Origin: an uncultured virus (IMG/VR IMGVR_UViG_3300049982_000266)
Taxonomy: Duplodnaviria; Heunggongvirae; Uroviricota; Caudoviricetes
Length of the DNA: 64,000 nucleotides
IMG/VR virus record: IMGVR_UViG_3300049982_000266
Reading direction: 5' to 3' (one strand)
Shown here: positions 1 through 64,000 of the stretch, piece by piece
Numbering within the stretch: the first letter of the stretch is position 1
How the letters are laid out: each line of letters opens with the position of its first letter
The notes under the pieces: model-generated
Database searches by the model: none
Seen by the model: the letters and a program-made list of their open reading frames with translations, nothing else
Told to the model about the DNA's origin: nothing
Made by a program: the position numbers and the translations under genes

Positions 1-306
1 ATGACCTGCGGCTCGTTCATGTCGGGCCAGACCTGCGTGACGCGGTAGGTCTTCACGCCGCTCGTGGCGCCGTCGTCCAGGGTCTCGTAGCGGACCTTGC
101 CGGGGCCGGTCTCTGTGGTGGTCACGCTGCCTCCAGGGTGGCGAGGTCGACGCCGAGCGCGGCGACCTGTGCGGGGGTGGTGGGCTCGGGGGCGCCGAAC
201 GAGCCGTGCAGGAGCACACCGTTCGCGGCCCGGACGACGAAGACGGTGCGCGCCGGGCAGGAGTAGGTGACCTGCTCGACGGTGTTGCCGAGGGCGTCGC
301 GCATCT

Positions 307-483
307 TCACACCGCACGCTCGCTGAGGTAGTAGTCCGAGAGCCCCTGGCCGTCGGCCGGGCAGATGACCTCGTAGACCATGCCGCTGCCGTGGCGGGCG
401 GGGTGGCTGAGGGTGCCGGGGTGGCGGTCGCCGCACTCGTCGCAGATGACCGTGATGGTCTCGGGGTGGCTGGTCATCGTCAT
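307..483 (-). CDS. 58-aa Cys/His microprotein (MTMTSHPETITVICDECGDRH...), probably leaderless
   Basis: Manually translated; ATG 6 nt after TACGGT -10; stop overlaps next GTG. Confidence 0.6.
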   Translation of the reverse strand: MTMTSHPETITVICDECGDRHPGTLSHPARHGSGMVYEVICPADGQGLSDYYLSERAV

Positions 484-519
484 GCGGCAACCGTACCACA
501 GCCGTACACCGGCTTAGCG
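484..519 (-). promoter_or_regulatory. Repeat module: GCTAAG box + extended -10, leaderless type
   Basis: Minus strand CGCTAAGCCGGTGTACGGCTGTGGTACGGTTGCCGC-ATG; the TAA is the stop of 514..927. Confidence 0.8.
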
Positions 520-927
520 GACCGGACCGACGTACTCGAAGCGCGGGACGTAGCCGTCCTCCCGGACCATCCTCGTGCCGAGGCGGTCGACCTGTGCCGC
601 CGTCATCGTCAGGCGCTCCGGGTGAGCCGGGTGCAGCCACGCCTCGAAGTCCTCACGGGTGCGCACCGCCAGCGCAGGGCCGCTCTTCGCCCCGTCCTGC
701 TGGAGCGCCACGTAGACCACGACCTCGCGCTCGCCGACCTGCTCGAAATCGAAGCGGAAGCCGCCGTCCGCCATCTCGGAGGTGCGCGAGGTCGGCACGT
801 ACAGCCGCTCGGCGTTCGCGTCGTGCGCGAGCCCGAGCACGAGGTAGATCGGCCCCTTGTAGTGGCGGTAGATGCCCGCGAGCACCTGACCCTTCACCTG
901 CGGCCCGAGGGCGTCTTCAGCGGTCAC
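514..927 (-). CDS. DUF1653-like protein
   Basis: GIYRHYKGPIYLVLGLA...EVVVYVAL...LAVR..EDF pattern. Confidence 0.7.
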   Translation of the reverse strand: MTAEDALGPQVKGQVLAGIYRHYKGPIYLVLGLAHDANAERLYVPTSRTSEMADGGFRFDFEQVGEREVVVYVALQQDGAKSGPALAVRTREDFEAWLHPAHPERLTMTAAQVDRLGTRMVREDGYVPRFEYVGPVR

Positions 928-1092
928 GGGCTTCCTCCGGGGTGATCGAGACGATCGAGTAGTGCACGGGGTTCTCCTGCCAGCCGCCGGTCAGCAGCGG
1001 GGCCGAGGGCTCGTAGTTGTAGTCCTCGCGCAGCGTCTCGGCGTCGGCGGCGCTCATCCGCAGCACGACGAGCACCGAGGGCTCCGGGGACG

Positions 1093-1611
1093 TCACGCGG
1101 GCTCGTGCTGCGGGCCGAGCACGACGTCGGCGTCCAGGGTCAGCAGGTCGTTCGGGGCGTAGCGCCAGCCCTGCGCCGTCAGCGGGTCGCGGAAGGTGAC
1201 GATGAGCCCCTTCGCGGCCCAGCCGAAGCGCTCGGCGGCCCGGTGCCAGCCCTGCACGAGCGCGCGGCCCTTCGCGTTGTAGACCCAGCCGCCCTCCCGA
1301 GCGACGAGCCCGCGAGCGTTGCCGACACGCTTCGCGGCAGCGCCGATGCTCCCGGCGCCGCGCACCCGTCCGACGAAGAGCAGCCCGAGCGTGCCGGACT
1401 CCTCGGCGCCGGTCCAGCGCGGGTCGGTGTCGGCCGTCGAGCGCACGACGAGCGCGTCTACGCGGGGCAGGCGACCGGCGAGCCGGGCATCGTCGAGGAC
1501 ACGGTGGACGGCGAGCATCTGCCGGTAGGTGCCGGTCAGGCTCTCGTGCTTCATCCAGCGGCCGTCGCTGGCCCGGCGCCACAGGACGCGGTGGGGAGCC
1601 TCGGCGATCAT
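1093..1611 (-). CDS. hypothetical phage protein
   Basis: Protein-like 3' part of ORF 1093..2265 from MIAEAPHRVLW; ATGA coupling with an upstream 27-aa ORF (1608..1691). Confidence 0.6.
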   Translation of the reverse strand: MIAEAPHRVLWRRASDGRWMKHESLTGTYRQMLAVHRVLDDARLAGRLPRVDALVVRSTADTDPRWTGAEESGTLGLLFVGRVRGAGSIGAAAKRVGNARGLVAREGGWVYNAKGRALVQGWHRAAERFGWAAKGLIVTFRDPLTAQGWRYAPNDLLTLDADVVLGPQHEPA

Positions 1612-1691
1612 GCCTCGACCTCGAAGGTGTAGCGCGGCGCCGGTGCCGTCGGTGCGGTTCGCGCCGTAGGACAGCGCCGGGTCTCGCTCAT

Positions 1692-1762
1692 GCGGTGCTC
1701 CTGGAGGTTGGGGCTCCGGGTTCGCTCCCCGCTGCCGTGAGAGCACCGTACACTGGCTTAGC
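1692..1762 (-). promoter_or_regulatory. Repeat module with leader hairpin
   Basis: GCTAAGCCAGTGTACGGT ... CGGG-GAGCGAA-CCCG (1717-1731) ... CCAGGAG. Confidence 0.8.
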
Positions 1763-1817
1763 GATGCTGGCAAACGAGCGGCCCGGAGGGAGTCCTCCGG
1801 GCCGTCGCCTGCTCGAC

Positions 1818-2036
1818 TCAGCGGTGCGCGCCGCCACGGGGGCGGAAAGCCACCCCGGCAGCCGCGAGCATCCGGTGCACGGAGCCGTACGCGCGGCCGT
1901 GCCGGTCGGCGAGCGCGCGGATGCTGGAGCCCGCCACGTAGGCGTTCACCATCTGGCGGGTCAGCGTGTCTCGGGCGTCGCCCTTCACACGCTCGCCGTG
2001 CTTCGCGGTGACGACGGGCTCGTCGACAGTGGTCAT
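1818..2036 (-). CDS. small helix-turn-helix DNA-binding protein (actinobacterial HTH_58-like)
   Basis: YVAGSSIRALADRHGRAYGSVHRMLAAAGVAFRPRGG. Confidence 0.8.
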   Translation of the reverse strand: MTTVDEPVVTAKHGERVKGDARDTLTRQMVNAYVAGSSIRALADRHGRAYGSVHRMLAAAGVAFRPRGGAHR

Positions 2037-2824
2037 GGTGCTCCTCCAGGGGTCGGGTCGCCGAAGCCGACGACCGTGTGTTCGGCGCGCCGGACGCGCC
2101 CCTCGGGGCCGTGTGCCCACGTGACGACGGGATCGCCGTCGGTCCAGTAGCCCTGCCGCCGCAGGTGCTCAGCACCCTGCTCGGCCAGGAGCGAGTCGAT
2201 CTCTGCCGTCCGGCCACGCACGGACGGGCACTCGAAGGTGAGGGTGCGCGGCCACTCCGAGCCATCCTCGGGCGACGGCCCGAGGGTCACGGTGATCGGG
2301 GGGAGCGGCGGCTGCGCCTCGGCCTCGCCCTCGTCGGTCGGGATCCACTCGACGCCGTTGCGCCGGACAATCACGGGCCGATCCCCACAGGCGGGCCGGT
2401 GAGCACCCCGGCGAGGTCGTGCACGTGGCGCCGGACGTCGCCCGCCATGCCCATCGGGCCGGTCAGCCCCACCGGGCCGCGCGGGCGCTCGACGACGTCC
2501 ATGCCGAGGCTGCGCAGGGCATCGAGGAAGTGCGCCTCCCACGGCCGGGGCTCGGTGTAGTCCTCGCCGGTGTCGCGCTCGCGGTCGATCCGCTCGCCCT
2601 CCTCGCGCTGCGTCTCGTGCGAGCGCTTCACGGCCAGCGTCACGGCCAGCACCTTCGCCTGCTCCAGCAGGTCGGCGGGCGTCGTCACCGGATGATCCTC
2701 TCGGCGTGCCCGGCCTCCCGGCACGGGCAGGGGACGCGCATCGTGCCGTCGACCCCGGAGCCCGAGCAGTCGCGGCAGTCGGCGCGGCGGCACTCGCGGC
2801 AGGGCTGCGGCCCGCCGACGCGGC

Positions 2825-3214
2825 TCACACCTCCGCCAGCGCGACGTCGCGGACGATGAGGGTCCCGGTGCGCGGCTTGTTGGGCGGGTAGAACATCGGG
2901 TCGCCGTCGGCGGCCACGAGGTCGGCCATCGTCGGCGGGTCCTCCAGCCACAGCGGGAAGCAGTACCCGCCGTCGGGGTGCGCGTGCGAGACGAAACTGG
3001 CGCCGACGAGCAGCGCTCGGTCGTCGCCCATAGAGACCTCGTCGGGCTGCGCGACGAGCCACCGGACGCTGTCCGGGCCGACGCACTGCGGCAGCGCCGA
3101 CAGCAGGATCCGCACCGGGTCACCGGTCGGCAGGACGATGCGCGCGACGCCGTCCTCGACGGTGTGCTCCAGCGGCTCGGGGCTGCCGCCGGGCGGCAGG
3201 AACTCGACGATCAC
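2825..3214 (-). CDS. hypothetical protein
   Basis: Protein-like segment from VIVEFLPP; overlapping start/stop with neighbours. Confidence 0.55.
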   Translation of the reverse strand: MIVEFLPPGGSPEPLEHTVEDGVARIVLPTGDPVRILLSALPQCVGPDSVRWLVAQPDEVSMGDDRALLVGASFVSHAHPDGGYCFPLWLEDPPTMADLVAADGDPMFYPPNKPRTGTLIVRDVALAEV

Positions 3215-3789
3215 GAACGCGCCTCGGCGGTGGTCTCCGTGACGGGCTTCGTGCGGGCCTTCACGCCCTGCCGGGTCGCCTGGCGCCGCTGACGACGCGG
3301 GGCGCCGCTCTCGCGGGCCTTGCGCGCCTCGTCGTACTTCAGGAGCCGGTCCATGACGTCGTGCGGGACCTCGACGCCGTCCAGGCGCAGGAGCCCGCCC
3401 TGGTTGTCGAGCATGACGTCGAGCAGCCGGTGCACGTACGTCGGGGTCGCGAGGTCGCTCGTGCGCGAGGTGCGCAGCACCCAGCAGTCGACGCAGCCCT
3501 CCCACGCGGTGCGCTCAGCCGACGGGTCGTCCTCGGTCGGGAGGCGCGGGACGGTGTAGACGACGTGCTCCCCCTTCAGGTGCTCGCGCTTGCAGTCGGC
3601 GCAGGGGACCGGGTGGGGCTGCTGCTGCTCGGGACCGGCGATCTCGACGGTGGTCTCGCCCGCCTCGACGGTCTCGACGACCTGCTCGGCCAGTGGCTCG
3701 ACGGTGCCGTCCGCGTGCCGGACCGCGACCTGTCCGGACTCGGTCACGAAGAGGGCGCCGCCCTCGGGTACTTCGACGGGGGTGGTCAT
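3211..3789 (-). CDS. hypothetical protein with two CxxC pairs
   Basis: 192-aa ORF, CADC and CVDC. Confidence 0.65.
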   Translation of the reverse strand: MTTPVEVPEGGALFVTESGQVAVRHADGTVEPLAEQVVETVEAGETTVEIAGPEQQQPHPVPCADCKREHLKGEHVVYTVPRLPTEDDPSAERTAWEGCVDCWVLRTSRTSDLATPTYVHRLLDVMLDNQGGLLRLDGVEVPHDVMDRLLKYDEARKARESGAPRRQRRQATRQGVKARTKPVTETTAEARS

Positions 3790-3840
3790 GCGCCCAGTCG
3801 ATCACGCCTGCCCCGACAGGATCAAGCCGACGCGCCGCCC

Positions 3841-4641
3841 CTACGCGACGTCGAAGCCGAGCCCAGCCAGGGCGACGAGCACGGCGTCGTCGATCCCGTC
3901 GTCCACGTCGTGTCCGTTGTCGGCTGCCACGTAGCCCGAGCGGTAGGCCGCCCTCAGGGCGTCCTCCAGTGGCGCCATGAGCCCCGGCCGCTCCGGGGCG
4001 TCCACCATCGCCTTGACGGCCTTCGGCGGGCCAGCGGGCGGGCACCACGAGCACGGCTCCTGGATGACCGTGCCAGGCGTGGGGCCGGGCTTCAGTCCTC
4101 GGGGGTGCTGGCACGGCACCTGGACACCCTCGTCGGCCAGGGCGCGTGCCTGGTCGGCCTGCTCCCGGACGTCAGCGAGCAGCCGCCGAGTGCGGGCGTC
4201 GAGGTCGGGCATCTCCACGCGCAGCGCAGGCTCGGGGTCGCCCCACACGGCCTTCATGTCGAGCCCGCCGACGACCCGGTCGGTGCCCTCGCGCCGGGCG
4301 TCCTTCGGGATGCCGCCCCACCCGAGGCTGTAGTGCACCGGGTCGGAGGCGCGCACGGTCGGCTCCAGCATCGCGGCAGCGCGCTCCGGGACCTCCAGGG
4401 CGACGACGACGACGCCGTTGATCCCGAAGTACGCGTCGGTGATCCGGGCGCGACCCATCGTCGACCGGTAGTCGCCGGGGATGCGCAGGAAGTGGGGCTC
4501 CTGCCCGATGAGCCCGGCGATCGCGTCGCGGGTCAGCACGGGATTGTCGTTCGGGAACGTCCAGTGCACGAGCATCGGCGCCGTGCGCTCGGGCGCGGGC
4601 GGGTCGGGGCGCAGCGGCAGGCTGTCGTCAGGGTCGGGCAC
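3841..4641 (-). CDS. hypothetical protein
   Basis: Protein-like 3' part of ORF 3841..5016; start uncertain. Confidence 0.55.
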   Translation of the reverse strand: MPDPDDSLPLRPDPPAPERTAPMLVHWTFPNDNPVLTRDAIAGLIGQEPHFLRIPGDYRSTMGRARITDAYFGINGVVVVALEVPERAAAMLEPTVRASDPVHYSLGWGGIPKDARREGTDRVVGGLDMKAVWGDPEPALRVEMPDLDARTRRLLADVREQADQARALADEGVQVPCQHPRGLKPGPTPGTVIQEPCSWCPPAGPPKAVKAMVDAPERPGLMAPLEDALRAAYRSGYVAADNGHDVDDGIDDAVLVALAGLGFDVA

Positions 4642-5179
4642 GGGTGATGACCTCGATCGGGATGAGAGGGCGGGAGCCCTCGGGGCGGTCCTCGGGCTTG
4701 ACGTCGAGGTAGTAGGAGCAGTTGATCTCGCGCATGTTCGCACGCGGCTCGCCCCCGTAGAACGGGAAGTCCGAGCAGACGCGCGGTCGGGTCTCGTGGG
4801 CCATGCACCGGCGGTGCACCGGGTCGAACTGGTCGCACGAGAGGATCTGCTGCACGACGCCCCCGACCCAGCGGACCTCGCCGGTCGGGTGCCAGTGCTG
4901 GAGGATGAAGGCGGCCTCGCGGGCGCCCTCGCCCTTGCGGAGCCCGTACTTCGGTCGCGTCGGCAGCGACCCCTCCGGCTCGCCGTCCCAGTGCTGCGGC
5001 CGGGACGTCCCGGCACCGCCGTTGCCGCTCATGCTCGCGCGCATGTCGTGCAGCGTCGTCCCGATCGAGATGCGCTCACAGCAGTCGCCGCAGCCCGCGC
5101 ACCCGAGGGAGCCCTCGACGCTGTCCTGCCGCTTGCGCTCGCCCTGGACCGGGGCCTCGTCGGCGCTCACCGGCCGCAC
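4628..5179 (-). CDS. YkgJ-family cysteine-cluster (Zn/Fe-chelating) protein
   Basis: CAGCGDCC...SCDQFD...RRCMAHETRPRVCSDFPF. Confidence 0.8.
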   Translation of the reverse strand: MRPVSADEAPVQGERKRQDSVEGSLGCAGCGDCCERISIGTTLHDMRASMSGNGGAGTSRPQHWDGEPEGSLPTRPKYGLRKGEGAREAAFILQHWHPTGEVRWVGGVVQQILSCDQFDPVHRRCMAHETRPRVCSDFPFYGGEPRANMREINCSYYLDVKPEDRPEGSRPLIPIEVITRARP

Positions 5180-5871
5180 CCGTAGCCCGACCGGGCGTCG
5201 CCGTCGAGGAAGCGGCGCTCGCCGGTCGTGACGAAGGCGGCGTCCAGGGTGGCCCCAGCGACCGCCAGGGTCGCGTGCAGGTTGCCCAGCGACAGCAGAG
5301 TCGCGGCGGCCATGTGCGCGTCGAGCAGGGGGGTCTGCGGGCCGCCCCGGCGCACCTCCGCCTCGGCGGCCTTGATGGTCGCGCGGGCGGCCTCGCTGAA
5401 GCGCTCAGCCTCCCGGTAGTGCCAGTCGGCGTCGTGCGTCTCGACCTCGGGGGCCTCGACGTTCGGGGTCACAGCCGGACCGTCCAGGTCGCCTTCAGGC
5501 CGCGCACGTTGCCGGTCGCGTCGCCGCGCATGTCGGTGTCGTAGATCGAGTCCAGCGCGGCGTCGGCGGGGATCTTCAGCAGCCACTCGGCGAGGGCGAC
5601 CTTGTCCAGCGGCTTGCCTCGCTCGGCGCGGTGCTCGCTCGTGCTCGTCACGATGCTCACAGCAGGGTTCCTCCTCGCAGGTCGGGTTCGATCTCCTCGT
5701 GCCAGATCCGCTGCACCTCGGCTTCCTCGCGGGCCAGGTACGCCCGGTCGCGCTCGGCCTTCGCGGCGGCCTTCGTCGCCAGCCGCTCGCGGACGCGACG
5801 GGCGAAGGGCTCGCCGTGCTCGACGAGCAGCACGACCGCCAGGGCGGCCTGCACGGCGCGCTCCAGGCGGC

Positions 5872-6354
5872 TCACCACACGATCCCGGAGCCGCCGGAGG
5901 GACGCCGGACGATCGGCTGGCCGAGGTCCCAGTCGAAGCCCTGCGACGTGCTGGCGCCGAGCCGCCGCTGGAAGTCGGCGCGGGTGATCGGCGTCTCCCA
6001 CGTCGGGGAGCCGGGGGTGCGCCAGCCGTCGTCGTCGACCACGCGGACGTTCTCGCGCTGCTCCCACTGCGCGGGGGTCAGCAGCAGCCCGGCCTTCAGG
6101 GCGCACGCCGGGCACGAGTAGGGGTTCTCCTCGCCGACGGCGTCGTGCAGTCGCTCGGGCGCGGCATCGTCGGGCACGGCGCACTCGGGCTCGTTGCGCA
6201 CCGGCTCGGCGGCGTTCGCCAGGTCAGCCGAGCCCTTCGCGATCTCGCGGTGCTCGCCGTTCACCTTCGTGCAGCGCTGGCCGCAGAGCCCCGTGCCCTT
6301 CTGCGCCATGACGACGACCTCGGCGCCGCATACCCCGCAAGTCTCGCTAGCCAC
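5872..6354 (-). CDS. Zn-finger hypothetical protein
   Basis: CGVC, CGQRC, CPAC. Confidence 0.55.
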   Translation of the reverse strand: MASETCGVCGAEVVVMAQKGTGLCGQRCTKVNGEHREIAKGSADLANAAEPVRNEPECAVPDDAAPERLHDAVGEENPYSCPACALKAGLLLTPAQWEQRENVRVVDDDGWRTPGSPTWETPITRADFQRRLGASTSQGFDWDLGQPIVRRPSGGSGIVW

Positions 6355-6748
6355 GGTGGGCCTCCTCGGTCATGGCGCAGAACCGGTAGCCCTCGGCGGG
6401 GTCGTCGTCGTAGGTGCGGTGGTAGCAGGCGGCGTCGCCCTCGCCGCCCTCGAACTCGTGCCCGAGAGGCAGAGCGGCGGGCTCGACGGCGGGCAACAGC
6501 GCCTCGGCGCCCGGGTGCATCGGGCGCTCGACATCGACGGCCTGGACGGTGACGGCGGCCGTGTAGTCGTCCGGGTCGACGCGGATCGTGACGGCGGCGT
6601 CCCCGTCCTGACCGGCGGCCTTCGCACGCACGAGCGCGTTGAGCAGCCCGTCCAGGGTCAGCGCGCCGTCGGGGCACTCGACGGTCGCGGCGTAGGTGTC
6701 CTCGATCGTGACGGAGCGGCTGACGCGCTCGGAGCGGATGGCGCTCAC
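6347..6748 (-). CDS. hypothetical protein
   Basis: 133-aa ORF, acidic, coupled to neighbours. Confidence 0.55.
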   Translation of the reverse strand: MSAIRSERVSRSVTIEDTYAATVECPDGALTLDGLLNALVRAKAAGQDGDAAVTIRVDPDDYTAAVTVQAVDVERPMHPGAEALLPAVEPAALPLGHEFEGGEGDAACYHRTYDDDPAEGYRFCAMTEEAHRG

Positions 6749-7792
6749 CGGAGGCGCTTCGTGTCGCGGACGGTGCGGAGGTCGGGCAAGGGGTGCTCCT
6801 GTCGGGGTTCGCTCGGGTGGATCATGTTACGGGGGCGGGCAGGGCTCAGCCAGGGGACACGCCGCCCTTGCGCTCGCAGCGCTGGCAGCGGGCCTGCTGA
6901 GCGGTCTCGGCCTCGGTGTCCCGCCAGACGCGCGACATGACGCCGCCGTTGCGCTGGCCGCGCGGGGTGCTCGGCCGGGCCACGAAGGGCACGTCCACGC
7001 CGCAGAGCGTCTTCCAGTCGGCCTCGGGGTCGACGAGGTGCGCGCGGGTCGAGACGACCTGCGCCGACAGGGAGCCGGAGGTCGCGCGGCCCCACGAGAC
7101 GGCCACGAGGTCAGCCACGGGCGTCGTCCGGCACGAGCGGGTCGACGCGAGGGCGCAGCGGGCCGACGGAGCCGTCCTCGTACACCTCCTGGATGCCGCC
7201 CTGGACGCGCACGTCTCCGGGCTGCTGCGGCCGGGGCTCGGCGTCGCGCTCGAAGCCGTCGAGGTCGGCGCTCACGCTCTCGGCATGGGAGCGCAGCGCG
7301 GCGACGTCGGCCTCCAGTCGGACGATCTTCGCCTCGGCCTCGCCGAGCGCAGCGACGTGCTGGCACTCGATCGGGTCGGCGTCGCAGCCGCACGGGCTGC
7401 GGAAGCGGACCTCGTCGCCGACGGCCTTGCGGCTGACGAAGCGCTCGACCTCGTCCAGCGTCGAGGCGACCTCGTCTCCCCACGTGACGCGAGGAGCGCC
7501 CGGTCGGGGCTCGGGCTGGCCGTTGAGCAGCGTGCGCAGCCGGTGCAGCAGCAGTCGGGCCATCGCGCCGGTCTCGGTGGGGGTCATCGGCGGTCCTGTC
7601 GGCGGTCGAGGCGGTCGACGATGCGGCGGCTGTCGTCGGCGTCCAGGCGGGTGTGCTGGCGGCAGTGCTCGCCGTCGTGGCCGGAGATCGGCTGGCGGCA
7701 GCCGCGCTCGGCGCACTCGGGGATGACGACCTCGCGGCTGCGGGCAGGGCGCTCCTCGCGGGGCGGCTGCCAGAACACGCGGGACAGGCTGC

Positions 7793-8284
7793 TCATCGGG
7801 TCTTCCTCTCGGCGGCGCGGCGCTGGCGCCGGTTCATGCCCGGCAGCACCGGGGCGGTCTTGGGGACGGGCTGGCCGAGCATCTTCATCACCTCGGCGTC
7901 AGGCAGGTGGAGCAGCGCGCGCTCCAGGATCGACTCGCGGAGACCGGTCCAGGCGCGCGTCGGGGCGGCGAGCCACCCGTCGCGGGGGATCACGACGCCG
8001 ACGTAGCGGTCGACCTTGCCGTACCTCGGGGTGCGCTCGACGACCATGCCGAGCGCGTCGAGGTTCCAGGCGTGCGTGCCGCCGAAGGCGCCGTTCTCGG
8101 CGTAGACGACGCCCTCGACGTAGGCACCCTCGCCGCGCCAGGCGTTCGTCCAGCACTCGCCGGGCTCGCCGTCGAACGGGACGGAGGAGCGGCGCATCTC
8201 GACGCCGTGGCGGATGACGAAGGCGGTGAGGCGGCGCCGGGCCTCCTCGGAGACCCGGTACTCCTCGGGGGTGAGCCCGATCAT
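7793..8284 (-). CDS. putative transglutaminase/papain-fold protein
   Basis: GECWTNA...YVEG...HAWN Cys-His arrangement. Confidence 0.5.
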   Translation of the reverse strand: MIGLTPEEYRVSEEARRRLTAFVIRHGVEMRRSSVPFDGEPGECWTNAWRGEGAYVEGVVYAENGAFGGTHAWNLDALGMVVERTPRYGKVDRYVGVVIPRDGWLAAPTRAWTGLRESILERALLHLPDAEVMKMLGQPVPKTAPVLPGMNRRQRRAAERKTR

Positions 8285-8424
8285 CGGGCGGCGGCCAGAC
8301 GCTCGGAGACCTCGGCGGCCTCCTCGGCGCAGTCGACGTGCGCGGGCATCCCGGCCGAGCGGGCGCCGGGCTCGTTGACCTCGTCCTCGCTCATGCGGCC
8401 GGTGCAGATCGAGCAGCGGTACAT

Positions 8425-8487
8425 GGTGGTCCTCCTGATCTTCGGGGTCGCTCTCCCCTTCGGCAGTCAGCGTACACCACCTTAGCC
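8425..8487 (-). promoter_or_regulatory. Repeat module with leader hairpin
   Basis: GCTAAGGTGGTGTACGCT ... GGGG-AGAGCGA-CCCC (8444-8458) ... CAGGAGG-ATG (47-aa ORF 8281..8424). Confidence 0.8.
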
Positions 8488-8646
8488 TCTGGCGCGGGCG
8501 GTTCCCTCGCAGAGCCGGGGCGGGTAGCCGACGACGTGCGGCCGGACGACGCCGGACGGAAGCCGGACGCCCTTGGCACAGCGCCTCGTCAGGCAGCAGC
8601 AGCCTCGGTCGTGCGCCGCGTCGCGCAGGTAGTCCTCGACGTCCAC

Positions 8647-9222
8647 CTACAGCGGGCCGGTCCGCAAGTGCAGCCGGGGGTCGACCTCGTCGGCGCGCAC
8701 GAGCACGCGCAGCCGGACGTAGCCGCGCTCCAGCAGCGTCGCCGCGCCCTTGTGCTCCTCGCAGCGCCACGTGCGGGCGCCGTCCGGGCGCTCGTGCGCC
8801 GACGTCGCGGGCTTGCCGCACAGGTCGCTCGTGGCGATCCCCCGACGCCCGCCGCGCATCGGGTCGAAGGCGCAGCGCTTGTGCAGGTCGACGACCCGCA
8901 CCTCGGCCATGCCCGCCGGGAGCGGCGGCGCCCAGCCCCGGACGAGGTCCCAGTGCGCGTCGTCGAGGTGCCGCACCTGCGTGCGGTCGATCATGCCGGT
9001 CTGGCCGCAGGTGCGGTTCTCCTCGGTCGGCTCCCAGCGCAGGTCCCACACGAGGTCGACGACGCACGCCCAATCCGGCCACCCGGCGGCGTAGCGCTCG
9101 TTGATGGTGCGGCAGGCGTCCTCCCAGCCCTCGGTGTCGACGGGGAAGCGCAGGTTGTGCTCGACCTCGTACCAGCGGCCCTTCAGGGTCGCGCCGACGG
9201 GGATGAGGCTGTGGCTGCTCAC
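8647..9222 (-). CDS. hypothetical protein
   Basis: 191-aa Trp/Cys-rich ORF. Confidence 0.6.
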   Translation of the reverse strand: MSSHSLIPVGATLKGRWYEVEHNLRFPVDTEGWEDACRTINERYAAGWPDWACVVDLVWDLRWEPTEENRTCGQTGMIDRTQVRHLDDAHWDLVRGWAPPLPAGMAEVRVVDLHKRCAFDPMRGGRRGIATSDLCGKPATSAHERPDGARTWRCEEHKGAATLLERGYVRLRVLVRADEVDPRLHLRTGPL

Positions 9223-9445
9223 GGTCAGTCCTTCCAGTGGCCGCGCGAGGCGGCGTACTCGGAGTTCGCCACGCAGCGGGCGCAGGTGACGCCGGTGTGC
9301 TCGAAGTCGGTCGCTCCGAGCCCCCGGTCGTGCTTCAGGTAGCGGTTGCAGGCGGTCAGGACACCCTCGTAGGCGTTCTCTCCCCGGACGACATGGACGT
9401 TGCCCGAGAGGGCCGTGACGGTGCGCCGGTAGACGCTGAGCCCCA

Positions 9446-9793
9446 TCACTGCTCGGCCACCGGCCCGAGCACGCTGTTCACGGCGCGGCGGGCCTCGACG
9501 TCGGGGTTGGCCGGAGCGGCGCGGATCGCCTCGCGCTCAGCCATGCGCGCCCGGTGCTCGTTGTCGCTGCCGCCGGGGCAGGTCTTGCAGGTGACGCCCG
9601 AGTGCTGGCCGACGTTCGCCAGCACGTTCGAGCGGGTGAACTGCGCCAGTGTGGCGCCGCAGCCGGTCTTGACGGAGCCGTCGGCGTTGACGGCCAGGAC
9701 GACGTGCGTCAGCCCGGTCGACGCGGTGACGACCTGTCGGGTGCCGACAGGGGCGGGCAGGCTGGCGGGCGTGATGCCGTTGGGCGTGGTCAC
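9446..9793 (-). CDS. hypothetical protein (H..CG..CxxC)
   Basis: 115-aa ORF, CAGGAG RBS upstream. Confidence 0.6.
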   Translation of the reverse strand: MTTPNGITPASLPAPVGTRQVVTASTGLTHVVLAVNADGSVKTGCGATLAQFTRSNVLANVGQHSGVTCKTCPGGSDNEHRARMAEREAIRAAPANPDVEARRAVNSVLGPVAEQ

Positions 9794-9857
9794 GGGATCT
9801 CCTGTGCTCGGGGTCGGGTGCTCATGGTCGCAGCCTTGCGGCGGTAGGGGGCGGCGC

Positions 9858-10199
9858 TCACCGGTAGCGCTCCCGGTTGATCTGCTGGTCGGCCTTGCCG
9901 TCGACCACGAGGCGGCCGGTCAGCCAGTCCTCGACCATCTTCGTGCGCCGGATCTCGCCGGGCGTCGCGAAGATGATGTGCTGCACGGTGCCGGTCTCGG
10001 CGCCTTCGGCCTTCAGGTCGGCGGCGCTCGGCTCGACGAGATCGCCCTCGCGGTCGACCTGCATCCCGGACAGCGTGACGCGCCCGCCCTGCTCGGAGCA
10101 GGTCACGTCCTTCAGCAGCACCGTGCGGCGCCTGCCGAGGTGGTCGGGGTAGGAGACACGCTCGAAGGTGCCCACTAGAACGGCGGGTCGGTCTGCCAC
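9858..10199 (-). CDS. hypothetical protein
   Basis: 113-aa protein-like ORF. Confidence 0.6.
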   Translation of the reverse strand: MADRPAVLVGTFERVSYPDHLGRRRTVLLKDVTCSEQGGRVTLSGMQVDREGDLVEPSAADLKAEGAETGTVQHIIFATPGEIRRTKMVEDWLTGRLVVDGKADQQINRERYR

Positions 10200-10387
10200 T
10201 GGACGGCCGGGGCGCTCCAGGGGTCTTCGGCGCGCAGGGCGGCGGCGCGCTCCGGGCTGAGGCGGGCGGGCGGGGTGTCGTCGGCGACGTCGGCCAGGGT
10301 CGGCCGGTCGTTGTACGCCTGCTCGCCGTGCGCGCGCTCGAAGGCGGCGGCGCCGTCCACCGTGGAGGTGAAGTCGTCGCGGTGCAT

Positions 10388-10463
10388 GTGGTGCTCCTGT
10401 CGATCTTGGGGCCGGTCGCTCACCGGTCCCCAGAGACTAAGCCCGTGTACGCCGATCCGTCAA
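10388..10463 (-). promoter_or_regulatory. SigA-type promoter with inverted box in spacer, plus leader hairpin
   Basis: TTGACG-N18-TAGTCT; plus-strand CTAAGCCCGTGTACG lies in the spacer; CCGG-TGAGCGA-CCGG (10412-10426); CAGGAG. Confidence 0.8.
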
Positions 10464-11026
10464 ACGCGGAACGGGCGCGGCGGCTCGGAGACCCATCCTC
10501 GCGGCTGCCACTGACAGAACGCGACGAGCACCGGCGGGATCGAGGCGGTGTCCAGCACGACGGCCCAGCCGCGCTCCTCCAGCGCCTCCAGCACCTCGAC
10601 GGGCGTCTCGCCGTAGACGGGCTGCCGGGCGACCTTGCGACGCTCCTGCGAGCGCTCAGCGGTGTCGAGCACGCGGGCCTGGACGTCGACCTTCCAGCCC
10701 GCCTCCTCCAGCCGCTCGACGAGGCGGTCCTCGTCCTCGACGCGCAGCAGCCGACGGGCGCGGTTGTGCAGCCGGGTCAGCAGCGGGTCGCGCTTCTCGT
10801 CGACCCAGCGGCGCAACGTCTGCTCGCGATCCCACGGGTAGCCGGGACCACGCGGCCCCGGCGCGGGCAGGTGGGCGTCGGCCCACGCGCGGCGCAGGTG
10901 CCACGTGCTGTCGTACGGCATGAGGTGCCCGGCGTGCTGGCCGTGGGGCAGCGTGACGTCCAGGTCGCAGCGCTCGCAGTACGCGACGAGACCAAGCCTC
11001 GACCTCAGGTTGAGGTGGAGGGTCAC
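10460..11026 (-). CDS. hypothetical protein
   Basis: Protein-like segment from VTLHLNL. Confidence 0.55.
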   Translation of the reverse strand: MTLHLNLRSRLGLVAYCERCDLDVTLPHGQHAGHLMPYDSTWHLRRAWADAHLPAPGPRGPGYPWDREQTLRRWVDEKRDPLLTRLHNRARRLLRVEDEDRLVERLEEAGWKVDVQARVLDTAERSQERRKVARQPVYGETPVEVLEALEERGWAVVLDTASIPPVLVAFCQWQPRGWVSEPPRPFRV

Positions 11027-12215
11027 GACTCCGCCTTCAGGCAGCCGAGGCAGTCGACCGGGCCAGGCTGCTCGGTCATCCCCCGGCGCCCGCAGGCGGC
11101 CAGCGTGACGCCGTCGGCCTGGAGCCCGATGACGGCGTGCGTCCGGCGCTTCGTGTAGCCGCCGGGGTCGCCGCGCAGCCCGTGCGTCTTGCACACCCCG
11201 AGCAGGAGACGGCGCTGGCAGCGGTGCCCGTGCTCGACGGGCTTCAGGCAGCGGGTGGCGGGGCGGGTGGCGATGGTCATCGCGGGGCTCCGATGCAGTG
11301 GGGGCAGGTGACGGCGACGCCGGGCGAGGGCAGCCCGCTCGGCAGCCCGCAGCGGGTGCTCAGGGCTCCCGAGCGGGGACTCCGGACGACGGCGTGCACG
11401 AGGCGCAGGACCGGCCCCGGCGGCGGCGTGGCGGCCTCGACGATGCGCTCGGCGAGCGCGACCTCTTCCGGGCTCAGGTCGATCGAGCCGTCGAGCGTCA
11501 GGCGCGACTCGTGCACGCCGACGTACTCGCGGTCGCTCTCCAGGAAGCGACGGAGCATGGCGCCGAGCGCGAGGTCTTCGCGACGGCGGCGCTCGGCCTC
11601 CTCGATCGCCAGGGCGCCGAGCGGGGTGGTCGGCGCGCGCTCAGCAGCCACGCGGGCGCGGATCTCCTCGGCCTCCGCAACGGCCTCAGGCGAGGGGTCG
11701 TCGAGCCCGTCGTCGGACAGCAGGTCGTAGCCGTCGTCGGCGGTCATCCGCCCTGCTCCCACGCGGCGGCCTTGCGCGCGCAGGGCTCGCACGAGCGGGA
11801 GACCCATGACGGCATGAGCGTCCAGCCGCGCTTCGGCGTGGCGCCGCACAGGGCGGCGGCCTCCGGGCCGGTGTGCGGGTCGACCATGACGAAGTGCTCC
11901 AGGGCGGTCTTCACGTTCGCGAAGAGCACTCGCGCGCGGATCGGCCGGGGCTCGCGGGGCGGGTACTTCTCGTGGCCGGTCTCGACGACGTGCGTCACGA
12001 CGACAGGATCCTCTCGACAGGGTCGGGCTCGGGCTGGATGCGGGACAGGGGGCGGTGCACGAGCCGGTCGCCGAGCATGGCGAACAGCGGGGCCGTCCAC
12101 CACGGCGGGTCGATCCCGCTGTAGCGCTCGGCCAGGACGAGGAAGGCGACGAGGGCGGCGCCGAGCACGAGGCGCAGCACGTAGTACGGCTGGCCGAGGC
12201 GGGCGAGCAGGCGCT

Positions 12216-12527
12216 TCACGCGGCGCCCTGGCGGGCCTTGTCGCGGATGCGGTAGATGACCTTCACGTCGACCTCGTACATGCGGGCGATCTCGGCGGTG
12301 GTGCGGCCGAACTCCAGCCACACGAGCACCATCTCCCGCTCCTGGTCGGTCAGCACGCGCTTCGGCTTGCCCGCGTTCGCGGCGGTGCGGGCCTTGCGCC
12401 GGTCACGCTCGCAGCGCAGGCACTCGTCCCACGTGTAGGTCTTGCCGGAGACGCCGCGCACGCCGGAGCGGGTGCGCATGATCGCCTCCGGGCCTTCCAT
12501 CGGGTGCTGCTTCGGGCAGCGCTTCAT
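12216..12527 (-). CDS. Zn-ribbon + helix-turn-helix protein
   Basis: CPKQH...CLRC; LTDQEREMV...GRTTAEIARMYEVDVKVIYRI. Confidence 0.7.
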   Translation of the reverse strand: MKRCPKQHPMEGPEAIMRTRSGVRGVSGKTYTWDECLRCERDRRKARTAANAGKPKRVLTDQEREMVLVWLEFGRTTAEIARMYEVDVKVIYRIRDKARQGAA

Positions 12528-12802
12528 CCGGCCTCCTGGCGGCTCGGGCAGCGGCGGTGCGCTGCGCAGTGGTCGGGCAGGGGCAGCGGTGCCCCTGGTC
12601 TCCGGGGGTCTCGCCGTGCTCGCACAGCGAGGGGACGTCGCGGCAGGCCGGGGGGGACGCCGGGGCAGGAGACGCCGGGCGGCCCTGGTGGGCGCGCATC
12701 TGCCCGTCAGACGCCCGCAGCGGCACTCCGCGCCCGCAGACGCCGCAGCGGGCCTCTCCGGGGCGCAGAGGGGCGTCGAGCGCTTCGGTTCGGACTCCGC
12801 GC

Positions 12803-13069
12803 TCATCGTGCGCGGGCCTGCGCAGTCGCGGGGGCGCGCTCGGCGGAGATGACGCCGCAGCCGAGCCGGACCTCGGTGGTGTGCGTGCCGGACACGACGC
12901 TGACCACGAGGTCGTCGAAGTCGTTGACGTAGATCGCGGTGACGGCGCCGACGGCCGACCGGGTCGCGTAGCGCTCAGTGTTGGTCACCTCGGCGACGTG
13001 GCCGAGCAGCGGCGTGATCGCCAGGACGTTCGCTGCGATCTGGAACTGCGAGACGGTGGGGATGCTCAT
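12803..13069 (-). CDS. hypothetical protein
   Basis: 88-aa ORF directly after a repeat module. Confidence 0.65.
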   Translation of the reverse strand: MSIPTVSQFQIAANVLAITPLLGHVAEVTNTERYATRSAVGAVTAIYVNDFDDLVVSVVSGTHTTEVRLGCGVISAERAPATAQARAR

Positions 13070-13140
13070 GTCGGTCGGGCTCCTGGTACTCGGGGAGGTC
13101 GCTCACCTCCGGGTGTGCCAACACCGTACACCACCTTAGC
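13070..13140 (-). promoter_or_regulatory. Repeat module with leader hairpin
   Basis: GCTAAGGTGGTGTACGGT ... GGAGG-TGAGCGA-CCTCC (13094-13110) ... CCAGGAG. Confidence 0.8.
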
Positions 13141-13364
13141 GGCGGGCGGTCAAGCCGAGGACGGAACCTTGTCCGCCGGGAGCGGCGTCCAGGGCTCGTG
13201 CTCGGTCGCGTGCTGCGTCCGGTAGTGCTGCTCCAGCGCCCTCGTCGCGCCGCTCAGGCTCACGCCCTCCCCGCGCACCCGGCACCGGTCGGTCTCCCAC
13301 AGGCAGCGCCAGGCGACGCGGCCGGGCTCGATCTCCAGGGTCTCGCCGATCGTGCTGTGCTCCC

Positions 13365-13991
13365 TCACGCGACGGCCCAGTCCGGCAGCGGCACCATCGG
13401 GTGAGCCCCGCGCAGCACGTGCGCGCTGTCGTCGAGGAAGTGCCAGACGCCGTCGCGCAGGAACGAGTGACAGTTGCCGAAGGCGGGCTCGCGGGTGTGC
13501 GGCGTGCCGTGCCCGTACTTCGTCGCGCCGACCTCGCGCCAGTCGTCGTTGAGGATGAGGTGGCCGGTCGAGCCGCAGCCCTCGGGGTCCTCGCAGACCA
13601 CCGGCCCGTGCTCGCCCGCGCAGAGGTGGACGCTGGAGTACGCGAGGATGCTCGGCTCGACGCCGAAGTGCTCGTCGTCGCGGCCGTTCCACGACCACAC
13701 GGCGCCTTCCTTCGGCTGCGAGCCGTCCTCGCCGACGAACTGGACGCGGTGCAAGCCCTGGCAGCCGGGGCAGAACACGACGGCCGAGATCCCGTGCGAG
13801 ACACCCTCGGGCTCGCCGTGCCAGCGGATCGGCCGGATGCGCACGTACTGCGGTCCCATCGGGGGCTCCCCTCCTCCGGGGCACTGCACCCCGAGCCGGG
13901 CGCCGTTGACGTTGCGGCGCAGGTGGTGGCGGATCATGCCGTCCTTCCGGACGGTCCAGTCGCTCGGGCAGAACGAGCAGCGGGCCTTCAC
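13365..13991 (-). CDS. DUF6527-like phage protein
   Basis: CPGCQGLH...WSWNG...PSIL...CHSFLRDG.WHFLDDSAH...VPLPDW. Confidence 0.65.
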   Translation of the reverse strand: MKARCSFCPSDWTVRKDGMIRHHLRRNVNGARLGVQCPGGGEPPMGPQYVRIRPIRWHGEPEGVSHGISAVVFCPGCQGLHRVQFVGEDGSQPKEGAVWSWNGRDDEHFGVEPSILAYSSVHLCAGEHGPVVCEDPEGCGSTGHLILNDDWREVGATKYGHGTPHTREPAFGNCHSFLRDGVWHFLDDSAHVLRGAHPMVPLPDWAVA

Positions 13992-14085
13992 GCGAGCCTC
14001 CTCGTGGGCCGTCGGGGCGGCCGGTCGACGCCGCCGGGCCTCGCTGTGTATCCGCGCCAGTGTGACCGGCCGGGCGGGCGGCGGG

Positions 14086-14400
14086 TCACGGCTTCACGGC
14101 CTTCGTCCACCACTTCGCCTCGCGCTTCGCCCGGCGGATCGTCAGCGCACGCGTCCAGCCGTGGCCGAAGTGCCGCATCACGCCGCCGTGCGACACGATC
14201 TCCCAGTGCCACCGGTGCCGCTGCCAGAACCAGTAGCGCCAGACGCGGATGTACGTGCCGTCCTCGCAGTCGGCCTCCCATGAGCGGGGGTCGAGCCCGT
14301 CCTGGTCGAGATCGGCCAGCCGGTAGACCTCGCGGACGCCGGAGAGCACGCGCTCGCGCCACTGCGCCAGCGTCTCGTCGTTCGGCTCGCGGTCATCCAT
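14086..14400 (-). CDS. hypothetical protein
   Basis: 104-aa Trp-rich ORF. Confidence 0.55.
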   Translation of the reverse strand: MDDREPNDETLAQWRERVLSGVREVYRLADLDQDGLDPRSWEADCEDGTYIRVWRYWFWQRHRWHWEIVSHGGVMRHFGHGWTRALTIRRAKREAKWWTKAVKP

Positions 14401-15265
14401 GCTTCGCGGCCACCTCTCGGGCGTAGTCCAGCGGGACGGTGTCGAAGGTGCAGGGGGTGTCGGGCCAGGCGCGGCCGTAGTCGTCGGTCGGCCAGATGCA
14501 GACGTCGTGCTCGACGTAGTAGAGCGCGGCCAGCCCGTCGAGCAGGGCGCTCATCTCGGGCTCGGCGAGGTCGCTCACGGCTCGTCGAGGTTCCACTCGG
14601 CGACCTCGTCGAAGATCGTGAACGTCGGCGTGAGCCCCTGCATCCGGCTCCCCGGCGGCGGCAGCAAGGGCTCGACGTCGAGCGCCGAGATCGGCTGCGG
14701 CCGGTCGACGTCGCGGTAGTGGTACACGTGCCGGTGCTGGCACGCCTTGCCTACGCGGGTGCGCTCTCCCATGCCTCCGGACGCTACGTCGCTCACCCGG
14801 CCACCGTCGCGGCGTCGTGAGCCGCCAGGGAGCGCCGGACATCGCTGACGAGGAGCATGTCGACCTTCTCCGGCTCGCGCGCGGCGCCGCGCTCCACGCT
14901 GCGACGCGCGGCGGCCAGCACCTCGCGGGCGCACTCAACGCAAATCGTCGTCGTGTACCAGCGGGCGGGGCGCTTGCAGGAGCCCCCGCCGAGCCGCTGC
15001 GTGGCGATGACGGTGTCCGGGCGGCGGCGCTTGCACTGCGAGCAGCGCGGGTCGTGGCGGGCCACTAGACGTCCCATCCCTTCCGGCGCTGGCGCTCGGC
15101 GGTGAGCGGCTGCACGGCGTCGCCGTAGAAGCACGAGTCGCGGTGGCCGAAGGGCTTGCCGCAGAACCACGGCCGGTCGAAGCGGGTCGCCCCGAGGGCC
15201 CCGCAGGGGATACGGAGCAGCCGCAGCGCCAGGGCGGCCAGGCGGCGGCGCAGGTCGTGAACCAT

Positions 15266-15631
15266 CTAGGGGGTCTCCTCGGGGGTGCAGGCGAGCAGGG
15301 TCTCGACCTCGCCGCGCTCAGCGGCGGCCCAGCCCTGGTCGAAGGGCACGAGGCGCACGTGGTCGAGCGTGTCGGTGTCGGCGACGACGAGGGCGTCCAG
15401 GTGCTCCAGCCCGGCGTCGGCGGGCTCCACGCACTCGCGGCCGTAGGTGGCCGAAGCGACGGCCAGCGGGTCGGCGGCGGGGCCAGCAGGGGGCAGGGCG
15501 CCCCATCGGTGGTCGACGACGCCGACGGCAGGGACGGCGAGCAGCGCCAGCAGCATCGCGGCGGGCATGAGGGCGCCAGGCAGGTCGGCGCGGCGCAGGC
15601 GGGTCACCGGGCGCTCGCGGGTCTCGCTCAT
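15266..15631 (-). CDS. membrane-anchored/secreted small protein
   Basis: N-terminal hydrophobic stretch; follows repeat module. Confidence 0.6.
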   Translation of the reverse strand: MSETRERPVTRLRRADLPGALMPAAMLLALLAVPAVGVVDHRWGALPPAGPAADPLAVASATYGRECVEPADAGLEHLDALVVADTDTLDHVRLVPFDQGWAAAERGEVETLLACTPEETP

Positions 15632-15707
15632 GGTGTGCTCCTGGTGCTCGTGGGGTCGCTCTCCCCGGTGGATGACAGAACTGTAGCACGGCGTCCAGCG
15701 GCTTAGC
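15632..15707 (-). promoter_or_regulatory. Repeat module with leader hairpin
   Basis: GCTAAGCCGCTGGACGCCGTGCTACAGT ... GGGG-AGAGCGA-CCCC (15652-15666) ... CCAGGAG. Confidence 0.8.
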
Positions 15708-16160
15708 GCCGGGCGCCGTGCGGCCTAGCGGAGCCGAGGTCGGAGTCGCGCGGCGTCTCCAGGCGCTCAGCCATGCAGCGCCGCCCCCCGGTCGATCCGG
15801 CGGCGCTCGGCCGGGCTCAGGCGAGCCCCCCGGCGCCGACGGCGGTGCCACTCGACGACGGCCCGCCGGTCGCCGGAGATCATGTCCTCGCCGTCGAAGG
15901 CGACCCACCGGCGGCCGGGGACGCGCAGCACGGCGCTGGAGCGACGAGCACGCCGGTAGCGCGAGCGCAGGCGGCGGGCCTGCCAGGCGCGGGCGCTCAC
16001 GGCGCCTCCTGCACGCGGGCCAGGGCGGCGACGGTGGCGCTGTAGTCGAGCCAGTGCGGCTCGCGGGCCAGGTGGCGGCCGACGTCGTCGAGCGTGGAGT
16101 CGGGGTCCTCCTCGGACACCTCGAAGCGGGCGCGGCAGCCCTCCTGCGGGCAGGCGAGCC

Positions 16161-16511
16161 TCACGTGACGCCCGTGATCTTGACGAATGAGCCCGGCGGC
16201 TGGACCCCCATCTCGACGCGCATGTCCGCCAGGATCCGCAGTCGGTCATGGTCGACCTCGACGTTGATGTCGAACAGCGGCTTCACGGCCATCGGGTCGT
16301 TCGGCGTCCCCTTCAGCCACGCGAGCACGTCGGCCATGCCCTCGCGCACGATCTTCCGGGCCTCGTGCCGGACGTCCTCCAGCAGCGTGCGCGGCCGGGT
16401 GCCGACGAGCACCGACGACCCCAGCGCCGAGCCGATGAGCACGGTGCCCTCAGGCACGTGCGGTGAGCGGACGATCTGGACGTCACCCCAGCCGGGCAGG
16501 CTCTCGATCAC
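16161..16511 (-). CDS. hypothetical protein resembling a capsid C-terminal fragment
   Basis: VRSPHVPEG...RILADMRVEMGVQPPGSFVKIT. Confidence 0.45.
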   Translation of the reverse strand: MIESLPGWGDVQIVRSPHVPEGTVLIGSALGSSVLVGTRPRTLLEDVRHEARKIVREGMADVLAWLKGTPNDPMAVKPLFDINVEVDHDRLRILADMRVEMGVQPPGSFVKITGVT

Positions 16512-17339
16512 GGGCCACTGTCCTCGTAGACGTGCAGGTGCCAGGCGCGGCCGGTGCACACGGCGGCGAAGGTAGCGCTCCAGCAGGTCTGCTCGGCGCC
16601 CGCGAAGGTCCGGTCGTCCCACGAGGCGAGTTCCCACGAGAGCGGGTGCCCGGCGTAGTCGGGGTAGCCGTGGTCGATCCGGCCGACGAGGGCGCAGGCG
16701 ACCCCCCGAGCGACGCGCAAGGCGGCTCGCACGCCCTTGCCGTTGTCCCGGCCGCCGGTGCCGCGCAGGACGTGCCTGGCGGCCTCCAGGCGCAGGTCGA
16801 CGGCGTCGCCGAAGCGGGCGATCCGCATGCGCAGCCGGAAGCCGCGTCCCTGCTCGGCGGTGTAGCACTCCAGGTCGTCGAAGTGCTCGCAGGTGCGCGG
16901 CCACCCGTAGCAGCGCTCAGTGGGCACGGCGTCGCCCTTGCGCCAGGTCACGAGCGGGCGTGCCAGCGCGTGCAGATGCCGGGGCCGTCCTGGTCGTCGG
17001 CCGGGCAGTCGCCGACGCACTGCACGGGCAGCGGCCTCGCGAGCCCCGTCGCGACGGCCACGACGTCGCGGAGCGCCTGCTGGCGCCACGAGTCGCCGGG
17101 GAAGGCGGCGAAGACACGGGTCACGCCCACGTCGATCGGGGCGTGACGGGCCGCCAGGGCGCGCTCCTCGCCCTCCCGGCGCTGCCGCTCCCACGACTCC
17201 TGCGTCGGCGCCCCGATGCCGCCAGGGACGCCATGAGGGGCGTGCACACCCTTGCCGGGGCAGCCGACGAGGTGGCAGGTGCCGGGCGGGTCGAGGGGCC
17301 GGATGACCTGCGGCGTGCTCCACGGCTCGGGCGCCTCGC

Positions 17340-18446
17340 TCATGCGCCGTCCAGGCGCTCGGTGAGCCGGTCGAGGGTGCGGCCGAGGCTGCTGAGCGCC
17401 GACTCGGCCAGCATCGTCGCCGAGGAGACGAGCGAGGGGATCTGCTCCTGAAGTCGGGCGACGCTGTCGGTGATGCCGCTCAGCGCGTCGTAGGGCGCCT
17501 GCTCGGCGTCGTCGCGGAGCGGGCCGGCCTTCGGCAACCAGGCGCGGCCGTCGTCGGCGATCCAGCCGCCGTCCTCCAGGTGCAGGTGCGGGGTGCCGTC
17601 GGCCGGGCAGGCGTAGCGCGGGTCCTCGGTGCGCGGGTCGAGGATGTCGGGCTCGCCGACCGGGACGACGTAGCAGGGCGTGAGCCCGTGCGAGACGCCG
17701 CCGAGTTCGGTGCGGAACGAGCCGTCGGCGGCGACCGCCAGGTGACCGCAGGAGCACGTCTTCAGGACGGGCTCCGCGTCGACCGCGCGGACCTCGTCGA
17801 GCAGCGTGTCGAGCAGCGCCCGTACGCGGTCGTAGCCGCCGCGCCCCTGCCGATGGTTCTCGTCGCTGTCCATCGCGGCCTGGTAGAGCGCACCGGCGCG
17901 CACGAGGTTGCGCAACGGCCCCTTCGGCTTCCAGTGCCGCCCGGCCCACGGCCAGCCGGTCGGGGGGGACTTGACGTTCTCAGGAGCCTTCGCGGCGTTC
18001 GCCTCGTAGGCGGCGGCGGCAGCGACGAGGTCGAGTGCGCGGCCCTGGTCGTGCTCGGCGGTGTACCCCTCCCGCTCGATCTGACGGCGGCGCTCGCGGG
18101 CGATGAGGGCGGTGGCGTCGAGCGGCGGCGGCTTGGTCGGCTCGGCCCGCTCCTGCGACGCCTCCCGCTCGCGGGCGAGCAGGGCGGCGGTGGCGGTGTT
18201 CAGGTCGGCGTGCAGCATGGCTTCGCCGTCGTACTGCTCGTGCCAGTGCTCCTCGACCGGGCAGGCGTCGGTGGCGCTCACGCGCGGGATCTGCGGGCTG
18301 ACGGCCGGGTCCTGACTCTCCCGCCGGTAGGCGTGCAGGCGCGTGACGGCCTCGCGCTGCGAGCGCGTCCAGAGGTCGGGGTCGACGGCGCCTCGGCGGA
18401 GCAGGTCGCAGACGACGGCGGCATCATGCGGCGTGAAGGGGGTCAT
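17340..18446 (-). CDS. phage protein with conserved ERRRQ..EG.T.EHD / WPW..WKP..NLVRAGAL domain
   Basis: Motif common in phage early proteins; leaderless ATG after TACGGT. Confidence 0.65.
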   Translation of the reverse strand: MTPFTPHDAAVVCDLLRRGAVDPDLWTRSQREAVTRLHAYRRESQDPAVSPQIPRVSATDACPVEEHWHEQYDGEAMLHADLNTATAALLAREREASQERAEPTKPPPLDATALIARERRRQIEREGYTAEHDQGRALDLVAAAAAYEANAAKAPENVKSPPTGWPWAGRHWKPKGPLRNLVRAGALYQAAMDSDENHRQGRGGYDRVRALLDTLLDEVRAVDAEPVLKTCSCGHLAVAADGSFRTELGGVSHGLTPCYVVPVGEPDILDPRTEDPRYACPADGTPHLHLEDGGWIADDGRAWLPKAGPLRDDAEQAPYDALSGITDSVARLQEQIPSLVSSATMLAESALSSLGRTLDRLTERLDGA

Positions 18447-18470
18447 GCGGCGACCGTACCCCGGCTTGCG
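18447..18470 (-). promoter_or_regulatory. Repeat module, short leaderless type
   Basis: CGCAAGCCGGGGTACGGTCGCCGC-ATG. Confidence 0.65.
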
Positions 18471-18494
18471 GATCTCGCCGGGTCCGGACACGCG

Positions 18495-18523
18495 GGAGCC
18501 CCCGCCGAGGTGGCGGGGGCTCC
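18495..18523 (-). terminator. GC-rich hairpin terminator
   Basis: GGAGCCCCCGCC-N5-GGCGGGGGCTCC just after stop of 18539..18859. Confidence 0.65.
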
Positions 18524-18538
18524 GGGGGGCGGGGCGGG

Positions 18539-18859
18539 TCAGACGGGGAGACCGACGACGCCGCGCGCCTGGCGGACCGAGCGGGGGACGGTGTAGCCGC
18601 CGAACTTCGTCCAGCCGGTCGAGTGCGTGAAGCGCAGCGTGTAGCGGGCGGGCTCGGTGGTGCGGAAGCCCAGCCGCTCGGCGGAGAGCGGGGTGTCCCA
18701 CACCGGGGTCTTCGTGAAGCCGACCGCGACGTTCGCCGTCTCGTGCTCGATCCAGACCTCGACGGAGTTCTCGTCCTGCGTGACCTTGACGGTCCAGCCC
18801 CTCGCGGTCGCGTCGTCAACGAGCGACTGAAGGCTGCGGGGGAGGGCGGTGGTGGTCAT
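18539..18859 (-). CDS. hypothetical protein
   Basis: MTTTALPRSL..., follows repeat module. Confidence 0.65.
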   Translation of the reverse strand: MTTTALPRSLQSLVDDATARGWTVKVTQDENSVEVWIEHETANVAVGFTKTPVWDTPLSAERLGFRTTEPARYTLRFTHSTGWTKFGGYTVPRSVRQARGVVGLPV

Positions 18860-18929
18860 CGTGGGCTCCTGTCGTGGTGGCGGGGTTCGCTCCCCCTGCC
18901 GATGAGAGAACTGTACCACAGTGCTCAGC
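18860..18929 (-). promoter_or_regulatory. Repeat module with leader hairpin
   Basis: TGTGGTACAGTTCTCTCATCGG ... GGGG-GAGCGAA-CCCC (18882-18896) ... CAGGAG. Confidence 0.8.
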
Positions 18930-19225
18930 GGGCGGCCTTCCGGTGTGACGGGCAGCGGCCGGACGGGTCGGTGGTCTTGCGGGCGCAGGGGCGCCACTCG
19001 CCAGCGCCGTCGAAGGTGCCGACGCGGACCCAGCCGGAGCAGGTGACGGGGGTCATCGGCCGAGGTTCGCCTTCGCCTCGCGGGCGACGCGACGGCCGCA
19101 CGCGGCGAGGCTGCGGCACTTCCACTCGTCCAGGTCGCCGAGGACGAGGAAGCGGAGCGGGAGGCGGTCGTGGCAGTAGACGCACGTCTCGCGGCGCGGC
19201 GGGGCGGTGTAGGGGCGCATGGCGG

Positions 19226-19501
19226 TCACCCGGCCAGCCGGGCGAGGGCGGCGGCGCGGTAGGCCGGGAGGTTGCCCTCCAGACCCTTCTCGCCGTCGCG
19301 GCGGACGACGCTGACCTCGGAGGGGCTGACGGCGCGCTCCTCTCGGTCGGCGTCGAGGATGACCACGCGGGTGCGGCCGAAGCGGACGACGGGGCTGCGG
19401 GTGCCGGTGTCGACGAGGCGGGCGGTGCCCCATGAGGTCACGAGCACGGTGTCGGTCGGCAGGATCTCGACGCCGAGAGCGTCGGTGACGGTGCGGGTCA
19501 T
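19226..19501 (-). CDS. small beta-rich (SH3/KOW-like) protein
   Basis: DALGVEILPTDTVLV...VVRFGRTRVVI...VSPSEVSVV. Confidence 0.55.
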   Translation of the reverse strand: MTRTVTDALGVEILPTDTVLVTSWGTARLVDTGTRSPVVRFGRTRVVILDADREERAVSPSEVSVVRRDGEKGLEGNLPAYRAAALARLAG

Positions 19502-19570
19502 GTGGTGGCTCCTGGTGCTCGGGGCGCTCGCTCTGCGCCGATAGAAGGACAGTAGCACGGTCTCTAGCGG
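19502..19570 (-). promoter_or_regulatory. Repeat module with leader hairpin
   Basis: GTGCTACTGT ... GGCGC-AGAGCGA-GCGCC (19523-19539) ... CCAGGAG. Confidence 0.75.
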
Positions 19571-19813
19571 GGGCGCCGGGTGCAGTTGACCTTGCATTCC
19601 CACGCGACCTCACGCGAGACCCTGGAGGGCGGACAGGCGCTCCAACTCGGGGGCGGCGAAGGGCTGGCCGTCGCGCAGGCAGGCGGCGAAGGCGGTCGCC
19701 TGCGCACGGGTGCGGGTGTGCAGGCGCACGACGCCGTCGACCTTGATCGGCCAGCCGTGGCCGGGGACGCGGGCGCCGACCGTGTAGCGGGGCCGGGAAG
19801 CGGTGGTGGTCAT

Positions 19814-19899
19814 GTCGTAGACCGTAGCACACGCGTACCCCGGCTTAGCGATTTCGGGAGATCCGGCCGGTCCCGAGATCGCTAAGGGCGGGTACGCGT
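19814..19899 (-). promoter_or_regulatory. Leaderless promoter within a 69-bp palindrome made of two inverted boxes
   Basis: Arms 19831-19859 and 19871-19899 match at 25/29; TGTGCTACGGT then ATG of 19610..19813. Confidence 0.75.
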
Positions 19900-20083
19900 C
19901 ACGGACCGTCGGTGACCTCGCCAGCGAACGGCGCCTGGTCGAGCAACGCCCGGCCGAGGTCAGCCGCGTCGAACGGCGTCAGCACGTACCGGCGCTCCAT
20001 CACGAGCCCGTCCTCACCCGGCTCGTCGTCAGCGAGCATGAGCAGCACCTCGCCCCCGACGGCCTCGACCGTCCACGTCCCGC

Positions 20084-20842
20084 TCACGCCGACTCCCCAG
20101 CGGCCAGCATCTCGCGGATCCGGGCGCGCTCAGCCTCAGCCTCGGACTCGGACTCCACGATCTCGCCCTCGACGATCTCCGCGTCCGCGTCGCCGCCCTC
20201 GATCGCCAGCCGGGCCGACGCGACCCGCTCTGCCAGCGCGGCGATCTGCGCGCCCTGCTCCACCTGCACCGGCGAGCCGCCAGGGCCGGAGATCTCCACC
20301 TGGACGGCGCCCTGCTTGCCCCAGCGGTCCGGGTGCGAGCGGGACAGGAACTCCAGCCCCAACTTCCCGTCCGGCTCGGCCCACCGGCGCTTCATCGCCA
20401 GTTCGCCGTCCTCGTTGTAGACCGGCATCCCGTCGGCCGTCAGCGCAGGCTCCTCGCTGATGAGGTAGCCGCCGTCGATCGCCTTGACGACGCTCTTGAC
20501 CGTCGCGGCCTCGCCCCGTGCGCGCGCCCGCGCGAGCCGGTCCGCGAAGTCCACAAGGCGCAGTGCACTGTGGTCTACGTCGGGGGGGAGTCCGCCTTCG
20601 TGCTCTTCCTGCCAGGCGTCGATCTCGGCCCGTGCGGCTTCGGCGATGGCGAGCCACTGGAAAAGGGTGCTGTGCCCGATCCCGGCGAGGGTGGCGGCGG
20701 TGGTGATGGGGACGCGGTTGGCGACGTTCTCGACGATCGCGTCGGCGAGCCTGTCGGTCAGGATGGTCCGGCGTCCGAGGCGCTTGCCGCTCGGGCTGCG
20801 GGTCGGCCGGAGGGCGGCCTGCTCCCTGGTCTTCCTACCCAC
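20084..20842 (-). CDS. terminase small subunit-like HTH protein
   Basis: GRRTILT...AATLAGIGHSTLFQW...FADRLARARA...FLSRSHPDRWGK...VEISGPGGSPVQVE. Confidence 0.65.
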   Translation of the reverse strand: MGRKTREQAALRPTRSPSGKRLGRRTILTDRLADAIVENVANRVPITTAATLAGIGHSTLFQWLAIAEAARAEIDAWQEEHEGGLPPDVDHSALRLVDFADRLARARARGEAATVKSVVKAIDGGYLISEEPALTADGMPVYNEDGELAMKRRWAEPDGKLGLEFLSRSHPDRWGKQGAVQVEISGPGGSPVQVEQGAQIAALAERVASARLAIEGGDADAEIVEGEIVESESEAEAERARIREMLAAGESA

Positions 20843-21121
20843 GGGTCTCGTCCTCCCAGCAGGGCCGGACGTCCGGCCAGTAGACGGTCAGGTCGGCGTC
20901 GAGGGCGAACATCGGGCGGGCCGTCCAGTCCGGCTCGTCATCCACGGGTGGTCTCCCTGCTGAGGATGCCGACGATCTCGGCTGCGGGCTGGTCATACCC
21001 CTCTCGGGGCCACCCGTCGATCGGGCAGGCTCGGACGTCGTCCATCCACACGAGCGGGCAGCCGCAGTGCCCGCAGCGGTCCTCGGGGCCGACCTTCGGG
21101 TCGACGTAGCCGGGGTAGTCG

Positions 21122-21658
21122 CTACCCACGGCGGGCTCCCGGTCCAGGGGCGGGGGCGGCAGGCTCGGACGGCGCGGCGGGGTCGGGCTCCACGGGGGTG
21201 CCGATGACGCCGTGCATGGCGCGGCGGATGACAGCGGCCTCCTCGGTCTCGATCCCGTAGTGCGACAGGCACAGGTCGCAGACGTGGCCGAGGGCGCCGC
21301 GCTCGGCCAGCGACAGGGGCAGGCGGCAGCACTGGCACGGGTACAGGTAGCCGAGCAGCCGGGCGCCTTCGGGCAGGTCGGGGGCGGGCGGCGCGGGCTG
21401 GCCGACGGAGCGCACGAAGGGCTCCCCGCAGGCGCAGCGGACGGTCCCGTCGTCGTCGAGCCACTTGGCGGGGGTGTCCCCGTGCCCGCAGGCGGCGCAG
21501 CCGACCCCGGCGGGCAGCGTCTCGGGGGTGGGGCGCTTGACGGTCTTGCCCCCCTCGGGCTTGCGCACGGCGTTGAGGTGGCTGTGCGGGGCTCGGGTGC
21601 AGTCGGGGGAGGCGCAGATGGCGGGCATGGCTAGATCATCCCTCACCACGAGGGTCAT
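21122..21658 (-). CDS. Zn-finger hypothetical protein
   Basis: Multiple CxxC motifs. Confidence 0.55.
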   Translation of the reverse strand: MTLVVRDDLAMPAICASPDCTRAPHSHLNAVRKPEGGKTVKRPTPETLPAGVGCAACGHGDTPAKWLDDDGTVRCACGEPFVRSVGQPAPPAPDLPEGARLLGYLYPCQCCRLPLSLAERGALGHVCDLCLSHYGIETEEAAVIRRAMHGVIGTPVEPDPAAPSEPAAPAPGPGARRG

Positions 21659-23267
21659 GCGCCCATCTGGAGTGAGACAGGGAAGCGGGAGCGGCGCCGG
21701 GGCGGATCATGCTGCCGGGCAGGCGCCCCTCCTCCCACGCTCGGTCGAGGGCGGCCTGGCACGCCTCGGTCAGCGGGTCCGGGATCGTCGCGCTGTAGTC
21801 GGGGCTGGCGGCCATGCGGGCGATCCACTCCATCGCGTCCCTCAGCGTCGGCTCAGCAGTCACAGTCGCCCGGCGGGTAGATGCGGGCGGCCAGGCGGCG
21901 GCGCGCCTCCCAGTACGCCGTGAGCAGCCCCGTGCGCAGCCTGCGGCGCAGCGGGTAGCGGCGCAGCGTCGGCGGCGTGTAGCCGGGCACCGGGATCCCG
22001 TTGTCGACGAGCACCTGCGGGTGCACCGACATGACGTGCGCGATGGTGCGGATCTCGGCGGCCGGGTCGTGCTGCCACTCCCCGGCGGGCTTGCGGTTGG
22101 CGAACAACGGGGCCAGCGGCTCCTCGACCAGTGCGCGGCCGAACACGTCGTCGTTCGGGCAGCCCCACGCGTGGTAGGGCTGGCCGCCCGGCCAGGTGCC
22201 GACGCACGTCGGCTCGCAGCCCTCAGCGAACGCAGACATGCTTCGTCCCCTTCCAGCGGCCGACCTTGACGACCTTGCGGCAGCGGCGGCCGACCTGCGT
22301 CGGCACTCCGGGCTTCAGGGGCTCAGGCACGGCGGATCCTCCAGAGACGGCGCATGATGGCGCGGCGGGCGGCCTCGGCGGAACGGCGGGCGCGCTCGTG
22401 CTGCTCCCACTCGATCGTCGCAGCCTCGTAGAAGTCGGCGCGGGTCAGCGGCGTGCCAGGCTCGCGGCCGAGCACCCGGTTCGCGTGGTCGTGCGCCTGC
22501 GGGCTCAGGACGATCATCGGCGGCTCCATCACCGGCGGCGCCTTCATCCGCGCGACGGCGGCCTCGATCACCCCCGGCTTCAGCATGTCGCTCTCGTGCC
22601 AGCCCGCGCTCACCCTCTCCGTCGCCGCCCGGAAGATCTCCAGCCCTCGGTCAGCCACCGTGCACCCCACAGGGGGCGGTGCGCTGGCAGACCGTGATCG
22701 TGTCGCCCTCGACGGAGGTGTTGCCGCAGCGGCGACGCTCCCACGGCGGACGGGTCTCCTCGGCCCGGAAAGCGCGCTGAGCGGCCTCGCGCACCGGCTC
22801 GGCCGTCCGGCGGGCGGCGTTGATGAGGTCGGCCAGCCCCCGCCCGTCGGTGAAGCGGATGCGCACCGACAGGGCGGCGTTCGCCTCGCGCTGCGCCTCG
22901 TCGGCAACGGCCTGCCACGCGTTCGCCTGGCGCTGCTCAGCCTCGCGGTAGCGAGCCTGCGCCTCCGGGTAGGGGTCGCCGTCCCACCGGGGCCAGATGC
23001 ACGCGAGGGAGTGCTCGTACGCCTGCTCCGGGGTCCTCACTGGTGGCCGTCCTTCCAGGTGTCCAGCGAGCCGACGACGGCCTCGGCAAGCGCGTCGCGG
23101 TCGTTGACGATGCGCTCGCGACGCACCTGGCGGCGGCGGGTATCCAGGTGCATCGCCAGGCACAGCAACCACAGCACCACGGGCACGAGGTCGGTGCCCT
23201 GCGTCCACGGGTAGCCGAGCAGGAACAGGGGCGAGCGCGGCGATGAGCAGGGTGGGGACGAGGTGTC

Positions 23268-23465
23268 TCACGTCGTCCCCCGGTACATCGCGACGCCGAG
23301 CCCGAAGAGCACGATGCCGGTGAAGCCGCACACGGCCATCGCTCGCACGATGATCTCGTCGGAGATCCGCGTATCGGGCAGCCGGTGCTCGAAGGCGGCG
23401 GCCAGGGCGTAGATCACCACGGCCATCGCCATGAGCAGCAGCCCGAGGCTCGCCACGACGTTCAC
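23268..23465 (-). CDS. small two-TM membrane protein
   Basis: Two hydrophobic helices. Confidence 0.6.
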   Translation of the reverse strand: MNVVASLGLLLMAMAVVIYALAAAFEHRLPDTRISDEIIVRAMAVCGFTGIVLFGLGVAMYRGTT

Positions 23466-23772
23466 GCCGAGCCCTGCCCGTACGGCGGCGGCAGGGGCGG
23501 CAGCGGGCGACCGGCGAGGTCGACGCGGACCATGTCCAGGTCGGGCTCACCCCACGTGTCGCGCTCGGACTGCTCCAGGACGGCCTCGGTCTCCTCGATC
23601 CGGGTCGTCGTGACGAGGTCGGCGATCGCCTGGCGAGCGCGGGCCGAGACGTAGTGCGGTGCGTGCCAGCGGGTCACCGGCCGGTCACAGTTGCCGCAGA
23701 AGCGGCTCCACAGCAGCGTGTAGACGGCGGCCGGGAGGCGATCGCCGACGGCGTCGTGCAGTCGCTCGGTGC

Positions 23773-24456
23773 TCAACGGGTGCCCTCCTCCGGGGTCATC
23801 GGGGCGACGTCCCACTGGAGCGCTTCGTGCGGCGCAGGGGTGCCGTCGGCGTAGCAGTTCGCGTTCACGGGCTTCTCCGGACTGTGGGAGTAGACGCCGC
23901 CGTCGTCCAGGCTGCTGATCGCGGCCATCTCCATGATCGAGTCGAGGTCATGCCCCTGCTCCCGCAGGGACCGGTGCCGCGCGGCGAACAAGCCTCGGGC
24001 GTAGCCGACGGACGCCTCCAGGGTGGCACCCGCGTCCCGCAGGACGCTGCCGCCCAGCGGCGAGTGCACGAGCGCCCCCCGGAAGAGGCTGTCGTTCTCG
24101 ACGTAGGACGCGAGCGTCTGGCGAGCACCGTGCACGGCGACGAAGGCGTCCACGACCTCGACGAGCATGTGGAAGTCGCGACGGGCAGCCCTGTACGCCT
24201 CGCGCTCCTGCGCGTCGGGCACGCTGCGTCGCACGGTCAGCGGCACCTCGGGCTTGACGACGATCTCCTCGCCGCTCTTGCCGCCCTTCGGGCCGCGCAG
24301 CGACCACACAGAGCAGCCCTTGTCCTTCCCGCGCTGCACGGGGCGCTCGTACCTGGAGAGCACGACGGTGCGGCCGTCCGGGAGGTCGACGATGTCACCG
24401 GGCAGGAGCCGGTTGCCCGCGAAGCCGGGCGCGAAGCGCAGGGTCACCTCGATCAT
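23773..24456 (-). CDS. hypothetical protein
   Basis: From MIEVTLRFAPG; ATGA coupling. Confidence 0.6.
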   Translation of the reverse strand: MIEVTLRFAPGFAGNRLLPGDIVDLPDGRTVVLSRYERPVQRGKDKGCSVWSLRGPKGGKSGEEIVVKPEVPLTVRRSVPDAQEREAYRAARRDFHMLVEVVDAFVAVHGARQTLASYVENDSLFRGALVHSPLGGSVLRDAGATLEASVGYARGLFAARHRSLREQGHDLDSIMEMAAISSLDDGGVYSHSPEKPVNANCYADGTPAPHEALQWDVAPMTPEEGTR

Positions 24457-24755
24457 GCGTTGCCGCCGGTGACGTCGGCCTTGTCGCCGTACTGGACGGT
24501 CAGGAACGCGAGGTCGCCGCTGAGGTTGTGGCCGCCCACCTCGAAGACCGGGTGGCCGCCCTGGCGGCCGACATAGGTCGCGATGAGCGTGCGGTCGAGG
24601 CTGTCGGTGATCTCGCCGCCGTCGACCACGGTCGCGCGGTAGACGTCGCCGGACATGCGCGGACCCTGCCCGGTGAGGCGGACGATCTCGACGGTCGGCG
24701 CGCTCACGCCTTCGTACGCCTGGACGGTTCGGGCGGGGGTGGCGGTGGTGGTCAC
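24453..24755 (-). CDS. hypothetical protein
   Basis: GTG after repeat module RBS. Confidence 0.6.
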   Translation of the reverse strand: MTTTATPARTVQAYEGVSAPTVEIVRLTGQGPRMSGDVYRATVVDGGEITDSLDRTLIATYVGRQGGHPVFEVGGHNLSGDLAFLTVQYGDKADVTGGNA

Positions 24756-24833
24756 TGAAGGGGCTCCTGGTGCTCGGTGGGACTCGCTCGGTCCCGATGA
24801 CAGAACAGTAGCACACCCGTACACCGGCTTCAC
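24756..24833 (-). promoter_or_regulatory. Repeat module with leader hairpin
   Basis: TGAAGCCGGTGTACGGGTGTGCTACTGT ... GGGAC-CGAGCGA-GTCCC (24779-24795) ... CCAGGAG. Confidence 0.8.
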
Positions 24834-25348
24834 TGCGGCGAGCCCTGGATGCGGGCGACGTAGGCGACGAGCAGCCCGCGAGCCGACTCGACGTCGTCCT
24901 TGTCGAGCATGTCGAGCGCCCGGACGATGACGTCGAGGTTCGCGGTGCCGTCCAGGGTCGTCAGCCCGTACTCGCGCAGCAGGAAGCGGCACTCCTCCAG
25001 CCGAGCGATCACGCTCTGGCGGAAGCGCAGCCGCCCGGCGTTGCGGCGCTCGAACTCGGCCTTCTCCGTCAGGTACTCCGGGCTCGGCCTGCCGGACCCG
25101 ACGGCGTCGTCCTTCGCGAGCGCCGACAGGCGGCTCTTCGCGTCGCCCTGGCGGGCCTCGACGTCCGCCCGCACGACGCTGAGCGCGCGGAACCACGGCA
25201 CGAGGTTCGTGGGCCGCCTCAGCGTCATGCGCTCGTGCGCCGTCGCGTGCCCGGTCACGTCACGCCGGGTCACGTCGAGCAGGTCGGCCCAGCGGTCCGG
25301 GTCGCGGAAGGGGTGCGGCTCGGGCATCGGGTACAGGTCGGCGCTCAC
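24830..25348 (-). CDS. hypothetical helical protein
   Basis: 172-aa ORF coupled to the large upstream gene. Confidence 0.65.
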   Translation of the reverse strand: MSADLYPMPEPHPFRDPDRWADLLDVTRRDVTGHATAHERMTLRRPTNLVPWFRALSVVRADVEARQGDAKSRLSALAKDDAVGSGRPSPEYLTEKAEFERRNAGRLRFRQSVIARLEECRFLLREYGLTTLDGTANLDVIVRALDMLDKDDVESARGLLVAYVARIQGSPQ

Positions 25349-28317
25349 CGGATCACCTCGCCGGTGATGATGGGCGCCTCGGCGGTGACGCCGTAGACCT
25401 CCTCGCCGTCGGCGGTGACGATCGTGACGGCGGGCTCCGGCTCCTCGACCGGCTCAGGCTCGGGCTCCTCGGCGGGCTCGGGCTCAGGCGCCCGGACGTA
25501 GAGCCGGACGTCCGCCAACTCGGCCGGGAGGGTCAGGGTGTGCTCGCTCATGGAGTGCGCGTGCAAGCGGCCCTTCGGGTCGCCGATGAGCCGGGCGTGG
25601 TCAGCCACCACGTCGGACAGCGGGCGCGCGGTGACCTCGACGCCGCGCTCCAGCAGGCGGCCGAAGACGTGCACCCAGTTCCAGTCGTCGACAGGGCTGC
25701 TCGGCTGCTTCAGCGTCTTCAGGTGGCCCTCCCACAGTTCGGGGTCACCGAAGTCGTCGTCGAAGCGGGCGCGCTGCTCGGCGGTCCACTGGTCCCACCA
25801 CGCCTGGTGCATCGCCTGCGCGACGTCGCTGGCGAACTCGCGCAGCCGGTAGTGGTCGGCGTTGAGCGCGGCGCGGGCGGCGCGGGCGGCGTTCGCCAGG
25901 TGCAGCGCGCGGTCGTCGACCTCGACGACGTGCTCGTAGCGGGCGCGCCAGGGGGTGTCGTTCGCCTCGCCGAAGGCAGCCTTCTCCGACAGGCTCCAGG
26001 TCGTCTCCGTGCTGTACGGCTCGCGCGTCTCGATCGCGGCGTCGGCCCACTCGACGTAGCGGTTCTGCTCGCGGCTCCAGCGCTGCTGGTACGCCTCGCG
26101 GCGGGTGAGCGGGACGCCGCCCACGGGCTCGCTGTAGGGCAGCGCGGGCGCCTCGGCGGGCATGGTGAGGTCGACGCCGTAGGCGACGGCGCCGACGCTG
26201 CCGCCCCCGTAGTCGCTGCTCGTGAGCACGACGCCGACGACGGTCGCGCCGGTCGCGGCGACGGCGGCCTTCGCGGCGACGACGAGCGCGTCGATCTGCT
26301 CGTCGGTCTGGAAGTCGCCGGGCTTCGAGCGGCGGTCCCAGCGCTCCCACTGCTCGCCGACGCTGTAGAGCAGGCGCCAGCGGGCGACGTCGTTCGGCAG
26401 GGTCGTCCAGGTCTCGCTCTTCACGAGCGCGGTGCCCTTGTAGTCGTGCCGGTCGACGAAGACGTCGTGGCGGATCTTGCCGGAGAGGCTGTCTCCGCCG
26501 GAGATGACGAAGCGGTCGCCCGGCTGCGGCGCGGTGCCGTAGCGGCGGGCGGTCGGCTCGAAGACGACGTACGTGCCGTCCAGGCGCCGCAGCACGGCCA
26601 GCGCGCGCGGGTGCATGAGCCGGAGCCCGGCGACGGCCTTGTCCTCCTCGCCGGAGCGGTCGGCCTTCGCGCGACGCTTCGCCTCGGCGACGATCTTGCG
26701 GGTCGCCTTCGCCTCGTGCTCGGGGTCACCGGCCAGCGGACGGTGCCACTTGTTGCCGATCTTGAACCACAGCACGAGGTCGTCGAGGTCGGCCTGCGCC
26801 TGCTCCTCGTCGAGCCCGGTCTCCCGGACGATCGCCGAGAGCAGCGCCTCGCGGAAGGGCGCCTCGGCCTCGGCCTCCTCCTGCTTCAGCGCGATCGCGG
26901 CCTTCAGCAGCGGGAACATGGTCGCGTAGTTGTGGCGCTCGGAGCGGTCGTCGAGGTACGCCTGCATCTCCTCGGCGGTCACGAGGTCGAAGGGCAGCAC
27001 GAAGTCGTCGCCCACCTCGATCCGGCAGGACGCCTTCGTCTTCGGCGGCCCCCAGCCGATGTGGTGGCCGTAGCGGTCGTACTGCGCGACCTCGTCGCGG
27101 AGGCGGTCGTAGGCGAAGTAGAACGAGCCGCGCTCGACGCGCTTGATGGTGTGCAGCACGCGGCTCGACGGCGCGCAGGCGTTGGCCGGGTGCACGCGGC
27201 GGCCGTAGCCGTCGTTGTCGCCGGTCACGCCGGACTGGTAGCCGAACGAGCCGATGATCCGCATGCCCGGCAGCAGGCGCCCCATGAGGCGGCGCTGCCA
27301 GTCGCGGAAGGGCTCGCGGCCGGTGCCGAGGTTGTTCTCGGCGTCGGCCAGCATGACGACGTGGCCGTCGTTGTAGGCGGCGTTGCTCAGCAGCGAGAGC
27401 GGGCTGGCGGGCAGCGGGTGGAAGACCGTCGTGCGGTCGACGAGCCCCTGGAGCACCATCGCGACGCGCATGAAGTGGCGCTGCCGGTCACCGGCGTTCT
27501 CCTCGGCGCGCAGCCACTCCGACGAGCCCGGCAGCATGTCCTCGTAGGAGACCTCGTGCGTCGTCCAGTCGCGCACCTCGCGGCGGAAGAACGCGGTGAA
27601 CTCGTCGCGCTTCGGGACGAGCACGTCGTCGACCTGGAAGTCGACGGTGAGCCGGTAGGCGAGGTCGCCGTTGCGCACGACGAAGTGCGTCAGCGTGTCC
27701 GGGTCGGCCCCGGCGCCGTTCCACGGCTGGTCCCACCGGCGCTTCTCGCGGCGGGGCTTGACGGCCACGATGCCGCGCTGCTCAGGGAGGATCTGCGCCA
27801 GATGCGCGGGGTCCTTCAGCCACTCGTCGAAGAGGTGGACGTGCCGGTAGTCGATCCCGCCCTCCTCGGCAGCGATCGCGGTCTCCTCGTCCATGAAGAG
27901 CACGCGCTGGCGGACGGTGATCGGCGTCTCGCGAGGGGCAGGCTCGCCCTCGGTCGGGTCGACGATCGGCACGATCTCCTCGTCGCGGCCGAGGTAGAGG
28001 TTGACGGTCCAGATGCCCTCCTCCATGCGCCGCACCTGCTCCTGGAGCGGGTCGACCAACTCGCGCAGCGCGCGCTCCTGCGCCTCCAGGGCGCCCTTCA
28101 TGCGCTCGCTGGCGGTCCGCAACTCCTGTGACTTGCGGAGCATGAGCGAGCGCTGCTGCGCCAGGGCGGCCTTGACGGCGATCGCGTCGCCGGTGCTGAC
28201 AGGCACGAGCGCCCCGGTGCTGTCGCTCTGCTGTGCGGCGAGGTCGGCGACCTCGGCCTGGATGCGCGCCAGGTCGGCGGCGGCAGCGGTGATCTCTGCG
28301 GTGTGGTCGGTGGTCAC
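25345..28317 (-). CDS. large (~990 aa) phage protein with N-terminal coiled coil, function unknown
   Basis: Protein-like from VTTDHTAEIT; VNLYLG..EEI...RQRVLFMDEE...FDEWL...ILPEQRGIVA. Confidence 0.8.
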   Translation of the reverse strand: MTTDHTAEITAAAADLARIQAEVADLAAQQSDSTGALVPVSTGDAIAVKAALAQQRSLMLRKSQELRTASERMKGALEAQERALRELVDPLQEQVRRMEEGIWTVNLYLGRDEEIVPIVDPTEGEPAPRETPITVRQRVLFMDEETAIAAEEGGIDYRHVHLFDEWLKDPAHLAQILPEQRGIVAVKPRREKRRWDQPWNGAGADPDTLTHFVVRNGDLAYRLTVDFQVDDVLVPKRDEFTAFFRREVRDWTTHEVSYEDMLPGSSEWLRAEENAGDRQRHFMRVAMVLQGLVDRTTVFHPLPASPLSLLSNAAYNDGHVVMLADAENNLGTGREPFRDWQRRLMGRLLPGMRIIGSFGYQSGVTGDNDGYGRRVHPANACAPSSRVLHTIKRVERGSFYFAYDRLRDEVAQYDRYGHHIGWGPPKTKASCRIEVGDDFVLPFDLVTAEEMQAYLDDRSERHNYATMFPLLKAAIALKQEEAEAEAPFREALLSAIVRETGLDEEQAQADLDDLVLWFKIGNKWHRPLAGDPEHEAKATRKIVAEAKRRAKADRSGEEDKAVAGLRLMHPRALAVLRRLDGTYVVFEPTARRYGTAPQPGDRFVISGGDSLSGKIRHDVFVDRHDYKGTALVKSETWTTLPNDVARWRLLYSVGEQWERWDRRSKPGDFQTDEQIDALVVAAKAAVAATGATVVGVVLTSSDYGGGSVGAVAYGVDLTMPAEAPALPYSEPVGGVPLTRREAYQQRWSREQNRYVEWADAAIETREPYSTETTWSLSEKAAFGEANDTPWRARYEHVVEVDDRALHLANAARAARAALNADHYRLREFASDVAQAMHQAWWDQWTAEQRARFDDDFGDPELWEGHLKTLKQPSSPVDDWNWVHVFGRLLERGVEVTARPLSDVVADHARLIGDPKGRLHAHSMSEHTLTLPAELADVRLYVRAPEPEPAEEPEPEPVEEPEPAVTIVTADGEEVYGVTAEAPIITGEVIR

Positions 28318-28379
28318 GGGATGCCTCTCGGGGGTGGTGGGAGCCGGGGCCGCCCACGAAGGCGGCCCCGGCCGGGGGT

Positions 28380-28751
28380 CTAGCGGGCGGCGAGCGCGGC
28401 AGCGGCCTCGACACGGGTCTGCTCGGCGACGGCGGCGCGGTACGCCTTCATCTCGTCCTGGTAGCGGGCGTTCTCGGCGACCAGGGCGGCGGCGCAGGCG
28501 TCGTCGTAGACCTTGCTCGCGCGCTTCTGCGCGGCCGAGATGTGCAGCCCGACGGAGCGGCCGGGGAAGCGCTTGCCGGTCACGGTGTAGCCGCAGGTGC
28601 AGGCGCGGGTCGAGCGGTAGGGGTTCGCCTCGAAGGTGCTGGCGGCGAAGTCGTGCCGGTGCTCGGCGATCGCGGCGCTGTACGCGTCGAGCGCAGGCTC
28701 GATGACGTCGTCGATGTCGCGGTGCTGCGGGGCGGCGATGGTGGCGGTCAT
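28380..28751 (-). CDS. hypothetical protein
   Basis: 123-aa ORF after repeat module. Confidence 0.65.
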   Translation of the reverse strand: MTATIAAPQHRDIDDVIEPALDAYSAAIAEHRHDFAASTFEANPYRSTRACTCGYTVTGKRFPGRSVGLHISAAQKRASKVYDDACAAALVAENARYQDEMKAYRAAVAEQTRVEAAAALAAR

Positions 28752-28825
28752 GTCGGCTCCTGGAGGTTCGGGGCCGTTCGCCCGGCCCGATACGAGAACT
28801 GTAGCACAGCGTCCACGGGCTTAGC
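28752..28825 (-). promoter_or_regulatory. Repeat module with leader hairpin
   Basis: GCTAAGCCCGTGGACGCTGTGCTACAGT ... GGGCCG-GGCGAA-CGGCCC (28771-28788) ... CCAGGAG; TAA is the upstream stop. Confidence 0.8.
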
Positions 28826-29590
28826 CGTTGCGACGCGCGATCTCCTCGGCGAGCAGGTGGAAGGGCACGTGCTCCAGGCTCGGCCAGATGACCTGCTTGA
28901 CGATCCGCAGGTCGGTCCCGACCGGCAGCACGTGGTTGCACGGCGTCACCCGGACCTCGGTGAGCCCCTTGCCCGGCCGGATCTCCGAGGCGCCCTCCGG
29001 CACCGGCGCACCCGGCGGCACGACAACGTGAGCGTCGTGGCCGCCCGGCCCGGCGTAGGGGATCGTCGCGATGACGCCCTGCGAGACGTCGAAGCCGCGC
29101 ACGAAGGTCTCGCAGGTCGGGCAGCGCGCGGGCTCGATCCGGTCGACCTGCTCGACCGGCCGGACCGGCGGCACCGGCGGCGGGGTGTACGGCTGGTCGG
29201 CCAGCGGCGGCGGGGCGCTAGCCACGTCGGCCCCAGTCGACGCCGGAGCCGACCGGCAGCCCGGCGCTCTGGCGCTCCAGGCTGGTCGCGGCGTCGTCGG
29301 CGAGCCGGGCCAGGTCGCCCCGGCCAGCGCGGCGCAGGCGCTCAGCCTGCGCGCGCTCACGGGCGACGAGCGCGTCGTCGTCGAAGCGGATGGTGCCGGG
29401 GCGGATGGTCCCCACTAGGACTCCTCGGTGAGCAGGGGCAGGACGGAGGCGGACATGCCCTCGACGTGCGGGACGGCCATGCCGCCGAGCAGTGCGGCGG
29501 CGTGCACGCAGGGCTCCCACGCGGCGACGGCGCACAGGCAGACGCGGCGCAGGCGGGGTCGGGTGACCAGCGCGGCGGCCAGGCGGGCGG

Positions 29591-29914
29591 TCACCGCTGC
29601 GCCTGCGTGGCGGCAGCGGCGGCCTGAAGCAGTCGCTCGAAGGCAGCGAAGCGCACCTGCTCGGGGATGAGCGCGAGCGGCCGGTCCCGCTGGTCAGCAC
29701 CGGCCAGCGGGACCCCGGTGCTGCGGCGGCGCTGCGCGGTGATCTCGGTCGCGGTGACGGCAGCGCCGCTGTCGAAGTAGAAGACGACCTCGCGCACCTC
29801 GGCGTAGTCCGTCATGCCGCGACGGACCTCCTCGGCGGGCAGGCGGACGTCGTAGCGCTCCTCGGGCTTCAGCACGACGGAGATCTTCAGCCGGACGTCC
29901 TCCGCGGCGCTCAC
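29591..29914 (-). CDS. hypothetical protein
   Basis: 107-aa ORF. Confidence 0.6.
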   Translation of the reverse strand: MSAAEDVRLKISVVLKPEERYDVRLPAEEVRRGMTDYAEVREVVFYFDSGAAVTATEITAQRRRSTGVPLAGADQRDRPLALIPEQVRFAAFERLLQAAAAATQAQR

Positions 29915-30201
29915 AGCGCGATCCGGGCGTGCGTGACGCGGAAGGTGCCGGGGGTGGTCTCCAGGACGGAGAAGCCGTGCGAGCGCAGGGCGGCGGCGAC
30001 GTCGAGGGCGAGCAGGTCGCGCTCGACGTCGCTGTCGAGGTCGACGACGACGGTGACGCTGTCGCAGCCGGAGCGGACGCGGATGCCCTCGCGGTTGCGG
30101 GAGGTGCCGGAGGGCAGCGGGCGCAGCCCCTCGGAGGCGAGCGAGCGGCTGACGCTCGCGGCGCGGCTGCCGCTACGGCGGCGGTCGGCGGTCATGGTCA
30201 C
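29911..30201 (-). CDS. hypothetical protein
   Basis: Follows repeat module. Confidence 0.6.
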   Translation of the reverse strand: MTMTADRRRSGSRAASVSRSLASEGLRPLPSGTSRNREGIRVRSGCDSVTVVVDLDSDVERDLLALDVAAALRSHGFSVLETTPGTFRVTHARIAL

Positions 30202-30276
30202 GGTCTCTCCTGTGCTCGTGGGGTCGTTCGCCCGACCCGATGCGAGGACGGTAGCACACCCGTACACCGGCTTAGT
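30202..30276 (-). promoter_or_regulatory. Repeat module with leader hairpin
   Basis: ACTAAGCCGGTGTACGGGTGTGCTACCGT ... GGGTCG-GGCGAA-CGACCC (30221-30238) ... CAGGAG; TAA is the upstream stop. Confidence 0.8.
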
Positions 30277-31717
30277 CGATCCGGCGCTCCTGCGTGGCAC
30301 CGCAGTCGGTGCAGAAGCGACGGAGGGGCACGACGTCGCCATGCGAGCGGATCTCGCTCCAGGTGTGGTCGCACGAGATCTGGAAGGCGAGCCGCTGCTC
30401 CTCGGCGATCGCGCGGCGGTTCTCCTCGAAGATCGTGTCGCGCAGTTCGTCGGCGGCGATGAGTCCCGCCTCGTGCAGCCGCACCGGCTTCCACATCACC
30501 TCGGGGTGGTCCGGCGGGACGTCTACGTCGCCGAGGTGTTCGCCGCTGTCCGGATCGCGCACCTCGACCACGGGCCGGTGCGGCACGCCGTCGCGGATCT
30601 GGATGGTCTCGGGCTGCTGGCCGAAGAGGTCGTCGAGCAGGTCGTCGACCGCCTCGCCCTCGACCGACTCGATCACGGCTTCGGCGCCCTCCAGTGCGGC
30701 CGTCATCGCCAGCCGGGTCTTCTCCCCGAGGATGCCGTCGGCGGGCAGCCCGTGCTCGCGCTGCCACTGCTGCACGCGCTTCGTGTGCTCGGCCGACAGC
30801 GCGCGGGCCTCGTGCAGCCGCAGCAGCCCGGCGGCCACCTCGTCCCGGACGTGGTCGCCCTCGAAGCGTCCCGCCAGCCGCTCGCGCTCCATCTGCGCGC
30901 GCTGGCGCTCCTGGAGGTCCCAGCGGGCACCTCGACCCACGGCGCCCGCCGCGTTGCCGTAGACGCCGAGGTAGGCGTCGCGCTGCCGCTGCTGGTAGGC
31001 GTGCTGCCGCCGCTGCTCCTCGCGCTTGACCCGCTCCTGCCGCTCGACCTCGTCCTTCAGGGCGCCCGCGTCGGCCATGAGCGCCCGGTACGCGGCGTGG
31101 TCGTCGGCGGTCATCTCGACCTCGCCGGGCCGGTCGGTGCTCACGCAGCGGGCTTGCAGCCGCTCCATGTCCTCGACGACGGTCGCCAGTTGCGCGCGTG
31201 CGGTGCCGCGCAGCGGCGTGCGCACGAAGGGCTCGCGCTTGCCGCGCTTCGGCGCCGGGAGGCGGCCGTCGGCGTGCGCCTGGCGCTCCAGGCGCTCGGT
31301 CGCGGCCTTCTCGGCGGCGATCTCGGCGGCAGCAGCGGCGGTCTCCTCGATCACGGCGGCGGGGATGCCGACCGGCACGATCTCGTCGAGCACGGCGGCC
31401 AGCGCCGGGTCGGCGCGGCGGATCTCCTCGCGCGCCTCCTGCTGCTGCACCACGGTCGGCCAACGTTCGCCGAGCGGCATGAGCACCGACTCGCGCAGCG
31501 CGGCCCGCTTGCGCTTCGCGGCGCGCTCGGCCTCGGTCTGCTGGCGAGCCCCGTCGATCTGACTCATGGTCGGGAGCCCGATGAGGGCGAGGGCGAAGCC
31601 GAGCACGTAGATCTCGGCCGTGACGACGCCGACGGCGAGCGCGACGAGCCCACCAGTGAAGGCGAGCCCGTCGCGCGCGTCGAGCAGCAGACGGCTAGCG
31701 CTGCGTCGTGCCGTCAT
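30272..31717 (-). CDS. membrane-anchored coiled-coil protein with a peptidoglycan-binding-like motif
   Basis: N-terminal TM segment; TKRVQQWQREHGLPADGILGEKTRLAM. Confidence 0.65.
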   Translation of the reverse strand: MTARRSASRLLLDARDGLAFTGGLVALAVGVVTAEIYVLGFALALIGLPTMSQIDGARQQTEAERAAKRKRAALRESVLMPLGERWPTVVQQQEAREEIRRADPALAAVLDEIVPVGIPAAVIEETAAAAAEIAAEKAATERLERQAHADGRLPAPKRGKREPFVRTPLRGTARAQLATVVEDMERLQARCVSTDRPGEVEMTADDHAAYRALMADAGALKDEVERQERVKREEQRRQHAYQQRQRDAYLGVYGNAAGAVGRGARWDLQERQRAQMERERLAGRFEGDHVRDEVAAGLLRLHEARALSAEHTKRVQQWQREHGLPADGILGEKTRLAMTAALEGAEAVIESVEGEAVDDLLDDLFGQQPETIQIRDGVPHRPVVEVRDPDSGEHLGDVDVPPDHPEVMWKPVRLHEAGLIAADELRDTIFEENRRAIAEEQRLAFQISCDHTWSEIRSHGDVVPLRRFCTDCGATQERRID

Positions 31718-32461
31718 CGGGGCTCTCGGTCACGGTGACCGTCGCCGACGCGATGGTCCCGTCCGTCTCGACGACGGTCTCGGTGACGGTGACCTCACGG
31801 GGCTCGCGGACGACGACGGTCGGCTGCGGCGGCTCGGGGGCGTCGATCTTGCCGAGGAGCCCGGCGTCCTGCAACTCCTTCGCGCGGACGACGGTGGTCG
31901 GCTGCGGGACGGCCGGGGGCGGCAGCCGCCGGGCCTCGGGGTCGCGGGGCTCGAACGGCTCGTCAGGCTCGCGGACGACGGCTACCACGGGTGCTCCAGG
32001 GGGTCGAGACGGTGCGCTGCACGACGCAGCGCCGATGCGATCACGGTACGGGCACGAGCCCGCCTGCGGGGCGCAGGACGCGCCGTGGCGAGGTCGGCGT
32101 CCCACGGCCGGTCGAAGCGCACGACCTGGCGGATCTTGCCGTCCTCGCCGATCGAGAAGTGCGCCAGCGGGCCGGTCAGGGCGTCGACCGGGGGGGGCGG
32201 CGGACCGGGGCTCACCGGCGGCGGCTCGGAGCCCTCGGAGATCTGCTGCTCAGCCACGGGTGCGCCTCGCCTTCGCTGCGGCCTTGCGCTCCTCGCGCGT
32301 CGGCTTCGACTCGGCACGCTGCGCAGGCTGGCCGGGCAGCGGCCGGAGGTGAGCGACGATGCCGAAGTGCCGGACGTCGACCGCCGAGCGCGGGCTGCGG
32401 TGCTGGCAGCCCGGCGTGCAGCGCGGGTACTCGGCCGGGGGGAGGGCGAGGGCGTCCAGAC

Positions 32462-32695
32462 TCATGCCGAGACGACCGGGCGGATGGAGGGGGCGACCTC
32501 GCCCACGGTGGCGCGGATGACGCCGAGGGCGTCGACCACGATGCGTCCGTCGGTGCGGCGGTCGACGACCGACCACTCGGCGGCCGAGCGCCAGGCGGCT
32601 GCCGCCTGCTGACCAGCGAAGGTGATGGCGACCTTCGCGCTGCTGAAGTAGCGGCGGGCTCCGGTGCCCTGCTCGCGGACGAGGTAGCGTTTCAC
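32462..32695 (-). CDS. hypothetical protein
   Basis: GTG after repeat module. Confidence 0.6.
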   Translation of the reverse strand: MKRYLVREQGTGARRYFSSAKVAITFAGQQAAAAWRSAAEWSVVDRRTDGRIVVDALGVIRATVGEVAPSIRPVVSA

Positions 32696-32770
32696 GTCGT
32701 GGCTCCTGTGCTCAGTGAGGGGTCGCTCGCCCCCGTGGTAGGGCAACCGTACACCACCCCACCTTTAGGG
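32696..32770 (-). promoter_or_regulatory. Repeat module with leader hairpin
   Basis: GTGGTGTACGGT ... GGGG-CGAGCGA-CCCC (32719-32733) ... CAGGAG. Confidence 0.75.
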
Positions 32771-32780
32771 CCGAACGCAC

Positions 32781-32818
32781 CGGAGCCCCGCGCCGGGGGA
32801 AGTCGGCGCGGGGCTCCG
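32781..32818 (-). terminator. GC-rich hairpin terminator
   Basis: CGGAGCCCCGCGCCG-N8-CGGCGCGGGGCTCCG, 15-bp perfect stem. Confidence 0.7.
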
Positions 32819-33191
32819 GGAGGGCGGACGGCTCAGCCGTACAGCGCCCTCACTGCGGTCGCGAGGCACGTCGGGCAGTCCCGGCGCTGGACGTCGCAGC
32901 GGCACGCCTCGCGGGCCAGCGTCAGCCCGGCAGAGCGTGCGGCGCGGGCGACCTCGAAGGCGGCCAGGTCGAGTCGGAAGGTGCGGGGGAGGTCGGCGGT
33001 CGTCAGGGTGGACGCAGTCAGGCTCATGGCCCCCTCCAGGTGACGCGGGTCTCGCGCTGAAGCCACTGTGCCACGAAGGGTGAACCTTGACTAGAGGGTT
33101 GCAGCACGCAGTTCGCTGCGAGGTGCGGGCAGCACGAAGCCCTCGTGTCGCAGCCGGGGGAGGGAGCGAACCTCCTGGTCCCGGACCGGGG

Positions 33192-33479
33192 CTACATGGA
33201 GCGGAAGGCACTCCTCAGGCGCCCGACGTGCGCGTGGATCACGGTCGCCAGCGCCGGGGTGTCGGCCTCAGCGTCCTTCGCGAACGCCTCCAGGTCGTCG
33301 AGGACGAGCACAGCCAGACCGGGCTCGCGAGCCTCGGCCAACGAGCGGATGCCGCGAGCGATGCCAGCGAGCGTCTTGCCGCTCTCCTTCGGCAGCATCT
33401 CGGCGGCCTGGACGCCGCGCGCCAGGGAGAGCAAGCGGGCAGTGGGACCGTCGATCGTGACGGGGATGCGGCCGGGCAC
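33192..33479 (-). CDS. hypothetical protein
   Basis: From VPGRIPVTIDG; coupled to AAA ATPase stop. Confidence 0.55.
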   Translation of the reverse strand: MPGRIPVTIDGPTARLLSLARGVQAAEMLPKESGKTLAGIARGIRSLAEAREPGLAVLVLDDLEAFAKDAEADTPALATVIHAHVGRLRSAFRSM

Positions 33480-35149
33480 TAAGACTCCTCGGTGGTGGTG
33501 GGCTTGCGGATGCCGGGGACGAAGTGCAGCCCCCGGAACATGGCGCACTTGGCGACCACGTCGGTGCTGAGCGGGACGCCGTTGCTCTTCGCGACGCGCA
33601 GCGACAGGCGCAACAGCATCTTCACGTCGCGGGGCGCGATGTGCTCGAAGCCACCGACCAGCGCGTCGAGCAGGTCGTCGTCGATCGTGACGCCCTGGTG
33701 CCGCGCCTGCACCTGCCAGACCGCGCGGATGCCGTCGATGTCCGGGACCTTGTAGTCGATGATCGCGGCGGCGCGGGACAGGATCGCGTCGTCGATGTTG
33801 TCGGCCCGGTTCGTGGTCATGAAGAGCAGCCCGTCGAAGTATTCGAGCGTGCGCAGGAACTCGGCCACAATCGCGTTCTGCGAGATGTTGTCGCCGCGCT
33901 GGAGCACGAAGACGTCGGCCTCGTCGAGCAGCAGGACGCAGTTCCAGCGCTTCGCCCTGGTGAAGATCTCCTCCAGGTTCTTCCGGACGTCGTCGGCGGC
34001 GATGCCGAGGTTGCCGCTGTGGATCGAGTAGAGCGGCCGGGCGATGAGTTCGGAGTAGACCTCGCCGGTCAGCGTCTTGCCGACGCCGGGCGCGCCCTTG
34101 CACAGCACGACGTTGCCCGCGCTCTTGCCCTCGATCACGTCTCCGGTGAAGTCGTCCAGGTTGCCGGTGAGGATGTCGAGGAGGTTGCGCTGGTCGTCCG
34201 GCAGCACGATCTTGTCGCGCAGCGTCGGGTCGTAGACGTAGCGCTCCAGGTCGCGGCCGTTGACGGTGATGAAGTCGTGCACGCGCAGGTCGAAGACCGG
34301 CACGGCGAAGTGCGTCGGGACCGCGCCCGCGCCGTCGACCTCGTCGTCCTCGCACTCGCGCTTGCTCGGGGCGGTGGTGCCGAAGACGGCGGACGGCGCA
34401 TAGAGCGACGGCGGCCGGACCTCGGACGGGGCGAGGTCCATGATGACCTTGCGGTTCTCGCGCTCGCCGCCGTCAGTCCGCCAGTTGTCGGTGCCCAGCG
34501 GCACGCCGTTGTAGCGGAACTGCTCGGCGAAGCCGGTGCTCAGGATCTCGACGTAGCCCTCCAGGGCGGCGTCGTAGTCGGCCCGCAGCGCGGGGGTCTC
34601 GACGTACGCACCGGCGCCTTCGAGCACCTGCGAGATGCGCTTGCGGGTCACGCTGTCGGCTTCGAGGTGGATGCTGCTCGTGGTCAGCCCCGAGCCCTTC
34701 GAGCCGTTGCGGCCGGAGCCGCGCGCCTGCTGGCCGTTCGCGGCCAGGTCGATCGTGACGTAGGGCGGACCACCCTGCGCGCGCGGCTCGTGGAACTTGA
34801 CGGCCGTGACGAGCCACGCGTGCAGGTGGCCGTCGGTGCCGCGCCTGTAGATCCAGCCGTCGGTGCGGCGGGTGCGCAGGTAGGCGAGGATCATCTCCGG
34901 CGCGGCGATGAGCCGGGGGATCTTCGGGTCGTCGCCAGCGCGGGCCGCGATGATGGCGCCGGTGACGCGGCTCAGCGGGCCGTTCCCGGCCGCCGTCAGC
35001 GCGTCGTGCAGCGCCGTGAGGATCGCGTCGTCGAGGTCGTCCGAGGTCAGCGTGACCTCGTCGCCGTAGCGCCCACCCTCGATCTTCGCGAGCAGCGCCG
35101 CGTCGGTCGTGTGGTCGCGCAGGGTCTTCGGGAACGTCAGCCCGCTCAC
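33479..35149 (-). CDS. AAA+ ATPase
   Basis: Walker A GAPGVGKT, Walker B LLLDEAD, sensor MTTNR, IDDAILSR. Confidence 0.9.
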   Translation of the reverse strand: MSGLTFPKTLRDHTTDAALLAKIEGGRYGDEVTLTSDDLDDAILTALHDALTAAGNGPLSRVTGAIIAARAGDDPKIPRLIAAPEMILAYLRTRRTDGWIYRRGTDGHLHAWLVTAVKFHEPRAQGGPPYVTIDLAANGQQARGSGRNGSKGSGLTTSSIHLEADSVTRKRISQVLEGAGAYVETPALRADYDAALEGYVEILSTGFAEQFRYNGVPLGTDNWRTDGGERENRKVIMDLAPSEVRPPSLYAPSAVFGTTAPSKRECEDDEVDGAGAVPTHFAVPVFDLRVHDFITVNGRDLERYVYDPTLRDKIVLPDDQRNLLDILTGNLDDFTGDVIEGKSAGNVVLCKGAPGVGKTLTGEVYSELIARPLYSIHSGNLGIAADDVRKNLEEIFTRAKRWNCVLLLDEADVFVLQRGDNISQNAIVAEFLRTLEYFDGLLFMTTNRADNIDDAILSRAAAIIDYKVPDIDGIRAVWQVQARHQGVTIDDDLLDALVGGFEHIAPRDVKMLLRLSLRVAKSNGVPLSTDVVAKCAMFRGLHFVPGIRKPTTTEES

Positions 35150-35427
35150 AGGTTCACTCCGCTCAGGACGGCCGGGTCGACGGCGCGGAGGGCGCCGCCG
35201 GAGGTACGCATCTGCTGGTACATGCGGCGCACGGTCTCGCGCGCCTCGTTGTCGTTGAGCCCGAGGAAGCGCAGGCGCAGGTTGACCACGCCTCCACCGA
35301 CGGGCTTCGCCGAGGACTCCTCGACGACGGCCAGGTCGTTCACGGGCTGGACCGCCAGCGCCAGCGCCTCGTCGGGCGTGGTGGTGGGGGCGGGCTGCAC
35401 GTCGATCGAGACGTAGTAGGTCTTCAC
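35146..35427 (-). CDS. hypothetical protein
   Basis: First gene after repeat module, coupled to ATPase. Confidence 0.65.
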   Translation of the reverse strand: MKTYYVSIDVQPAPTTTPDEALALAVQPVNDLAVVEESSAKPVGGGVVNLRLRFLGLNDNEARETVRRMYQQMRTSGGALRAVDPAVLSGVNL

Positions 35428-35503
35428 TGCTGCTCCTGGTGCTCGGGCCGGTCGCTCTCCGGCGTGATGACAGAACGGTAGCACACCCGTCCACGGACTT
35501 AGC
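35428..35503 (-). promoter_or_regulatory. Repeat module with leader hairpin
   Basis: GCTAAGTCCGTGGACGGGTGTGCTACCGT ... GCCGG-AGAGCGA-CCGGC (35447-35463) ... CCAGGAG; TAA is the upstream stop. Confidence 0.8.
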
Positions 35504-35704
35504 GACTGCGGCGGATCTCCACGACGAAGCGGCCGGAGTCGTACGCGGTGTGCACCGTGCAGCCATGCTCGCGGGCGGCACGGGCCAGTCGGGGGCGCAG
35601 GGCGCGCGCCTGCGCGGCGCTGCCGGGCTCCAGGACATAGAGCCCCGGCTCGCCCGTCCAGGCGGTGTCGGAGGCGTCCACGCGCCGGGGCAGCAGGTCG
35701 GCGC

Positions 35705-35950
35705 TCATGCGGACGGCGCCAGAGCGGCGGGGACGCGGTCGCGGCCCATCTGCGGCTTGCACAGCGTCGGGTTGAGGGCGACGTGCGCGGCGGCGAACTG
35801 CCAGGCGGCGGCGCTCGTGCGGTGGCTGTTGAGCGGGAGGTGGCCGCACCCGCAGGTGACGACCACGATCTCGACGAGGGCGGTCATCGCTCGCTCGCAG
35901 GGCGCGTTGCGGCCGAAGCGGCGCGCGGGGGTGATGGTCTCGATCTTCAC
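35705..35950 (-). CDS. small hypothetical protein
   Basis: 81-aa ORF after repeat module. Confidence 0.6.
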   Translation of the reverse strand: MKIETITPARRFGRNAPCERAMTALVEIVVVTCGCGHLPLNSHRTSAAAWQFAAAHVALNPTLCKPQMGRDRVPAALAPSA

Positions 35951-36011
35951 GGGGGCTCCTGAGGGTGGGCGCCGGGTTCGCTCCCCGGCGTGTGAAAGAA
36001 CTGTAGCACAG
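35951..36011 (-). promoter_or_regulatory. Repeat module with leader hairpin
   Basis: TGTGCTACAGT ... CGCCGGG-GAGCGAA-CCCGGCG (35970-35990) ... CAGGAG. Confidence 0.8.
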
Positions 36012-36115
36012 TCAGTCGACGCGCAGGGCCAGCGCCACGAGATCCGCCACGAGGACGGCCAGGGCGCCGAGCCCGACGTCGGCCGGGTGGCTCCTCAGCC
36101 ACCCGGCCGCGCGGC

Positions 36116-36946
36116 TCACCGGCGCTTCGCGGCGCGCTTGTCGGCGGCGGCGATCTCGTCGGCGGGGGTCGTGCCGTTGCGGGCCGCCAGGGCGGCGGCC
36201 ACGGCGTCGCGGTCAGCGGCGACGTAGTACGGGTGGTCCCACTTCCACTCGGCACCGTCGGTCAGGAAGGACTTGGCCTTGCGGATCGTGGAGATGCCGC
36301 CCCGGTAGTCCCAGCCCGCGTCGGGCGTGACCAGAGTGACCGTCGCGTGCAGGTCGTCAGCGGCAGCCTTCGCGGCCTTCGCGGCAGCCTTCGCGGCCTT
36401 CTCGGCGTCGCGGGCGGCCCGAGCGGCAGCGGCCTCAACCTCGGTCGCGTGGAGCGTGCGGCGCGGGCGGCTCAGCGTCTCGACCGGCGCGCTCGGGTAG
36501 CAGACGGTGCAGGCGTCGGAGCCAGCGCCCTCGACGATCTCGGCCTCGGTCTTGCCGGACTCCTGCGGGAGCCAGCCCCAGCGGGTCGTCGGGTAGGTCG
36601 TCGAGCAAGAGGTCGACGAGTGCAGGTGGCCGTTGTTGTTGAGGACGAGGAACGCGCGGGTCCAGCCGCCGCGACGCTCGAACTCGGCGTGCAGCGGGGC
36701 CGCCTCGGTCTTCGCCTCGGCGATCGCCGCGCGGATCGTCTCGATCTTGGCGAGCACCCGGTCGAGCCCGGCCTGCGTGTAGGAGGAGAAGACGCGATTG
36801 CCAGCGGCGGCCTTCGCGATGCCGTCCTCGTGCTCGTCCCGGTGCTTCGCCTGGACGAGCAGGTCGCCGAAGAGGCTGCCGATGCGCTCCTCGATCGGCG
36901 CGAGGACCGAGTCGATCTCGGCGGGGGTGGCGGTGGTGATGTTCAC
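36116..36946 (-). CDS. actinophage-type protein with H..C / CxxC metal site
   Basis: GWTRAFLV...GHLHSSTSCST...WLP..SG...ACTVCYPSAP. Confidence 0.7.
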   Translation of the reverse strand: MNITTATPAEIDSVLAPIEERIGSLFGDLLVQAKHRDEHEDGIAKAAAGNRVFSSYTQAGLDRVLAKIETIRAAIAEAKTEAAPLHAEFERRGGWTRAFLVLNNNGHLHSSTSCSTTYPTTRWGWLPQESGKTEAEIVEGAGSDACTVCYPSAPVETLSRPRRTLHATEVEAAAARAARDAEKAAKAAAKAAKAAADDLHATVTLVTPDAGWDYRGGISTIRKAKSFLTDGAEWKWDHPYYVAADRDAVAAALAARNGTTPADEIAAADKRAAKRR

Positions 36947-37063
36947 GTCTGCTCCCGTGCTCTCTGCGGGTTCGCTCGACCCGATGAGAGAACTGTAGCA
37001 CAGTCCCGGACGGGCGTACCCCGGCTTACGAGGATCGCTAAGCCGAGGTACGGTTCCGTACAG
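36947..37063 (-). promoter_or_regulatory. Repeat module with leader hairpin and inverted box pair
   Basis: TGTGCTACAGT, CGGGT-CGAGCGA-ACCCG (36967-36983); inverted boxes 37015-37028 and 37039-37052. Confidence 0.8.
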
Positions 37064-37103
37064 TGAGGAGACGGCTGCCGTGAGGGCAGGCCCATGTTGC
37101 TCC

Positions 37104-37766
37104 CTACGTGGTGGGACGCGTGCGCTGCGACACGACGGCGCACTCGCCATCGGCCGCGAGCAGGAGACCGAAGTCCTCCCACGAGAGCAAGGCGGTGCCA
37201 CCGACGCCCCAGTCCTTCCCCCACGAGTTGTGCACGAGGACGGTCCGCTTCGGCACGTTCACCCCTCGGACCAAGACGCAGTGCCCTCCCTCGACCTGTC
37301 CCGTCCGCCGGATGAAGCCGTCCGATCCGGGGCGGAACATGCCGGTCCACCACTCGACGCCGATGACGACCGGACCGCGCCGCGAGATGGTCGCGAGCGC
37401 GTCCTGGAGCCCGAACGCCCAGCGGTACTCGCCGACGTAGCCGAGCGCCTTCGCGGCCTTCGCACCGGCCAGCACGGAGGTGCCGGAGTACGCCTCGCCC
37501 TCCCACTCGTCGAGGCGCTGCGCGTCCCGGTAGATGCCGAACGCGAGCGGGCTCGTGGCGGGCAGCGGCAGCGGCTTCGCGGCGATCTCGTGCGCCCAGC
37601 CGTGGCCGACGCAGGCACCCTCCTGGCCCTGGTCGAGATAGGTGTCGCAGCCCCACGTGTAGGAGCGCGGCTCCTCGCCAGCGGCGAGGGTGCGGTAGCC
37701 CTTCGACGCCGGGTCGTGTCGGGACTGCCAGTCGAGGATCGGGCCGATCGGGCTCTTCGTCACCAT
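37104..37766 (-). CDS. papain-like cysteine peptidase (family C1)
   Basis: LDQGQEGACVG, GGHCV, HNSWGKDWG catalytic motifs. Confidence 0.9.
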   Translation of the reverse strand: MVTKSPIGPILDWQSRHDPASKGYRTLAAGEEPRSYTWGCDTYLDQGQEGACVGHGWAHEIAAKPLPLPATSPLAFGIYRDAQRLDEWEGEAYSGTSVLAGAKAAKALGYVGEYRWAFGLQDALATISRRGPVVIGVEWWTGMFRPGSDGFIRRTGQVEGGHCVLVRGVNVPKRTVLVHNSWGKDWGVGGTALLSWEDFGLLLAADGECAVVSQRTRPTT

Positions 37767-37793
37767 CCGCTCAGGATCGCCCCGAGCCCTGCC

Positions 37794-38153
37794 TTACGTC
37801 GCGTGCAGCGTCAGCAGCGACGGGTCCGGGCGGGGCGCCCACAGGTCGGGCGAGATGACGAGCGCGACGGCCGGGTCAAGCCGGAAGGTCAGCGACCCGG
37901 AGTCCAGGTGCTCGCGCGCCAGCGCGGCGGCAGTGTGCACGTGCAGCCCGGCCCGGCAGAGCCGGAGCGTGGCGCGGGCGATGATCCGCTCGTCCGGCGC
38001 CCAGTGCAGCGGCGTGCCGCTCGTGGCGCCCGGCGGTCGGGGGCAGGCGCGTAGGTAGCCCTTGCGGGTCCAGTGGTCAGCCTGGCGCCGCGTCAGTCCC
38101 TCGGCGACGAGGTCGCCGATCGGCACACAGTCGTCATGCACGTGCTCGGTCAT
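37794..38153 (-). CDS. MerR-like HTH DNA-binding protein
   Basis: GLTRRQADHWTRKGYL...SGTPLHW. Confidence 0.65.
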   Translation of the reverse strand: MTEHVHDDCVPIGDLVAEGLTRRQADHWTRKGYLRACPRPPGATSGTPLHWAPDERIIARATLRLCRAGLHVHTAAALAREHLDSGSLTFRLDPAVALVISPDLWAPRPDPSLLTLHAT

Positions 38154-38529
38154 CGCAGCAGCCGCCGGGCAGCGAGCCCGAGGGCATCGCGTAGACCCCT
38201 GGCGGCCAGCCTCATGCGCTCGGCGTCCGTCGGCGGCGGGCTCCAGCGCGCCGCGTCAGCGGAGACCTCGGCGTCGGCGATGGTCGAGTCAATCTGTGCG
38301 AGCACCTGTTCGGTGCGGCTCATGGTCCCCCCTCGTGGCTGCGGAGAGGCGCCGGGTCCGCGACACGTGTTCCAGGGGCGTCACTCCCCGGCCCCGTCCG
38401 TGCCTGACGAGGGACCCACTAGGGACTGCTCGCCCGGTGCCTCTCCTCCACCTCGACTGTCCGGCGTCCCGTCTGGCCGAGGTGCACGGTTCGGGATGCC
38501 TCCCTTGCCGCACGAGCAGGGTATCGCGA

Positions 38530-39213
38530 TCAAGCGCCGATGCCGGTGAGGGCGCGCGCGGCGACCTCCACCTCGGGCCAGGTGTCGGTGACGACGACAG
38601 CCAGCCACACGTTCGCGACGGCCAGCAGCCCCGCCAGCACGCGCTCGGGCCAGGTGTCGGTCGTGAAGAGCCCGACGCCGTAGCGACGGCGTGACGGCCA
38701 CAGCAGCGGCACGCGCTCGGGAGTCAGAGCGTCGCCGAGCAGGTGCGCCAGCGCGCCAAGCGCCAGCGCCCAGCCGAGCCATGCCGTCTGCACCTCCCCG
38801 GCGTAGACGGCCAGCGCGAGCACCCCGGCGGCGATCTCGTTGCGCGGCCCCTTGTCGTGGAGCAGGACGCCGAGCGCGAGGCTCGCGGCGAGGAAGACGG
38901 GCACGACGGCCCACCATCCCCCGGCCGCTCCGGCGGCGGCGCCGAGCACGCCGACCAGGGCGACGAAGAGCAGGCTGTGCGTGCCCTGCCGGTGGCCGCC
39001 GGACAGCCGCGCCACGAGCCGCGCGAGCGCCCGCGTCAGCGGCCCCCACGAGCGGGCGATCGACGACGACGGGTGGTCGAGGTCGGGCAGCATCGCGGCC
39101 CCGGCGGTGACGACGAGCCCGGCGGCGATCTCCCGGCCGCCGAGCCCGAGCAGCGGCGTCGCGGCCAGCCACACCGTCACGCCGGACAGGGCGTGCGTCC
39201 GAGCCATGCACAC
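38530..39213 (-). CDS. membrane metal-dependent hydrolase (YdjM-like)
   Basis: THALSG, LPDLDHP, HRQGTHSL, HLLGDALT; multiple TMs. Confidence 0.85.
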   Translation of the reverse strand: MCMARTHALSGVTVWLAATPLLGLGGREIAAGLVVTAGAAMLPDLDHPSSSIARSWGPLTRALARLVARLSGGHRQGTHSLLFVALVGVLGAAAGAAGGWWAVVPVFLAASLALGVLLHDKGPRNEIAAGVLALAVYAGEVQTAWLGWALALGALAHLLGDALTPERVPLLWPSRRRYGVGLFTTDTWPERVLAGLLAVANVWLAVVVTDTWPEVEVAARALTGIGA

Positions 39214-39357
39214 GTCAGGACAGCCAGAACGGGTAGGTGTCGGGATCCTCGGGCGGGTCGGGCACCTCGCCGCCGGTCGGGCGCTGGCGCATCACGGCGA
39301 GCATCCCGAGCCCGGCGAGTGCGGCGACGGCGCCGATGACGGTCAGGACGTCCACGG

Positions 39358-39690
39358 TCAGCGGGCCTTGACCTCGACCCGGGCTGCGGCCTCCAGGCTA
39401 GAGCGGACGCTCATGCCGGGCCGCCGGTACTCGCGCGGCGGCTCAACGGCCATCGCGCCTGGCCAGCCGACTCCGCTCGGAAGCCGCACGTCGGGGAACC
39501 GCGCCGGGTCGAGTGGCTCGGCATCCGCTCGGCCGGGATGTTCGGGACCAGGAAGGTGCAGGTCACAGGCCCGGCGTCGGACGTACCCCTCATCCTGGTT
39601 GTACTCGTGGATGTACAGCCAGCGCGGCCCACGGGGGCACCCGTCGTGGTGGCAACGTGCGCGATAAGCGCCGCTCGGTACGTCGGTCAT
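39358..39690 (-). CDS. hypothetical protein
   Basis: Starts within 33-bp direct repeat (MTDVPS). Confidence 0.55.
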   Translation of the reverse strand: MTDVPSGAYRARCHHDGCPRGPRWLYIHEYNQDEGYVRRRACDLHLPGPEHPGRADAEPLDPARFPDVRLPSGVGWPGAMAVEPPREYRRPGMSVRSSLEAAARVEVKAR

Positions 39691-40089
39691 CGGACGGTCC
39701 TCCGCTCAGCAGGGGTATCGGGGATCGAGCCGAGGTAGGCGCAGGCGACGGCCCAGGCTTCGGGGTGCTCAAGCGGCACGACGTGCTTCCACTCGGCCGC
39801 CCGCTCGGCCGTAGCGGTCAGCCAGTCGGCGACGGCGAGCGCGACCTGCGGGTGCCACGAGGCGCAGTGCGCCCCGATCTCACCGCCGAGGTAGCCGTCC
39901 ACCATGCGCGGCCACAGGTGCTCGGGCGTGACGCCGCAACGCGGGTCGCTGTACGGCGTCCGTGCCTTCTCGGTGTTCGCGGCCTGCGCCCGTTCGCGCA
40001 TGAGGCGGGCAGCCTCGCGCAACGTCTCGACCGGCGTCAAAACAGAAGCGCAACTAGGTACGTCGGACATCGGACGGTCCTCCGCTCAG
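39677..40089. repeat. 33-bp direct repeat pair (39677-39709, 40057-40089) bracketing one gene
   Basis: GGTACGTCGG(T/A)CATCGGACGGTCCTCCGCTCAG, 1 mismatch. Confidence 0.85.
39687..40070 (-). CDS. phage hypothetical protein
   Basis: LREAARLMRERA...ASWHPQVALAVADWL...AWAVACAYLG. Confidence 0.7.
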   Translation of the reverse strand: MSDVPSCASVLTPVETLREAARLMRERAQAANTEKARTPYSDPRCGVTPEHLWPRMVDGYLGGEIGAHCASWHPQVALAVADWLTATAERAAEWKHVVPLEHPEAWAVACAYLGSIPDTPAERRTVR

Positions 40090-40199
40090 TGGGTGTTTTG
40101 ATGTAGATCGCGCACGAGTCCCAGTGGTCGCCGTCGTAGGCGTCGCAGTCGGGGGTTCACGATCGGCGGTGACGTCGGTGAGCGGGACGCTGAAGCCGG

Positions 40200-40628
40200 T
40201 CACAGCCCGAGGGCCTTCGCCTTCACGTCGTTCCACGAGCCGAGCGTGTTGCGCACGGTCTGCGCGCTCGGGGCGGCGTGCGTCATCGTCCAGCGGGTGA
40301 AGTCGGCGTAGGAGCCCTTCGCGTCAGGGTCGGCGAGGTAGGCGCGGACGGCGGCCCAGCAGTCCTCCTCGCTGAAGGTCCGGGCGTAGGTGCTGCGGCC
40401 GGAGCCGCCGGGCTCGACGCCTGCGGCCTCGCACGCGGCTCGCCAGGAGCCGAAGCGCTGGAGCACGCGGGCCGGGCTGACGGCGTCGTCGGGCTTCGTT
40501 CGGTCATACCGGCGGCTGGACAAGCGGCCGTCGGGCCATGCGGCGGCGGCGGTCCGCAGGTCGTCGAGCACTTGCTCGTCGGTGCGTCCGTCTCCCTTGC
40601 GCTGCGGGTGCAGTGCGGTGGTCGACAC
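40200..40628 (-). CDS. homing-endonuclease-associated repeat protein (two repeats, no nuclease domain)
   Basis: TDEQVLDDLR...Y...RFGSWRAACEAAGV and second repeat ...PSAQTVRNTLGSWND. Confidence 0.75.
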   Translation of the reverse strand: MSTTALHPQRKGDGRTDEQVLDDLRTAAAAWPDGRLSSRRYDRTKPDDAVSPARVLQRFGSWRAACEAAGVEPGGSGRSTYARTFSEEDCWAAVRAYLADPDAKGSYADFTRWTMTHAAPSAQTVRNTLGSWNDVKAKALGL

Positions 40629-40704
40629 GTGTCCTCCTGTGATGGTTACCTGTCACGGTAGCACGGCGCCCACCCGCTTAGCGGACGGCGTGCACGGGCT
40701 TAGC
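40629..40704 (-). promoter_or_regulatory. Repeat module with tandem boxes, no hairpin
   Basis: GCTAAGCCCGTGCACG...GCTAAGCGGGTGGGCGCCGTGCTACCGT...CAGGAGG; first TAA is the FtsK-gene stop. Confidence 0.7.
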
Positions 40705-42604
40705 GCGCGACGACGGCTGCCGGGCGCAGCGCGTCGAGAAGCGGGTCGGGGCCGGACTCCGGGTCGGGCGTCCACCACACTTGCACCTCGCGGGGGCCGG
40801 AGCCTACGTCGGCGGTGGCGCGGCCCTTCGCGTCAGCCGGGACGTCGCGGCCGACACTGGAGTCCTGAAACATCATCTTCGCGCCGTCCTGCGAGAGCGC
40901 GCCGAGGGCGACGCGGGCGCCGTAGTTGTCGCGGGCGGCGCCACCGAAGATCGAGGCGTCCGGACGCTGGATGCCGACGAGCAGGTGGACGCGCGCGGTC
41001 CGGCCGAGCCGGGCGATCGAGCGCCACTGCTCGACGACGGGGTGCACCGTGCCGGTCTGGCCCTTCTCGCGGTTCGCCTTCCACCACGCGTTCGAGCGCT
41101 CGATCCACTCGTGCGCCTCGTCGACCACGAGCAGCACCGGGCGGTGCGAGTCCTTCGCCACCCGGCGGCTCTCGACCTCGGCGTAGCGGCTGTCCATCTT
41201 CTCGTGCATCCGCTCCATGAGGTCGATCATGTCCTCGGTGTCGGTCGCCACCTCGGCCACGTTCGGCCAGCCGCGCAGCCCCATCATCTCGACGCGCTTC
41301 GGGTCGAGGATCCGGATCTCGAAGCCGCGCAGCGCGGCCTCCGTGATGAGCGCCCGCAGGGCCACGGTCTTCCCTCCGCCGGTCTCCCCGGCCACGAGGC
41401 AGTGCGGCGCGACACGCAGGTCCCACGCGACCTCGGCGCCGTCCTCGTCGGTGGCGAAGGGCAGCCGCCAGGTGTCGGACAGGTCGGCCGGGACGTGGTG
41501 GTCGATCTTCGCGGGCATGGCCGGGCGCCGAGCGGCGACGACCCGGTCGGCGTCGGTCTCCCAGTCCAGCCGCCAGCGGCCGGGCGCCTTCGCGTTGATG
41601 ACCTCCTGGAGCCCGAAGCGGGTCTCGGGGGCGTCGTCGCGGAAGGTGCTCGGGTAGGCGATGCGGACGGTGCGCGGGCCGACGTCGTCCCAGTCGGCGA
41701 CCTGGATCTTCGGGTCGCCGGTGCGGATGAAGCCCCGGATCGCGGCGTCCAGGCGCTCGGTCAGCACGGCCCGGCCGGAGTCACGCTCGACCGGCGGCTC
41801 GGGCTTGCGAGGGTCGGGGTCGCCCGGCCGGGGCTCACGGAACGTGACGAGGTCGCGGGACGGCTGCCAGTCGGCGACGAGCGGGACGTGGAGCCCGACG
41901 GCCTTGCGGGTGACGGCGACCTCGACCCGAGCGCGGGCCTGGTCGTCGGTGTCGTCAAAGCGCGGGCCGTAGCGGATCTCCAGGCGCCGGGGCGTCATGC
42001 CCTGCCAGCGCCCGGCGGTGATGAAGCCGGGCGCGGTCACGCTGGTCTGCGTCTCGCGGCCGACGATCTCGGCGATGCGGGCGACGACGGCCCGGCGCTT
42101 CGCGACGGTGCGGAGCCCCCACAGGATGCCGACGGCGAAGCCCGCTCCGGCCAGCGCGCCGGTCCGGGCGATCGCGGGGTGGCCGAGCAGCGTCCAGGCG
42201 CCGAGCCACACGAGCAGCGCGCCGAAGTGCGGCCGGAGCCACGGCGCCTCGACCTTCACCGGCGGTCCTCCTCGACGTCGTGCTGCGCGCTCGGTCGCCT
42301 CCCGGGCGGTCTTCGCCCGGTGGCAGTCCTCGCACAAGACCTGGCGGTTGTGGGGGTCGTGGCTGCCGCCGTCCACGAGAGGCGTCACGTGGTCGGCGTG
42401 GAAGGGGCCGTGCGCCGTCCCGCAGCGGGCGCACCGGCGGCCGTTGTCCCGCAGGGTCGCGTCGCGATACTCGCGCTTGTCCCGCTGCGCCAGGCGACAG
42501 GGCCGGTGCGACCGCAGCCGAGGGGCCGCTGGCTCGCCGCAGTAGCGGCAGGTGCCGGGGGGTGCGTCGGGGTGCGCCACCTCGACCTTGCGGTGCTCGC
42601 TCAC
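40700..42604 (-). CDS. HNH nuclease-TM-FtsK/SpoIIIE (TcpA/TraB-like coupling protein) fusion
   Basis: N-term CARC...DHVTPLVDGG...NRQVLCEDCHRAKT; two TMs; HCLVAGETGGGKT, ILDPK, LVVDEA, ARLGR..RVHLLVGIQRPDA. Confidence 0.85.
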   Translation of the reverse strand: MSEHRKVEVAHPDAPPGTCRYCGEPAAPRLRSHRPCRLAQRDKREYRDATLRDNGRRCARCGTAHGPFHADHVTPLVDGGSHDPHNRQVLCEDCHRAKTAREATERAARRRGGPPVKVEAPWLRPHFGALLVWLGAWTLLGHPAIARTGALAGAGFAVGILWGLRTVAKRRAVVARIAEIVGRETQTSVTAPGFITAGRWQGMTPRRLEIRYGPRFDDTDDQARARVEVAVTRKAVGLHVPLVADWQPSRDLVTFREPRPGDPDPRKPEPPVERDSGRAVLTERLDAAIRGFIRTGDPKIQVADWDDVGPRTVRIAYPSTFRDDAPETRFGLQEVINAKAPGRWRLDWETDADRVVAARRPAMPAKIDHHVPADLSDTWRLPFATDEDGAEVAWDLRVAPHCLVAGETGGGKTVALRALITEAALRGFEIRILDPKRVEMMGLRGWPNVAEVATDTEDMIDLMERMHEKMDSRYAEVESRRVAKDSHRPVLLVVDEAHEWIERSNAWWKANREKGQTGTVHPVVEQWRSIARLGRTARVHLLVGIQRPDASIFGGAARDNYGARVALGALSQDGAKMMFQDSSVGRDVPADAKGRATADVGSGPREVQVWWTPDPESGPDPLLDALRPAAVVAR

Positions 42605-43014
42605 CGGCCGAGCCTAGATCATCTCGACCGCCCCGAGCCGTCTCGACGCGCCGCCGGTCGCCCGGCCCGAAGGACGGAGGTGGGCCGACGAGGCGAGCCT
42701 CGGCCAGCAGCGGGCCAGCCGTCCAGCACGGCTCACCCTCGACCTTAGGTTGACACTTCGGGTAGGGTCAGCCGCGCTGTGTAGCGCCAGCGGAGCAGAG
42801 CGGCTGGACCGGGCGGATGGCACACCTCCAGGGCCGACGAGAGCAGCCCGAGGCAGGAGCGGCGGCGAGCCCGGCGGGCGGCCCGAAGGGCTCTCGCCGC
42901 AGGCTGGCACCGACCTCCGACAGAACGGGCGCGAGCGCGCCTGCGGTCGCCGTCCGGACGGGCTCTCCGTCCCACCCTCGACTAGAGGTCGACCCTTCGG
43001 GGTACTGTCAGAGC

Positions 43015-43290
43015 ATGGACGCACGCGGAACCACGTTCGCGACCCTGGAGCCCCCGGCTCCGAGGGCTCCGCAGCGTGTCACCGCCTCCTCGAAGACGCG
43101 CGGTGAGCGCGTCATCGTCCTGCGCCCGGAGGGGCCGATCCGCAACGTCCGCGCGACGTCGGACCCGGTCGAGATCGACGGCGTGCTGCACGTCCGCTGC
43201 GTGTCCGAAGAGGACTGGTACAGGTGGGCGTTCGTCGGCACGAAGCCGACCATCCAGCCCTACCCGGCCTACCTCGTCTTCCTGGAGTAA
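43015..43290 (+). CDS. hypothetical protein; the only clear plus-strand gene, leaderless
   Basis: TACTGT-CAGAGC-ATG; protein-like 91 aa; convergent terminator follows. Confidence 0.65.
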   Translation: MDARGTTFATLEPPAPRAPQRVTASSKTRGERVIVLRPEGPIRNVRATSDPVEIDGVLHVRCVSEEDWYRWAFVGTKPTIQPYPAYLVFLE

Positions 43291-43294
43291 GCAC

Positions 43295-43327
43295 GACGCC
43301 CCCCACCTTCTCGGCGGGGGGCGTCGG
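43295..43327. terminator. bidirectional hairpin terminator
   Basis: CGACGCCCCCC...GGGGGGCGTCG between convergent genes. Confidence 0.65.
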
Positions 43328-43329
43328 CG

Positions 43330-43596
43330 TCAGTAGGGCTCGACGGCCTGCGCGACCGGCTGTTCGTCGGTCGGCGGGATCGGCGTGCCGAAGGGGATGC
43401 ACACGAGCCGGATCGCCGACGGGCTGAGCCCGAGGCGGCGGCTCATCGCGCCCGGCTTCACGCCGTCCCGGAAGGCGCGGCGCAGGGCGTTGTCGCGGGC
43501 CTCGCGCAGCGCCTTGATCTGCTCCTCGTGCCGCTCGATCTGGCGCATGAGGTGCTGCGCTTCGTCCAGGTGGCTGACCTGCTCGGCGGTGGTCAC
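43330..43596 (-). CDS. small coiled-coil + HTH protein
   Basis: ARDNALRRAFRDGVKPGAMSRRLGLSPSAIR. Confidence 0.65.
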   Translation of the reverse strand: MTTAEQVSHLDEAQHLMRQIERHEEQIKALREARDNALRRAFRDGVKPGAMSRRLGLSPSAIRLVCIPFGTPIPPTDEQPVAQAVEPY

Positions 43597-44591
43597 GCGG
43601 CTGCTCCAGGGTCGGGGACGCCGTGGTCGGCGAGCCAGGGTCGGGGGTCGGTCGGGATGCCGTTGACGCGCACCTCGAAGTGCAGGTGCGGGCCGGTGCT
43701 GTTGCCGGTCGTGCCGACGAAGCCGAGCGGACTGCCGGGCTGCACCTCGTCACCGACGGTGACGCTCACGGCGGACTGGTGGGCGTAGTAGGTCTCGACG
43801 CCGTCCGCATGGATCACGCGCACGAGGTTGCCGTAGCCGCCCCCGTTGCCGACGAACGACACGCGGCCAGCCGACGCGGCGTAGATCGGGGTGCCGGTCG
43901 GGGCGGCGTAGTCGAGCCCGGCGTGGTTGGTCGAGCCGATGCCGCCTGGCGACCGGCGCGGTCCGAAGCCGGACGTCAGCACGTACGTGCCGGGGGCCAG
44001 CGGGTGCGTCCAGGGTCCGGCGGCCAGCGGGGCGCAGGTGGCCGGTGCGGCGCCGTCCAGGGTCGTCACGACGGCCGTCGCCCAGCCCTCCTGCTCGGCG
44101 TACCGGAGCGGGAAGGCCGAGCCCTGCACGACCTGCGCCAGCGCGCCGACGGTCATGATCTCCCAGCCGGGGGTCCGCTGCACGCCGTCGTAGAACCACG
44201 AGACGCTGAAGAGCGGGTCGAGGCGCTGCTCGACGCTGCCGTGGTCGTCGATCAACTGGAGTGCGCCGATGCTCGTGCCGTGGCCGTAGGGCAGGTTGCG
44301 CATCCCCGACTCGACCTTGCCTGCGGCGATCGCGGCCACCCACGCCTTCGGCGCGAGCCCCCGGCGCTTGCCCTCGGCGATGAACACCTGAGCGACGGCG
44401 ACCTGCTCGGAGTCGAGCCCGGAGGCGGTGGCCGCCGGGTCGACGCCGATGGAGCACGAGACCGCTGAGGTCGGGCCAACGTCCTCGGCTCCGGCGCCGA
44501 CCGCGACGGTCATCGTGAGCATCCCGACGCCGACGATGCCGAGCGGGCTGCACAGCACGGCGGCGGCCAGCAGCGGCTTCCACGCCCTCAC
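43593..44591 (-). CDS. conjugation-associated peptidoglycan hydrolase (lysozyme-like + M23 peptidase)
   Basis: N-term TM; VESGMRNL...AQVVQGSAFP; HAGLD, YAHQ, STGPHLHFEV. Confidence 0.9.
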   Translation of the reverse strand: MRAWKPLLAAAVLCSPLGIVGVGMLTMTVAVGAGAEDVGPTSAVSCSIGVDPAATASGLDSEQVAVAQVFIAEGKRRGLAPKAWVAAIAAGKVESGMRNLPYGHGTSIGALQLIDDHGSVEQRLDPLFSVSWFYDGVQRTPGWEIMTVGALAQVVQGSAFPLRYAEQEGWATAVVTTLDGAAPATCAPLAAGPWTHPLAPGTYVLTSGFGPRRSPGGIGSTNHAGLDYAAPTGTPIYAASAGRVSFVGNGGGYGNLVRVIHADGVETYYAHQSAVSVTVGDEVQPGSPLGFVGTTGNSTGPHLHFEVRVNGIPTDPRPWLADHGVPDPGAAA

Positions 44592-45088
44592 TCGCGCGCC
44601 TCGCGGACGTCGGCGACCTGCCAGCGGGAGCCGTCGGTGACGAGGTCGACGAGCAGCGTCTCCTCGCTGTTGAGCGTCACCGCGACCGACGCGGTCGTCT
44701 CGCCGACGTCGACCGCCGAGGCGCCGACGACGTTGCCGACGGGCAGCCGGTCGGTCTCGGTGAAGTGCAGCATCTCGGCCAGCGCCGGGGTGCAGCGCTC
44801 GGCCATCTCGCGGTTCCAGATGGCACGCTCGGTGTCGGTCATCGGCGGCGTCGCGAAGATCGACATGAAGCCGCGAGCGGCGTCCACGACGACCTCCTCC
44901 TCGCCCGGCTCGACGACCGGCACCGGGCTCTCGACCGGGGCTGCCGACGGACTCGGCTCGCGCTCGACCGTGATAAGGCGCTCCACGGCGGGCTCCCGGT
45001 ACTCGGGCTCACCGCCGAGGATCCAGGCGGCCAGGAGTACCCCGAGCACGGCGGCGAGGAAGGCGGCGACGCGCCAGCGGCTACGCAT
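44588..45088 (-). CDS. bitopic membrane protein, possible VirB8/TcpC-like
   Basis: N-term TM, NTF2-like C-term (..LLVDLVTDGSRWQVADV); operon position. Confidence 0.5.
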   Translation of the reverse strand: MRSRWRVAAFLAAVLGVLLAAWILGGEPEYREPAVERLITVEREPSPSAAPVESPVPVVEPGEEEVVVDAARGFMSIFATPPMTDTERAIWNREMAERCTPALAEMLHFTETDRLPVGNVVGASAVDVGETTASVAVTLNSEETLLVDLVTDGSRWQVADVREARE

Positions 45089-46961
45089 CGGTCACCTCGG
45101 CGCCGACCTCGGGCCGGTACAGGACGAAGACCTCGTCGCCGTCCACGATCTCCGGCTCGACCGGAGGGGCCAGGCTCGTGTTCGCCGGAAGCACCGGCGC
45201 CTCCTCGTCCTCGGGCACGTAGACGTCGACCGGCGGCAGGGCGGCCGGGGGCGGGGGCTCGATCGCGCCGGTCGACGGGACGACGATCGGCCCGCCCTCG
45301 TGCACCGGCGCCTCGTCCTCGTGCAGACCCGCCACGACGGGCGCTGCGGCCAGGGCGGGGGCCGGAGCCCCGACCGGGGCGATCGCGGGCTGAGCGACCT
45401 GCCGAGGGGCCGGAGCGGGCGCGCTGTAGGACTCGGCCCGCACGGTGGTCGGGCTCTCCTGCTGCTGACGCTCGGCCTCCTCCTCGGCGGCGTTCTCGAC
45501 GGCCTGCTTCGTGCCGACGTACGCGCCGACGCCCGAGGTCACCGCGCCCATCGCGGCCCGCTTCGCGGAGTCGACGGCGCCCCGCGCCTTGTCGCCGAGC
45601 GCGCTGGCCGCATCGCCGAACGGGTCGGGGTTGCGCACCATGCGGGTGAGCCTCCGGAACGGCCGGAGCACGGTGAACATGACGACGCTGAAGAGCGCGA
45701 CGAGCATGAGCGCCAGCCACGTCGGCAGTCCGCTGGCAGGGTCGAGCAAGATCCCGATGCTGAGCACGGTGAAGGCGGCGCCGACACCGAAGGCAACGCA
45801 GTTGACGATGGCCGCGCCGACGGTGTTGCCGACGCCCCGGACCACGCCCGGCATGAGGATGCCCATGACGAGCAGCAGCGGCGCGAACATCACCGCGAGC
45901 CGGACGATGAGGAAGGCGCCGATGATGAGCAGCGCCGACACGAGCACGAACGGGGCGGCGCAGAGCATCGCGAAGAGCGAGACGAGCACGGCCCCCATCC
46001 GGCTCTCCGAGCGCTTGCCGGTGAAGTAGGCGTAGGCGTCCGGATCGGACTCCTGGATCTCGGCGGCGGCCTGCTCCCAGCGCTCCTGCTTCGCCTCGAT
46101 CACGGCGGCGCGTTCTTCGGCGGGCAGCGCCGCCTCGGCCCACGTGAGCGCCTGCGAGTCGAAGATCACCGGCCCGTACTGCTCGGCCGTCGCGCCGTTG
46201 CTCTTGCCGAAGGTCCCGGTGAGCCACTGCTGGTAGAGCACGGCGTCGTGCAGGCTGCCAGCGGCGGCGTCCGCCGGGTCGTCGCTGTCCTGCCCGGCGA
46301 CCCCGTTGAGCCCGGCGTTGACGGCCCCGAGCGCCGTGGTGACGGTGTCGTCGGCGACGTGCCCGGCAGCCACCGGGTAGCGGAAGAGCACCGTCGCCAG
46401 CACCATCACGAAGACGGCCCAGCCGACGGCTCCGGCGGTGCTCGCCAGGTTGCCCCGGCGCGCCTTCCAGATGAGCCCGAAGCCGAGCGCGGCCAGGGCC
46501 AGTCCGAGGAAGGACTCGAAGACGGTCTCGCGCAGCGTCGAGGTGACGTGCTCCAGCAGCCCGTCGAAGGCGCCGAGGAAGGTCGGCTCGAAGGCGACGT
46601 CGGTCAGGGCGTTCGTCAGGGCGACGCCCGCCTTCGGGATCTCCAGCAGCCAGTTCGAGATCGCGGTGCCGACGGTCGCCTCGGGGTTGCGCGCGGCGTC
46701 CGGGCCGCAGCCGAGGTCGTAGGTGGTGAAGCGCAGACCGGCGTAGCCGTACTGCTCATAGATCGACGTCGTCGGCTTCTCGGCGAACGGGTCGCCGGGC
46801 TCGGGCACCTCGGGGTCGGAGGTGAAGTACCCGGCCAGCCCCCGGCCGGGGGTGTCCGGCGTCGGCGCATCCTTGCAGTCGAAGGGGGCGGCCGACGCCG
46901 GAGCGGCGAGCAGGACGAGAGCGGTCAGAGCGAGCCCCAGCAGGGCGAGCAGCCGCCTCAC
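45081..46961 (-). CDS. polytopic conjugation membrane protein (VirB6/TcpH-like)
   Basis: Signal peptide, YEQYGYAGLRFTTYDLGCG, many TMs, Pro-rich tail; follows VirB4. Confidence 0.75.
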   Translation of the reverse strand: MRRLLALLGLALTALVLLAAPASAAPFDCKDAPTPDTPGRGLAGYFTSDPEVPEPGDPFAEKPTTSIYEQYGYAGLRFTTYDLGCGPDAARNPEATVGTAISNWLLEIPKAGVALTNALTDVAFEPTFLGAFDGLLEHVTSTLRETVFESFLGLALAALGFGLIWKARRGNLASTAGAVGWAVFVMVLATVLFRYPVAAGHVADDTVTTALGAVNAGLNGVAGQDSDDPADAAAGSLHDAVLYQQWLTGTFGKSNGATAEQYGPVIFDSQALTWAEAALPAEERAAVIEAKQERWEQAAAEIQESDPDAYAYFTGKRSESRMGAVLVSLFAMLCAAPFVLVSALLIIGAFLIVRLAVMFAPLLLVMGILMPGVVRGVGNTVGAAIVNCVAFGVGAAFTVLSIGILLDPASGLPTWLALMLVALFSVVMFTVLRPFRRLTRMVRNPDPFGDAASALGDKARGAVDSAKRAAMGAVTSGVGAYVGTKQAVENAAEEEAERQQQESPTTVRAESYSAPAPAPRQVAQPAIAPVGAPAPALAAAPVVAGLHEDEAPVHEGGPIVVPSTGAIEPPPPAALPPVDVYVPEDEEAPVLPANTSLAPPVEPEIVDGDEVFVLYRPEVGAEVTDA

Positions 46962-49480
46962 GCGGTCAGCGCCAGGTCGGCGTCGCGGGCCGTCCAGGTG
47001 GGCGTGGCGGTGCTGTCCAGGGCGGCCAGCAGCGCCGGGTTCCACGTCAGGTCGACACGCATCTTCTCGACGTTGCCGTCCACGTCGCGCATGACGAACT
47101 CGCGCGAGCCCGAGCGGGCCGTCGAGCGGCGGTCCTGCGGGCTGAGCCCGGCCAGGGTCGCCTCGTAGCCGACGCCCTCGGGGACGCGCAGCAGCCGGAG
47201 CGCCTGGCGGGCGTGGTCCTCGTCCTGCGTGCGGCCGACGAAGGCCGTGCTGACGAAGTTCGCGACGTCGAGCCCGAGCAGGTCGCTCGCGTTCTGCGAC
47301 GTCGGCATGACGCAGGCGTTCCACTTGCGGCTGTCGCGAGCGAGCCGGGTGAACAGCGCGCGGCCCGACCCCCAGTCGCCGAGGAAGTGCGCCTCGTCGA
47401 GCCCGACCATCTTCCGCTCGCTCATCGCGCGGCCGTAGATGGCCGTCGAGGTGAGGTAGGCGGCCAGGTGCAGCAGCGGGACGGCCAGCGCCTCGCCGGT
47501 GCTCCAGGACTCGCGAGGCACGCCGCGCGGAGGCAGCACGAGCCCCGGCATGGTGAGCACCGTGAGCACGGCGTCCGACGACCGGTCGAGCGAGTAGCCC
47601 GAGCCGTAGAAGAGCCGGGCCAGCGGCATGTCGGCCATGTCGCGCAGGTAGTTGGCGATGACCTTGCCGTGCGGGCTGTCGTGGCCGTCCAGGTTGCGGA
47701 TCACGGTCTGGATCGAGCCGGTGCTGAAGCCGCCGGTGACGCGCACGGCGTCAGCGATCACGAGCCGGGTCTCCGGCATCGCGTCGACCTGCGGCGGCAG
47801 GAGCATCCGCAGGACGTCGGTCACGAGCCCCTTGCGCTCGGCCATCGCCTCGGCCTTCGCCGTCAGCCACAGCGTCTCGTCGGCGAACGCCTCCCGGCGC
47901 GGCTCGGGCACGACGCTGTACGGGTTGAGGGTGCCGGACTCGGCGTGCAGCAGGTCGACGTGCCGCGAGACGCCCTGCAACTCCGGCAGGGTCGTGAGCC
48001 GGGCCAGCGGGCCGGACGGGTCGAGCAGCGTCGTGGTGTTGCCGCGCATCGCGTTCACATAGGCGAGCGCGCCCATGAGCACCGACTTGCCCGCGCCGAG
48101 TCCGCCGACGATCGGCGTCACGCCCGAGGTCTCGCGGACCTCCGTGGCGAAGTGCGGGTCGAACATCACGGCCCGGCGGCTCGTGCCGCAGGTGTAGCCG
48201 AGGTAGGAGCCGCGCCGGTCGCCGAGGCTAGCCGACACGGTCGGCATGGCGGCGGCGAAGGCGAGCACCGGCAGGCGGCGGCGGTGCGCGGTGCTGCTCA
48301 GCGGCTCGCCGGGGATGAACTCGCGGAGCAAGCCCTCCTGCCCCTTCGGGTGCTCGACGGCCATGCGCAGCGGCTTGTAGAGGTCGACGACCTGGCGGGC
48401 GCGGTCCAGGCACTCGTCCTCGGTCGCTCCGGACACCGCGAGGCGGTGCCAGCCGTAGGCGCGGGTCGAGATGACCTCGTGGCCCTCGGTCATCTCGTCG
48501 TCGACCTGGCGGGCGCGGGCGGTCTTGCGCCCGAGGTCGAGCGGGACGTCGATCCCGTGCTCGGCGTAGTGCTTCTCCATGTCGCGGCCGACGAGCAGGC
48601 GGCGGCCGACGGCGGCCTTCGCGTCCTCCCCGGAGAGCATGTCGACGCGGCTGCTCCACTCGACGGTGAAGGGCAGCCGGTCGGCGTGGCTCATCCACGG
48701 GTCGAACGCCGGGTGCGGCGCCACGACCTCGTCGGTGCGGCCGATGGTCAGCACGGCGACGTAGCGGGTGACCTGCTTCCCGGCACGCTCGGCGGTGACC
48801 TTGACGCAGCGTCCGAGCGGCGCAGTCTCGTAGGTGACGCCGTCGGTGAAGGCGTGCAGGTCGCCGGGCTCCCACTCGCCGTTCTCGACGGGGCTCAGCG
48901 ACGACGGCGCTGGCAGCCCGAGCGCGACGCTGCGGTGCAGCAGGAACTCGACGTCGCGGGCGGTTGCGGGCGCGCCCTCGATCCCCGGTCCGGCGACGAC
49001 CTTCGCGATGCTCTTGACCTGCTCGGCGATCTTCTCGCGCTCGCTCTTCGTAGGCTTGCGGCTCAGCATCTCCAGCACGGCGGCGGTCCACGGCCGGTCG
49101 CCGATCTCGACGCCGAGCAGCACTTCCTTCTCGGCGAGCGTCGTGGTCTGGAGGTGCCGCTGCACGGCGACGAGGTGGTCGCTCCACGGGCTCCCGGCGG
49201 CCTTGCCGCCGACGGGCTCGGGGGTGTTGCGGTCCAGTCCCTCGGCCCACACGCGGACCGGGTAGGGACGGCTGGTCACGCGCCAGTGCAGCCGGTGGCC
49301 GGTGAGCCCGGCCAGGGTCGTGCCTGCGCCCATGAGCAGGGCGGTGCGCTGCTTCTCGGAGCGGAACGCCCAGTGCTGCGGCGGCAGGACGAACCACGCG
49401 ACGACGCGGTCACGGGTGATCGTGAGGTTGCCTGCGATCTCGCGCAGGGCGAGCGGACTCTTCGTGGTCTCGGTCTTCAA
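46958..49480 (-). CDS. virB4: VirB4/ConE/TcpF-like conjugation ATPase
   Basis: GGLGAGKS, LLDPSGPL, VGLDEAHFL, LARDSRKWN...SQN; TTG start after AGGAG. Confidence 0.85.
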   Translation of the reverse strand: MKTETTKSPLALREIAGNLTITRDRVVAWFVLPPQHWAFRSEKQRTALLMGAGTTLAGLTGHRLHWRVTSRPYPVRVWAEGLDRNTPEPVGGKAAGSPWSDHLVAVQRHLQTTTLAEKEVLLGVEIGDRPWTAAVLEMLSRKPTKSEREKIAEQVKSIAKVVAGPGIEGAPATARDVEFLLHRSVALGLPAPSSLSPVENGEWEPGDLHAFTDGVTYETAPLGRCVKVTAERAGKQVTRYVAVLTIGRTDEVVAPHPAFDPWMSHADRLPFTVEWSSRVDMLSGEDAKAAVGRRLLVGRDMEKHYAEHGIDVPLDLGRKTARARQVDDEMTEGHEVISTRAYGWHRLAVSGATEDECLDRARQVVDLYKPLRMAVEHPKGQEGLLREFIPGEPLSSTAHRRRLPVLAFAAAMPTVSASLGDRRGSYLGYTCGTSRRAVMFDPHFATEVRETSGVTPIVGGLGAGKSVLMGALAYVNAMRGNTTTLLDPSGPLARLTTLPELQGVSRHVDLLHAESGTLNPYSVVPEPRREAFADETLWLTAKAEAMAERKGLVTDVLRMLLPPQVDAMPETRLVIADAVRVTGGFSTGSIQTVIRNLDGHDSPHGKVIANYLRDMADMPLARLFYGSGYSLDRSSDAVLTVLTMPGLVLPPRGVPRESWSTGEALAVPLLHLAAYLTSTAIYGRAMSERKMVGLDEAHFLGDWGSGRALFTRLARDSRKWNACVMPTSQNASDLLGLDVANFVSTAFVGRTQDEDHARQALRLLRVPEGVGYEATLAGLSPQDRRSTARSGSREFVMRDVDGNVEKMRVDLTWNPALLAALDSTATPTWTARDADLALTA

Positions 49481-49830
49481 GGGGTCTCCTGGATGCGCAC
49501 GCGGCTGGTGGTGACGCGGTGCGCAGTCGGCTTCGCGGGGCGGCTGGCGCGGACCTCGGCGCGCACGGTCTGGAGCAGGCTCCGGACGGTGCGGTCGCTG
49601 TCGACGTAGCCCATGACGGCGTAGGTGACGAGGGTCGCGATGACGGCCTCCCACACCGGGACTCCGACGCCGAGCACGGGCACGATCGCCTTGACGGCCA
49701 GGATGCCGAGGAAAACGGCGATCCAGACCCCGTAGGCGACGTAGCGCGCGTGCCAGGGCAGCGGGGCTCCGGCGGGCCCGAGCCAGATGGCCCGGATGCG
49801 GAAGACGTCGTCGTCGGTACGAAGCCTCAC
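49477..49830 (-). CDS. TcpE/VirB3-like conjugation membrane protein
   Basis: RTDDDVFRIRAIWLGP...LPW..RYVAYG, two TMs, directly upstream of VirB4. Confidence 0.7.
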   Translation of the reverse strand: MRLRTDDDVFRIRAIWLGPAGAPLPWHARYVAYGVWIAVFLGILAVKAIVPVLGVGVPVWEAVIATLVTYAVMGYVDSDRTVRSLLQTVRAEVRASRPAKPTAHRVTTSRVRIQETP

Positions 49831-50075
49831 TGGATGATGATGCCGGTCAACTCGTCGGCGAACGAGTAGAGGATCGGCCCGGCGGCGATGACGACGAGCC
49901 CGATGAGCACGAGCGTCATGGTCGAGGCGGCGTCGGACACGCGGCCCTTGCGGCTGCTCGCGATGATGCCGATGCCGATGACGAGGCACAGGATCGGGAC
50001 GATGAGGCGGACGCCCGCCTCGACGATCCCGTCGGTGTTCAGCGTCGCGGCGAGGGTGATGCTCTCGTGGATCAC
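49827..50075 (-). CDS. TcpD/VirB2-like small two-TM protein
   Basis: 82 aa, two hydrophobic helices, first gene of operon. Confidence 0.6.
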   Translation of the reverse strand: MIHESITLAATLNTDGIVEAGVRLIVPILCLVIGIGIIASSRKGRVSDAASTMTLVLIGLVVIAAGPILYSFADELTGIIIQ

Positions 50076-50145
50076 GGGTCCTGCTTCCTGTAGTGGGAAC
50101 GCCCGGCTCGCTCGGCCGGGTCGTGGATCTACGCTAACACAGCGC
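50076..50145 (-). promoter_or_regulatory. Promoter + leader hairpin heading the conjugation operon
   Basis: TGTTAGCGT ... CCCGGC-CGAGCGA-GCCGGG (50102-50120) ... CAGGA. Confidence 0.75.
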
Positions 50146-50164
50146 ACAGTGCGCTGCGCAGTTC

Positions 50165-50719
50165 TCAGACCGGCGCGTCGCAGGGGATCGAGCGGCCGTC
50201 ATTCGTGAGCAGCCGCCAGCCCCAGTGCGTACGCACCGGCACGGCGGTCGCGTCCACCGTGGGGCCGTTGCGCCGGATGACGAAGCCGTCGCGCTCAGCG
50301 GCCTCGCGGTCGTCGTCGAGCGCCTTGTGGCATCCGCTCGCGTTGCCCATGCCGCAGACGAGCACGAGCCACGCCGGGCCGTTCGTGCGGTCTGCCTCGG
50401 CCTTGCTCCGGCCGCCCATGCCCCGGCCCTCGCGGTGCTGGAGGTTCGTGCCCGGCCAGCCGCAGCGCTGGCACAGACCCATGTCGCGCAGCCACACGAG
50501 GTTGCGCGTCGCGGTCGAGGGGCCGGTGTCCCGGAGTGCCTGCTGCCGGGGCTGTGCGGCCCGCTGCGGCGCTGCTGCGCGGGCCGGGGGCGCCGACCGC
50601 CGGACCGGCTCCTGGCGGGCCTGGAGCGGCTTGCCGCGCTCCAGGGGCTTCGTCGTCTTCAGCGGCTTGTCGCCCTGCGCCAGCGGCGTCTTCCGGGCAG
50701 GCGGTCCGGAGCGCTTCAC
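50165..50719 (-). CDS. HNH endonuclease (actinophage type)
   Basis: RDMGLCQRCG...QHREGRGMGG...LVLVCG.GN.SGCH. Confidence 0.75.
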   Translation of the reverse strand: MKRSGPPARKTPLAQGDKPLKTTKPLERGKPLQARQEPVRRSAPPARAAAPQRAAQPRQQALRDTGPSTATRNLVWLRDMGLCQRCGWPGTNLQHREGRGMGGRSKAEADRTNGPAWLVLVCGMGNASGCHKALDDDREAAERDGFVIRRNGPTVDATAVPVRTHWGWRLLTNDGRSIPCDAPV

Positions 50720-51129
50720 CGGCGCGGCTTGTCGACCTGCGGCCGAGCCGGAGGCACACGCGGCAGCGCCTTCGCCGTGCCCGCCACGAGCGCGGCGACG
50801 TTGCGCGGGGTCCGCCCCTCGGCGACCTTCATGCGGCCCTCGCGCAGTGCCCGCCGGTAGGCGGCCTCGTCGTCGGGGTCAGCGTCCGGGATCGCCTCGG
50901 GCGAGGCGTCGAGCCGGTCGCGTCGCATCCGCTTCACCTCGGCGATGATCTCGGCGGGAGCGACGAAGGGCGCACGCTTCGCGACGGCGACGACGGCCTG
51001 GCGCGCGTCGTCGAAGGTCACGTCCTCCAGCACGAGCGTCCAGGCGTCGGGGGTGAACTCGTCGATCTTCTGCGCGGGCATGATCTGCGACACGAGCGCG
51101 AGCAGGGCGGTGGTCTCGGAGAGGTTCAC
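50716..51129 (-). CDS. replicative helicase loader/inhibitor (G39P-like)
   Basis: SETTALLALV...DAWTLVLEDVTFDDARQAV...FVAPAEI; directly after initiator. Confidence 0.7.
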   Translation of the reverse strand: MNLSETTALLALVSQIMPAQKIDEFTPDAWTLVLEDVTFDDARQAVVAVAKRAPFVAPAEIIAEVKRMRRDRLDASPEAIPDADPDDEAAYRRALREGRMKVAEGRTPRNVAALVAGTAKALPRVPPARPQVDKPRR

Positions 51130-51130
51130 G

Positions 51131-52036
51131 TCAGCCCTCCAGGGCGGGGGTCGTCGGGACGGGCTCCCACGGCGCCCGGCGACCGCCAGTGGCAGCGGCG
51201 TCCATCGCGCGCTCCAGGACCCCGTGAGTCTGTGCCATGCCCTGCGCGCCGCGCTGCTGGCGGTCGGCGCGGTTCTGCACGTCACGCCGGACCCAGTTCC
51301 GCCAGGTCGCGGCCCAGTCGACCTTCACGCCGCGCTGGCCAGGCGCGGAGCGCCAGTGGTCGCAGAAGACCTCGTGGATCTTCGCGGCGTCCTCGGCGGT
51401 GAGCCCCTGCGCCAGCGTCCAGGCGACGAGGTCGGGCTCCAGGACGAAGGGCTCCGGGAGGCGGGTGCCCTTGCGCTTCGGCGTCGGCGCAGGCTCGGCT
51501 TCGAGCGAGGGGGTCCCCTGCGAAGCAGGGGGGGTGTCTTCTGCGTAGTGCTTCTGAGGAGTGACTACAGCGGCAGGGTCCCCGACCGTCGGCTCCCCGA
51601 CTGCCGGGTCCCCGACCGACGGGAAGCCGTCACCCTGCACCCGCCGCCTATCCGGGCGGTCCTCGACGGCCTGCGCCCCCTTCAGCCGGGCTGCCTCGGC
51701 CGCCCACTCGGCGACAGGCTCGACCGAGATCTCGACGTCGGTGAACCACCGGGGGCCGCGCTCCGTGCGCACGCTGTAGCGCACCCGGCGGTAGTAGCCG
51801 TGCGCGATCAACTCCTGGATGCCGGAGCGGATCGCCTCGCGGCCTTCCTTGCCGCCGCGCTCGACGGCCTCGGCGCGGACCTTCCAGCCGTCCGGCTTCG
51901 CCAGCAGCGAGCACAGGATGCCGCGCGCCTTGTAGGACAGCCGCTCGTCTTCGAGCAGCGCGTTCGGGATCGCCTCGTAGCCCGAACGCGGACGGCGCTT
52001 CCGCAGCCGCGAGCCCTCGTCGGCGGGGGAGGTCAT
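51131..52036 (-). CDS. RepA-like replication initiator
   Basis: IPNALLEDERLSYKARG...GREAIRSGIQELIAHGY wHTH; GTRLP...DHW...K.DWAATWRNW. Confidence 0.8.
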   Translation of the reverse strand: MTSPADEGSRLRKRRPRSGYEAIPNALLEDERLSYKARGILCSLLAKPDGWKVRAEAVERGGKEGREAIRSGIQELIAHGYYRRVRYSVRTERGPRWFTDVEISVEPVAEWAAEAARLKGAQAVEDRPDRRRVQGDGFPSVGDPAVGEPTVGDPAAVVTPQKHYAEDTPPASQGTPSLEAEPAPTPKRKGTRLPEPFVLEPDLVAWTLAQGLTAEDAAKIHEVFCDHWRSAPGQRGVKVDWAATWRNWVRRDVQNRADRQQRGAQGMAQTHGVLERAMDAAATGGRRAPWEPVPTTPALEG

Positions 52037-52434
52037 CGGTCGCCCTTCCGCGCGTTGCAGGACTCGCGCGCGAGCACGCAGTTCGCGAGCACGTCCGGTC
52101 CGCCCTTCGAGGTCGGGACCACGTGGTCGACGGTGACGGTGCGGTAGATCAACCGGACGCCGCAGTAGCGGCAGTCCCAGCCGTCACGCGCGACGACGTG
52201 CGTGGCCCGGCGCATCGCCAGGGACAGGCAGCCGGGGCCGGTCCACACGGTGCTCGGGCGGCTCCGCTTCCAGCGGAGGTCGGGGTCAGCCTGGAGGGCT
52301 GCCACGAGTTCGAGGAGACGGATCTCCCTCGTGTCGCACGCTGCTGCGCGCTCGATCGTCTGTACGCTCACGCTGAAGTGCTCTCCGTTCGGTGCTGCGG
52401 ACGGGTGGTGCGAGGCGGCGGCTCGGGATCCCAC
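52033..52434 (-). CDS. HNH endonuclease, possibly degenerate
   Basis: RDGWDCRYCG...TVDHVVPTSKGG...NCVLARESCNARKG; start uncertain. Confidence 0.65.
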   Translation of the reverse strand: MGSRAAASHHPSAAPNGEHFSVSVQTIERAAACDTREIRLLELVAALQADPDLRWKRSRPSTVWTGPGCLSLAMRRATHVVARDGWDCRYCGVRLIYRTVTVDHVVPTSKGGPDVLANCVLARESCNARKGDR

Positions 52435-52470
52435 TCCCGGCCGCCGTCGGCCTTGCTCGGGTCGGTGACG

Positions 52471-52863
52471 TTAGCCCACGTCGAGGGTCAGACCGGCCAG
52501 CCACTCGCGCATCGGCGCGTCGGGCAGGAACCACTCGCCGACGACGTGCCGGTCGGCGAAGCCCTCGTGCAGCGCGTGCTCGCTGTCGCCGGGGATGAGC
52601 CCGACGAGCAGGATCGGCTCGCGGCAGTCCATGTCGGCAGGCGTGATGATGTAGCACTGCCGGTTGATCGCCCGCAGTTCCTTCAGCCGGGTCAGCGGGT
52701 GCTTCGAGAGCCCGATCTTGACCCAGCCCTGGCGCTGCATGACGTAGGTCTGTGCGTCAGGGTGCTGGCCGAAGGCGGTGCTCTTCGCCCCGCCGCAGAC
52801 GCGGCAGCGCTTCAGGCGCCACGCCGACGCGGGCGGCTCGAAGAGCGTCAGCGGCTCGCTCAC
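52471..52863 (-). CDS. GIY-YIG / T5orf172-family protein
   Basis: TYVM...VKIGLSKHPLTRLKEL...EHALHEGF...GEWF. Confidence 0.8.
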   Translation of the reverse strand: MSEPLTLFEPPASAWRLKRCRVCGGAKSTAFGQHPDAQTYVMQRQGWVKIGLSKHPLTRLKELRAINRQCYIITPADMDCREPILLVGLIPGDSEHALHEGFADRHVVGEWFLPDAPMREWLAGLTLDVG

Positions 52864-53493
52864 CGCTCGCGGTGCCAGCGCAGGAGGAAGTCGCGCGCGC
52901 CGTCGATCACGGCGACGTTCTCCGGCGTCGGCAGGCTGACCCGCTGGCGGGCCTGCGCGTGCGCGAAGGTCACGTTGCCGTCGGACTCCAGCAGCATCCG
53001 CCAGCGCTCGCCGCTGAAGCGCGGGTGCGCGCTCGCCTCGGCCAGCCACTTCGCGGTCTGCTCGGCGTCGCTGAGCGCCTGCACGTCCGACGCTTCGGCG
53101 TCTACGTCGAGCACCCCGCTGGCGGCGTCCAGCGGGCTCACACCGGCCCGCAGAAGCGGCCGGAGGTAGTCGGCGACCGCGCGCACCCTGGCGGGCGCGT
53201 ACGGCCACTTCTGCTCGTCGGCGGGCAGCGGCTCGGGCTGTGGCCCGGCGGGCAGGTCGGGGAAGAGCGGGACGTCGGTCACGATCCGTCCAGGGGGACG
53301 AACTCGGCGACGATGACCGTCGTCGTGAGGCGGTGCTCCAACAGAGGGTGCCACTTCGAGGCGGGCTCCTCGGCGGCGAAAGATCGCGCCTTCGCCTCGT
53401 CGGTGAAGCGCTTGCGGCGCTGCTCGACGTCCGGCGGGAACCACGCGACCACCCACTCCTCGACGGTGGTCGAGCCCTCGTCCGGCAGGGCCG

Positions 53494-53781
53494 TCACGGC
53501 TCGACCATCTCGTCCTCGGGGGCGCGGACCGGGAGCCCGCGCTGGAGGGCGACGGCGACCCGCTCGGCGCGACCGAGCCCGCCCCACACGCCCTCGGGTT
53601 CGTCGTTCGCCAGGGCGTACTCCAGGCAGGCGTCCCGGATCGGGCAGGGGGCGCCGTCGTCGGGGCCGTTGCACACGCGCTTCGCGCGCATGATGACCTG
53701 CTTCCCGCCCTGCTCGGGGTAGAAGATCTCGGGGTCGGTGGAGGCGCAGACGGCGCTTCCCCAGTCGGGCGTGTCGATCAT
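53494..53781 (-). CDS. whiB: WhiB-family transcription factor
   Basis: AVCASTDPEIFYP...AKRVC...CPIRDACLEYAL...GVWGGL...ER. Confidence 0.9.
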   Translation of the reverse strand: MIDTPDWGSAVCASTDPEIFYPEQGGKQVIMRAKRVCNGPDDGAPCPIRDACLEYALANDEPEGVWGGLGRAERVAVALQRGLPVRAPEDEMVEP

Positions 53782-55154
53782 GCCGTCGGCTCCTCGCTGC
53801 TCGGGTACGGACCGTCGACCTCGCCCATGACGGCGACCTCGGCGGCGTGCTGCTGTGCCTTCGCGAGAGCGGCGGCTGCCCGCTCGCGCTTCTCGCGCTC
53901 GGCCTTCGGGATCGGCCGGATCGCGATGCTGCCCTGCGTGCCCTCCCGCTGCGGCTTGTGGAGTTCCTTCAGCGGACCGCGCAGCCCGTCGGGAGTCAGC
54001 GCCCACTCGACGACGGCGCGCTCCCACGCCTCCTCGTCGAGCACCGCGCGGGGCTTGTCGCGGCCGTAGCGGATGCCCTCGTACTCGCCGAAGGCGATGC
54101 CGTCCACGAGCGCGGCGGCGGCCTTCTGGCCCTTGTCGGCGGCACCCTTCGCCGAGCGGTGCTCCATGTAGTCCCGCAGCACTGCGGCGATGCGCTGCTC
54201 GTCCGGCGTCGAGCCGAGCAGCGTCCAGGACTCCGGGCTGCGCCCGTGTCGCTCGGCCTGCGGCACGTTCCAGCAGTAGTCGCGGGCGAAGCAGTAGCGC
54301 GCGCAGATCGGGCTCAGCGCCGGGCCGGGCTCGTCGCGCGGCTGCTCGATCCCGAGGTCGATCTGCGTCGCGAGCGTGATGAGGTCGTCGACCGCGCGCT
54401 CGGCGTACTCCAGGTTCCAGGGGCGCTCGAAGACGACGTCGCGGCCGTCGGCGCGCTGCACGTAGACGATGCGCACGACGCGGACGTAGGCACCCTCGCG
54501 GTGCTTCGACAGGGCGTAGGTGAACGCCTGCTTCCACTCGCTCTCGGGCGGGCCGTCGTCGGTGATGACCGACCACTTGTAGTCGCCCGCCGTCTTCAGG
54601 TCGTCGAGCGAGCCCATGATCGGGTCGTACTCGTCGAAGCGGCTCTCGCCGATGCCCTCGATCTTCACGGGCTGCTCGAACTCGCGCCACGGGTACAGCC
54701 GCTTGCGCAGGGCGGCGACGGAGTCGTGGATCAACTGGCCCATGTACGCGGCGCGCTTGTCGGTCCACGAGGCGTAGAAGTCCTCCGGCGGGCGCTCGCG
54801 GTACTGCACCTGGCGGCGGCACGCGCTGTGGTCGCTGGCGCTGACCTTCACGTCGCCGAACTCGCTGGCGCGGGCGGCGCGCCCGGCCTGGTTCTCGGCG
54901 TCCTGCTGGCGCAGGTCGTCACCGAGGGTGTTGCGGTGCCCGGCGATCGCCTGCTCGACGAGCAGGTCGACGAGGTCGCGCCGGTAGCGGCGGCAGCCGG
55001 TGCGCTTGCACGCGCCCTGCTGCTGCGGCCCGGCGTGCTCGTGACGGCCCGCGCCGCACACGCACGGCTCGGTGGACGGGCCGTACATCGGCGGCCGGGA
55101 GAGGATGATCTTGACGCGCTCGCGCGCCTCGTCGATCGGCAGACGGGTGGGCAC
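53778..55154 (-). CDS. PD-(D/E)XK exonuclease (RecB/Cas4-like)
   Basis: SAS...CRRQ...GQLIH...E...FD...DDLKT...QAFTYA...C..YC...C. Confidence 0.8.
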   Translation of the reverse strand: MPTRLPIDEARERVKIILSRPPMYGPSTEPCVCGAGRHEHAGPQQQGACKRTGCRRYRRDLVDLLVEQAIAGHRNTLGDDLRQQDAENQAGRAARASEFGDVKVSASDHSACRRQVQYRERPPEDFYASWTDKRAAYMGQLIHDSVAALRKRLYPWREFEQPVKIEGIGESRFDEYDPIMGSLDDLKTAGDYKWSVITDDGPPESEWKQAFTYALSKHREGAYVRVVRIVYVQRADGRDVVFERPWNLEYAERAVDDLITLATQIDLGIEQPRDEPGPALSPICARYCFARDYCWNVPQAERHGRSPESWTLLGSTPDEQRIAAVLRDYMEHRSAKGAADKGQKAAAALVDGIAFGEYEGIRYGRDKPRAVLDEEAWERAVVEWALTPDGLRGPLKELHKPQREGTQGSIAIRPIPKAEREKRERAAAALAKAQQHAAEVAVMGEVDGPYPSSEEPTA

Positions 55155-55237
55155 TGGACTCGCTTCCTGTGGGGATGGCGCCGGTCGCTCACCGGCGAGA
55201 GGGACAGTAGCCGGGGGGTCCGACAGACCCCCCGGCT
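55155..55237 (-). promoter_or_regulatory. Terminator-like hairpin, -10 and leader hairpin
   Basis: 12-bp stem 55209-55237 abuts TACTGT; CGCCGG-TGAGCGA-CCGGCG (55179-55197). Confidence 0.75.
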
Positions 55238-55242
55238 CGGGC

Positions 55243-56973
55243 TCAGCCGACCATCACCGGCCCGGTGTGCACCTGCACCGAGCCGACGAGGAAGCCGCGC
55301 TCGGCGGCGTAGGAGACGGCCGCCTCGCGCATCGTGAAGTACGGGCCGGTCGGCTTGCGGGTGGCCGGGTCGACCGCGACGTGCTTCGTCTCGACGAAGC
55401 CCTCGGTCACGGCGACCGGCTCGGCGACCGGCTCGGCGACCGGCTCGGCGACCGGCTCGGCCGGAGCGACCGGCTGGACGACCGGGAGGTCGCCCTGCTC
55501 GTCGAGGTAGGACGCGAGCGTGCCGACGTCCAGCCGGACCTTCGCGCGGGTCACCGCGACGTAGGCGAGCATGAGGTCCGCCGGGCTGATCTTGTCGGAC
55601 TCCAGCGCGAAGTCGGCGATGCGCACGGCGTCCCACTCGCGGCCCTTGCTCTTGTGCGCGGTGGAGATGACGACGTCGGCGTACTTCTCGTCCGACGCGC
55701 TCTTCAGCACGCCGAGGAGCGTCTGCGCGCCGCGCTCGTCGATCAACTTGACCATCGTCGCGAGGTCTCCGGTGGTCTCCTCCTCGGAGACGTACTGCTG
55801 CACCATCTTCCAGTCGACGAAGGCGGCCAGGTCAGCGTGCTGCGTGCCCTTGCCCGCCATGAGGTCCAGGGCCGCCTCACAGAACTTCACGCTCTCGGTC
55901 GTGCCGCCGACGAGCGCGGCCTTGCGACCCCGCTGCTGCTCGGCCAGCAGGGCGGCCAGGCACCCGGCGTTCGTGCGGCACAGGATCGCGTCGCTGTCCT
56001 GAGCGCCGGGGACGTCGAGGGCGACCCGGACGCTCGGGACCTTGTCGAAGCCCTCCAGGCGCAGCGGCGCGTCGAGCACGTTGAGGAAGACGTTGGCCGT
56101 CTCGGCGACGGCCGGGCCGAAGCGGAAGGACTGCGAAAGCGTGCGGACCATCGTGCCGCGAGCGGCGAACTTCGCCATCGCGTCGACCGCGCCGGTGAAG
56201 CCGTAGATCGCCTGCGCACTGTCGCCGACGAGGATGACCTGGAGGTGCCTCTGCTGCTCGACGACGGCGGCGATGACCGGGTTCGCGTCCTGCGCCTCGT
56301 CGAAGAGGAGCACGTCGCCGTCGATCTTCGGCGAGGACAACTGCCACATCTTCAGGTAGTGGTCGTGCGTGAAGCGGACGAAGCCGGTCTCGCCCTGGAG
56401 GTCGGCCCACACGCGCTGAGCGTGCGGCAGGAGCGCCTTCGCGATCTCCTGGTTGATCGGGCCACGGACGGCACCGCCGCGCGGGCCGGGGGCGTCCAGA
56501 CCCTCGATCGCCGGGAAGTGATGCGTGCCGATCTCGGTGTCGGCCGAGCGGCAGAAGCCAGCGACACCGGCGAGCACGTGGCGAGCGAGCGTGACGTTGC
56601 TCAGCATCCGGTGCTGGTCGCCGAAGCCCTTGACCGTCATCGGCGACAGGCGCAGCCACTTCGCGACCTCGGACGGCCACTGGCGGTTCGCGCGGAGCCG
56701 GGCGGCGTAGCGCTTGCCGACGGCCTGGAAGGCGAGGGAGTGGGCGGTGCCCGCGCGGACGTTCACCGGGAACGAGCCCTTCGCCTCGTCGGCGATCGCG
56801 CGGTTGAAGGCGACGTAGGTGAAGCGCTTGCTCGGGGCGGCCTCGGCCAGCAGCCGGAGCGTCGAGGTCTTGCCGGTGCCCGCGCCCGCCTGGATGACGA
56901 GGTTGTCGCCGGTGAGGAAGGCGTCGCGGATCGCGGCCTGCTCGGCAGTGGGGGCGAAGGTCGTGGCGGTCAT
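55243..56973 (-). CDS. UvrD/REP-like SF1 helicase
   Basis: AGAGTGKT, FDEAQD, VGDSAQAIYGF, LSQSFRFG, STAHKSKGREW, YVAVTRAK. Confidence 0.9.
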   Translation of the reverse strand: MTATTFAPTAEQAAIRDAFLTGDNLVIQAGAGTGKTSTLRLLAEAAPSKRFTYVAFNRAIADEAKGSFPVNVRAGTAHSLAFQAVGKRYAARLRANRQWPSEVAKWLRLSPMTVKGFGDQHRMLSNVTLARHVLAGVAGFCRSADTEIGTHHFPAIEGLDAPGPRGGAVRGPINQEIAKALLPHAQRVWADLQGETGFVRFTHDHYLKMWQLSSPKIDGDVLLFDEAQDANPVIAAVVEQQRHLQVILVGDSAQAIYGFTGAVDAMAKFAARGTMVRTLSQSFRFGPAVAETANVFLNVLDAPLRLEGFDKVPSVRVALDVPGAQDSDAILCRTNAGCLAALLAEQQRGRKAALVGGTTESVKFCEAALDLMAGKGTQHADLAAFVDWKMVQQYVSEEETTGDLATMVKLIDERGAQTLLGVLKSASDEKYADVVISTAHKSKGREWDAVRIADFALESDKISPADLMLAYVAVTRAKVRLDVGTLASYLDEQGDLPVVQPVAPAEPVAEPVAEPVAEPVAVTEGFVETKHVAVDPATRKPTGPYFTMREAAVSYAAERGFLVGSVQVHTGPVMVG

Positions 56974-57052
56974 CTCGTGCTCCTGGTCTGTCGGTGTGGG
57001 CCGGTCGCTCACCGGTTGAGAGAACCATAGCACAGCCGTACCTCGGCTTAGC
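56974..57052 (-). promoter_or_regulatory. Repeat module with leader hairpin
   Basis: GCTAAGCCGAGGTACGGCTGTGCTATGGT ... CCGG-TGAGCGA-CCGG (57001-57015) ... CCAGGAG. Confidence 0.85.
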
Positions 57053-57077
57053 GACTTCCGGCCGGAAAGATGCCGAA

Positions 57078-57123
57078 GAGCCGGGCTCGGCGTCGCCTTC
57101 CCCTTGCGACATGAGCCCGGCTC
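57078..57123 (-). terminator. hairpin terminator after RecT-like gene
   Basis: GAGCCGGGCTC...GAGCCCGGCTC inverted repeat. Confidence 0.55.
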
Positions 57124-57157
57124 CCCAGTGCACCGGCCCCCGCGAGGGCCGGTCGAT

Positions 57158-58753
57158 CTACCTCGGGAGGGCGTCCCCGAGCATGGCGCGCACGTCAGCG
57201 ACGACGCTCGTGCCGAGCATGTCGTACGCCTGCGCCGCGCCGGTCTTGCCGCTCCCGCCGAGCCGGTCGACGGCGCTCTTGCGGTACTGCGCGACGAAGC
57301 GCAGTGCCTCCTCGGCCGTCCAGTCCTTCACTTCGCGCTTCAGGTGCGCGCGCTGACGCTGCGTCATCTTCGAGACCGTCGTGCCGTGGATCGTCGCCAG
57401 GACGTCGATCTCGTCGAGCAGCCACGTCCGGCCCTGCTCCGGGTCGACGGGCGGCGGACCGGCCGGGTCGTCGGCGGGCACGAGCGGGCTGGAGTTGACC
57501 GGGTCGTCGGAGCGGGGCTCCTCCGGGGCGCTCTCCGGCTCGCTGGCGGGCTCGGGGACCACCTCGGCCTCGACGGTGCCGTCCTCGTGCTCCGCGCCGG
57601 GAGCGGCCTCCTGAGCGGCCTCGACGGGCTGCTCGGCGGCGGGCGCCTCAGGTGCGGCCGGAGCCTGCTCCTCGGTGAACGGCTGCCCGCTCTGGACGGC
57701 GCCAGCGGCGGCGCGCAGGAAGGCGTCGAGGTTGGTCTCCTCGCCCTTCAGCCCGCGCACCGGCGTGATGACGCGGCGCTCCGGCGGGCCGGTCTCCTCC
57801 CACGCCGCAAGGATGACCTGGCGACGGGCGGCGGGGTCGGCGCTCTCAGTGAAGGCGGCGAGCACGATCTTGCGGATCTGCTCGGCCTTCGCCGGGAGGA
57901 ACGGCTGCGGGGGCTCCGGCGCGGCGGCGGGCTGCGACAGGGTCTCGACGACCTCGCCGTCGATCACGGAGCCGTCCTCGTCGACCAGCGCGCCCAACTC
58001 CTCGGCGGTGTAGTGCGCACCGGCCAGCACCTCCTCAGCGCCTTCACGGACGACTTCCGAGATCGCGCGGGCCTTCGCCATCGCCTCCGGGTAGGTCTCC
58101 CAGTTGCCGGGCTTGTCGTTGCGGGTGCGGGCGCGCACGGTCCACTTGCCGTCGGAGCCCTGCTGGTAGGAGTCGACGAGCCCGGCGCGCACAGCGCGGT
58201 CGATCGTCCAGGTCGCCTCGAAGGTCCAGTCGGGGTCGTCGCTGCGGATGAGGTACGCGGTCGCCTTCAGGTCGCCGCCCTCGACCGAGCCCTCGACCTT
58301 CATGCGCATCTTGTGGCCCGCCCGGCGCACGAGCGCCGACATGAGCGCGGCCGACGCCGTCGGCTTGCCGTCGATCACGTGGATGCCGGTGATCGCGGCC
58401 ATCGGCGCGATGCCCAGCATGAGCCCGTACTCGACGGCGTAGAGCACGTTCGCCGGGGCGCCCCGGTACTGCGACGGGAGCAGGTTCGCGTTCGCCAGTT
58501 CGCGGGCGTAGCGGATGCGGGCGTTGAGGCTGAGGTTCGGGCTCGACATGGTCGGCATGAGGGCGCTGCCGGGCGTCACCTCGTCGGCCTTCGGCTCGAA
58601 GCCCGCGTTCGCAGTGCGACCGCCGGTCGAGATCGTGCCGTCGGAGATGGTGCTGCCGATGATCTGGCCCTCGGCGATGCGGTCGGTGGGCGTGCCGTTC
58701 GCAGGGTGGTCAGCGCCGGGTGCGGGCGCCTGGTCGGTCGGGACGTCGGTCAC
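57158..58753 (-). CDS. recT: RecT-like ssDNA annealing protein with long C-terminal extension
   Basis: LLPSQYRGAPANVLYA..YG.MLGI.PM.A...IHVIDGKP...W.TYPEAM..ARAIS...R. Confidence 0.8.
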   Translation of the reverse strand: MTDVPTDQAPAPGADHPANGTPTDRIAEGQIIGSTISDGTISTGGRTANAGFEPKADEVTPGSALMPTMSSPNLSLNARIRYARELANANLLPSQYRGAPANVLYAVEYGLMLGIAPMAAITGIHVIDGKPTASAALMSALVRRAGHKMRMKVEGSVEGGDLKATAYLIRSDDPDWTFEATWTIDRAVRAGLVDSYQQGSDGKWTVRARTRNDKPGNWETYPEAMAKARAISEVVREGAEEVLAGAHYTAEELGALVDEDGSVIDGEVVETLSQPAAAPEPPQPFLPAKAEQIRKIVLAAFTESADPAARRQVILAAWEETGPPERRVITPVRGLKGEETNLDAFLRAAAGAVQSGQPFTEEQAPAAPEAPAAEQPVEAAQEAAPGAEHEDGTVEAEVVPEPASEPESAPEEPRSDDPVNSSPLVPADDPAGPPPVDPEQGRTWLLDEIDVLATIHGTTVSKMTQRQRAHLKREVKDWTAEEALRFVAQYRKSAVDRLGGSGKTGAAQAYDMLGTSVVADVRAMLGDALPR

Positions 58754-58812
58754 TGCTGCTCGCTTCCTATGGGGTGCCGGTCGCTCACCGGCTGAGGTGG
58801 ATCACGCTACGC
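58754..58812 (-). promoter_or_regulatory. Promoter + leader hairpin
   Basis: TAGCGT ... GCCGG-TGAGCGA-CCGGC (58776-58792) ... TAGGAAG. Confidence 0.75.
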
Positions 58813-58832
58813 GCGGGGTCTGACAGAACGGT

Positions 58833-59138
58833 TCAGCGGCTACACCGCCCCTCGTGCCCAGCGGGCTTGCGCGGGCCAGGCTCGCCCTCGGGGTCGCCGA
58901 GCCCGCAGGTGGTGCACAGGGCGCGCTCACGGGCGCTGTGGGCCAGCATCTCGACGACGATGCGCCAGGTCGCGTCGGACGCCTTGCGCGTCCCGGCCGC
59001 CTGCTCGACGACCTTGCGCTCGGTCCGGCCGAAGTGGGCCACGGCCACGACGGTGTCGCCGCGCTCGCGCAGCACGTGCGCGAGACGGCCCGCCTTGACG
59101 CGGCGGCTCTCGGCCGCGCGCTCCTCCCATGACTCCAC
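58833..59138 (-). CDS. hypothetical protein, leaderless
   Basis: GTG 6 nt after TACGGT of a box variant (GCGAAGCGGGTGTACGGT, 59139-59163). Confidence 0.6.
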   Translation of the reverse strand: MESWEERAAESRRVKAGRLAHVLRERGDTVVAVAHFGRTERKVVEQAAGTRKASDATWRIVVEMLAHSARERALCTTCGLGDPEGEPGPRKPAGHEGRCSR

Positions 59139-59199
59139 GGCGACACCGTACACCCGCTTCGCCTCACAGTGCACAGCGCGGTACGCGCGTGTCGCAGAC

Positions 59200-59233
59200 G
59201 ACGGCCCCGCGAGCCGAAGCGCGCGGGGCCGTC
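59200..59233 (-). terminator. hairpin terminator
   Basis: GACGGCCCCGCG...CGCGGGGCCGTC. Confidence 0.7.
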
Positions 59234-59246
59234 GGGACGAGCGGGT

Positions 59247-60776
59247 CTAGCAGGCGGTGCCCGCGTACGGGATGCCGCCGAGGTTGCGCTGGTGACCGCT
59301 CGGCTTCGCGAACTGGTTGACGCCGAGCACGAAGTAGGTCTGCACGAACTTGACCATCGCGTCGAGGTTCGCTCCGTAGTCGCCGAGGGCGACCTGCCCC
59401 TGCTCGTTCGTGCCGAACGAGCCGTCGAGCGCCTGCTGCTGCTCGACCTTCGTGCGCTGCGCCGTCACGATCGCCTTAGCCCGGACGGCAGCGGTGCCGC
59501 CGGAGGGCAGGACGAGCGCGGCCGTCAGCGTGTTCGTGAACTCGGCCGGGCCAGCCGGACGGGTCAGGCGCCCGCCGTTGTCGCTGTCGCCGTCCGGGTA
59601 GTAGACGTCGCCGTTCTGCCGGTAGGGCGTGCCGTCGGCGCTGCCGCCGAGGGCGTTGTAGGCGCGCTCCACGCCGTAGAGGGTCATCGGCGAGTGCTGC
59701 GTGCGCACGGCACCGTTGAGCGCCCACGAGGCGTACTGGTGCGGCGTGCGGGTGTAGACCGGGCTGCGGACGTCGTGGTTGCGCACGATGCCGCTGGTCT
59801 CGTTGTTGGAGCCCTTCAGCCACTTGCAGAACGGCACGCCGTTGTAGAGCACCTGCTTCGAGTAGTCGGCCGTGGTCGCGAAGGCGTGGGCGCCCATCGC
59901 GGCCTGGAAGCGCTCGTAGTGGTCGACGTTTGCGGCGTACGCGGTGCCCGGCAGCATCCGGACCGCGACGTTGAGCAGGCGCTCGTGCCACGCCAACTCC
60001 TCGGCGGCCGAGTTCTCCTGCTCGCCGTTGTTGACCACGTTGTTGCCACGGTTCGGCATGACCGCCTGCTGGAGATCCCTGTACCACGCGAGGTCACCGA
60101 GACCGCGCTCCTGAGGGGCAGCGGCCTTGCACACGCCGTTCGGGCAAGGGGTGCGGTCGAGCCCGGTCGTCCAGTGAGCGACGAGCCGGACGGTACGCAG
60201 CACCTTGTCCTGGATGAGCGGGGTGAGGGCGGGCCAGATCGCCCACGCCGCCTCGGCGATCTGCGCCGTGGTCAGCGTCCAGTCCGGCACGGCACAGTCG
60301 GCGTGCGGCGGGACGCCGATCGAGGCGTTGCCACCGGCTGCGGTGTACGGGTACGGGTCGCACGCGAGGCGCGCGTCGTCACCGGCCAGCAGGGCGGTCG
60401 TGAACTTGTCGATCGCCGTGACGGCCTGTGCCTGCCAGGCGCCGTTGACGCTGGTGCCGCCGACGACGCTCGGCATGACCGAGGCGTAGGCGAGCACGAG
60501 CGCGAGGTCGGAGACCCGGCGGCCGTTGCCGTTGAGCGGGCCAGGCAGCGTCGAGCCGGAGCCCGCCGTGATGACCGGCATGAGCCGGGTCGCCATCGCC
60601 TGAAGAGCGATGACCTCCTGCGCGAGCACCGAGTCGGTCGGGGCGGGCGGGGGCGGCGGGACGAAGGGCTGGAGCGTCGGGTCGGCGAGCGCCTGACCGG
60701 GGACGAGCGTGATGCTCAGCGTGGCCGCGAGCAGCGACGCCGTGAGGGTGGCGCCGAGGCGCCTGAGACGGGACAT
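59247..60776 (-). CDS. secreted 509-aa protein of unknown function (moron-like)
   Basis: Sec signal peptide ending ALA; own -10 (TACGGT), RBS and terminator. Confidence 0.8.
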   Translation of the reverse strand: MSRLRRLGATLTASLLAATLSITLVPGQALADPTLQPFVPPPPPAPTDSVLAQEVIALQAMATRLMPVITAGSGSTLPGPLNGNGRRVSDLALVLAYASVMPSVVGGTSVNGAWQAQAVTAIDKFTTALLAGDDARLACDPYPYTAAGGNASIGVPPHADCAVPDWTLTTAQIAEAAWAIWPALTPLIQDKVLRTVRLVAHWTTGLDRTPCPNGVCKAAAPQERGLGDLAWYRDLQQAVMPNRGNNVVNNGEQENSAAEELAWHERLLNVAVRMLPGTAYAANVDHYERFQAAMGAHAFATTADYSKQVLYNGVPFCKWLKGSNNETSGIVRNHDVRSPVYTRTPHQYASWALNGAVRTQHSPMTLYGVERAYNALGGSADGTPYRQNGDVYYPDGDSDNGGRLTRPAGPAEFTNTLTAALVLPSGGTAAVRAKAIVTAQRTKVEQQQALDGSFGTNEQGQVALGDYGANLDAMVKFVQTYFVLGVNQFAKPSGHQRNLGGIPYAGTAC

Positions 60777-60826
60777 ACGGATCTCTCTCCTGTGCGGGGG
60801 TTGGAGGAGAACCGTAAGGCTCGATC

Positions 60827-61034
60827 ATGGCCTGCGTCGCCGCCGGACACGCCGGGGCAACGCAGCGGGCCGTGGCCCCCACGTGGTCCGGGTCGTTGAG
60901 GGAGCGAACCTCTCGCCGGATCTCGCACCATCCCCGGCCAGGAGGGCTCGCGCCGCTTTGCCGGGGTGATGCTCGGACGTGGGGAACCACGACCCGTTGC
61001 GGAAGAGCGTAGCGCGTTGTGCGCAGCGCGCTAC
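60827..61034. ncRNA. candidate structured non-coding RNA
   Basis: Intergenic nested stems: 60877-84/60977-84, 60887-91/60916-20, 60929-38/60960-71, terminal hairpin 61009-61034. Confidence 0.4.
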
Positions 61035-61048
61035 CTCGCAGGGGGCGC

Positions 61049-61660
61049 CTAGGGCAGCAGGTCGTCGACCAGCGGGACGTCGACCGAGCCGATCGGCTCA
61101 CCGGTGAGCGGGTTGACGATCACGACGGTCGGTCGCTCGGGCACCGGGGCCGGGGCGGGCGCCGGACCGGACGGCGGCGGGGCCGAGCCGCCACCCGAGC
61201 CGCCTGTGGCGGGCGCTGAGCCCGTGGAGCCGGTGCCACTACCCGAGCCGCCCGAAGAGCCCGCAGCGGCGCCAGGAGCAGGCGTACCGGCGGCGTCCGG
61301 CATGAGGGCTGACGGCACGATTGGCGCCGCCTCGCCGGGCACCTGCACCCCGGCGTCGCGGAGCGCCTGCTCCAGCGTGAAGATCCGCCGCCCCTGCTCC
61401 TCGACGACGGTCAGCAGGCGCCGGTTGTCCTTCGCCTGGCCGCGAGCGACGTCGAGCGCATCGTCCAGCGCGTCGCCGTTGCGGAGCGCCTGGACGAGCA
61501 CGAGCGCGATGAGCACGCCGAGCACCGTGGCGATCGCGAGCAGCGCGAGTCGCTGAAGCCGCGTCAGCCCCGTGCGCACGGTGACGCTCTGCTGCACCGG
61601 CGCGGCCGGAGAGACCTTCGCGGCGGCGGTCAGCAGCCGCTCACGCTCACTGGCACGCAC
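61049..61660 (-). CDS. membrane protein with coiled coil and Gly/Pro-rich tail (lysis-cassette type)
   Basis: Single TM, coiled coil, low-complexity C-term; start uncertain. Confidence 0.6.
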   Translation of the reverse strand: MRASERERLLTAAAKVSPAAPVQQSVTVRTGLTRLQRLALLAIATVLGVLIALVLVQALRNGDALDDALDVARGQAKDNRRLLTVVEEQGRRIFTLEQALRDAGVQVPGEAAPIVPSALMPDAAGTPAPGAAAGSSGGSGSGTGSTGSAPATGGSGGGSAPPPSGPAPAPAPVPERPTVVIVNPLTGEPIGSVDVPLVDDLLP

Positions 61661-61744
61661 TGAGACCTCCGATGATGACGGACCACGAGGCGGCCCATGC
61701 GGTCACGCGCGGGTAGGAGGTCAGCAGGTACACCGCCACCCCCG

Positions 61745-62047
61745 TCACTTCGACCCCTTCTTCTCGTCGGCGCCGAAGACGAGCGGGGCGCCGGTCAGGG
61801 CGATGCCGAGACCGACGGCGGCGGGCTCGACCTTCGCCGAGATGAAGACCTCGTTGACGATGATCGCCATGCCTGCGATGAAGAGCAGCACGTCGCGCAG
61901 GGTCGCGAAGCCCGTCGGCAGCGGCGTGCGGGTCCGCACCGGCTCGGGCGCCAGAGCAGGAGCCGGGGCGGGGGCCACCGGCTCGGGCGGGGGTGTCGGC
62001 ACGCTCACCACGCGCCGCCGCCGACGCGGAGGAACGGGCGCGGTCAT
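61745..62047 (-). CDS. holin-like two-TM protein
   Basis: LRDVLLFIAGMAIIVNEV...AVGLGIALTGAP; after tail genes. Confidence 0.55.
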   Translation of the reverse strand: MTAPVPPRRRRRVVSVPTPPPEPVAPAPAPALAPEPVRTRTPLPTGFATLRDVLLFIAGMAIIVNEVFISAKVEPAAVGLGIALTGAPLVFGADEKKGSK

Positions 62048-62056
62048 GCCCCGAGG

Positions 62057-62440
62057 CTACGGGGCAGGCGGGCTAGCGTCGCCCTCGGTCACGGGCCGCC
62101 GACTGTCCCTCGCGGGCTTCCCGGCCGCCTTCGCCTCCAGGCGCTCGCGGAGTTCGGAGATCACAGCGACCTGACTGCGCACGACGGCCTGCGACTCGTC
62201 GAAGGCCGAGGAGAGCGCCCTGACGCGCGCGTCGCTCTCGGCGACGGCCCCTCGGTAGGCGGCCTGCTGCTCGTAGAGCGCGGTGAGGAGGTCGGCCTGC
62301 CGGTGCAGCGACTCGGCCAGCGAGGCGCGCAGCCCGCCGACCATCGCTCCGGGGGAGACCTCCAACTGCTCGCCGCCGGGCTGCTCGGGCGCAGCCTCCA
62401 GCGCGGGCTCAGGCGTGGTCTCCGGCGCGGTCTCGGTCAT
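62057..62440 (-). CDS. coiled-coil hypothetical protein
   Basis: From MTETAPETTP. Confidence 0.6.
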   Translation of the reverse strand: MTETAPETTPEPALEAAPEQPGGEQLEVSPGAMVGGLRASLAESLHRQADLLTALYEQQAAYRGAVAESDARVRALSSAFDESQAVVRSQVAVISELRERLEAKAAGKPARDSRRPVTEGDASPPAP

Positions 62441-62736
62441 GCTTCCTCGGGGGTGTAGCGGTAGGGGGTCAGGGGCTCGCCGGGCTCGCCGACGTTGGCG
62501 GTGTAGTGCGCCAGGGCGGCCTTCGTCAGCACGCGCGAGACGCACCGCTGAGCCTCCGGGCTCTTGCGCCCGTCGACTCCCTCCAGTCGTCCGGTGAAGG
62601 TGCACAGGTGCAGGTTGAGCACTCGGCCGCCGGTGTCGGACAGCACGGAGATCACGGCGGCGAAGTTGACGCCGCCGTTGCCGACGTCAGCCCCACAGCG
62701 GTCGCACTCGACAGAGCCGTCAGGTCGTGTGGTCAT
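62437..62736 (-). CDS. hypothetical protein
   Basis: 99 aa, leaderless after TACGCT. Confidence 0.6.
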   Translation of the reverse strand: MTTRPDGSVECDRCGADVGNGGVNFAAVISVLSDTGGRVLNLHLCTFTGRLEGVDGRKSPEAQRCVSRVLTKAALAHYTANVGEPGEPLTPYRYTPEEA

Positions 62737-62755
62737 GACCCGGAGCGTACAGCGG

Positions 62756-64000
62756 CTACGCGGCCCGGCCGGGAGGCACGCGGCTCTCCAGCGTCTCGAT
62801 CCGAGCGAAGGCGTCCTGAAGCGCGGCGACCGAGGTCGACAGGAGCGCGTACAGGTCGATCCCGAGCGAGCCGTCGGAGTCGATCGTGGTGACGATGACG
62901 TCGGCGATGTCGGCGGGCAGGGCAGCGCGGGCTTCCTGCGCCACGACGCCTCGCCCCCGACGCAGGTTCGTGACGTCCCGCGCCTTGACGTTGCGCGTGG
63001 CCCGCAGCGAAGTGGAGCCCTCGACGTCGGCCTCGCCAGGGCTGTCGGCGAGGCCGGGCGTGACCTGCTTCAGTTCGTAGTCCCGGACCCGCAGAGCCTT
63101 GATCGCGGTGACGGCCGACGAGGTCTCGGTGTCCTGCACGCCGCTCTTCATCCGCTCGTCCGAGCCGGTGATGTGCGCCGATGCGACCGAGCGGATGTAG
63201 GCGCCACCCGCCCAGTTGATGATCTGCATGTTGTCCCACGTGCCGTCCCAGTTGTAGCGGATGGCACCGCCTCGACCACCGGCGGGCGGGGTCATGAGGC
63301 GCAGCAGAGTGCTGAAGGCGTTGTTGGCCGAGCCGACCAACTCCACGTAGTCGCCGCCGGTCATGAGGGTGTGGGCGCTGCTCGTGACGCGGTTGTACCA
63401 CGAGACCGAGGACGTCATCTGCACGGTGCCGCTCTGCGTGATCGCGATGGCGGTGTTGTTGCCGCGCGCGTACATGACGACGTCGTTCGAGTTGATGATG
63501 ACCGAGGCGCCGTAGGTGTCGCGCACGTTGAGGCTGATGCCGTCCGGGCGGATGTTGACCTTCGACGGGCCGGGGCTTCCGACGGACGAGAAGGTGTCGC
63601 CGGAGTAGGCGCCGCTGAAGAGGTCGAGGGTGCTGCTGCCGATGCCGCCGACCGTCGTGTAGGTCGCGTGGATGCTGGCGGGCTGGTGCGTCAGCGAGTT
63701 CGTGTGCAGGGTCATGCCCGCGTGCCCGGTCGGCGGGCTCTTCCACAGGGTGATGCCGATGCCGCTGGTCGGCGTGGTGCGCGTCGAGACGTCGGACGCC
63801 TGCACGATGCCTGCGAAGCGCGCGCTGCCGGTGTTGGAGATGAAGACGGTCTCGACGCTGCCGCTGTAGGCGTGCAGCCCGGTCGCGTTGAGTTCCACGC
63901 GCGAGCCGGTGTCGGCGGTCTTGATGCGGGCGCCGATGAGAACGTCGGCGTCGAGCGTCCCGGCGGTCAACTTCCCGACGTTGAGGCTGCCGATCTTCGC
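62756..64000 (-). CDS. phage tail fibre/minor tail protein with C-terminal peptidase S74 chaperone (5' end outside window)
   Basis: KLTAGTL...ARIKTADTGSRVELN beta repeats; SDERMK...GVVAQE...IDLYALL...ALQD coiled coil. Confidence 0.85.
   Translation of the reverse strand, partial: AKIGSLNVGKLTAGTLDADVLIGARIKTADTGSRVELNATGLHAYSGSVETVFISNTGSARFAGIVQASDVSTRTTPTSGIGITLWKSPPTGHAGMTLHTNSLTHQPASIHATYTTVGGIGSSTLDLFSGAYSGDTFSSVGSPGPSKVNIRPDGISLNVRDTYGASVIINSNDVVMYARGNNTAIAITQSGTVQMTSSVSWYNRVTSSAHTLMTGGDYVELVGSANNAFSTLLRLMTPPAGGRGGAIRYNWDGTWDNMQIINWAGGAYIRSVASAHITGSDERMKSGVQDTETSSAVTAIKALRVRDYELKQVTPGLADSPGEADVEGSTSLRATRNVKARDVTNLRRGRGVVAQEARAALPADIADVIVTTIDSDGSLGIDLYALLSTSVAALQDAFARIETLESRVPPGRAA

Follow-up and report, generated by a model that had tools for sequence, protein, structure and literature searches.

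The question raised by this locus is why one small hairpin, with a fixed loop on changing stems, should recur in front of gene after gene. The window, which is the whole 64,000-nucleotide stretch analysed here, is a phage-related mobile element from soil. It carries 18 such hairpins on its minus strand, one fronting each of 18 gene groups; the GAGCGA-loop leader hairpin is probably an undescribed RNA tag that lets one factor handle all tagged messages jointly. The sequence-only reading had listed these 18 hairpins, and they are real: a regular expression for a stem of at least 4 bp with the loop NGAGCGA, GAGCGAA or GGCGAA returns, on the minus strand of the window, the 18 listed sites and no others, plus 3 on the plus strand, against a chance level of 0.77 (sd 0.90, maximum 4) in 200 dinucleotide shuffles. 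The minus-strand stems are perfect at 18/18 coordinates (4-7 bp), and the stem sequences quoted earlier are correct on rechecking. The loop is NGAGCGA at 13 sites, GAGCGAA at 3 and GGCGAA at 2; the two variants retain the GCGA core in a shifted register, with no free drift. The placement of the hairpin between the -10 box and the Shine-Dalgarno (SD) sequence, also proposed earlier, holds throughout, as a TAnnnT hexamer ends 6-13 nt upstream, GGAG, GGAA or GAGG lies 8-17 nt downstream, and a start codon follows 19-27 nt downstream in 18/18 window sites. In an unbiased census of all perfect hairpins, GAGCG/NGAGCGA tops the loop classes of the sense strand in the window (A) and in two other elements, B and C.

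All window genes share a single strand and form long trains of operons; the hairpin sites are all on the minus strand. GCCGG-TGAGCGA-CCGGC (58776..58792) leads a RecT-like gene (57158-58753, PHROG), with a 5-bp stem, the -10 box TAGCGT ending 11 nt upstream and GGAA 8 nt downstream. CCGG-TGAGCGA-CCGG (57001..57015) stands before a UvrD-like helicase gene (55243-56973, Pfam), with TATGGT 8 nt upstream and the SD 17 nt downstream. In the leader of gene 53778-55154, the -10 box TACTGT ends 6 nt upstream of CGCCGG-TGAGCGA-CCGGCG (55179..55197), so this hairpin would sit right at the 5' terminus of the predicted RNA. A block of conjugation-like genes is headed by 49827-50075, whose leader carries CCCGGC-CGAGCGA-GCCGGG (50102..50120; TAGCGT 10 nt upstream). 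Next come CGGGT-CGAGCGA-ACCCG (36967..36983) before gene 36116-36946, CGCCGGG-GAGCGAA-CCCGGCG (35970..35990; z = -2.81) before 35705-35950, and GCCGG-AGAGCGA-CCGGC (35447..35463) before 35146-35427 and the AAA ATPase operon. GGGG-CGAGCGA-CCCC (32719..32733), leading 32462-32695, follows the class-B promoter GGTGTACGGT. The loop variant GGCGAA is found in GGGTCG-GGCGAA-CGACCC (30221..30238; leader of 29911-30201) and GGGCCG-GGCGAA-CGGCCC (28771..28788; leader of 28380-28751 and a 990-aa gene). GGGAC-CGAGCGA-GTCCC (24779..24795) precedes 24453-24755, GGCGC-AGAGCGA-GCGCC (19523..19539) precedes 19226-19501, and GGGG-GAGCGAA-CCCC (18882..18896), extended by an outer GGC/GCC with an A bulge, precedes 18539-18859. 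The remaining sites are GGGG-AGAGCGA-CCCC (15652..15666; leader of 15266-15631), GGAGG-TGAGCGA-CCTCC (13094..13110; leader of 12803-13069), CCGG-TGAGCGA-CCGG with an outer GGGG/CCCC (10412..10426; leader of 10175-10387; z = -3.65), GGGG-AGAGCGA-CCCC (8444..8458; leader of 8281-8424) and CGGG-GAGCGAA-CCCG (1717..1731), which leads a 27-codon ORF (ATG 1691) that is ATGA-coupled to gene 1093-1611.

A degenerate copy lies on the minus strand at about 6808..6815 (approximate coordinates, counted by hand from the intergenic listing); it reads CGAGCGAA, then CCCC and AGGAG, lacks the 5' stem arm and has a TAACAT -10-like box upstream. Two copies are reverse-oriented. At 33159..33175 (-) the gene-sense strand reads GGAGG-TTCGCTC-CCTCC, 17 nt past the stop of gene 33192-33479, and at 60898..60912 (-) it reads GAGG-TTCGCTC-CCTC, within the 272-nt gap upstream of gene 59247-60776. 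No promoter or SD serves either copy on the plus strand, and the codon pattern of the plus-strand ORF at the 33159 copy is that of an antisense frame. Not every promoter of the class found before the hairpins is followed by one; exceptions are those of the leaderless genes at 498 and 19829, that of the leader at 40663, and those of both cassettes of a related fragment, L029.

That the stems compensate, as the earlier reading had stated, is confirmed by covariation. In a gapless alignment of the 13 NGAGCGA window sites, pairing reaches 82.1% of 78 cells, where shuffles give 51.0 +/- 4.3 (0/500 as high); with all 18 sites being paralogues of a single element, this control overstates their independence. 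Pairing is intact in 52/52 cells of the inner four pairs, 6/6 pairs show changes on both sides, and slid controls of the same alignment reach 27-49%. In a wider set of 65 distinct sequences drawn from five elements, the paired share of cells is 93.6%, versus 67.7% after shuffling (0/500 as high), although this alignment leans towards structure because it was fitted to the model; 60/65 sequences have a [T/C/A/G]GAGCGA or GAGCGA loop. Wobble pairs give no strand signal, the non-canonical cells being 10 of G.U type versus 11 of A.C type. Run over the window, a covariance model trained on the 13 sites yields no additional strong copy; beyond the listed sites its top hit reaches 16.2 bits. The GAGCGAA and GGCGAA variants score poorly under it, and two variant sites could be recognised in its output, 35970 at 18.6 bits and 18882 at 16.0 bits. 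Since the window stems vary (11 distinct inner 4-bp sequences) while the loop stays constant, selection on the hairpin itself, beyond copying, is indicated, and the alignments argue that hairpin structure and loop are both under selection.

A search beyond the window recovered the motif in at least six further phage-like IMG/VR contigs, among them one of 87,321 bp with 24 such hairpins. B, C and a third element, G, hold 21, 24 and 10 copies against 0.68, 0.80 and 1.3 expected (40 shuffles each). The GAGCGA hexamer is constant in seven or more elements with divergent nucleotide sequences, whose stems, promoters and ribosome sites vary: the -10 boxes are TACAGT in A, TATCAT in B, TACACT in C and TACGNT with a GCTAAGCGGGTG spacer in G, and the SD contexts of A, B, C and G include CCAGGAGC, GGAGGGAG, GGAGACCCC and GACAGGAGAC. 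In G407, a close relative of the window element, orthologous leaders keep the hairpin with changed stems. Window site 36967 corresponds to GCGGG-AGAGCGA-CCCGC at 33108 (+), the syntenic partner of 28771 is CCGGGG-AGAGCGA-CCCCGG at 102789 (-), and 57001 probably pairs with 77791 (stem GCGGG). Outside A, the whole 15-mer and not just the loop may be conserved, and the copies may have arisen by recent duplication; CGGG forms the inner stem of 19/19 copies in B and 16/26 in C.

The orientation of the hairpin matches gene direction, divergent pairs included, and each plus-strand copy, of which B, C and G have two apiece, is served by its own promoter and/or SD on the same strand. The virion block of B (4.6-27.7 kb: terminase, portal, capsid, tape measure) and that of C (46.5-67.8 kb) contain zero copies. 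In C, 9/17 copies with an SD and start downstream have no TAnnnT within 16 nt; about half of the C copies precede internal cistrons without a promoter, several directly after a stop codon and with stems of 7-12 bp. The hairpin-SD distance is constantly short across elements (0-17 nt), and in B the hairpin begins about 5 nt past the -10 box and abuts the SD. The motif is tied to the ribosome site and not to the promoter alone. From its orientation, its absence from virion modules and its promoter-less internal copies, action at the RNA level near the ribosome site is therefore most likely.

We tentatively favour, at somewhat less than even chances, a factor-read tag governing the translation or stability of early messages. 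Three points of this are our inference: action as RNA, binding of the loop by a factor, and an effect on translation or stability. The tag would act in cis, marking non-virion, early-type messages in a family of actinophage-like elements. The hairpin would form at or within a few bases of the predicted transcript 5' end, which we placed solely from the -10 boxes, and a few bases upstream of the SD; in some relatives it would also form between cistrons. The stem would need only to pair, and the (N)GAGCGA loop would be read by sequence by one putative trans-acting factor, phage- or host-encoded. The element could thereby control translation initiation and/or decay of all tagged messages jointly, for example by shutting off or protecting early genes. 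The orientation of the copies fits an RNA-level role. The element-wide RNA-level regulon suggested by the sequence-only reading thus keeps its basis in real leader hairpins, a conserved loop and gene-following orientation, whereas its antitermination option fits poorly.

The operator hairpins of phage translational repressors, and early-mRNA regulators, offer a comparison in the MS2 coat/replicase operator, T4 RegA and RegB. As in the model proposed here, a single protein recognises a small RNA feature, at or beside the ribosome sites of numerous early messages, and switches these off together; RegA and RegB, however, read linear sequence, and the MS2 operator is a single site containing the start codon. 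No protein common to A, B and C was found at the BLAST/phmmer level. Only two families are common to several hairpin-bearing elements, an HTH/small-terminase-like 252-aa protein (in A, C, F and G, not in B or G409) and WhiB (in A, C and G), and neither looks like an RNA binder.

The missing reader would be explained if the hairpin were a boxB-like site, where the nascent hairpin recruits a phage N-like peptide or a host Nus factor that lets polymerase resist terminators or Rho through each early operon, because N-like peptides are too short and divergent for BLAST. In lambda, boxB has a 5-nt loop (GAAAA or GAAGA), occurs at 2-3 sites per genome with a boxA partner, and has no link to the SD. 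The window hairpins resemble it as short early-leader hairpins with a small purine-rich GNR..A loop directly behind early-type promoters in one-strand operon trains; in boxB it is the loop, not the stem, that is read by a small protein, and the GAGCGA loop could similarly adopt a GNRA-like fold with extruded bases. However, the loop here is 6-7 nt, there are 10-24 sites per genome (18-24 per element, against 2-3), the promoter-less C copies stand ahead of internal cistrons, and antitermination has no need for a constant short distance to the SD. BoxA-like sequence is not enriched (15 matches vs 12.6 expected). The analogy drawn earlier is therefore a poor fit; we consider lambda-type antitermination improbable, and less likely than a factor-read translation or stability tag. 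The failure to find a reader is also what one would expect of a passive cap, 5'-terminal or intercistronic, that shields the message from RNases dependent on the 5' end (RNase E and RNase J) and screens the ribosome site from the sequence upstream with no trans factor, its loop being conserved only because GAGCGA would fold into a compact, putatively GNRA-like loop, G-N-R-(NN)-A. The hairpin would lie at the extreme 5' end, starting 6-13 nt past the -10 box in A, and the long stems on promoter-less C copies are as expected for processing or stability elements; 5'-end stem-loops are stabilisers according to Emory 1992 and Hambraeus 2002, as cited in a review (PMC7509114). Yet a protective cap would not need one fixed hexamer over seven elements with differing stems, nor would its variants have to keep the GCGA core. 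Many window stems are only 4 bp (-6.5 to -9 kcal/mol) and fold no better than shuffles, z ranging from +0.14 to -3.65 and reaching -2 or below in only 7/18. A recognition site accounts more readily for weak hairpins with a constant loop than a purely physical block does, and we find the passive cap rather unlikely.

It is also conceivable, though decidedly improbable, that stop codon, promoter, hairpin and SD form a mobile or recombinogenic module at the DNA level whose hairpin, as DNA or RNA, is mainly a recombination hot spot or terminator, the repetition reflecting cassette spread. The model is the PeSL of the T4-type phages RB49 and phi1, a unit of stop codon, strong sigma-70-like promoter, stem-loop, SD and start (Arbiol et al. 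2010, PMC2839356). PeSLs cluster in regions of small, non-essential early genes, and in one subclass the -10 box precedes the stem-loop (PMC2839356). The window cassette repeats this intergenic layout, with a GCTAAG motif holding the TAA stop of the upstream gene (read by eye in several window copies, e.g. 513, 28771, 40699), and it precedes unrelated ORFan genes; B and C hold many near-identical 15-23-mer copies. However, PeSL stem-loops are polyG/polyC, take five positions relative to the promoter and act as terminators, and are not known to have a conserved loop (PMC2839356), whereas the window hairpin has a fixed position and an invariant loop hexamer, and no U-tract follows any of the 18. 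The variety of inner stems in A, the tracking of gene direction and the retention of the hairpin in orthologous A/G leaders of differing sequence also speak against cassette spread. The PeSL analogy made earlier thus stands for the layout and fails for the loop. A kissing-loop scheme, in which the reverse copies would present UUCGCUC on the gene strand and pair through 6-7 bases with GAGCGA(A) leader loops as an antisense regulator or sponge, is very unlikely. Both copies (33175-33159 and 60912-60898, sharing GAGG-TTCGCTC-CCTC) are intergenic and without plus-strand signals, and TTCGCTC is the perfect complement of GAGCGAA and, with a G.U wobble, of GGCGAA. But there are only two such sites, and the plus-strand total, 3 against 0.77 expected, is weakly significant. 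The 60898 copy is no more stable than shuffled sequence (z = +0.11), identical pairs of 15-mers turn up readily by chance in DNA of 73% GC (an estimated >100 such pairs), and B, C and G show no reverse copies lacking their own promoter or SD.

The loop had not been recognised as any described element, and neither Rfam nor literature searches gave a match for the hairpin or a published GAGCGA-loop leader hairpin. The window hairpins resemble the SAS/ESAS repeats of cluster K mycobacteriophages and cluster EF Microbacterium phages, actinophage-specific motifs that recur, all in the same orientation, where translation of 10-19 mostly non-structural genes begins, and that a host or phage factor may read (PMC3203893, PMC11373665, PMC7302621). 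In the same sources, SAS is the SD-region 13-mer GGGATAGGAGCCC itself, the EF ESAS keeps one hexamer well, GTAGAG, at the centre of weakly kept flanks, and the cluster K ESAS combines a SigA promoter with an operator-like 15-17 bp inverted repeat of conserved sequence. As described there, SAS and ESAS differ from the window hairpins in having no covarying stems around a fixed loop, and the SAS 13-mer matches the window once, against 2.0 expected. The window itself contributes the widest stem diversity (11 inner stems), the loop variants, a relative with orthologous leaders (G407) and the two reverse copies.

The leader hairpin with a GAGCGA loop is a family that spans several elements. In the window, the sequence-only reading had claimed 18 such hairpins on the minus strand, placed between the -10 box and the ribosome-binding site. 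Both parts of this claim hold: sequence inspection and a mechanical search (stem of at least 4 bp; loop NGAGCGA, GAGCGAA or GGCGAA) found a perfect stem at each site, and the search of the minus strand returned exactly these 18 and none further, against a chance expectation of 0.77 ± 0.90 copies (maximum 4; 200 dinucleotide shuffles). The loop is 6-7 nt long at 18 of 18 sites. A TAnnnT hexamer ends 6-13 nt upstream of each hairpin, and therefore the RNA is predicted to start 0-7 nt ahead of the stem, promoters being assigned by consensus only; a start codon lies 19-27 nt downstream. The extended -10 box TGnTAnnnT occurs at 14 promoters of the window, 11 with a hairpin, two leaderless and one with a plain leader. 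The hairpin at 1717 stands ahead of a 27-codon ORF (1608-1691); the stop of this ORF and the start of the gene at 1093-1611 overlap as ATGA. Two copies of reverse orientation (33159-33175 and 60898-60912) have the 15-mer GAGGTTCGCTCCCTC in common on the sense strand; both are intergenic, each without its own promoter or Shine-Dalgarno (SD) sequence, and their loops are complementary to the leader loops.

The other elements were found in IMG/VR by patterns of two common stem-loop versions plus an SD; the patterns contained the loop, so that the first copy in each element is biased, while further copies and the flanks are unbiased. Element B (3300031178_000002; 80.6 kb, 70% G+C) has 21 copies, and two further contigs are at least 99% identical to it; C (3300031912_000871; 87.3 kb, 72% G+C) has 24, D (3300045974_000352; 14.6 kb) two, E (3300036806_000040; 12.8 kb) one, and F, a provirus (2932604667_000002; 126.9 kb), four in the 12 kb read. 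G, or G407 (3300049259_000177; 114.6 kb), has ten, nine of them in full cassettes; this IMG/VR viral contig is the nearest relative of the window that was found, with 17 proteins in common (27-75% identity) and the same promoter type. Relatives have a Micromonospora- or Streptomyces-like appearance, G408 is a provirus of an isolate genome, and known hairpin copies now number roughly 90. Shuffling predicts 0.7-1.3 copies per element. The motif-bearing elements are divergent in nucleotide sequence, -10 boxes and SD contexts. What characterizes the hairpins of the window is a G/C-rich stem of at least 4 bp, on the sense strand, 0-17 nt before an SD, in many copies and at non-virion genes; these features were checked also on B, C, D, F and G, and the virion blocks separately. 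The motif may reach beyond actinophages. Isolated pattern matches in coding or low-GC surroundings were discounted as probably due to chance. Two related AT-rich phages (IMG/VR contigs L089 and L099, 34-35% GC) carry the G/C-only hairpin GGGG-(A/T)GAGCGA-CCCC before an SD and ATG at about 6001-6030, the free loop base differing between them.

The stems had been described as varying in sequence and always pairing, and the covariation analysis agrees. Thirteen window copies with an NGAGCGA loop align gap-free, and 82% of their 78 stem cells are paired; shuffling lowers this to 51%, and none of 500 shuffles reaches the observed value, a test that overstates the independence of these paralogues; slid controls reach 27-49%. 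Both members of each of the six stem pairs vary, all 52 cells of the inner four are paired, and the window holds 11 distinct inner 4-bp stems; in B the inner stem is invariant in 19 of 19 copies. Orthologous or syntenic leaders of the window and G retain a hairpin whose stem differs (CGGGU/ACCCG against GCGGG/CCCGC, and GGGCCG/CGGCCC against CCGGGG/CCCCGG). Across 65 distinct aligned copies, 93.6% of cells are paired against 67.7% after shuffling, in an alignment fitted to the model. Their loops are TGAGCGA (39), CGAGCGA (13), AGAGCGA (6), GGAGCGA (1), GAGCGA (1) and others (5), and ahead of GAGCGA, B and C have mostly U, F and G have A, and the window has a mixture; this base is free, and it therefore need not pair with the final A. 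When all perfect hairpins (stem of at least 5, loop of 4-9) are counted, this loop is the commonest sense-strand class in the window, B and C. Folding energy is weak evidence for the window hairpins: z is -2 or lower in 7 of 18, and several 4-bp stems are worth just -6.5 to -9 kcal/mol. The case for the hairpins is thus built on recurrence and covariation, not on stability. A wobble test gave no strand signal, with 10 G.U-type against 11 A.C-type cells.

The setting of the copies speaks to the level at which they act. The hairpin always has the orientation of its gene; where copies lie on the plus strand (six, in B, C and G), a promoter or SD of their own accompanies them there. In each element the hairpin keeps a short, constant distance from the SD, at 8-17 nt in the window and about 8-12 nt in C, while in B it adjoins the SD. 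In C, 17 copies are followed by an SD and start, and for 9 of them no -10 box lies within 16 nt; several of these promoter-less copies directly follow a stop codon, with stems of 7-12 bp; the element therefore goes with the cistron, not with the promoter. No copies lie in the virion block of B (4.6-27.7 kb; terminase, portal, major head and tape measure by PHROGs) or in the homologous block of C (46.5-67.8 kb). Orientation, SD distance, the promoter-less copies and the absence from virion blocks together point to a hairpin that acts as RNA, at the ribosome site.

We tentatively propose, giving it a little less than an even chance, that the hairpin is a factor-read tag that controls translation and/or stability of early messages. 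On this reading, which has the best support, the loop would be read by sequence, and the stem would be needed for structure only. The footprint of the 30S subunit is roughly -35 to +19 around the start; the hairpin would be placed inside this covered region, and a bound factor could therefore affect initiation, either blocking or helping it. At the same time, the hairpin could cap the 5' end. RNase E, RNase J and RppH are reported in actinobacteria. The review PMC7509114 describes 5'-terminal stem-loops as stabilizing bacterial mRNAs, in line with a cap or insulator that works purely passively, its loop being conserved for the sake of folding; we regard this account as rather unlikely. Pairing of the leader loops with the two reverse copies is very improbable. 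One host or phage factor may recognize the GAGCGA loop, folded in a GNRA-like way, as a 'self, early' mark, with the reverse copies as decoy or kissing partner, a proposal that we hold to be doubtful. If true, it would amount to a genome-wide RNA regulon, with a logic like boxB/N or RegA and structurally new, that covers all non-virion messages in widespread temperate actinophages and phage-conjugative hybrids, and the reverse copies would provide built-in tuning of the regulon in the window.

Two known systems offer further alternatives. The hairpin shares the logic of the lambda nut site, in which boxB is a hairpin with a 5-nt GNRA-like loop (GAAAA or GAAGA); boxB-like antitermination is nevertheless improbable in view of the loop, the copy number, boxA and the linkage to the SD. 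The window loops have 6-7 nt instead of 5, and nut sites are few per genome, one per early operon, whereas there are 18, 21 and 24 hairpins in the window, B and C. A boxA-like 12-mer with up to 3 mismatches has 15 matches against 12.6 ± 3.3 expected; by eye, none overlaps any of the 18 hairpins, and some are in or near leaders or intergenic stretches, at 35991-36002, between the -10 box and the hairpin at 35970-35990, and at 60998-61009. The nut system has an N-like arginine-rich peptide as cognate, and no small protein common to the elements was found here; such peptides escape sequence searches. A mainly DNA-level cassette of the PeSL (promoter-stem-loop) type is also quite improbable. Its layout, defined in PMC2839356 as a stop codon, sigma-70-like promoter, stem-loop, SD and start in one intergenic unit, is matched by the window cassettes. 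PeSL cassettes, however, have neither the fixed loop nor the fixed position of the hairpin, and their stem-loop is a terminator or attenuator; no U-tract lies 3' of the window hairpins. PeSL cassettes also recombine, shuffling genes between close relatives; G407, at its level of protein identity, is too distant to compare.

The factor-read tag calls for a reader, a trans factor that binds the loop. No protein is common to the window, B and C; what B and C have in common is for the most part virion genes, and beyond these an integrase, a lysin, a DUF5131 protein and a single small protein of unknown kind. The window, C, F and G carry a 252-aa HTH protein similar to small terminase subunits, which was not found in G409 or B, the latter being 64% complete, and WhiB is present in the window, C and G. 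Both were set aside as readers, since they accompany the motif in just some of the elements and resemble DNA-binding proteins; their distribution may reflect only kinship. The window is a fragment, so the reader gene could lie outside it, and the reader could just as well come from the host. Host chromosomes, however, showed no use of the hairpin: the exact 15-mer CGGGTGAGCGACCCG has 46 matches in 38 of 201 genomes (three of the 38, G016, G025 and G033, are unpublished and contribute to the tally only) against 20 for a reversed control, and none of 12 inspected matches has a leader-like context. When 401 sampled Actinomycetes genomes were searched with a combined promoter and loop pattern, there was 1 match, and the reversed control had 13.

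The loop had not been recognized as a described element, and Rfam bears this out, with no match at gathering score in the whole window; under relaxed filters on 35380-37060 (three leaders), the only match is a chance miRNA (E = 0.53). No description of the motif was found in full-text searches of the literature outside subscription journals and supplements. SAS/ESAS of cluster K and EF actinophages have the same setting. Their make-up differs: the one is a 13-mer in the SD region, the other a promoter that bears an inverted repeat of conserved sequence. The 13-bp SAS GGGATAGGAGCCC has one window match with 2 mismatches (plus strand, 40305-40317; 2.0 expected), which lies at none of the 18 leaders, and ESAS has 17-bp inverted repeats of conserved sequence around the promoter, in contrast to the sequence-variable stems of 4-7 bp in the window.

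Currently, almost no post-transcriptional control has been described in actinophages, among them the ones that serve in Streptomyces and Mycobacterium genetics and in therapy, and the known repeated start-site motifs (SAS/ESAS) are still without a function. The motif is small, sharply defined and covarying, and several unrelated phages each carry it on 10-24 early messages. It provides an experimental handle, as a 15-nt pull-down bait or a portable reporter tag, and work with it could uncover a new regulator that binds RNA, or a new way in which early genes are shut off or protected. It also aids annotation, since it shows where genes truly start and which transcription units are early in phage DNA rich in ORFans.

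The window, probably from a soil metagenome, has 72-75% G+C throughout and about 123 tightly packed genes by our own GC3-based calls, all but one on the minus strand and most of them ORFans; megablast with 20-kb pieces gave no close match in phage and plasmid collections. Its genes include a RecT-like protein, a UvrD-like helicase, a replication-initiator-like protein, WhiB and an AAA ATPase. A conjugation-type block at 40700-49830 (TcpF/VirB4-like ATPase, CD3337-like membrane protein, M23 peptidase and an FtsK-like protein with an N-terminal HNH domain) resembles the conjugation apparatus of Gram-positive plasmids and is syntenic with a block of a Nonomuraea plasmid; its proteins have no tblastn match in G407. 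The window is possibly a phage-conjugative hybrid. Neither the AAA-ATPase locus of Microbacterium gorillae nor the Nonomuraea and Streptomyces plasmids with a related conjugation ATPase have a hairpin copy (best covariance-model score, R1, 16.5 bits). An ARAGORN call of tRNA-Leu(CAG) at 61167-61254, within a low-complexity Gly/Ser/Pro-rich ORF (61049-61660), is probably false.

The conserved promoter GCTAAGCC-N-GTGTACGG(-TGTGCTACAGT), for example at 28806-28835, 30256-30285, 19829-19860 and 498-513, is also found in G404, G407 and L029, a related 3.5-kb fragment that has the same promoters in two cassettes and no hairpin. A promoter-only pattern had no match in viral contigs and 10 in metagenome contigs, L029 being the sole relative; an earlier -10 pattern gave 10 unrelated matches, including a phage of 66% GC with the same -10 box and no hairpin. 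In G407 the conserved promoter element looks operator-like, as it occupies the spacer that separates the -10 box from a TTGCNC -35 box, and in several copies its TAA is, by eye, the stop of the upstream gene (513, 28771, 40699). Leaderless genes at 484-513, 19814-19840 and 43015 (plus strand) have their ATG 6-8 nt after the -10 box; the last of these, 43015-43290 (91 aa, no family), is the sole plus-strand gene. Three related palindromes, ACCTCTAGTCGAGGGT, ACCTAAGGTCGAGGGT and CCCTCTAGTCAAGGTT, at 42700-43000 and 33085-33100, flank the divergent region and precede the gene at 32833-33027, and are candidate repressor operators. Finally, GATGATCTAG stands directly ahead of the starts of the genes at 21122-21628 (21629-21645) and 40700-42604 (42605-42625).

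Follow-up and report, generated by a model that had tools for sequence, protein, structure and literature searches.

Here, we propose that a block of DNA-transfer genes is a resident, phage-regulated part of a tailed-phage-like genome, and that it may allow this genome to pass between cells by contact. The block lies in a 64,000-nucleotide stretch (the window) that makes up half of a 127-kb soil contig, and our statements on gene content cover the window only. It consists of a seven-gene T4SS-like operon, a terminator, the divergent gene g87 and the HNH-FtsK gene g86, with the YdjM gene g81 further downstream. In full, the proposal holds that the genome is a large one from a high-GC soil actinobacterium, and that it captured the block from plasmids of actinobacteria, or from AICE-type elements, and brought it under its own regulation; we give this combined reading about an even chance of being correct.

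GC3 frame-plot calling yielded 111 ORFs, 108 of them on the minus strand (the strand of every gene described below unless stated), with GC content uniform at 0.72-0.74. In searches of Pfam, PHROG and NCBIfam, 22 of the 111 ORFs matched PHROG families (five at E < 1e-40); the window also holds one tRNA and four HNH-type genes, and the g63 family is present in 61 IMG/VR loci. Profile searches of these ORFs and of 9 further gap ORFs detected no integrase, transposase, relaxase, ParAB, capsid, portal or TerL in this half of the contig, and at the DNA level nothing similar turned up among deposited phages or plasmids. The phage identity of the element is thus supported only indirectly. The first-pass annotation had spoken of a phage-plasmid: the phage part of that name is favoured by the relatives discussed below and by an S74 fibre, while plasmid maintenance finds no counterpart in the window, from which ParAB is absent.

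The fibre, as had been claimed, is real. g111 (62756-64000), whose frame is open to the window edge, supplies the 415 C-terminal residues of a longer tail-fibre/spike-like protein. It matches phrog_1980 (3e-13) and, at 25.3 bits (cut-off 22), Peptidase_S74 (PF13884); the S74 intramolecular chaperone domain carries the SDERMK motif, and a coiled coil ends the protein. In deposited phages tblastn gave no match, and no homologue of 227-725 aa was found. The Atlas model of g106 (59247-60776; 509 aa, N-terminal TM segment or signal by TM prediction) resembles (alpha/alpha)-toroid polysaccharide-lyase catalytic domains, which we offer as a lead only. Upstream of the T4SS-like operon lie a RecT-like annealing protein (g104, 57158-58753; phrog_561, 1.9e-40; relatives in 523 phage records by tblastn), a UvrD/SF1 helicase (g103, 55243-57033; phrog_1967, 7.9e-87; relatives in 35 IMG/VR loci at 36-49% identity), an exonuclease-like protein (g102, 53778-55154; phrog_1674, 3.6e-6), a WhiB protein (g101, 53494-53781; PF02467, 5.2e-18) and, from profile searches, two HNH proteins (g97, 52033-52371; g95, 50165-50719) and a rep-initiator/primosomal-like protein (g96, 51131-52036), together with an unannotated gap ORF (50716-51285). 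The gene previously labelled TerS-like (g50, 20084-20842) keeps that label in part: the N-terminal HTH portion of phrog_4102 matches (2.4e-13, profile positions 7-90 of 166), but the rest of the TerS profile does not, and no TerL follows.

The T4SS-like operon occupies 43330-50075 on the minus strand, and its gene content is as first annotated. It begins with two small proteins of 2 predicted TM segments each in the VirB3/TcpD-TcpE position (g94, 82 aa, and g93, 117 aa; 49477-50075). They recur in 56 (g94) and 59 (g93) of 63 loci, and for them the TcpD/TcpE label holds by position only. The VirB4/TcpF-like ATPase g92 (46958-49480; 840 aa), which has 1627 homologues, carries the Walker A sequence GGLGAGKS and matches AAA_10 above cut-off (3.7e-27) and TcpF (6e-29) far below it (100 bits against 1100). 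g91 (45081-46961; 626 aa) is a VirB6-like polytopic membrane protein with at least 6 TM segments and a below-cut-off match (8e-10) to the NCBIfam CD3337/EF1877 mobilome membrane protein family. The AF2 model of the bitopic g90 (44588-45088; 166 aa; pLDDT 86.7) combines a TM helix with an NTF2-like domain, and among its best Foldseek hits are OrfG of ICESt3, TcpC, PrgL and TraM of pIP501, weak matches (all E >= 3.8e-3) that suggest a VirB8-like fold. A membrane-anchored M23 peptidoglycan hydrolase (g89, 43593-44591; PF01551, 2.6e-34) with intact HxxxD and HxH motifs is followed by the last gene, g88 (43330-43596), found by ORF calling, which encodes an 88-aa HTH-like protein predicted to be soluble. 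Across the block the catalytic motifs of the enzymes are intact, all ORFs are full length and GC3 is 0.92-0.99.

Beyond the operon, a GC-rich hairpin (43296-43324) reads as a bidirectional terminator between g88 and the convergent g87 (43015-43290), the only credible plus-strand gene here. The C-terminal ~80 aa of g87 are conserved beside the module in 17 relatives, relative to which the gene is inverted. It diverges from g86 across a control region (42605-43014) in which a palindrome-bearing motif occurs twice (42729-42762 and 42968-43001), an arrangement of small gene and palindromes that we take to be reminiscent of kil-kor control. g86 (40700-42604) fuses an HNH endonuclease domain (2.4e-9; residues 58-101) to an FtsK/SpoIIIE-type ATPase (2.2e-15; Walker A 406-413, Walker B 491-496); the database gene call starts at residue 116 and so omits the HNH domain. 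TM prediction gave no TM segment and profile searches no detectable FtsK gamma/wHTH domain in g86. Further on, g81 (38530-39213) encodes a YdjM-family membrane hydrolase (PF04307, 4.7e-27).

What ties the operon to the surrounding genome is its promoter and leader (50076-50164, minus strand; sequence reading and hairpin folding), which comprise a palindrome CAGCGCAC-T-GTGCGCTG (50140-50156), a -10 element TAGCGT (50131-50136), a GATCCAC box, a GAGCGA-loop hairpin (50102-50120), an ACAGGAAGC ribosome-binding site and a GTG start. The leader aligns with those of the RecT and exonuclease genes, that of g104 (RecT) being the most similar, whereas the arrangement is missing upstream of all 56 relatives' operons inspected. 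The hairpin noted in the first-pass annotation is present and folds, and what recurs is its form: the GAGCGA hexamer by itself is not enriched in the window (84 seen, 107 expected), but 10 of 11 intergenic sites fold into a GC-stem hairpin that places the hexamer in its loop, and the stems have at least 6 different sequences. Other signals are shared across the element, namely the -10 region GTGCTACNGTTCT (11 occurrences against 2.0 expected) and the GCTAAG box (14 copies, 12 on the minus strand, against 5.1 expected, a count reached in none of 100 shuffles). Two such boxes (40699-40704 and 40677-40682) and the -10 region GTGCTACCGT precede the g85 unit (40629-40704, minus strand), and the TAA stop of g86 does lie inside the first of them.

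Flanking repeats do not exceed chance level, with no att site or target-site duplication, and in agreement with the profile searches this bears out the earlier statement that no integrase, transposase or att-like junction flanks the operon. Since the DNA comes from a soil metagenome and the sequence occurs in only one run, an assembly chimera joining a phage to a conjugative element deserves mention. We consider this scarcely credible: independent Logan contigs (38000-43688 and 47999-53627) bridge both junctions with 0 differences at an even 18.3-20.7x, GC is uniform, and the shared leader motif is present to either side of the junction. Bridged junctions, intact motifs, the lack of integrase, att site and target-site duplication, and a promoter and leader that belong to the element together uphold the view of the operon as resident and co-regulated.

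Do other phages carry such a block? Five IMG/VR loci hold VirB4 relatives (42-52% identity), with a g86-like FtsK downstream of the module in 4 of the 5 and YdjM in 2 (L163 and L165), and TerL is encoded in all 4 searchable records that hold the same block. Three of these (G006, G007 and G009) add portal and head or tail modules. In G006 the block sits inside a prophage at the same relative position as in the window (RecE-like exonuclease, RusA, HNH/rep, DnaB, T4SS-like genes, FtsK, YdjM, structural genes, integrase). In G007 and G009 it lies at the record end and is oriented the other way, and in G007 an IS transposase separates it from the phage genes. This layout is equally in keeping with a tandem neighbour and with a resident part. 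g86 is only 25-35% identical to the FtsK proteins of L165-L167 and, unlike these, has neither a TM anchor nor a detectable gamma/wHTH domain. No deposited actinophage has this VirB4, the only matches being 3 Firmicute records. The nearest VirB4 relatives (55-63% identity) come from chromosomes or plasmids; 603 plasmid records hold VirB4 relatives, and the plasmid relatives combine the module with FtsK or a T4CP. In 3 of 5 genomes, 5-23 kb separate the chromosomal relatives from NUDIX-GntR-FtsK-WhiB-RepSA-Int cores of the pSAM2-type AICE kind, although among 61 loci just one has such a core no more than 10 kb away. With 61 genomic loci the window has only the module genes in common.

The likeness to Tcp/Tn916-type mating machinery that was first proposed extends to the channel parts. 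As in the minimal Gram-positive T4SSs (pCW3 Tcp, Tn916/ICESt3, pIP501, pCF10), there are VirB4/TcpF-like, VirB6-like (CD3337/EF1877) and bitopic VirB8-like NTF2 proteins, a wall hydrolase, small TM proteins and an adjacent FtsK-like ATPase; the top-scoring deposited "phage" record for g86 itself carries Tn916 (100 bits, 31.6% identity). Unlike those systems, the window has no detected relaxase or oriT, the hydrolase is of the M23 type, the TcpF match is far below its family cut-off, the ATPase is fused to an HNH domain and has no TM anchor, and the host element is phage-like. The module's position beside FtsK-type translocases and AICE cores in relatives points to the actinomycete FtsK route, the double-strand DNA transfer by TraB/TraSA of Streptomyces plasmids and pSAM2-type AICEs, in which an FtsK/SpoIIIE-domain ATPase likewise acts with no relaxase; in g86 itself, identity to a TraSA-like protein is only 29% across 123 aa, and no gamma/wHTH domain is seen. 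The literature (PMC3429521) regards AICE transfer as independent of VirB4-type parts, which here stand together with FtsK. The Streptomyces element pZL12/phiZL12 is reported to be both phage and conjugative, as proposed here; it relies on a TraB-type locus only and is not known to carry a VirB4-type operon. Phage-plasmids of the P1, N15 and SSU5 types are similar in being large temperate-phage-like genomes with plasmid-type genes, whereas no partition genes were found in the window.

Could the block instead be a nested or decayed insertion, an AICE, ICE or plasmid fragment that lost its integrase and serves as cargo for the host or itself with no role in phage spread? ICEs nested in prophages and phage-ICE tandems have been reported (Sci Adv 2026, PMC13651849), with prophage and conjugation machinery joined on one transferable unit, and G007 and G009 could be such tandems. 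The chromosomal and plasmid-borne VirB4 relatives, the restriction of shared genes to the module, the inverted g87 and the IS transposase in G007 fit this account, as does a quick VirB4 tree that sets G006 apart from the window and hints at repeated capture. According to PMC13651849, however, those cases comprise two complete elements, each with integrase and att sites, "rather than a hybrid element", while the window block has no integrase, relaxase, att site or target-site duplication, is driven by a phage promoter and leader in place of its own, and has intact motifs, full-length ORFs and the GC3 given above. Moreover, the T4SS-like to FtsK order, with YdjM in two cases, is kept in 4 divergent TerL-bearing records, which argues for selection within phages. 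We therefore hold an insertion to be unlikely, though worth real weight.

Distinctly unlikely, in our judgement, is a non-phage element, that is, a conjugative plasmid or ICE that gathered phage recombination and replication genes and whose "fibre" is a mating surface adhesin. The lack of head and packaging genes in the window, the HTH-only resemblance of g50 to TerS, the unmatched fibre fragment and the many plasmid records with VirB4 relatives speak for it; the near-uniform gene orientation with reiterated promoters and leaders, the HNH-type genes, tRNA and S74 fibre architecture, several strong PHROG matches, the absence of ParAB, relaxase and transposase from the window and TerL in every searchable related record speak against it. 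More doubtful still is an apparatus repurposed for envelope remodelling, protein secretion, phage or plasmid superinfection exclusion, or as an aid to DNA entry or release. The promoter held in common with early recombination genes, the missing relaxase, the lack of a membrane anchor in g86, and the frequency of M23 domains in tape-measure proteins and lysins would suit such a role, but a full channel set is kept together with a DNA translocase across plasmids, AICE-linked loci and phage records, which is a signature of DNA transfer.

In light of a resident, phage-regulated transfer block, how might it work? The M23 hydrolase g89 would open the wall, the 2-TM, VirB6-like and VirB8-like proteins would form a membrane channel, and the VirB4-like ATPase g92 would assemble or power it. 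The FtsK-type motor g86 could then pump element DNA into a touching cell, as TraB/TraSA do for the plasmids and AICEs of actinomycetes, and the HNH domain of g86 might make the cut or nick otherwise made by a relaxase. Because the operon leader matches the recombination-gene leaders, transfer is probably switched on along with early replication. Counting against this reading, expression under such an early-type promoter would have transfer take place shortly before the cell lyses, which is a strange moment for mating; the window contributes no capsid, portal or TerL, the fibre fragment is unmatched in deposited phages, and g86 is both unanchored, without gamma/wHTH, and distant from the FtsK proteins of viral records. 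Mating by the element is what we infer from these parts, and its outcome would be a virion-independent, contact-dependent spread alongside infection by particles. If this is true, contact between cells may be a further route by which some phages spread.

The operon g94-g88 (50075-43330, minus strand) comprises seven genes, encoding in order two proteins with two transmembrane (TM) segments each, a VirB4/TcpF-like ATPase, a polytopic VirB6-like protein, a bitopic protein of 166 aa (g90), an anchored M23 hydrolase and an 88-aa HTH-like protein. The first-pass annotation had described such a set, with an FtsK-type coupling protein, downstream of phage replication genes, and annotation with Pfam, PHROG and NCBIfam confirms that the genes it named are present, the operon lying downstream of phage-type recombination and replication genes. 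The ATPase matches PF12846 (3.7e-27; 95.8 bits against a cut-off of 27.5), with an intact Walker A motif (GGLGAGKS) and a DE motif that is invariant in the alignment; its match to the NCBIfam family TcpF (6e-29) lies below the family cut-off. The VirB6-like protein has at least six predicted TM segments and resembles the CD3337/EF1877 "mobilome membrane protein" family (8e-10; 38 bits, below the cut-off of 120), with no match to TrbL in Pfam. The g90 model, built from 18 aligned sequences (pLDDT 86.7), has a predicted TM helix and an NTF2-like domain of three helices and four strands, and its top Foldseek rows include, as weak matches (E 3.8e-3 to 5e-2; TM-score 0.35-0.57), OrfG of ICESt3, TcpC of pCW3, PrgL of pCF10 and TraM of pIP501. 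The M23 hydrolase within the operon (PF01551, 2.6e-34) has both its HxxxD and HxH motifs. A GC hairpin at 43296-43324 ends the operon and is common to the convergent plus-strand gene g87.

Upstream of g86, between it and g87, lie two palindrome-bearing repeats. The g86 gene itself (40700-42604, minus strand) encodes an FtsK/SpoIIIE ATPase (57 bits against a cut-off of 24; Walker A and B in place) that carries an intact HNH finger as a fused domain. Across the block formed by the operon, g87 and g86, the Walker, HNH-finger and M23 motifs are intact. Actinomycete TraB/TraSA systems have a translocase with a C-terminal DNA-recognition (gamma/wHTH) domain, together with clt repeats. In g86 the motor domain is present, and neither FtsK_gamma nor the alpha domain is detected by Pfam, unlike in the FtsK proteins of the related loci L165-L167, which have alpha with or without gamma. 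The coupling protein of Gram-positive Tcp/Tn916-like systems is membrane-anchored, whereas no TM segment is predicted for g86. The HNH fusion is detectable by Pfam in one of 14 g86 homologues scanned, and about a dozen align from the N-terminus.

The window has a G+C content of 72-75% throughout, and GC3-based gene calling gave 111 ORFs, with 108 on the minus strand, so that transcription runs from 64000 down to 1. The protein database places the VirB4-like protein on a contig of 127,106 bp, and hence the window is about half of an uncultured element. The sequence is present in one soil-metagenome DNA run, probably its source, and in none of the RNA runs among the sequencing runs searched; an exact 40-mer of it had no match among viral, genome and metagenome contigs. 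In the direction of transcription, the fibre-like g111 (minus strand, its frame open to the window edge) is followed by small genes, tRNA-Leu, a possibly lyase-like protein of 509 aa (g106, for which an ESM Atlas comparison gave this lead as its sole outcome), a RecT-like protein, an SF1 helicase, an exonuclease-like protein, WhiB, HNH, a rep/primosomal-like protein, a further HNH and then the operon. The called ORF g107 (61049-61660) is probably no gene since it overlaps the tRNA-Leu(CAG) gene (61167-61254), and a non-coding stretch of 272 nt comes next.

How the operon is regulated bears on whether it belongs to this element. The motif GCTAAG occurs 14 times where 5.1 are expected, with 12 copies lying on the coding strand, and GTGCTACNGTTCT occurs 11 times where 2.0 are expected; the bare GAGCGA hexamer is not enriched in the window, and TAGCGTNGATCCAC with three mismatches stays at chance level. 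The GCTAAG box at the stop of the FtsK gene and the GAGCGA leader hairpin, both singled out by the first-pass annotation, are real, yet they are part of a larger reiterated intergenic unit, namely a GCTAAG -35-like box, a TAnnnT -10 after a spacer of about 17 nt, a hairpin whose loop contains GAGCGA, and then AGGAG and a start codon. Examples on the minus strand stand at 58781, 55185, 50108, 36972, 35978, 24784, 15656, 13099, 8448 and 1722, and the GCTAAG box sometimes overlaps the TAA stop of the previous gene (e.g. 40699-40704). Ten of the 11 GAGCGA sites fold with the hexamer in a hairpin loop, on at least six different stem sequences and in a stem register that differs from site to site; the site at g16 has no such fold, and single-site z-scores are modest. 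A phage-encoded regulator that binds RNA or DNA may recognise this GAGCGA-loop unit.

The leader of the operon is a variant of this kind (TAGCGT, GATCCAC, a hairpin, ACAGGAAGC and a GTG start) that it has in common with the RecT gene and the exonuclease-like gene. The variant arrangement is found in none of 56 operon relatives, whose upstream regions carry another conserved leader, which argues that the operon has been wired into its host element. The leader of the relatives' loci L003-L063 (GTCCGCGCTCGCTCGGGGAGGCGGC ... CTCGGGAGGT) lies some 60-130 nt ahead of the g94 homologue (for example at 9220-9345 in L008) and is a candidate cis-regulatory RNA of the chromosomal relatives. A search of Rfam matched nothing in the window, in L008 or in L039.

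Could the operon nonetheless be a discrete insertion, or an artefact of assembly? An artificial joining of phage and transfer block is unlikely because independent contigs cross both junctions at even depth: Logan contigs tile the block region with 0 differences at 18.3-20.7x, and single contigs span 38000-43688 and 47999-53627. The mis-assembly that the first-pass annotation had allowed for is thus improbable. Short "joints" in the run comparison were rejected, having sides of fewer than 30 letters that came from other organisms. As to insertion, phage-ICE tandems and nested ICE::Phage forms combine two complete elements, of which the ICE brings an integrase, a relaxase and att sites of its own, whereas around 38.5-50.2 kb there is no integrase, relaxase or flanking repeat. 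More widely, no integrase, transposase or relaxase (relaxase families at E <= 0.01) was found in the 111 ORFs and 9 gap ORFs of the window, and flanking repeats stay within the roughly 80% identity that chance would give. The first reading had likewise reported no integrase, transposase or att-like junction beside the operon. Together with a leader of the element's own type, this lends support to the view that the operon is resident and regulated.

Is the host element a phage? We consider this likely for the contig, of which the window covers 64 kb. Within the window, the phage-like traits are the one-strand layout, the reiterated promoters, four HNH-type genes and the fibre, and PHROG matches were obtained for 22 of the 111 ORFs, five of them below 1e-40 (g75, g77, g78, g103 and g104). 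The helicase (g103) family occurs in 35 IMG/VR loci. The S74 tail fibre of the first-pass annotation stands, as the C-terminal 415 aa of g111 carry an S74 chaperone domain above cut-off (phrog_1980, 3e-13), while its "TerS-like" gene reduces to a resemblance to an HTH. That HTH limit counts against a phage, as do the lack of a tblastn match to the fibre fragment in deposited phages and the absence of TerL, portal and major capsid protein from the 111 + 9 ORFs of the window. A search for homologues of the fibre fragment with 227-725 aa likewise gave none.

Several other genes of the window have viral relatives. The AAA+ protein g75 (33479-35638; phrog_29662 at 1e-85) is 35% identical over 466 aa to a protein annotated as "ATP-dependent protease" in AR9 and PBS1, two jumbo phages of Bacillus, its N-terminal 230 aa being without match. 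The 990-aa g63 (25345-28317) belongs to a family of about 220 members with no Pfam domain and no usable match in the ESM Atlas, found at 61 IMG/VR loci with GC from 33 to 71%. In the three closest loci annotated, it stands next to genes for a beta-clamp, clamp-loader, DnaB or P-loop ATPase, and nine other loci have a helicase in its vicinity; g63 may be an unrecognised phage replication protein. Neither the 35 g103 loci nor the 61 g63 loci showed synteny with the window or T4SS genes.

The decisive evidence on phage identity comes from relatives of the block. Single-protein scans of viral contigs with VirB4 and g75 gave no confirmed relative, and an alignment-profile scan of IMG/VR found five loci that those scans had not, with VirB4 at 42-52% identity. 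A g86-like FtsK (the viral FtsK proteins being just 25-35% identical to g86) lies downstream in four of the five, and in two a YdjM gene like g81 is also present in the window's order. TerL is present in all four searchable block-bearing records (G006-G009; phrog_38 at 2e-93 and 3e-88, phrog_9 at 3e-49 and 2e-38), and portal and head genes in three of the four. The Pfam families Phage_capsid and Phage_portal missed head genes in G006-G009 that PHROGs detected, so the absence of a match to these two in other places says little.

Two of these records, G007 and G009, are of siphophage type, with tape measure, major tail, portal, TerL, integrase and replication genes, to which G009 adds a major head protein and G007 head-maturation and morphogenesis proteins. 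Their block could be a tandem neighbour of the phage, being at one record end and in opposite orientation. In the 85-kb record G006, the block (25-38 kb) lies inside a prophage-type gene set, with RecE-like exonuclease, RusA, methyltransferase, HNH/rep and DnaB genes on one side and the same strand, and anti-repressor, baseplate, sheath and tube, major head, portal, TerL and endolysin genes on the other. The G006 integrase is at the record end, and no second one was found within 15-58 kb (Pfam scan of L163, PHROG scan of L179). The G006 arrangement mirrors that of the window. The papain-like peptidase g78 (37104-37766; phrog_16701, 5e-51), with a G007 counterpart at 48743-49387 (32% identity), is the only backbone gene outside the block common to the window and a block-bearing viral record; g63 is absent from G006-G009.

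Where might such a module have come from? Megablast of 40700-50200 against phages and plasmids gave no match, and VirB4 relatives among deposited phages are limited to three Firmicute records with Tn916-like DNA. Plasmids supplied 603 records, the best from Nonomuraea (41%) and small Streptomyces plasmids (36-40%), with the same gene order followed by an FtsK protein, or with a T4CP ahead. A large protein database holds 1627 VirB4 homologues, the nearest (55-59% identity, and up to 63% in fetched genomic loci) from Nocardioidaceae, Kineosporiaceae and soil contigs. The 61 genomic loci have only g89-g94 and part of g87 in common with the window, no flanking genes being shared, and their 10-kb flanks carry cargo-type genes, with an AICE (actinomycete integrative conjugative element) core in one of the 61. 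In three of five long genomic contexts, a pSAM2-type AICE core (NUDIX, GntR, FtsK of 444-450 aa, WhiB, RepSA, Xis-like and Int genes) is found at a distance of 5-23 kb on the downstream side, oriented like the module (L039, 16900-22100; L161, 4600-11800; L162, 8200-15200), with chromosomal PEPCK beyond it in the two contexts that were read to that point. Since the module is accompanied by FtsK proteins both in plasmids and in AICE-linked loci, it normally travels with FtsK-type translocases, although VirB4-type and FtsK-type transfer are treated as separate systems in the sections consulted of PMC3218068 and PMC3429521. In a quick tree, with some fragmentary or over-long rows (L042, L053, L063), the G006 VirB4 falls among chromosomal proteins of Kineosporiaceae type, separate from the group that includes the window's VirB4, which hints at more than one capture.

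The relatives have peculiarities of their own, and in some the VirB4 homologue is interrupted. That of P0008 (1181 aa) contains a PF14528 LAGLIDADG domain suggestive of an intein, and the VirB4 match of L164 (10001-13675) spans 3.7 kb of DNA with 44% GC. The L008 genome has a second, different T4SS-like cluster (300-5800) that is divergent from the studied module, with AAA_10, EccE-like, TrbL/VirB6, DUF6112 and M23 genes.

In light of this, what might the block do? We favour contact-dependent DNA transfer, and mating is plausible. The M23 hydrolase would open the wall, the small TM proteins together with the VirB6-like and VirB8-like proteins would form a channel whose assembly VirB4 would power, and g86 would pump DNA, its HNH domain nicking or cutting that DNA where other systems use a relaxase. 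A control region would be provided by g87 and the two repeats. The parts, their intactness, regulation and conserved linkage are computed rather than inferred. The weak points are the lack of an anchor and gamma domain in g86, its low identity to viral FtsKs and the detection of an HNH fusion in just one of the homologues scanned, and early-type expression would be an odd time to mate. Compared with known systems, the operon shares a VirB4-type ATPase and a wall hydrolase with the Gram-positive Tcp/Tn916-like T4SS but the window has no match to a relaxase, for which the HNH-FtsK protein may stand in. The window has a rep/primosomal-like gene (g96) as a phage-plasmid would, but no ParA/ParB in its 111 + 9 ORFs.

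According to the review PMC12282955, conjugation is not known for any phage-plasmid or prophage. PMC3583192 describes pZL12 as a plasmid-phage conjugating by a TraB-type locus, the term "conjugative prophage" has been used for Phi1207.3, and PMC13651849 reports 612 phage-ICE tandems along with nested ICE::Phage forms, each of two complete elements. In the literature retrieved by our search, we found no tailed-phage genome that holds a VirB4-type apparatus controlled by the phage; actinobacterial cases may be listed in the supplements of PMC13651849.

Phages and conjugative elements are regarded as distinct channels for gene flow, and VirB4-type modules beside pSAM2-type AICE cores challenge the split between T4SS and FtsK systems accepted for Actinobacteria (PMC3429521). 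Should the host of G006 prove cultivable, that record could provide a system for tests. It is a speculative and rather doubtful extension that recurrent actinobacterial tailed phages have domesticated a VirB4-type channel and an FtsK-type motor, switched on early, and pump their replicating genome into touching cells. If true, the sorting of contigs by tools into "virus" and "plasmid/ICE" would become blurred. These would be the first phages with a VirB4-type conjugation apparatus, and with a mating channel of its own such a phage could bypass receptor-based resistance, spread within mycelia or aggregates without free particles, and have a second, receptor-independent route of infection.

Follow-up and report, generated by a model that had tools for sequence, protein, structure and literature searches.

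A predicted HNH nuclease at the N-terminus of an FtsK/TcpA-like ATPase in a T4SS-like gene module on a phage-like element

In textbook conjugation, a relaxase nicks the origin of transfer (oriT) and pilots the DNA strand. The FtsK-like coupling protein TcpA of plasmid pCW3 has a VirB4-type ATPase, a VirB6-like membrane protein and a cell-wall hydrolase as partners, and its relaxase partner is TcpM. Orf21 of Tn916 and ConQ of ICEBs1 are presumably further FtsK-like coupling proteins akin to the pump described here. Another route is taken by Streptomyces TraB, a membrane FtsK-like motor of plasmids and AICEs that transfers double-stranded DNA from one actinobacterial cell to another in the absence of a relaxase. 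It needs no type IV secretion system (T4SS), and clt repeats are read by its C-terminal winged helix-turn-helix (wHTH) domain. How a closed DNA circle enters the ring-shaped pump is a question in actinomycete FtsK-like systems. The gene described below lies in a stretch of 64,000 nucleotides from an uncultured virus (the window), and its product appears to carry a nuclease on such a pump.

Domain layout and internal start of the gene

The gene occupies positions 40700..42604 on the minus strand as a single ORF of 634 amino acids with a GTG start. From the N- to the C-terminus, ORF analysis, Pfam, an AlphaFold model (mean pLDDT 93.3) and Foldseek outline a zinc-HNH domain, a two-helix membrane hairpin, two small alpha/beta modules and an FtsK/TcpA-type ATPase. 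The layout given in the initial annotation, a Zn-HNH domain of about 115 residues followed by two transmembrane helices and an FtsK/SpoIIIE ATPase, was borne out by Pfam, hydropathy and the model. GC3 amounts to 0.88 in codons 1-115 and 0.96 in the remaining codons, which supports both the HNH part and the remainder as coding.

The RecA-like ATPase spans residues 386-620 (40745..41449, minus strand; Pfam and PDB profile match), with Pfam FtsK_SpoIIIE (PF01580) on residues 386-483 at E 2.2e-15. It contains both Walker A (G406-T413; 41366-41389, minus strand) and Walker B (D495-E496), and the residues G406, G411, K412, D495 and E496 are invariant in an alignment of 72 sequences. The nearest solved structure is TcpA of pCW3, by sequence profile (E 1.3e-19, residues 389-613) as well as by fold (6o1w; Foldseek E 5.7e-19, TM score 0.64 on the target), although the identity to TcpA is only about 19%. 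FtsK ranks behind with 3e-14 and 1e-15, respectively. An N-terminal transmembrane anchor, the second trait of coupling ATPases besides the FtsK-type core, is provided by the hairpin (residues about 123-168; 42101..42238, minus strand), for which hydropathy gave hydrophobic stretches at residues 127-145 and 149-168 and the model gave helices at residues 123-139 and 143-185. The two small alpha/beta modules in between (residues 171-385; 41450..42094, minus strand) are modelled with a pLDDT of 92. A fold search of this middle region with VIA-align returned generic alpha/beta matches only, all with Z below 8 and in the tool's "common" range, namely, a SpoIIE fragment as the best (7.8), TcpA 6o1x (5.2) and FtsK 2ius (4.9). 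The second module can be weakly related to the alpha subdomain present in TcpA and FtsK. At its C-terminus, the protein ends 14 residues past the ATPase region.

Residues 1-115 (42260..42604, minus strand) are predicted from sequence and model to be an HNH (His-Me finger) nuclease with its catalytic motif. Pfam HNH (PF01844) was assigned above its cut-off to residues 58-101 (42302-42433, minus strand; E 2.4e-9). The motif C58xxC61...D71-H72...N86...C91xxC94-H95 is complete, including the two zinc-type pairs C58xxC61 and C91xxC94, and an extra CxxC...HxxC motif (C19, C22, H33, C36) is found N-terminal of it. The AlphaFold model has the beta-beta-alpha fold, with strands at residues 68-72 and 87-91 followed by a helix at 92-110 (pLDDT >90). 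The best PDB sequence match is the HNH domain of human ZRANB3 (5mkw; E 1.5e-6, residues 17-111).

Codon usage and a public gene call mark an internal initiation signal at 42257..42286 (minus strand). An in-frame GTG forms codon 116 (42257-42259) and a GGAGG ends 7 nt ahead of it. Codons 107-113 (42266-42286), spelling GAGGAGGA, all end in A or T; such codons number 31 among the 634 of the gene, and a run of at least seven was seen in none of 100,000 synonymous resamplings. The GGAGG arose at the same place in 1,538 of 20,000 synonymous resamplings, so that the Shine-Dalgarno sequence alone is weak evidence. The public gene call on the same DNA (P0002; 519 amino acids, 100% identical) begins exactly at the internal GTG. 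With the GGAGG, the codon run and P0002, the earlier proposal that two forms could be made from this Shine-Dalgarno sequence is plausible, and an HNH-less form of 519 amino acids is probably also produced from the window gene. The internal Shine-Dalgarno sequence and start were absent from all five relatives with available DNA (L083, L100-L103), and a conserved internal start was rejected.

The same signals would fit two genes misread as one, with the 519-residue form alone being made or the joint being an assembly or stop-codon artefact. P0002 starts internally, the strong Shine-Dalgarno sequence and the A/T-ending run precede the internal GTG, the first GTG (42604) has no clear Shine-Dalgarno sequence ahead of it, and the DNA stems from one soil-metagenome assembly. 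The stretch is present in one sequencing run only, its likely source, and no RNA run is listed. However, no stop codon interrupts the frame from 42604 onwards and its GC3 is of coding type, homologues that were called as long proteins match the N-terminus starting at residue 2, and fused ORFs recur in independent assemblies, all of which makes a misread pair of genes very improbable.

Fused and unfused relatives

An HMM of the N-terminal HNH module matched 41 of 194 relatives, 35 of them among the best 150 clusters at 50% identity, and five further fused ORFs were found on viral records of IMG/VR (L083, L100-L103). Every one of the five homologues with 52-62% identity has the fusion. Each of the 35 newly found fused proteins carries PF01580, while PF01844 was detected at E<=1e-4 in 16 of them and the other 19 were not called HNH by Pfam. 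The His of the 'DH' pair and the last His are conserved in 41/41 proteins with the module, and C58, H72, G80, C91 and H95 are invariant among 20 fused proteins. About 16 of the fused proteins form a subgroup in which the Asn and some of the first CxxC are missing. Among six close proteins, identity is 56-72% in the HNH and 61-82% in the ATPase region, compared with 28-32% in the linker and transmembrane part.

In all 41 proteins and five loci, which fall into several deep clades, the module is N-terminal and attached at the same junction. The 46 fused rows cluster in a tree of the ATPase region, with 10 state changes versus a shuffled mean of 40.3, and in 500 shuffles the count never fell this far. 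One clade, comprising 102 rows and including pAL1 and pRVR2, is wholly unfused. By these comparisons the fusion is old and widespread, not recent. A recent loss of a stop codon, the alternative originally considered, was therefore rejected because the fusion is conserved across deep divergence. Nor are the homologues always two separate genes: the fused ones are single ORFs, and no comparable HNH gene flanks the pump at any of 90 unfused loci, genomic or plasmid.

Free-standing HNH genes are frequent in phage genomes, and the domain could be what is left of a selfish homing endonuclease that joined the pump gene without contributing to the pump's function. The window has at least two more HNH ORFs, an ORF with an HNH-associated repeat directly follows the gene, and one of the phage relatives (G405) carries another HNH gene. 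A free-standing homing endonuclease would be a separate ORF of sporadic occurrence, whereas this HNH was always found fused, and always at one junction. Among close relatives, its percent identity is as high as that of the ATPase, and a stand-alone copy adjoins the pump at none of the 90 unfused loci. Nor do the window's other HNH ORFs qualify as its paralogues by sequence comparison (E 0.007 and 0.21). A functionless remnant is thus quite unlikely.

A search of genome contigs gave 80 loci, none of them fused; a match of L003 to residues 15-631 was rejected as a fused form, being a read-through of stop codons. Homologues occurred in 13 of 401 sampled Actinomycetes genomes, again with 0 fused. 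PLSDB and INPHARED contained no fused form (queries P0001 and P0126; 0 records with at least 80% query coverage), and a JGI metagenome search with query A4 returned no relative. Single-protein searches of IMG/VR gave the record itself, one unrelated small HNH protein or no match, and Megablast of 36000-60000 gave one plasmid match of 88 bp and zero in phages.

Gene neighbourhood, phage setting and relaxases

The pump is encoded together with a VirB4-type ATPase, a membrane protein and a hydrolase (43593-49654). The VirB4-like AAA_10 ATPase (46958..49654, minus strand; PF12846, E 5.8e-27) shares 38% identity over 842 amino acids with an 'ATP-binding protein' of pRVR2 and 49-51% with its counterpart in G404, a near-complete relative; it had no PDB sequence match. 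The ORF at 45081..46964 (minus strand) encodes a polytopic membrane protein without Pfam family that is VirB6-like by position, with 41-42% identity to the G404 protein and 33% to that of pRVR2; its start is probably near 46964 rather than 47324. A Peptidase M23 cell-wall hydrolase follows (43593..44591, minus strand; Pfam E 2.6e-34), with homologues in pAL1, pRVR2, pNFX87a and G404. The order VirB4-like protein, membrane protein, hydrolase, pump is the same in the window, pAL1 and G404, and in pRVR2 the same gene set adjoins the pump. The module is common to actinobacterial plasmids, where the pump homologues are without HNH.

Between pump and hydrolase, the gap of 725 nt upstream of the gene (42605..43329) holds two minus-strand copies of a 29-nt motif (42734-42762 and 42973-43001; repeat search). 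Its pattern has 2 matches in the window versus 0 expected from 100 shuffles. No Rfam family (E<0.7) and no sigma-70-like promoter were detected in the gap, promoter and terminator scans gave nothing usable, and repeats upstream of relatives had no motif in common with the window. Downstream, the ORF with the homing-endonuclease-associated repeat (40200..40628, minus strand; PF18780, E 8.9e-10) is a possible candidate for a DNA-binding partner; Pfam scans of G404 and L100-L103 found no PF18780 near their fused genes. Further downstream, a YdjM-family membrane hydrolase (38530-39213, minus strand) and a papain-like C1 peptidase (37104-37766, minus strand) were assigned by Pfam. On phage contigs, YdjM is also near the fused gene in L100-L103 and Peptidase_C1 in L103, and the region 37104..39213 showed 31-33% identity to L100 and L103 by tblastn. 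The window also has a RecT-like gene, an exonuclease-like gene and HNH ORFs at 50165-50719 and 52036-52470, the latter being at least two in number.

All five fused relatives with known context (L083, L100-L103; IMG/VR records with an estimated completeness of 78-100%) are located in tailed-phage genomes and not in plasmids, a setting that the initial annotation had missed. A VirB4-like ORF is present on 5/5 of these records and an SPP1-type portal on 4/5. G404 has portal, sheath and baseplate genes, and G405 has HK97-type capsid, portal and tail genes. In the window, neither capsid nor portal was recognised, as PHROGs gave no family for 34 further candidate ORFs (0.3-30 kb of the window). Its source is a mobile element of a soil actinobacterium, probably a large phage. 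In four of these five phage relatives, the fused gene and the VirB4 module lie apart (approx. 22 kb in G405); in G405-G408, the module is on the pump's replicon, not adjacent. There, the fused gene is near YdjM, Prok-JAB, C1 peptidase, zeta-toxin-like and endonuclease VII genes, and this neighbourhood allows another role.

Such a role would be in the phage life cycle and not in conjugation-like transfer. The protein might be a nuclease and motor at the membrane that breaks down or ejects DNA of the host or of competitors, as in superinfection exclusion, host takeover or conflict with plasmids or phages. Alternatively, it might process replicating phage DNA. Besides the tailed-phage context and the separation from the VirB4 module in four relatives, this would agree with the PHROGs class of phage FtsK-like proteins ('moron, auxiliary metabolic gene and host takeover') and with partial PADLOC matches (mad8, E 1.8e-16; SspH, E 8.8e-15), which indicate that FtsK-like ATPases are used in defence. 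However, these matches span the ATPase core alone, and no partner genes of a defence system were present among the 18 scanned proteins. The gene ends the cluster of VirB4-like, membrane protein and hydrolase genes in the window and in G404 as it does in plasmids, the nearest solved relative is a conjugative coupling protein, and every one of the five fused phage records has a VirB4-like gene. A role confined to the phage life cycle is therefore rather unlikely, but it is the alternative to be taken most seriously.

The initial annotation recognised no relaxase in the window, and this was confirmed with Pfam at E<=0.01 for 60 ORFs (64 kb of the 127-kb contig). A relaxase and oriT partner, as expected for a coupling ATPase, was thus not found by Pfam in this half of the contig. 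Pfam found no relaxase family in 79 ORFs of G404 or 88 ORFs of G405 either, the two near-complete relatives, and a PF03432 search of G404 was empty; these searches have the sensitivity of Pfam, and relaxases outside Pfam are possible. The idea that the HNH substitutes for a relaxase is compatible with these results. It is not singled out by them, since 7/8 plasmids with HNH-less homologues are also without a relaxase typed by MOB-suite. The pump family may work without a known relaxase whether the HNH is present or absent. The eight plasmids comprise five linear and three circular ones, and a division into unfused pumps on linear and fused pumps on circular replicons was not upheld.

Proposed mechanism and comparison with known systems

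Tentatively, and with slightly less than even confidence, the gene is read as the pump of a T4SS-like DNA-transfer module on a phage-like element, the HNH cutting the element's own DNA to load the motor. The pump would be the coupling or translocase ATPase of a Gram-positive-type module consisting of the VirB4-like ATPase, the polytopic membrane protein, the cell-wall hydrolase and the FtsK/TcpA-like pump. The two-helix hairpin would hold the protein in the membrane and, as such an anchor, leave HNH and ATPase both facing the cytoplasm. At the membrane, the HNH might introduce a nick or a double-strand break into the element's DNA and thereby offer a free end to the ring-shaped motor. HNH enzymes leave no covalent protein-DNA link, so the element would have to contribute end or recombination functions of its own for re-closure in the recipient. 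The long form and the 519-residue form, the latter probably made from the internal start and without the HNH, might assemble into mixed rings, and in this way the nuclease heads could be kept few.

With an HNH-bearing pump, elements of this kind may thus be able to cut and transport their DNA and have no need of a classical relaxase. A farther-reaching proposal, which is doubtful at present, is that a lineage of actinobacterial tailed phages and prophages possesses a relaxase-less T4SS-like machine with an HNH pump and spreads from cell to cell by contact besides forming virions. In that case, circles or concatemers of phage DNA would be cut by the HNH at the membrane and so fed to the pump, and sealing in the recipient would fall to end or recombination functions of the phage. 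Among the papers found by full-text searches, no title or abstract described an HNH-FtsK fusion or such phages, and to this extent the HNH-fused pump is a design without an earlier description; a mention within work on the FtsK-HerA superfamily (Iyer et al. 2004) is possible. A large conserved family of nuclease-bearing pumps would give a direct and testable answer to the question of how a closed circle enters the pump. Its home in tailed-phage genomes with VirB4-like machines would blur the boundary between phage and conjugative element.

Compared to TcpA (PDB 6o1w-6o1z), the window protein has the same combination of N-terminal membrane anchor and FtsK-type ATPase. TcpA is without a nuclease domain, whereas the window pump has a fused HNH and no relaxase family was found with it. 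Closer in sequence are the HNH-less proteins of actinobacterial plasmids (pAL1 WP_011928040, pRVR2 WP_202239974, Rhodococcus and Microbacterium) with 31-43% identity from about residue 190 to the end. They share the transmembrane hairpin, the middle region and the module genes. In contrast to the window protein, they begin at the membrane hairpin, often have a C-terminal extension and form the separate, all-unfused clade of 102 rows. TraB is likewise a membrane-bound FtsK-like motor, but the window protein scored 19 bits against a cut-off of 800 in the NCBIfam model plasmid_TraB (NF041214). It stops just after the ATPase and has no C-terminal wHTH, and instead of T4SS independence it is adjoined by the VirB4-like module.

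For the internal start, gene 4 of phage T7 offers an analogy, as it gives rise to forms of 63 and 56 kDa in this way. Both cases combine a ring DNA motor with long and short forms in one frame, the short one being without the N-terminal zinc domain. The analogy extends to the internal start only, and the window signal is not conserved in the five relatives. For the fusion itself, the counterpart is ZRANB3, a human SNF2 translocase whose cleavage is structure-specific and ATP-dependent. It is a soluble eukaryotic protein with a motor of an unrelated family and a C-terminal HNH, but like the window protein it unites a DNA motor and an HNH nuclease in one polypeptide.

Architecture, conservation and putative internal start of the pump gene

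The pump gene (40700-42604, minus strand) is a single frame of 634 codons with a GTG start, and its product combines an HNH domain (residues 58-101; Pfam, E 2.4e-9) with an FtsK_SpoIIIE domain (residues 386-483; Pfam, E 2.2e-15). The HNH motif is entire (C58xxC61, D71-H72, N86, C91xxC94-H95), with an extra CxxC...HxxC motif on its N-terminal side and hydrophobic stretches after it at 127-145 and 149-168. An AlphaFold model with an alignment of 72 relatives as input was very confident (mean pLDDT 93.3) and showed, from N to C terminus, a beta-beta-alpha HNH core, a helical hairpin, two small alpha/beta modules and the ATPase. The intact HNH, two transmembrane segments and FtsK/SpoIIIE ATPase claimed for this ORF in the initial annotation were thus confirmed by Pfam, the complete motif, hydropathy and the model. 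No NCBIfam model reached its cut-off on the pump; plasmid_TraB scored 19 bits against a cut-off of 800. As the hairpin consists of two helices, both protein ends lie on one side of the membrane. The ATPase has to face the cytoplasm, and we therefore infer that the HNH is cytoplasmic too.

A word-index search with the pump returned 47 proteins, and both domains were present in all five relatives with 52-62% identity (608-734 aa). When 1.84 billion cluster representatives were searched exhaustively, 15,446 matched at E ≤ 0.001, of which 421 reached E ≤ 1e-30. Homologues with the HNH+FtsK architecture were found beyond the five closest. Of 194 collected proteins, 41 were recognised by an HMM built from the N-terminal module: the window protein, the five relatives just named and 35 cluster representatives among the best 150. 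All 35 of these representatives have a PF01580 match in Pfam, and 16 of them also match PF01844 at E ≤ 1e-4; in addition to the 35, the collected proteins P0058 and P0064 have a degenerate N-terminal module as judged by eye. Both the 'DH' His and the final His preceding 'KT' are conserved in 41/41 aligned N-termini; about 16 of the 41 form a subgroup that lacks the Asn and has an incomplete first CxxC. Identity among the six close proteins is 56-72% in the HNH, 61-82% in the ATPase and 28-32% in the linker/TM region. Judged by these alignments, the HNH-pump fusion is real and old, since its occurrence in 41 proteins, with the catalytic His kept and high identity in the HNH, excludes the recent stop-codon loss that had been considered as its origin.

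Codon 116 of the pump gene is a GTG with GGAGG ending 7 nt upstream, and a public gene call of this DNA begins there. Codons ending in A or T are 31 of the 634, and seven of them stand in succession at codons 107-113 (GCA GCA CGA CGT CGA GGA GGA). A run of at least seven anywhere in the gene occurred in 0 of 100,000 synonymous resamplings; the SD word, which appeared in 1,538 of 20,000, is alone less telling than this run. In the protein alignment, each of the five close relatives shows Met or Val at most one residue from the internal-start position. The five fused genes of phage records, examined as DNA, lack the signal. The proposed internal start is plausible for the window gene, but not as a family trait of fused pumps. 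We rate the chance that a functional short form is made from the window gene as about even.

Phylogeny and occurrence of the fused form

A phylogeny of the ATPase region was calculated with FastTree from 162 rows and 301 columns, with three FtsK proteins as root; it omits P0002 (the public 519-aa call of the pump gene), proteins below 450 aa and most cellular FtsK hits (P0014-P0048 except the three of the outgroup). All 46 fused rows fall into basal clades, which also contain 11 rows that were scored as unfused, while a clade of 102 rows (support 92), including the actinobacterial plasmids pAL1 and pRVR2, is unfused throughout. The fused state changes 10 times on the tree, the starred branches forcing at least five changes; shuffled states needed 40.3 on average, with none of 500 shuffles at 10 or below. 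Of the 11 'unfused' basal rows, two are fused by eye, three are truncated and six start at the hairpin; these six could be short-form gene calls like P0002. As the root is insecure, the tree fits either an ancestral fusion that was lost in plasmids or an early gain.

The fused form was found neither in PLSDB nor in INPHARED phages (two different fused queries, 0 records at ≥80% query coverage), nor at 80 loci from species-representative genomes, nor among 401 sampled Actinomycetes genomes, 13 of which have homologues. Fused ORFs were located on five IMG/VR records: G404 (locus L083), an 85-kb provirus estimated to be 90% complete, and G405-G408 (L100-L103), with 61-81 kb and an estimated completeness of 78-100%. 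These records are real tailed phages, and the fused lineage is phage-borne. G404 encodes an SPP1-type portal, scaffold, tail sheath, baseplate J and gp25; G405 encodes an HK97-type capsid, portal, tail-completion and tail-collar proteins and an M15 lysin, and additionally PrimPol-D5 and an ArdC-N protein. The ends of G405 overlap by 127 bp, which is read as circular assembly. A portal is present in four of the five records, the exception being the 78%-complete one, and a VirB4-like AAA_10 protein (917-998 aa) in all five. G404 (L083, L094-L097) and G405 (L100, L180-L183) are near-complete tailed phages of high-GC hosts.

The window itself gave PHROG matches to RecT-like, helicase, exonuclease-like, tail-fibre-like and terminase-small-like proteins, and no capsid or portal was found by PHROG in its 64 kb; it is likely part of a large phage or phage-plasmid. 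Among INPHARED cultured phages, its VirB4-like protein had only three matches, all Firmicute records that look ICE-derived. Neither an HNH-FtsK fusion nor tailed phages with such modules are described in the titles and abstracts found by full-text literature search.

Surroundings of the pump gene

Two copies of a 29-nt motif, CCCGAAGNGTCRACCTNNRGTCGAGGGTG, lie 239 nt apart on the minus strand (42734-42762 and 42973-43001). Both fall within the 725-nt upstream gap of the pump gene; the rest of the window has no copy, and shuffles expect 0. The motif could be a promoter, operator or cis site for the pump; upstream repeats of pump relatives share no common motif with it. Near the pump gene, the plus strand has just one plausible coding stretch, an ORF of about 90 aa (~43016-43290). 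Its C-terminal half (…VIVLRPEGPIRNVRATSDPVEIDGVLHVRCVSEEDWYRW…) reads like protein sequence, and it has no Pfam family.

Directly after the pump gene, a homing-endonuclease-associated repeat ORF (40200-40628, minus strand; PF18780, E 8.9e-10) may encode a DNA-binding partner of the HNH; no PF18780 ORF was seen beside other fused genes. Two further HNH ORFs (50165-50719 and 52036-52470, minus strand) flank a 301-aa protein (51131-52036) with PHROG matches to replication-initiation and primosomal proteins; they were ruled out as paralogues of the pump HNH. On L100-L103, genes for a YdjM-family membrane hydrolase, Prok-JAB and a papain-like C1 peptidase (by Pfam in L103, by tblastn in L100) recur within 5-9 kb of the fused pump, and YdjM (38530-39213) and a C1-like peptidase (37104-37766) occupy the equivalent place in the window. 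A 719-aa AAA+ protein (33479-35638, minus strand) matches phrog_29662, a phage 'ATP-dependent protease' (E 1.3e-85); its match to IetA, a defence ATPase, is weaker (E 7e-13). The single tRNA gene, tRNA-Leu(CAG) (61167-61254, minus strand), sits inside the element, with a tail-fibre-like ORF (62756-64000, Peptidase_S74) on one side and unknown ORFs on the other.

Secretion-like module, relaxase and known systems

The pump is encoded alongside further components that are hallmarks of Gram-positive T4SS-like machinery. Its gene is the last of a minus-strand cluster that begins with a small ORF (49827-50198), followed by a VirB4-like ATPase (46958-49654), a polytopic membrane protein (45081 to about 46964), a small ORF, an M23 hydrolase (43593-44591), another small ORF and the 725-nt gap. 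The longest ORF for the membrane protein (45081-47324) overlaps the VirB4-like gene by ~366 nt; judged against the G404 homologue, the sequence suggests a GTG near 46964 as the true start. G404 and G405 both encode a VirB4-like ATPase, polytopic membrane protein and cell-wall hydrolase. The window's order recurs in G404 with a fused pump, and the four module proteins (49, 41, 39 and 35% identical) are the only ones shared by the two. In G405, the VirB4-like gene, membrane protein, small ORF and SLT hydrolase directly follow tail and lysis genes, in a region that also has a DUF4134 and an ArdC-N protein; the fused pump lies ~22 kb from this set.

The scanned elements with the fused pump have no recognisable relaxase. 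Pfam detected no relaxase family in 60 window ORFs, in agreement with the initial annotation, nor in 79 ORFs of G404, where a PF03432 search was also empty, or 88 of G405. This fits a relaxase-independent mechanism. However, MOB-suite typed seven of eight actinobacterial PLSDB plasmids that carry this module with an unfused homologue (pAL1, pRVR2, pAP13 and five others) as non-mobilizable and one as MOBP. The absence is thus a trait of the whole pump family and cannot alone assign the relaxase's job to the HNH.

The HNH is conserved, probably active and joined with a TcpA-like pump on one membrane-anchored chain. It would cut the DNA moved by the pump, which would be the element's own, and re-closure would use functions of the element itself. 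The main rival is a phage-specific role of the fused pump in conflict or DNA processing; it is favoured by four phage genomes in which the fused pump is not adjacent to the VirB4 module, and the generic PADLOC matches of the pump neither support it strongly nor give grounds to exclude it.

The HNH part most resembles the HNH domain of ZRANB3 (E 1.5e-6, residues 17-111), followed by phage and IscB-type HNH domains. Among solved structures, the motor is nearest to TcpA, with which the conjugative plasmid pCW3 couples its DNA (profile match over residues 389-613, E 1.3e-19; Foldseek E 5.7e-19, target TM 0.64); FtsK ranks behind it (3e-14 and 1e-15, respectively). Region 171-385 had generic matches only (Z ≤ 7.8), its second alpha/beta module corresponding weakly to the alpha subdomains of TcpA (Z 5.2) and FtsK (Z 4.9). 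The linear plasmid pAL1 has the module in the window's order; it also encodes an HNH endonuclease of 891 aa in a gene of its own, 8.5 kb away from the pump gene. In pRVR2, the same module genes adjoin the pump, and its VirB4-like protein is 38% identical to that of the window over 842 residues. The pumps of both plasmids begin at the membrane hairpin without an HNH, whereas that of the window carries one.
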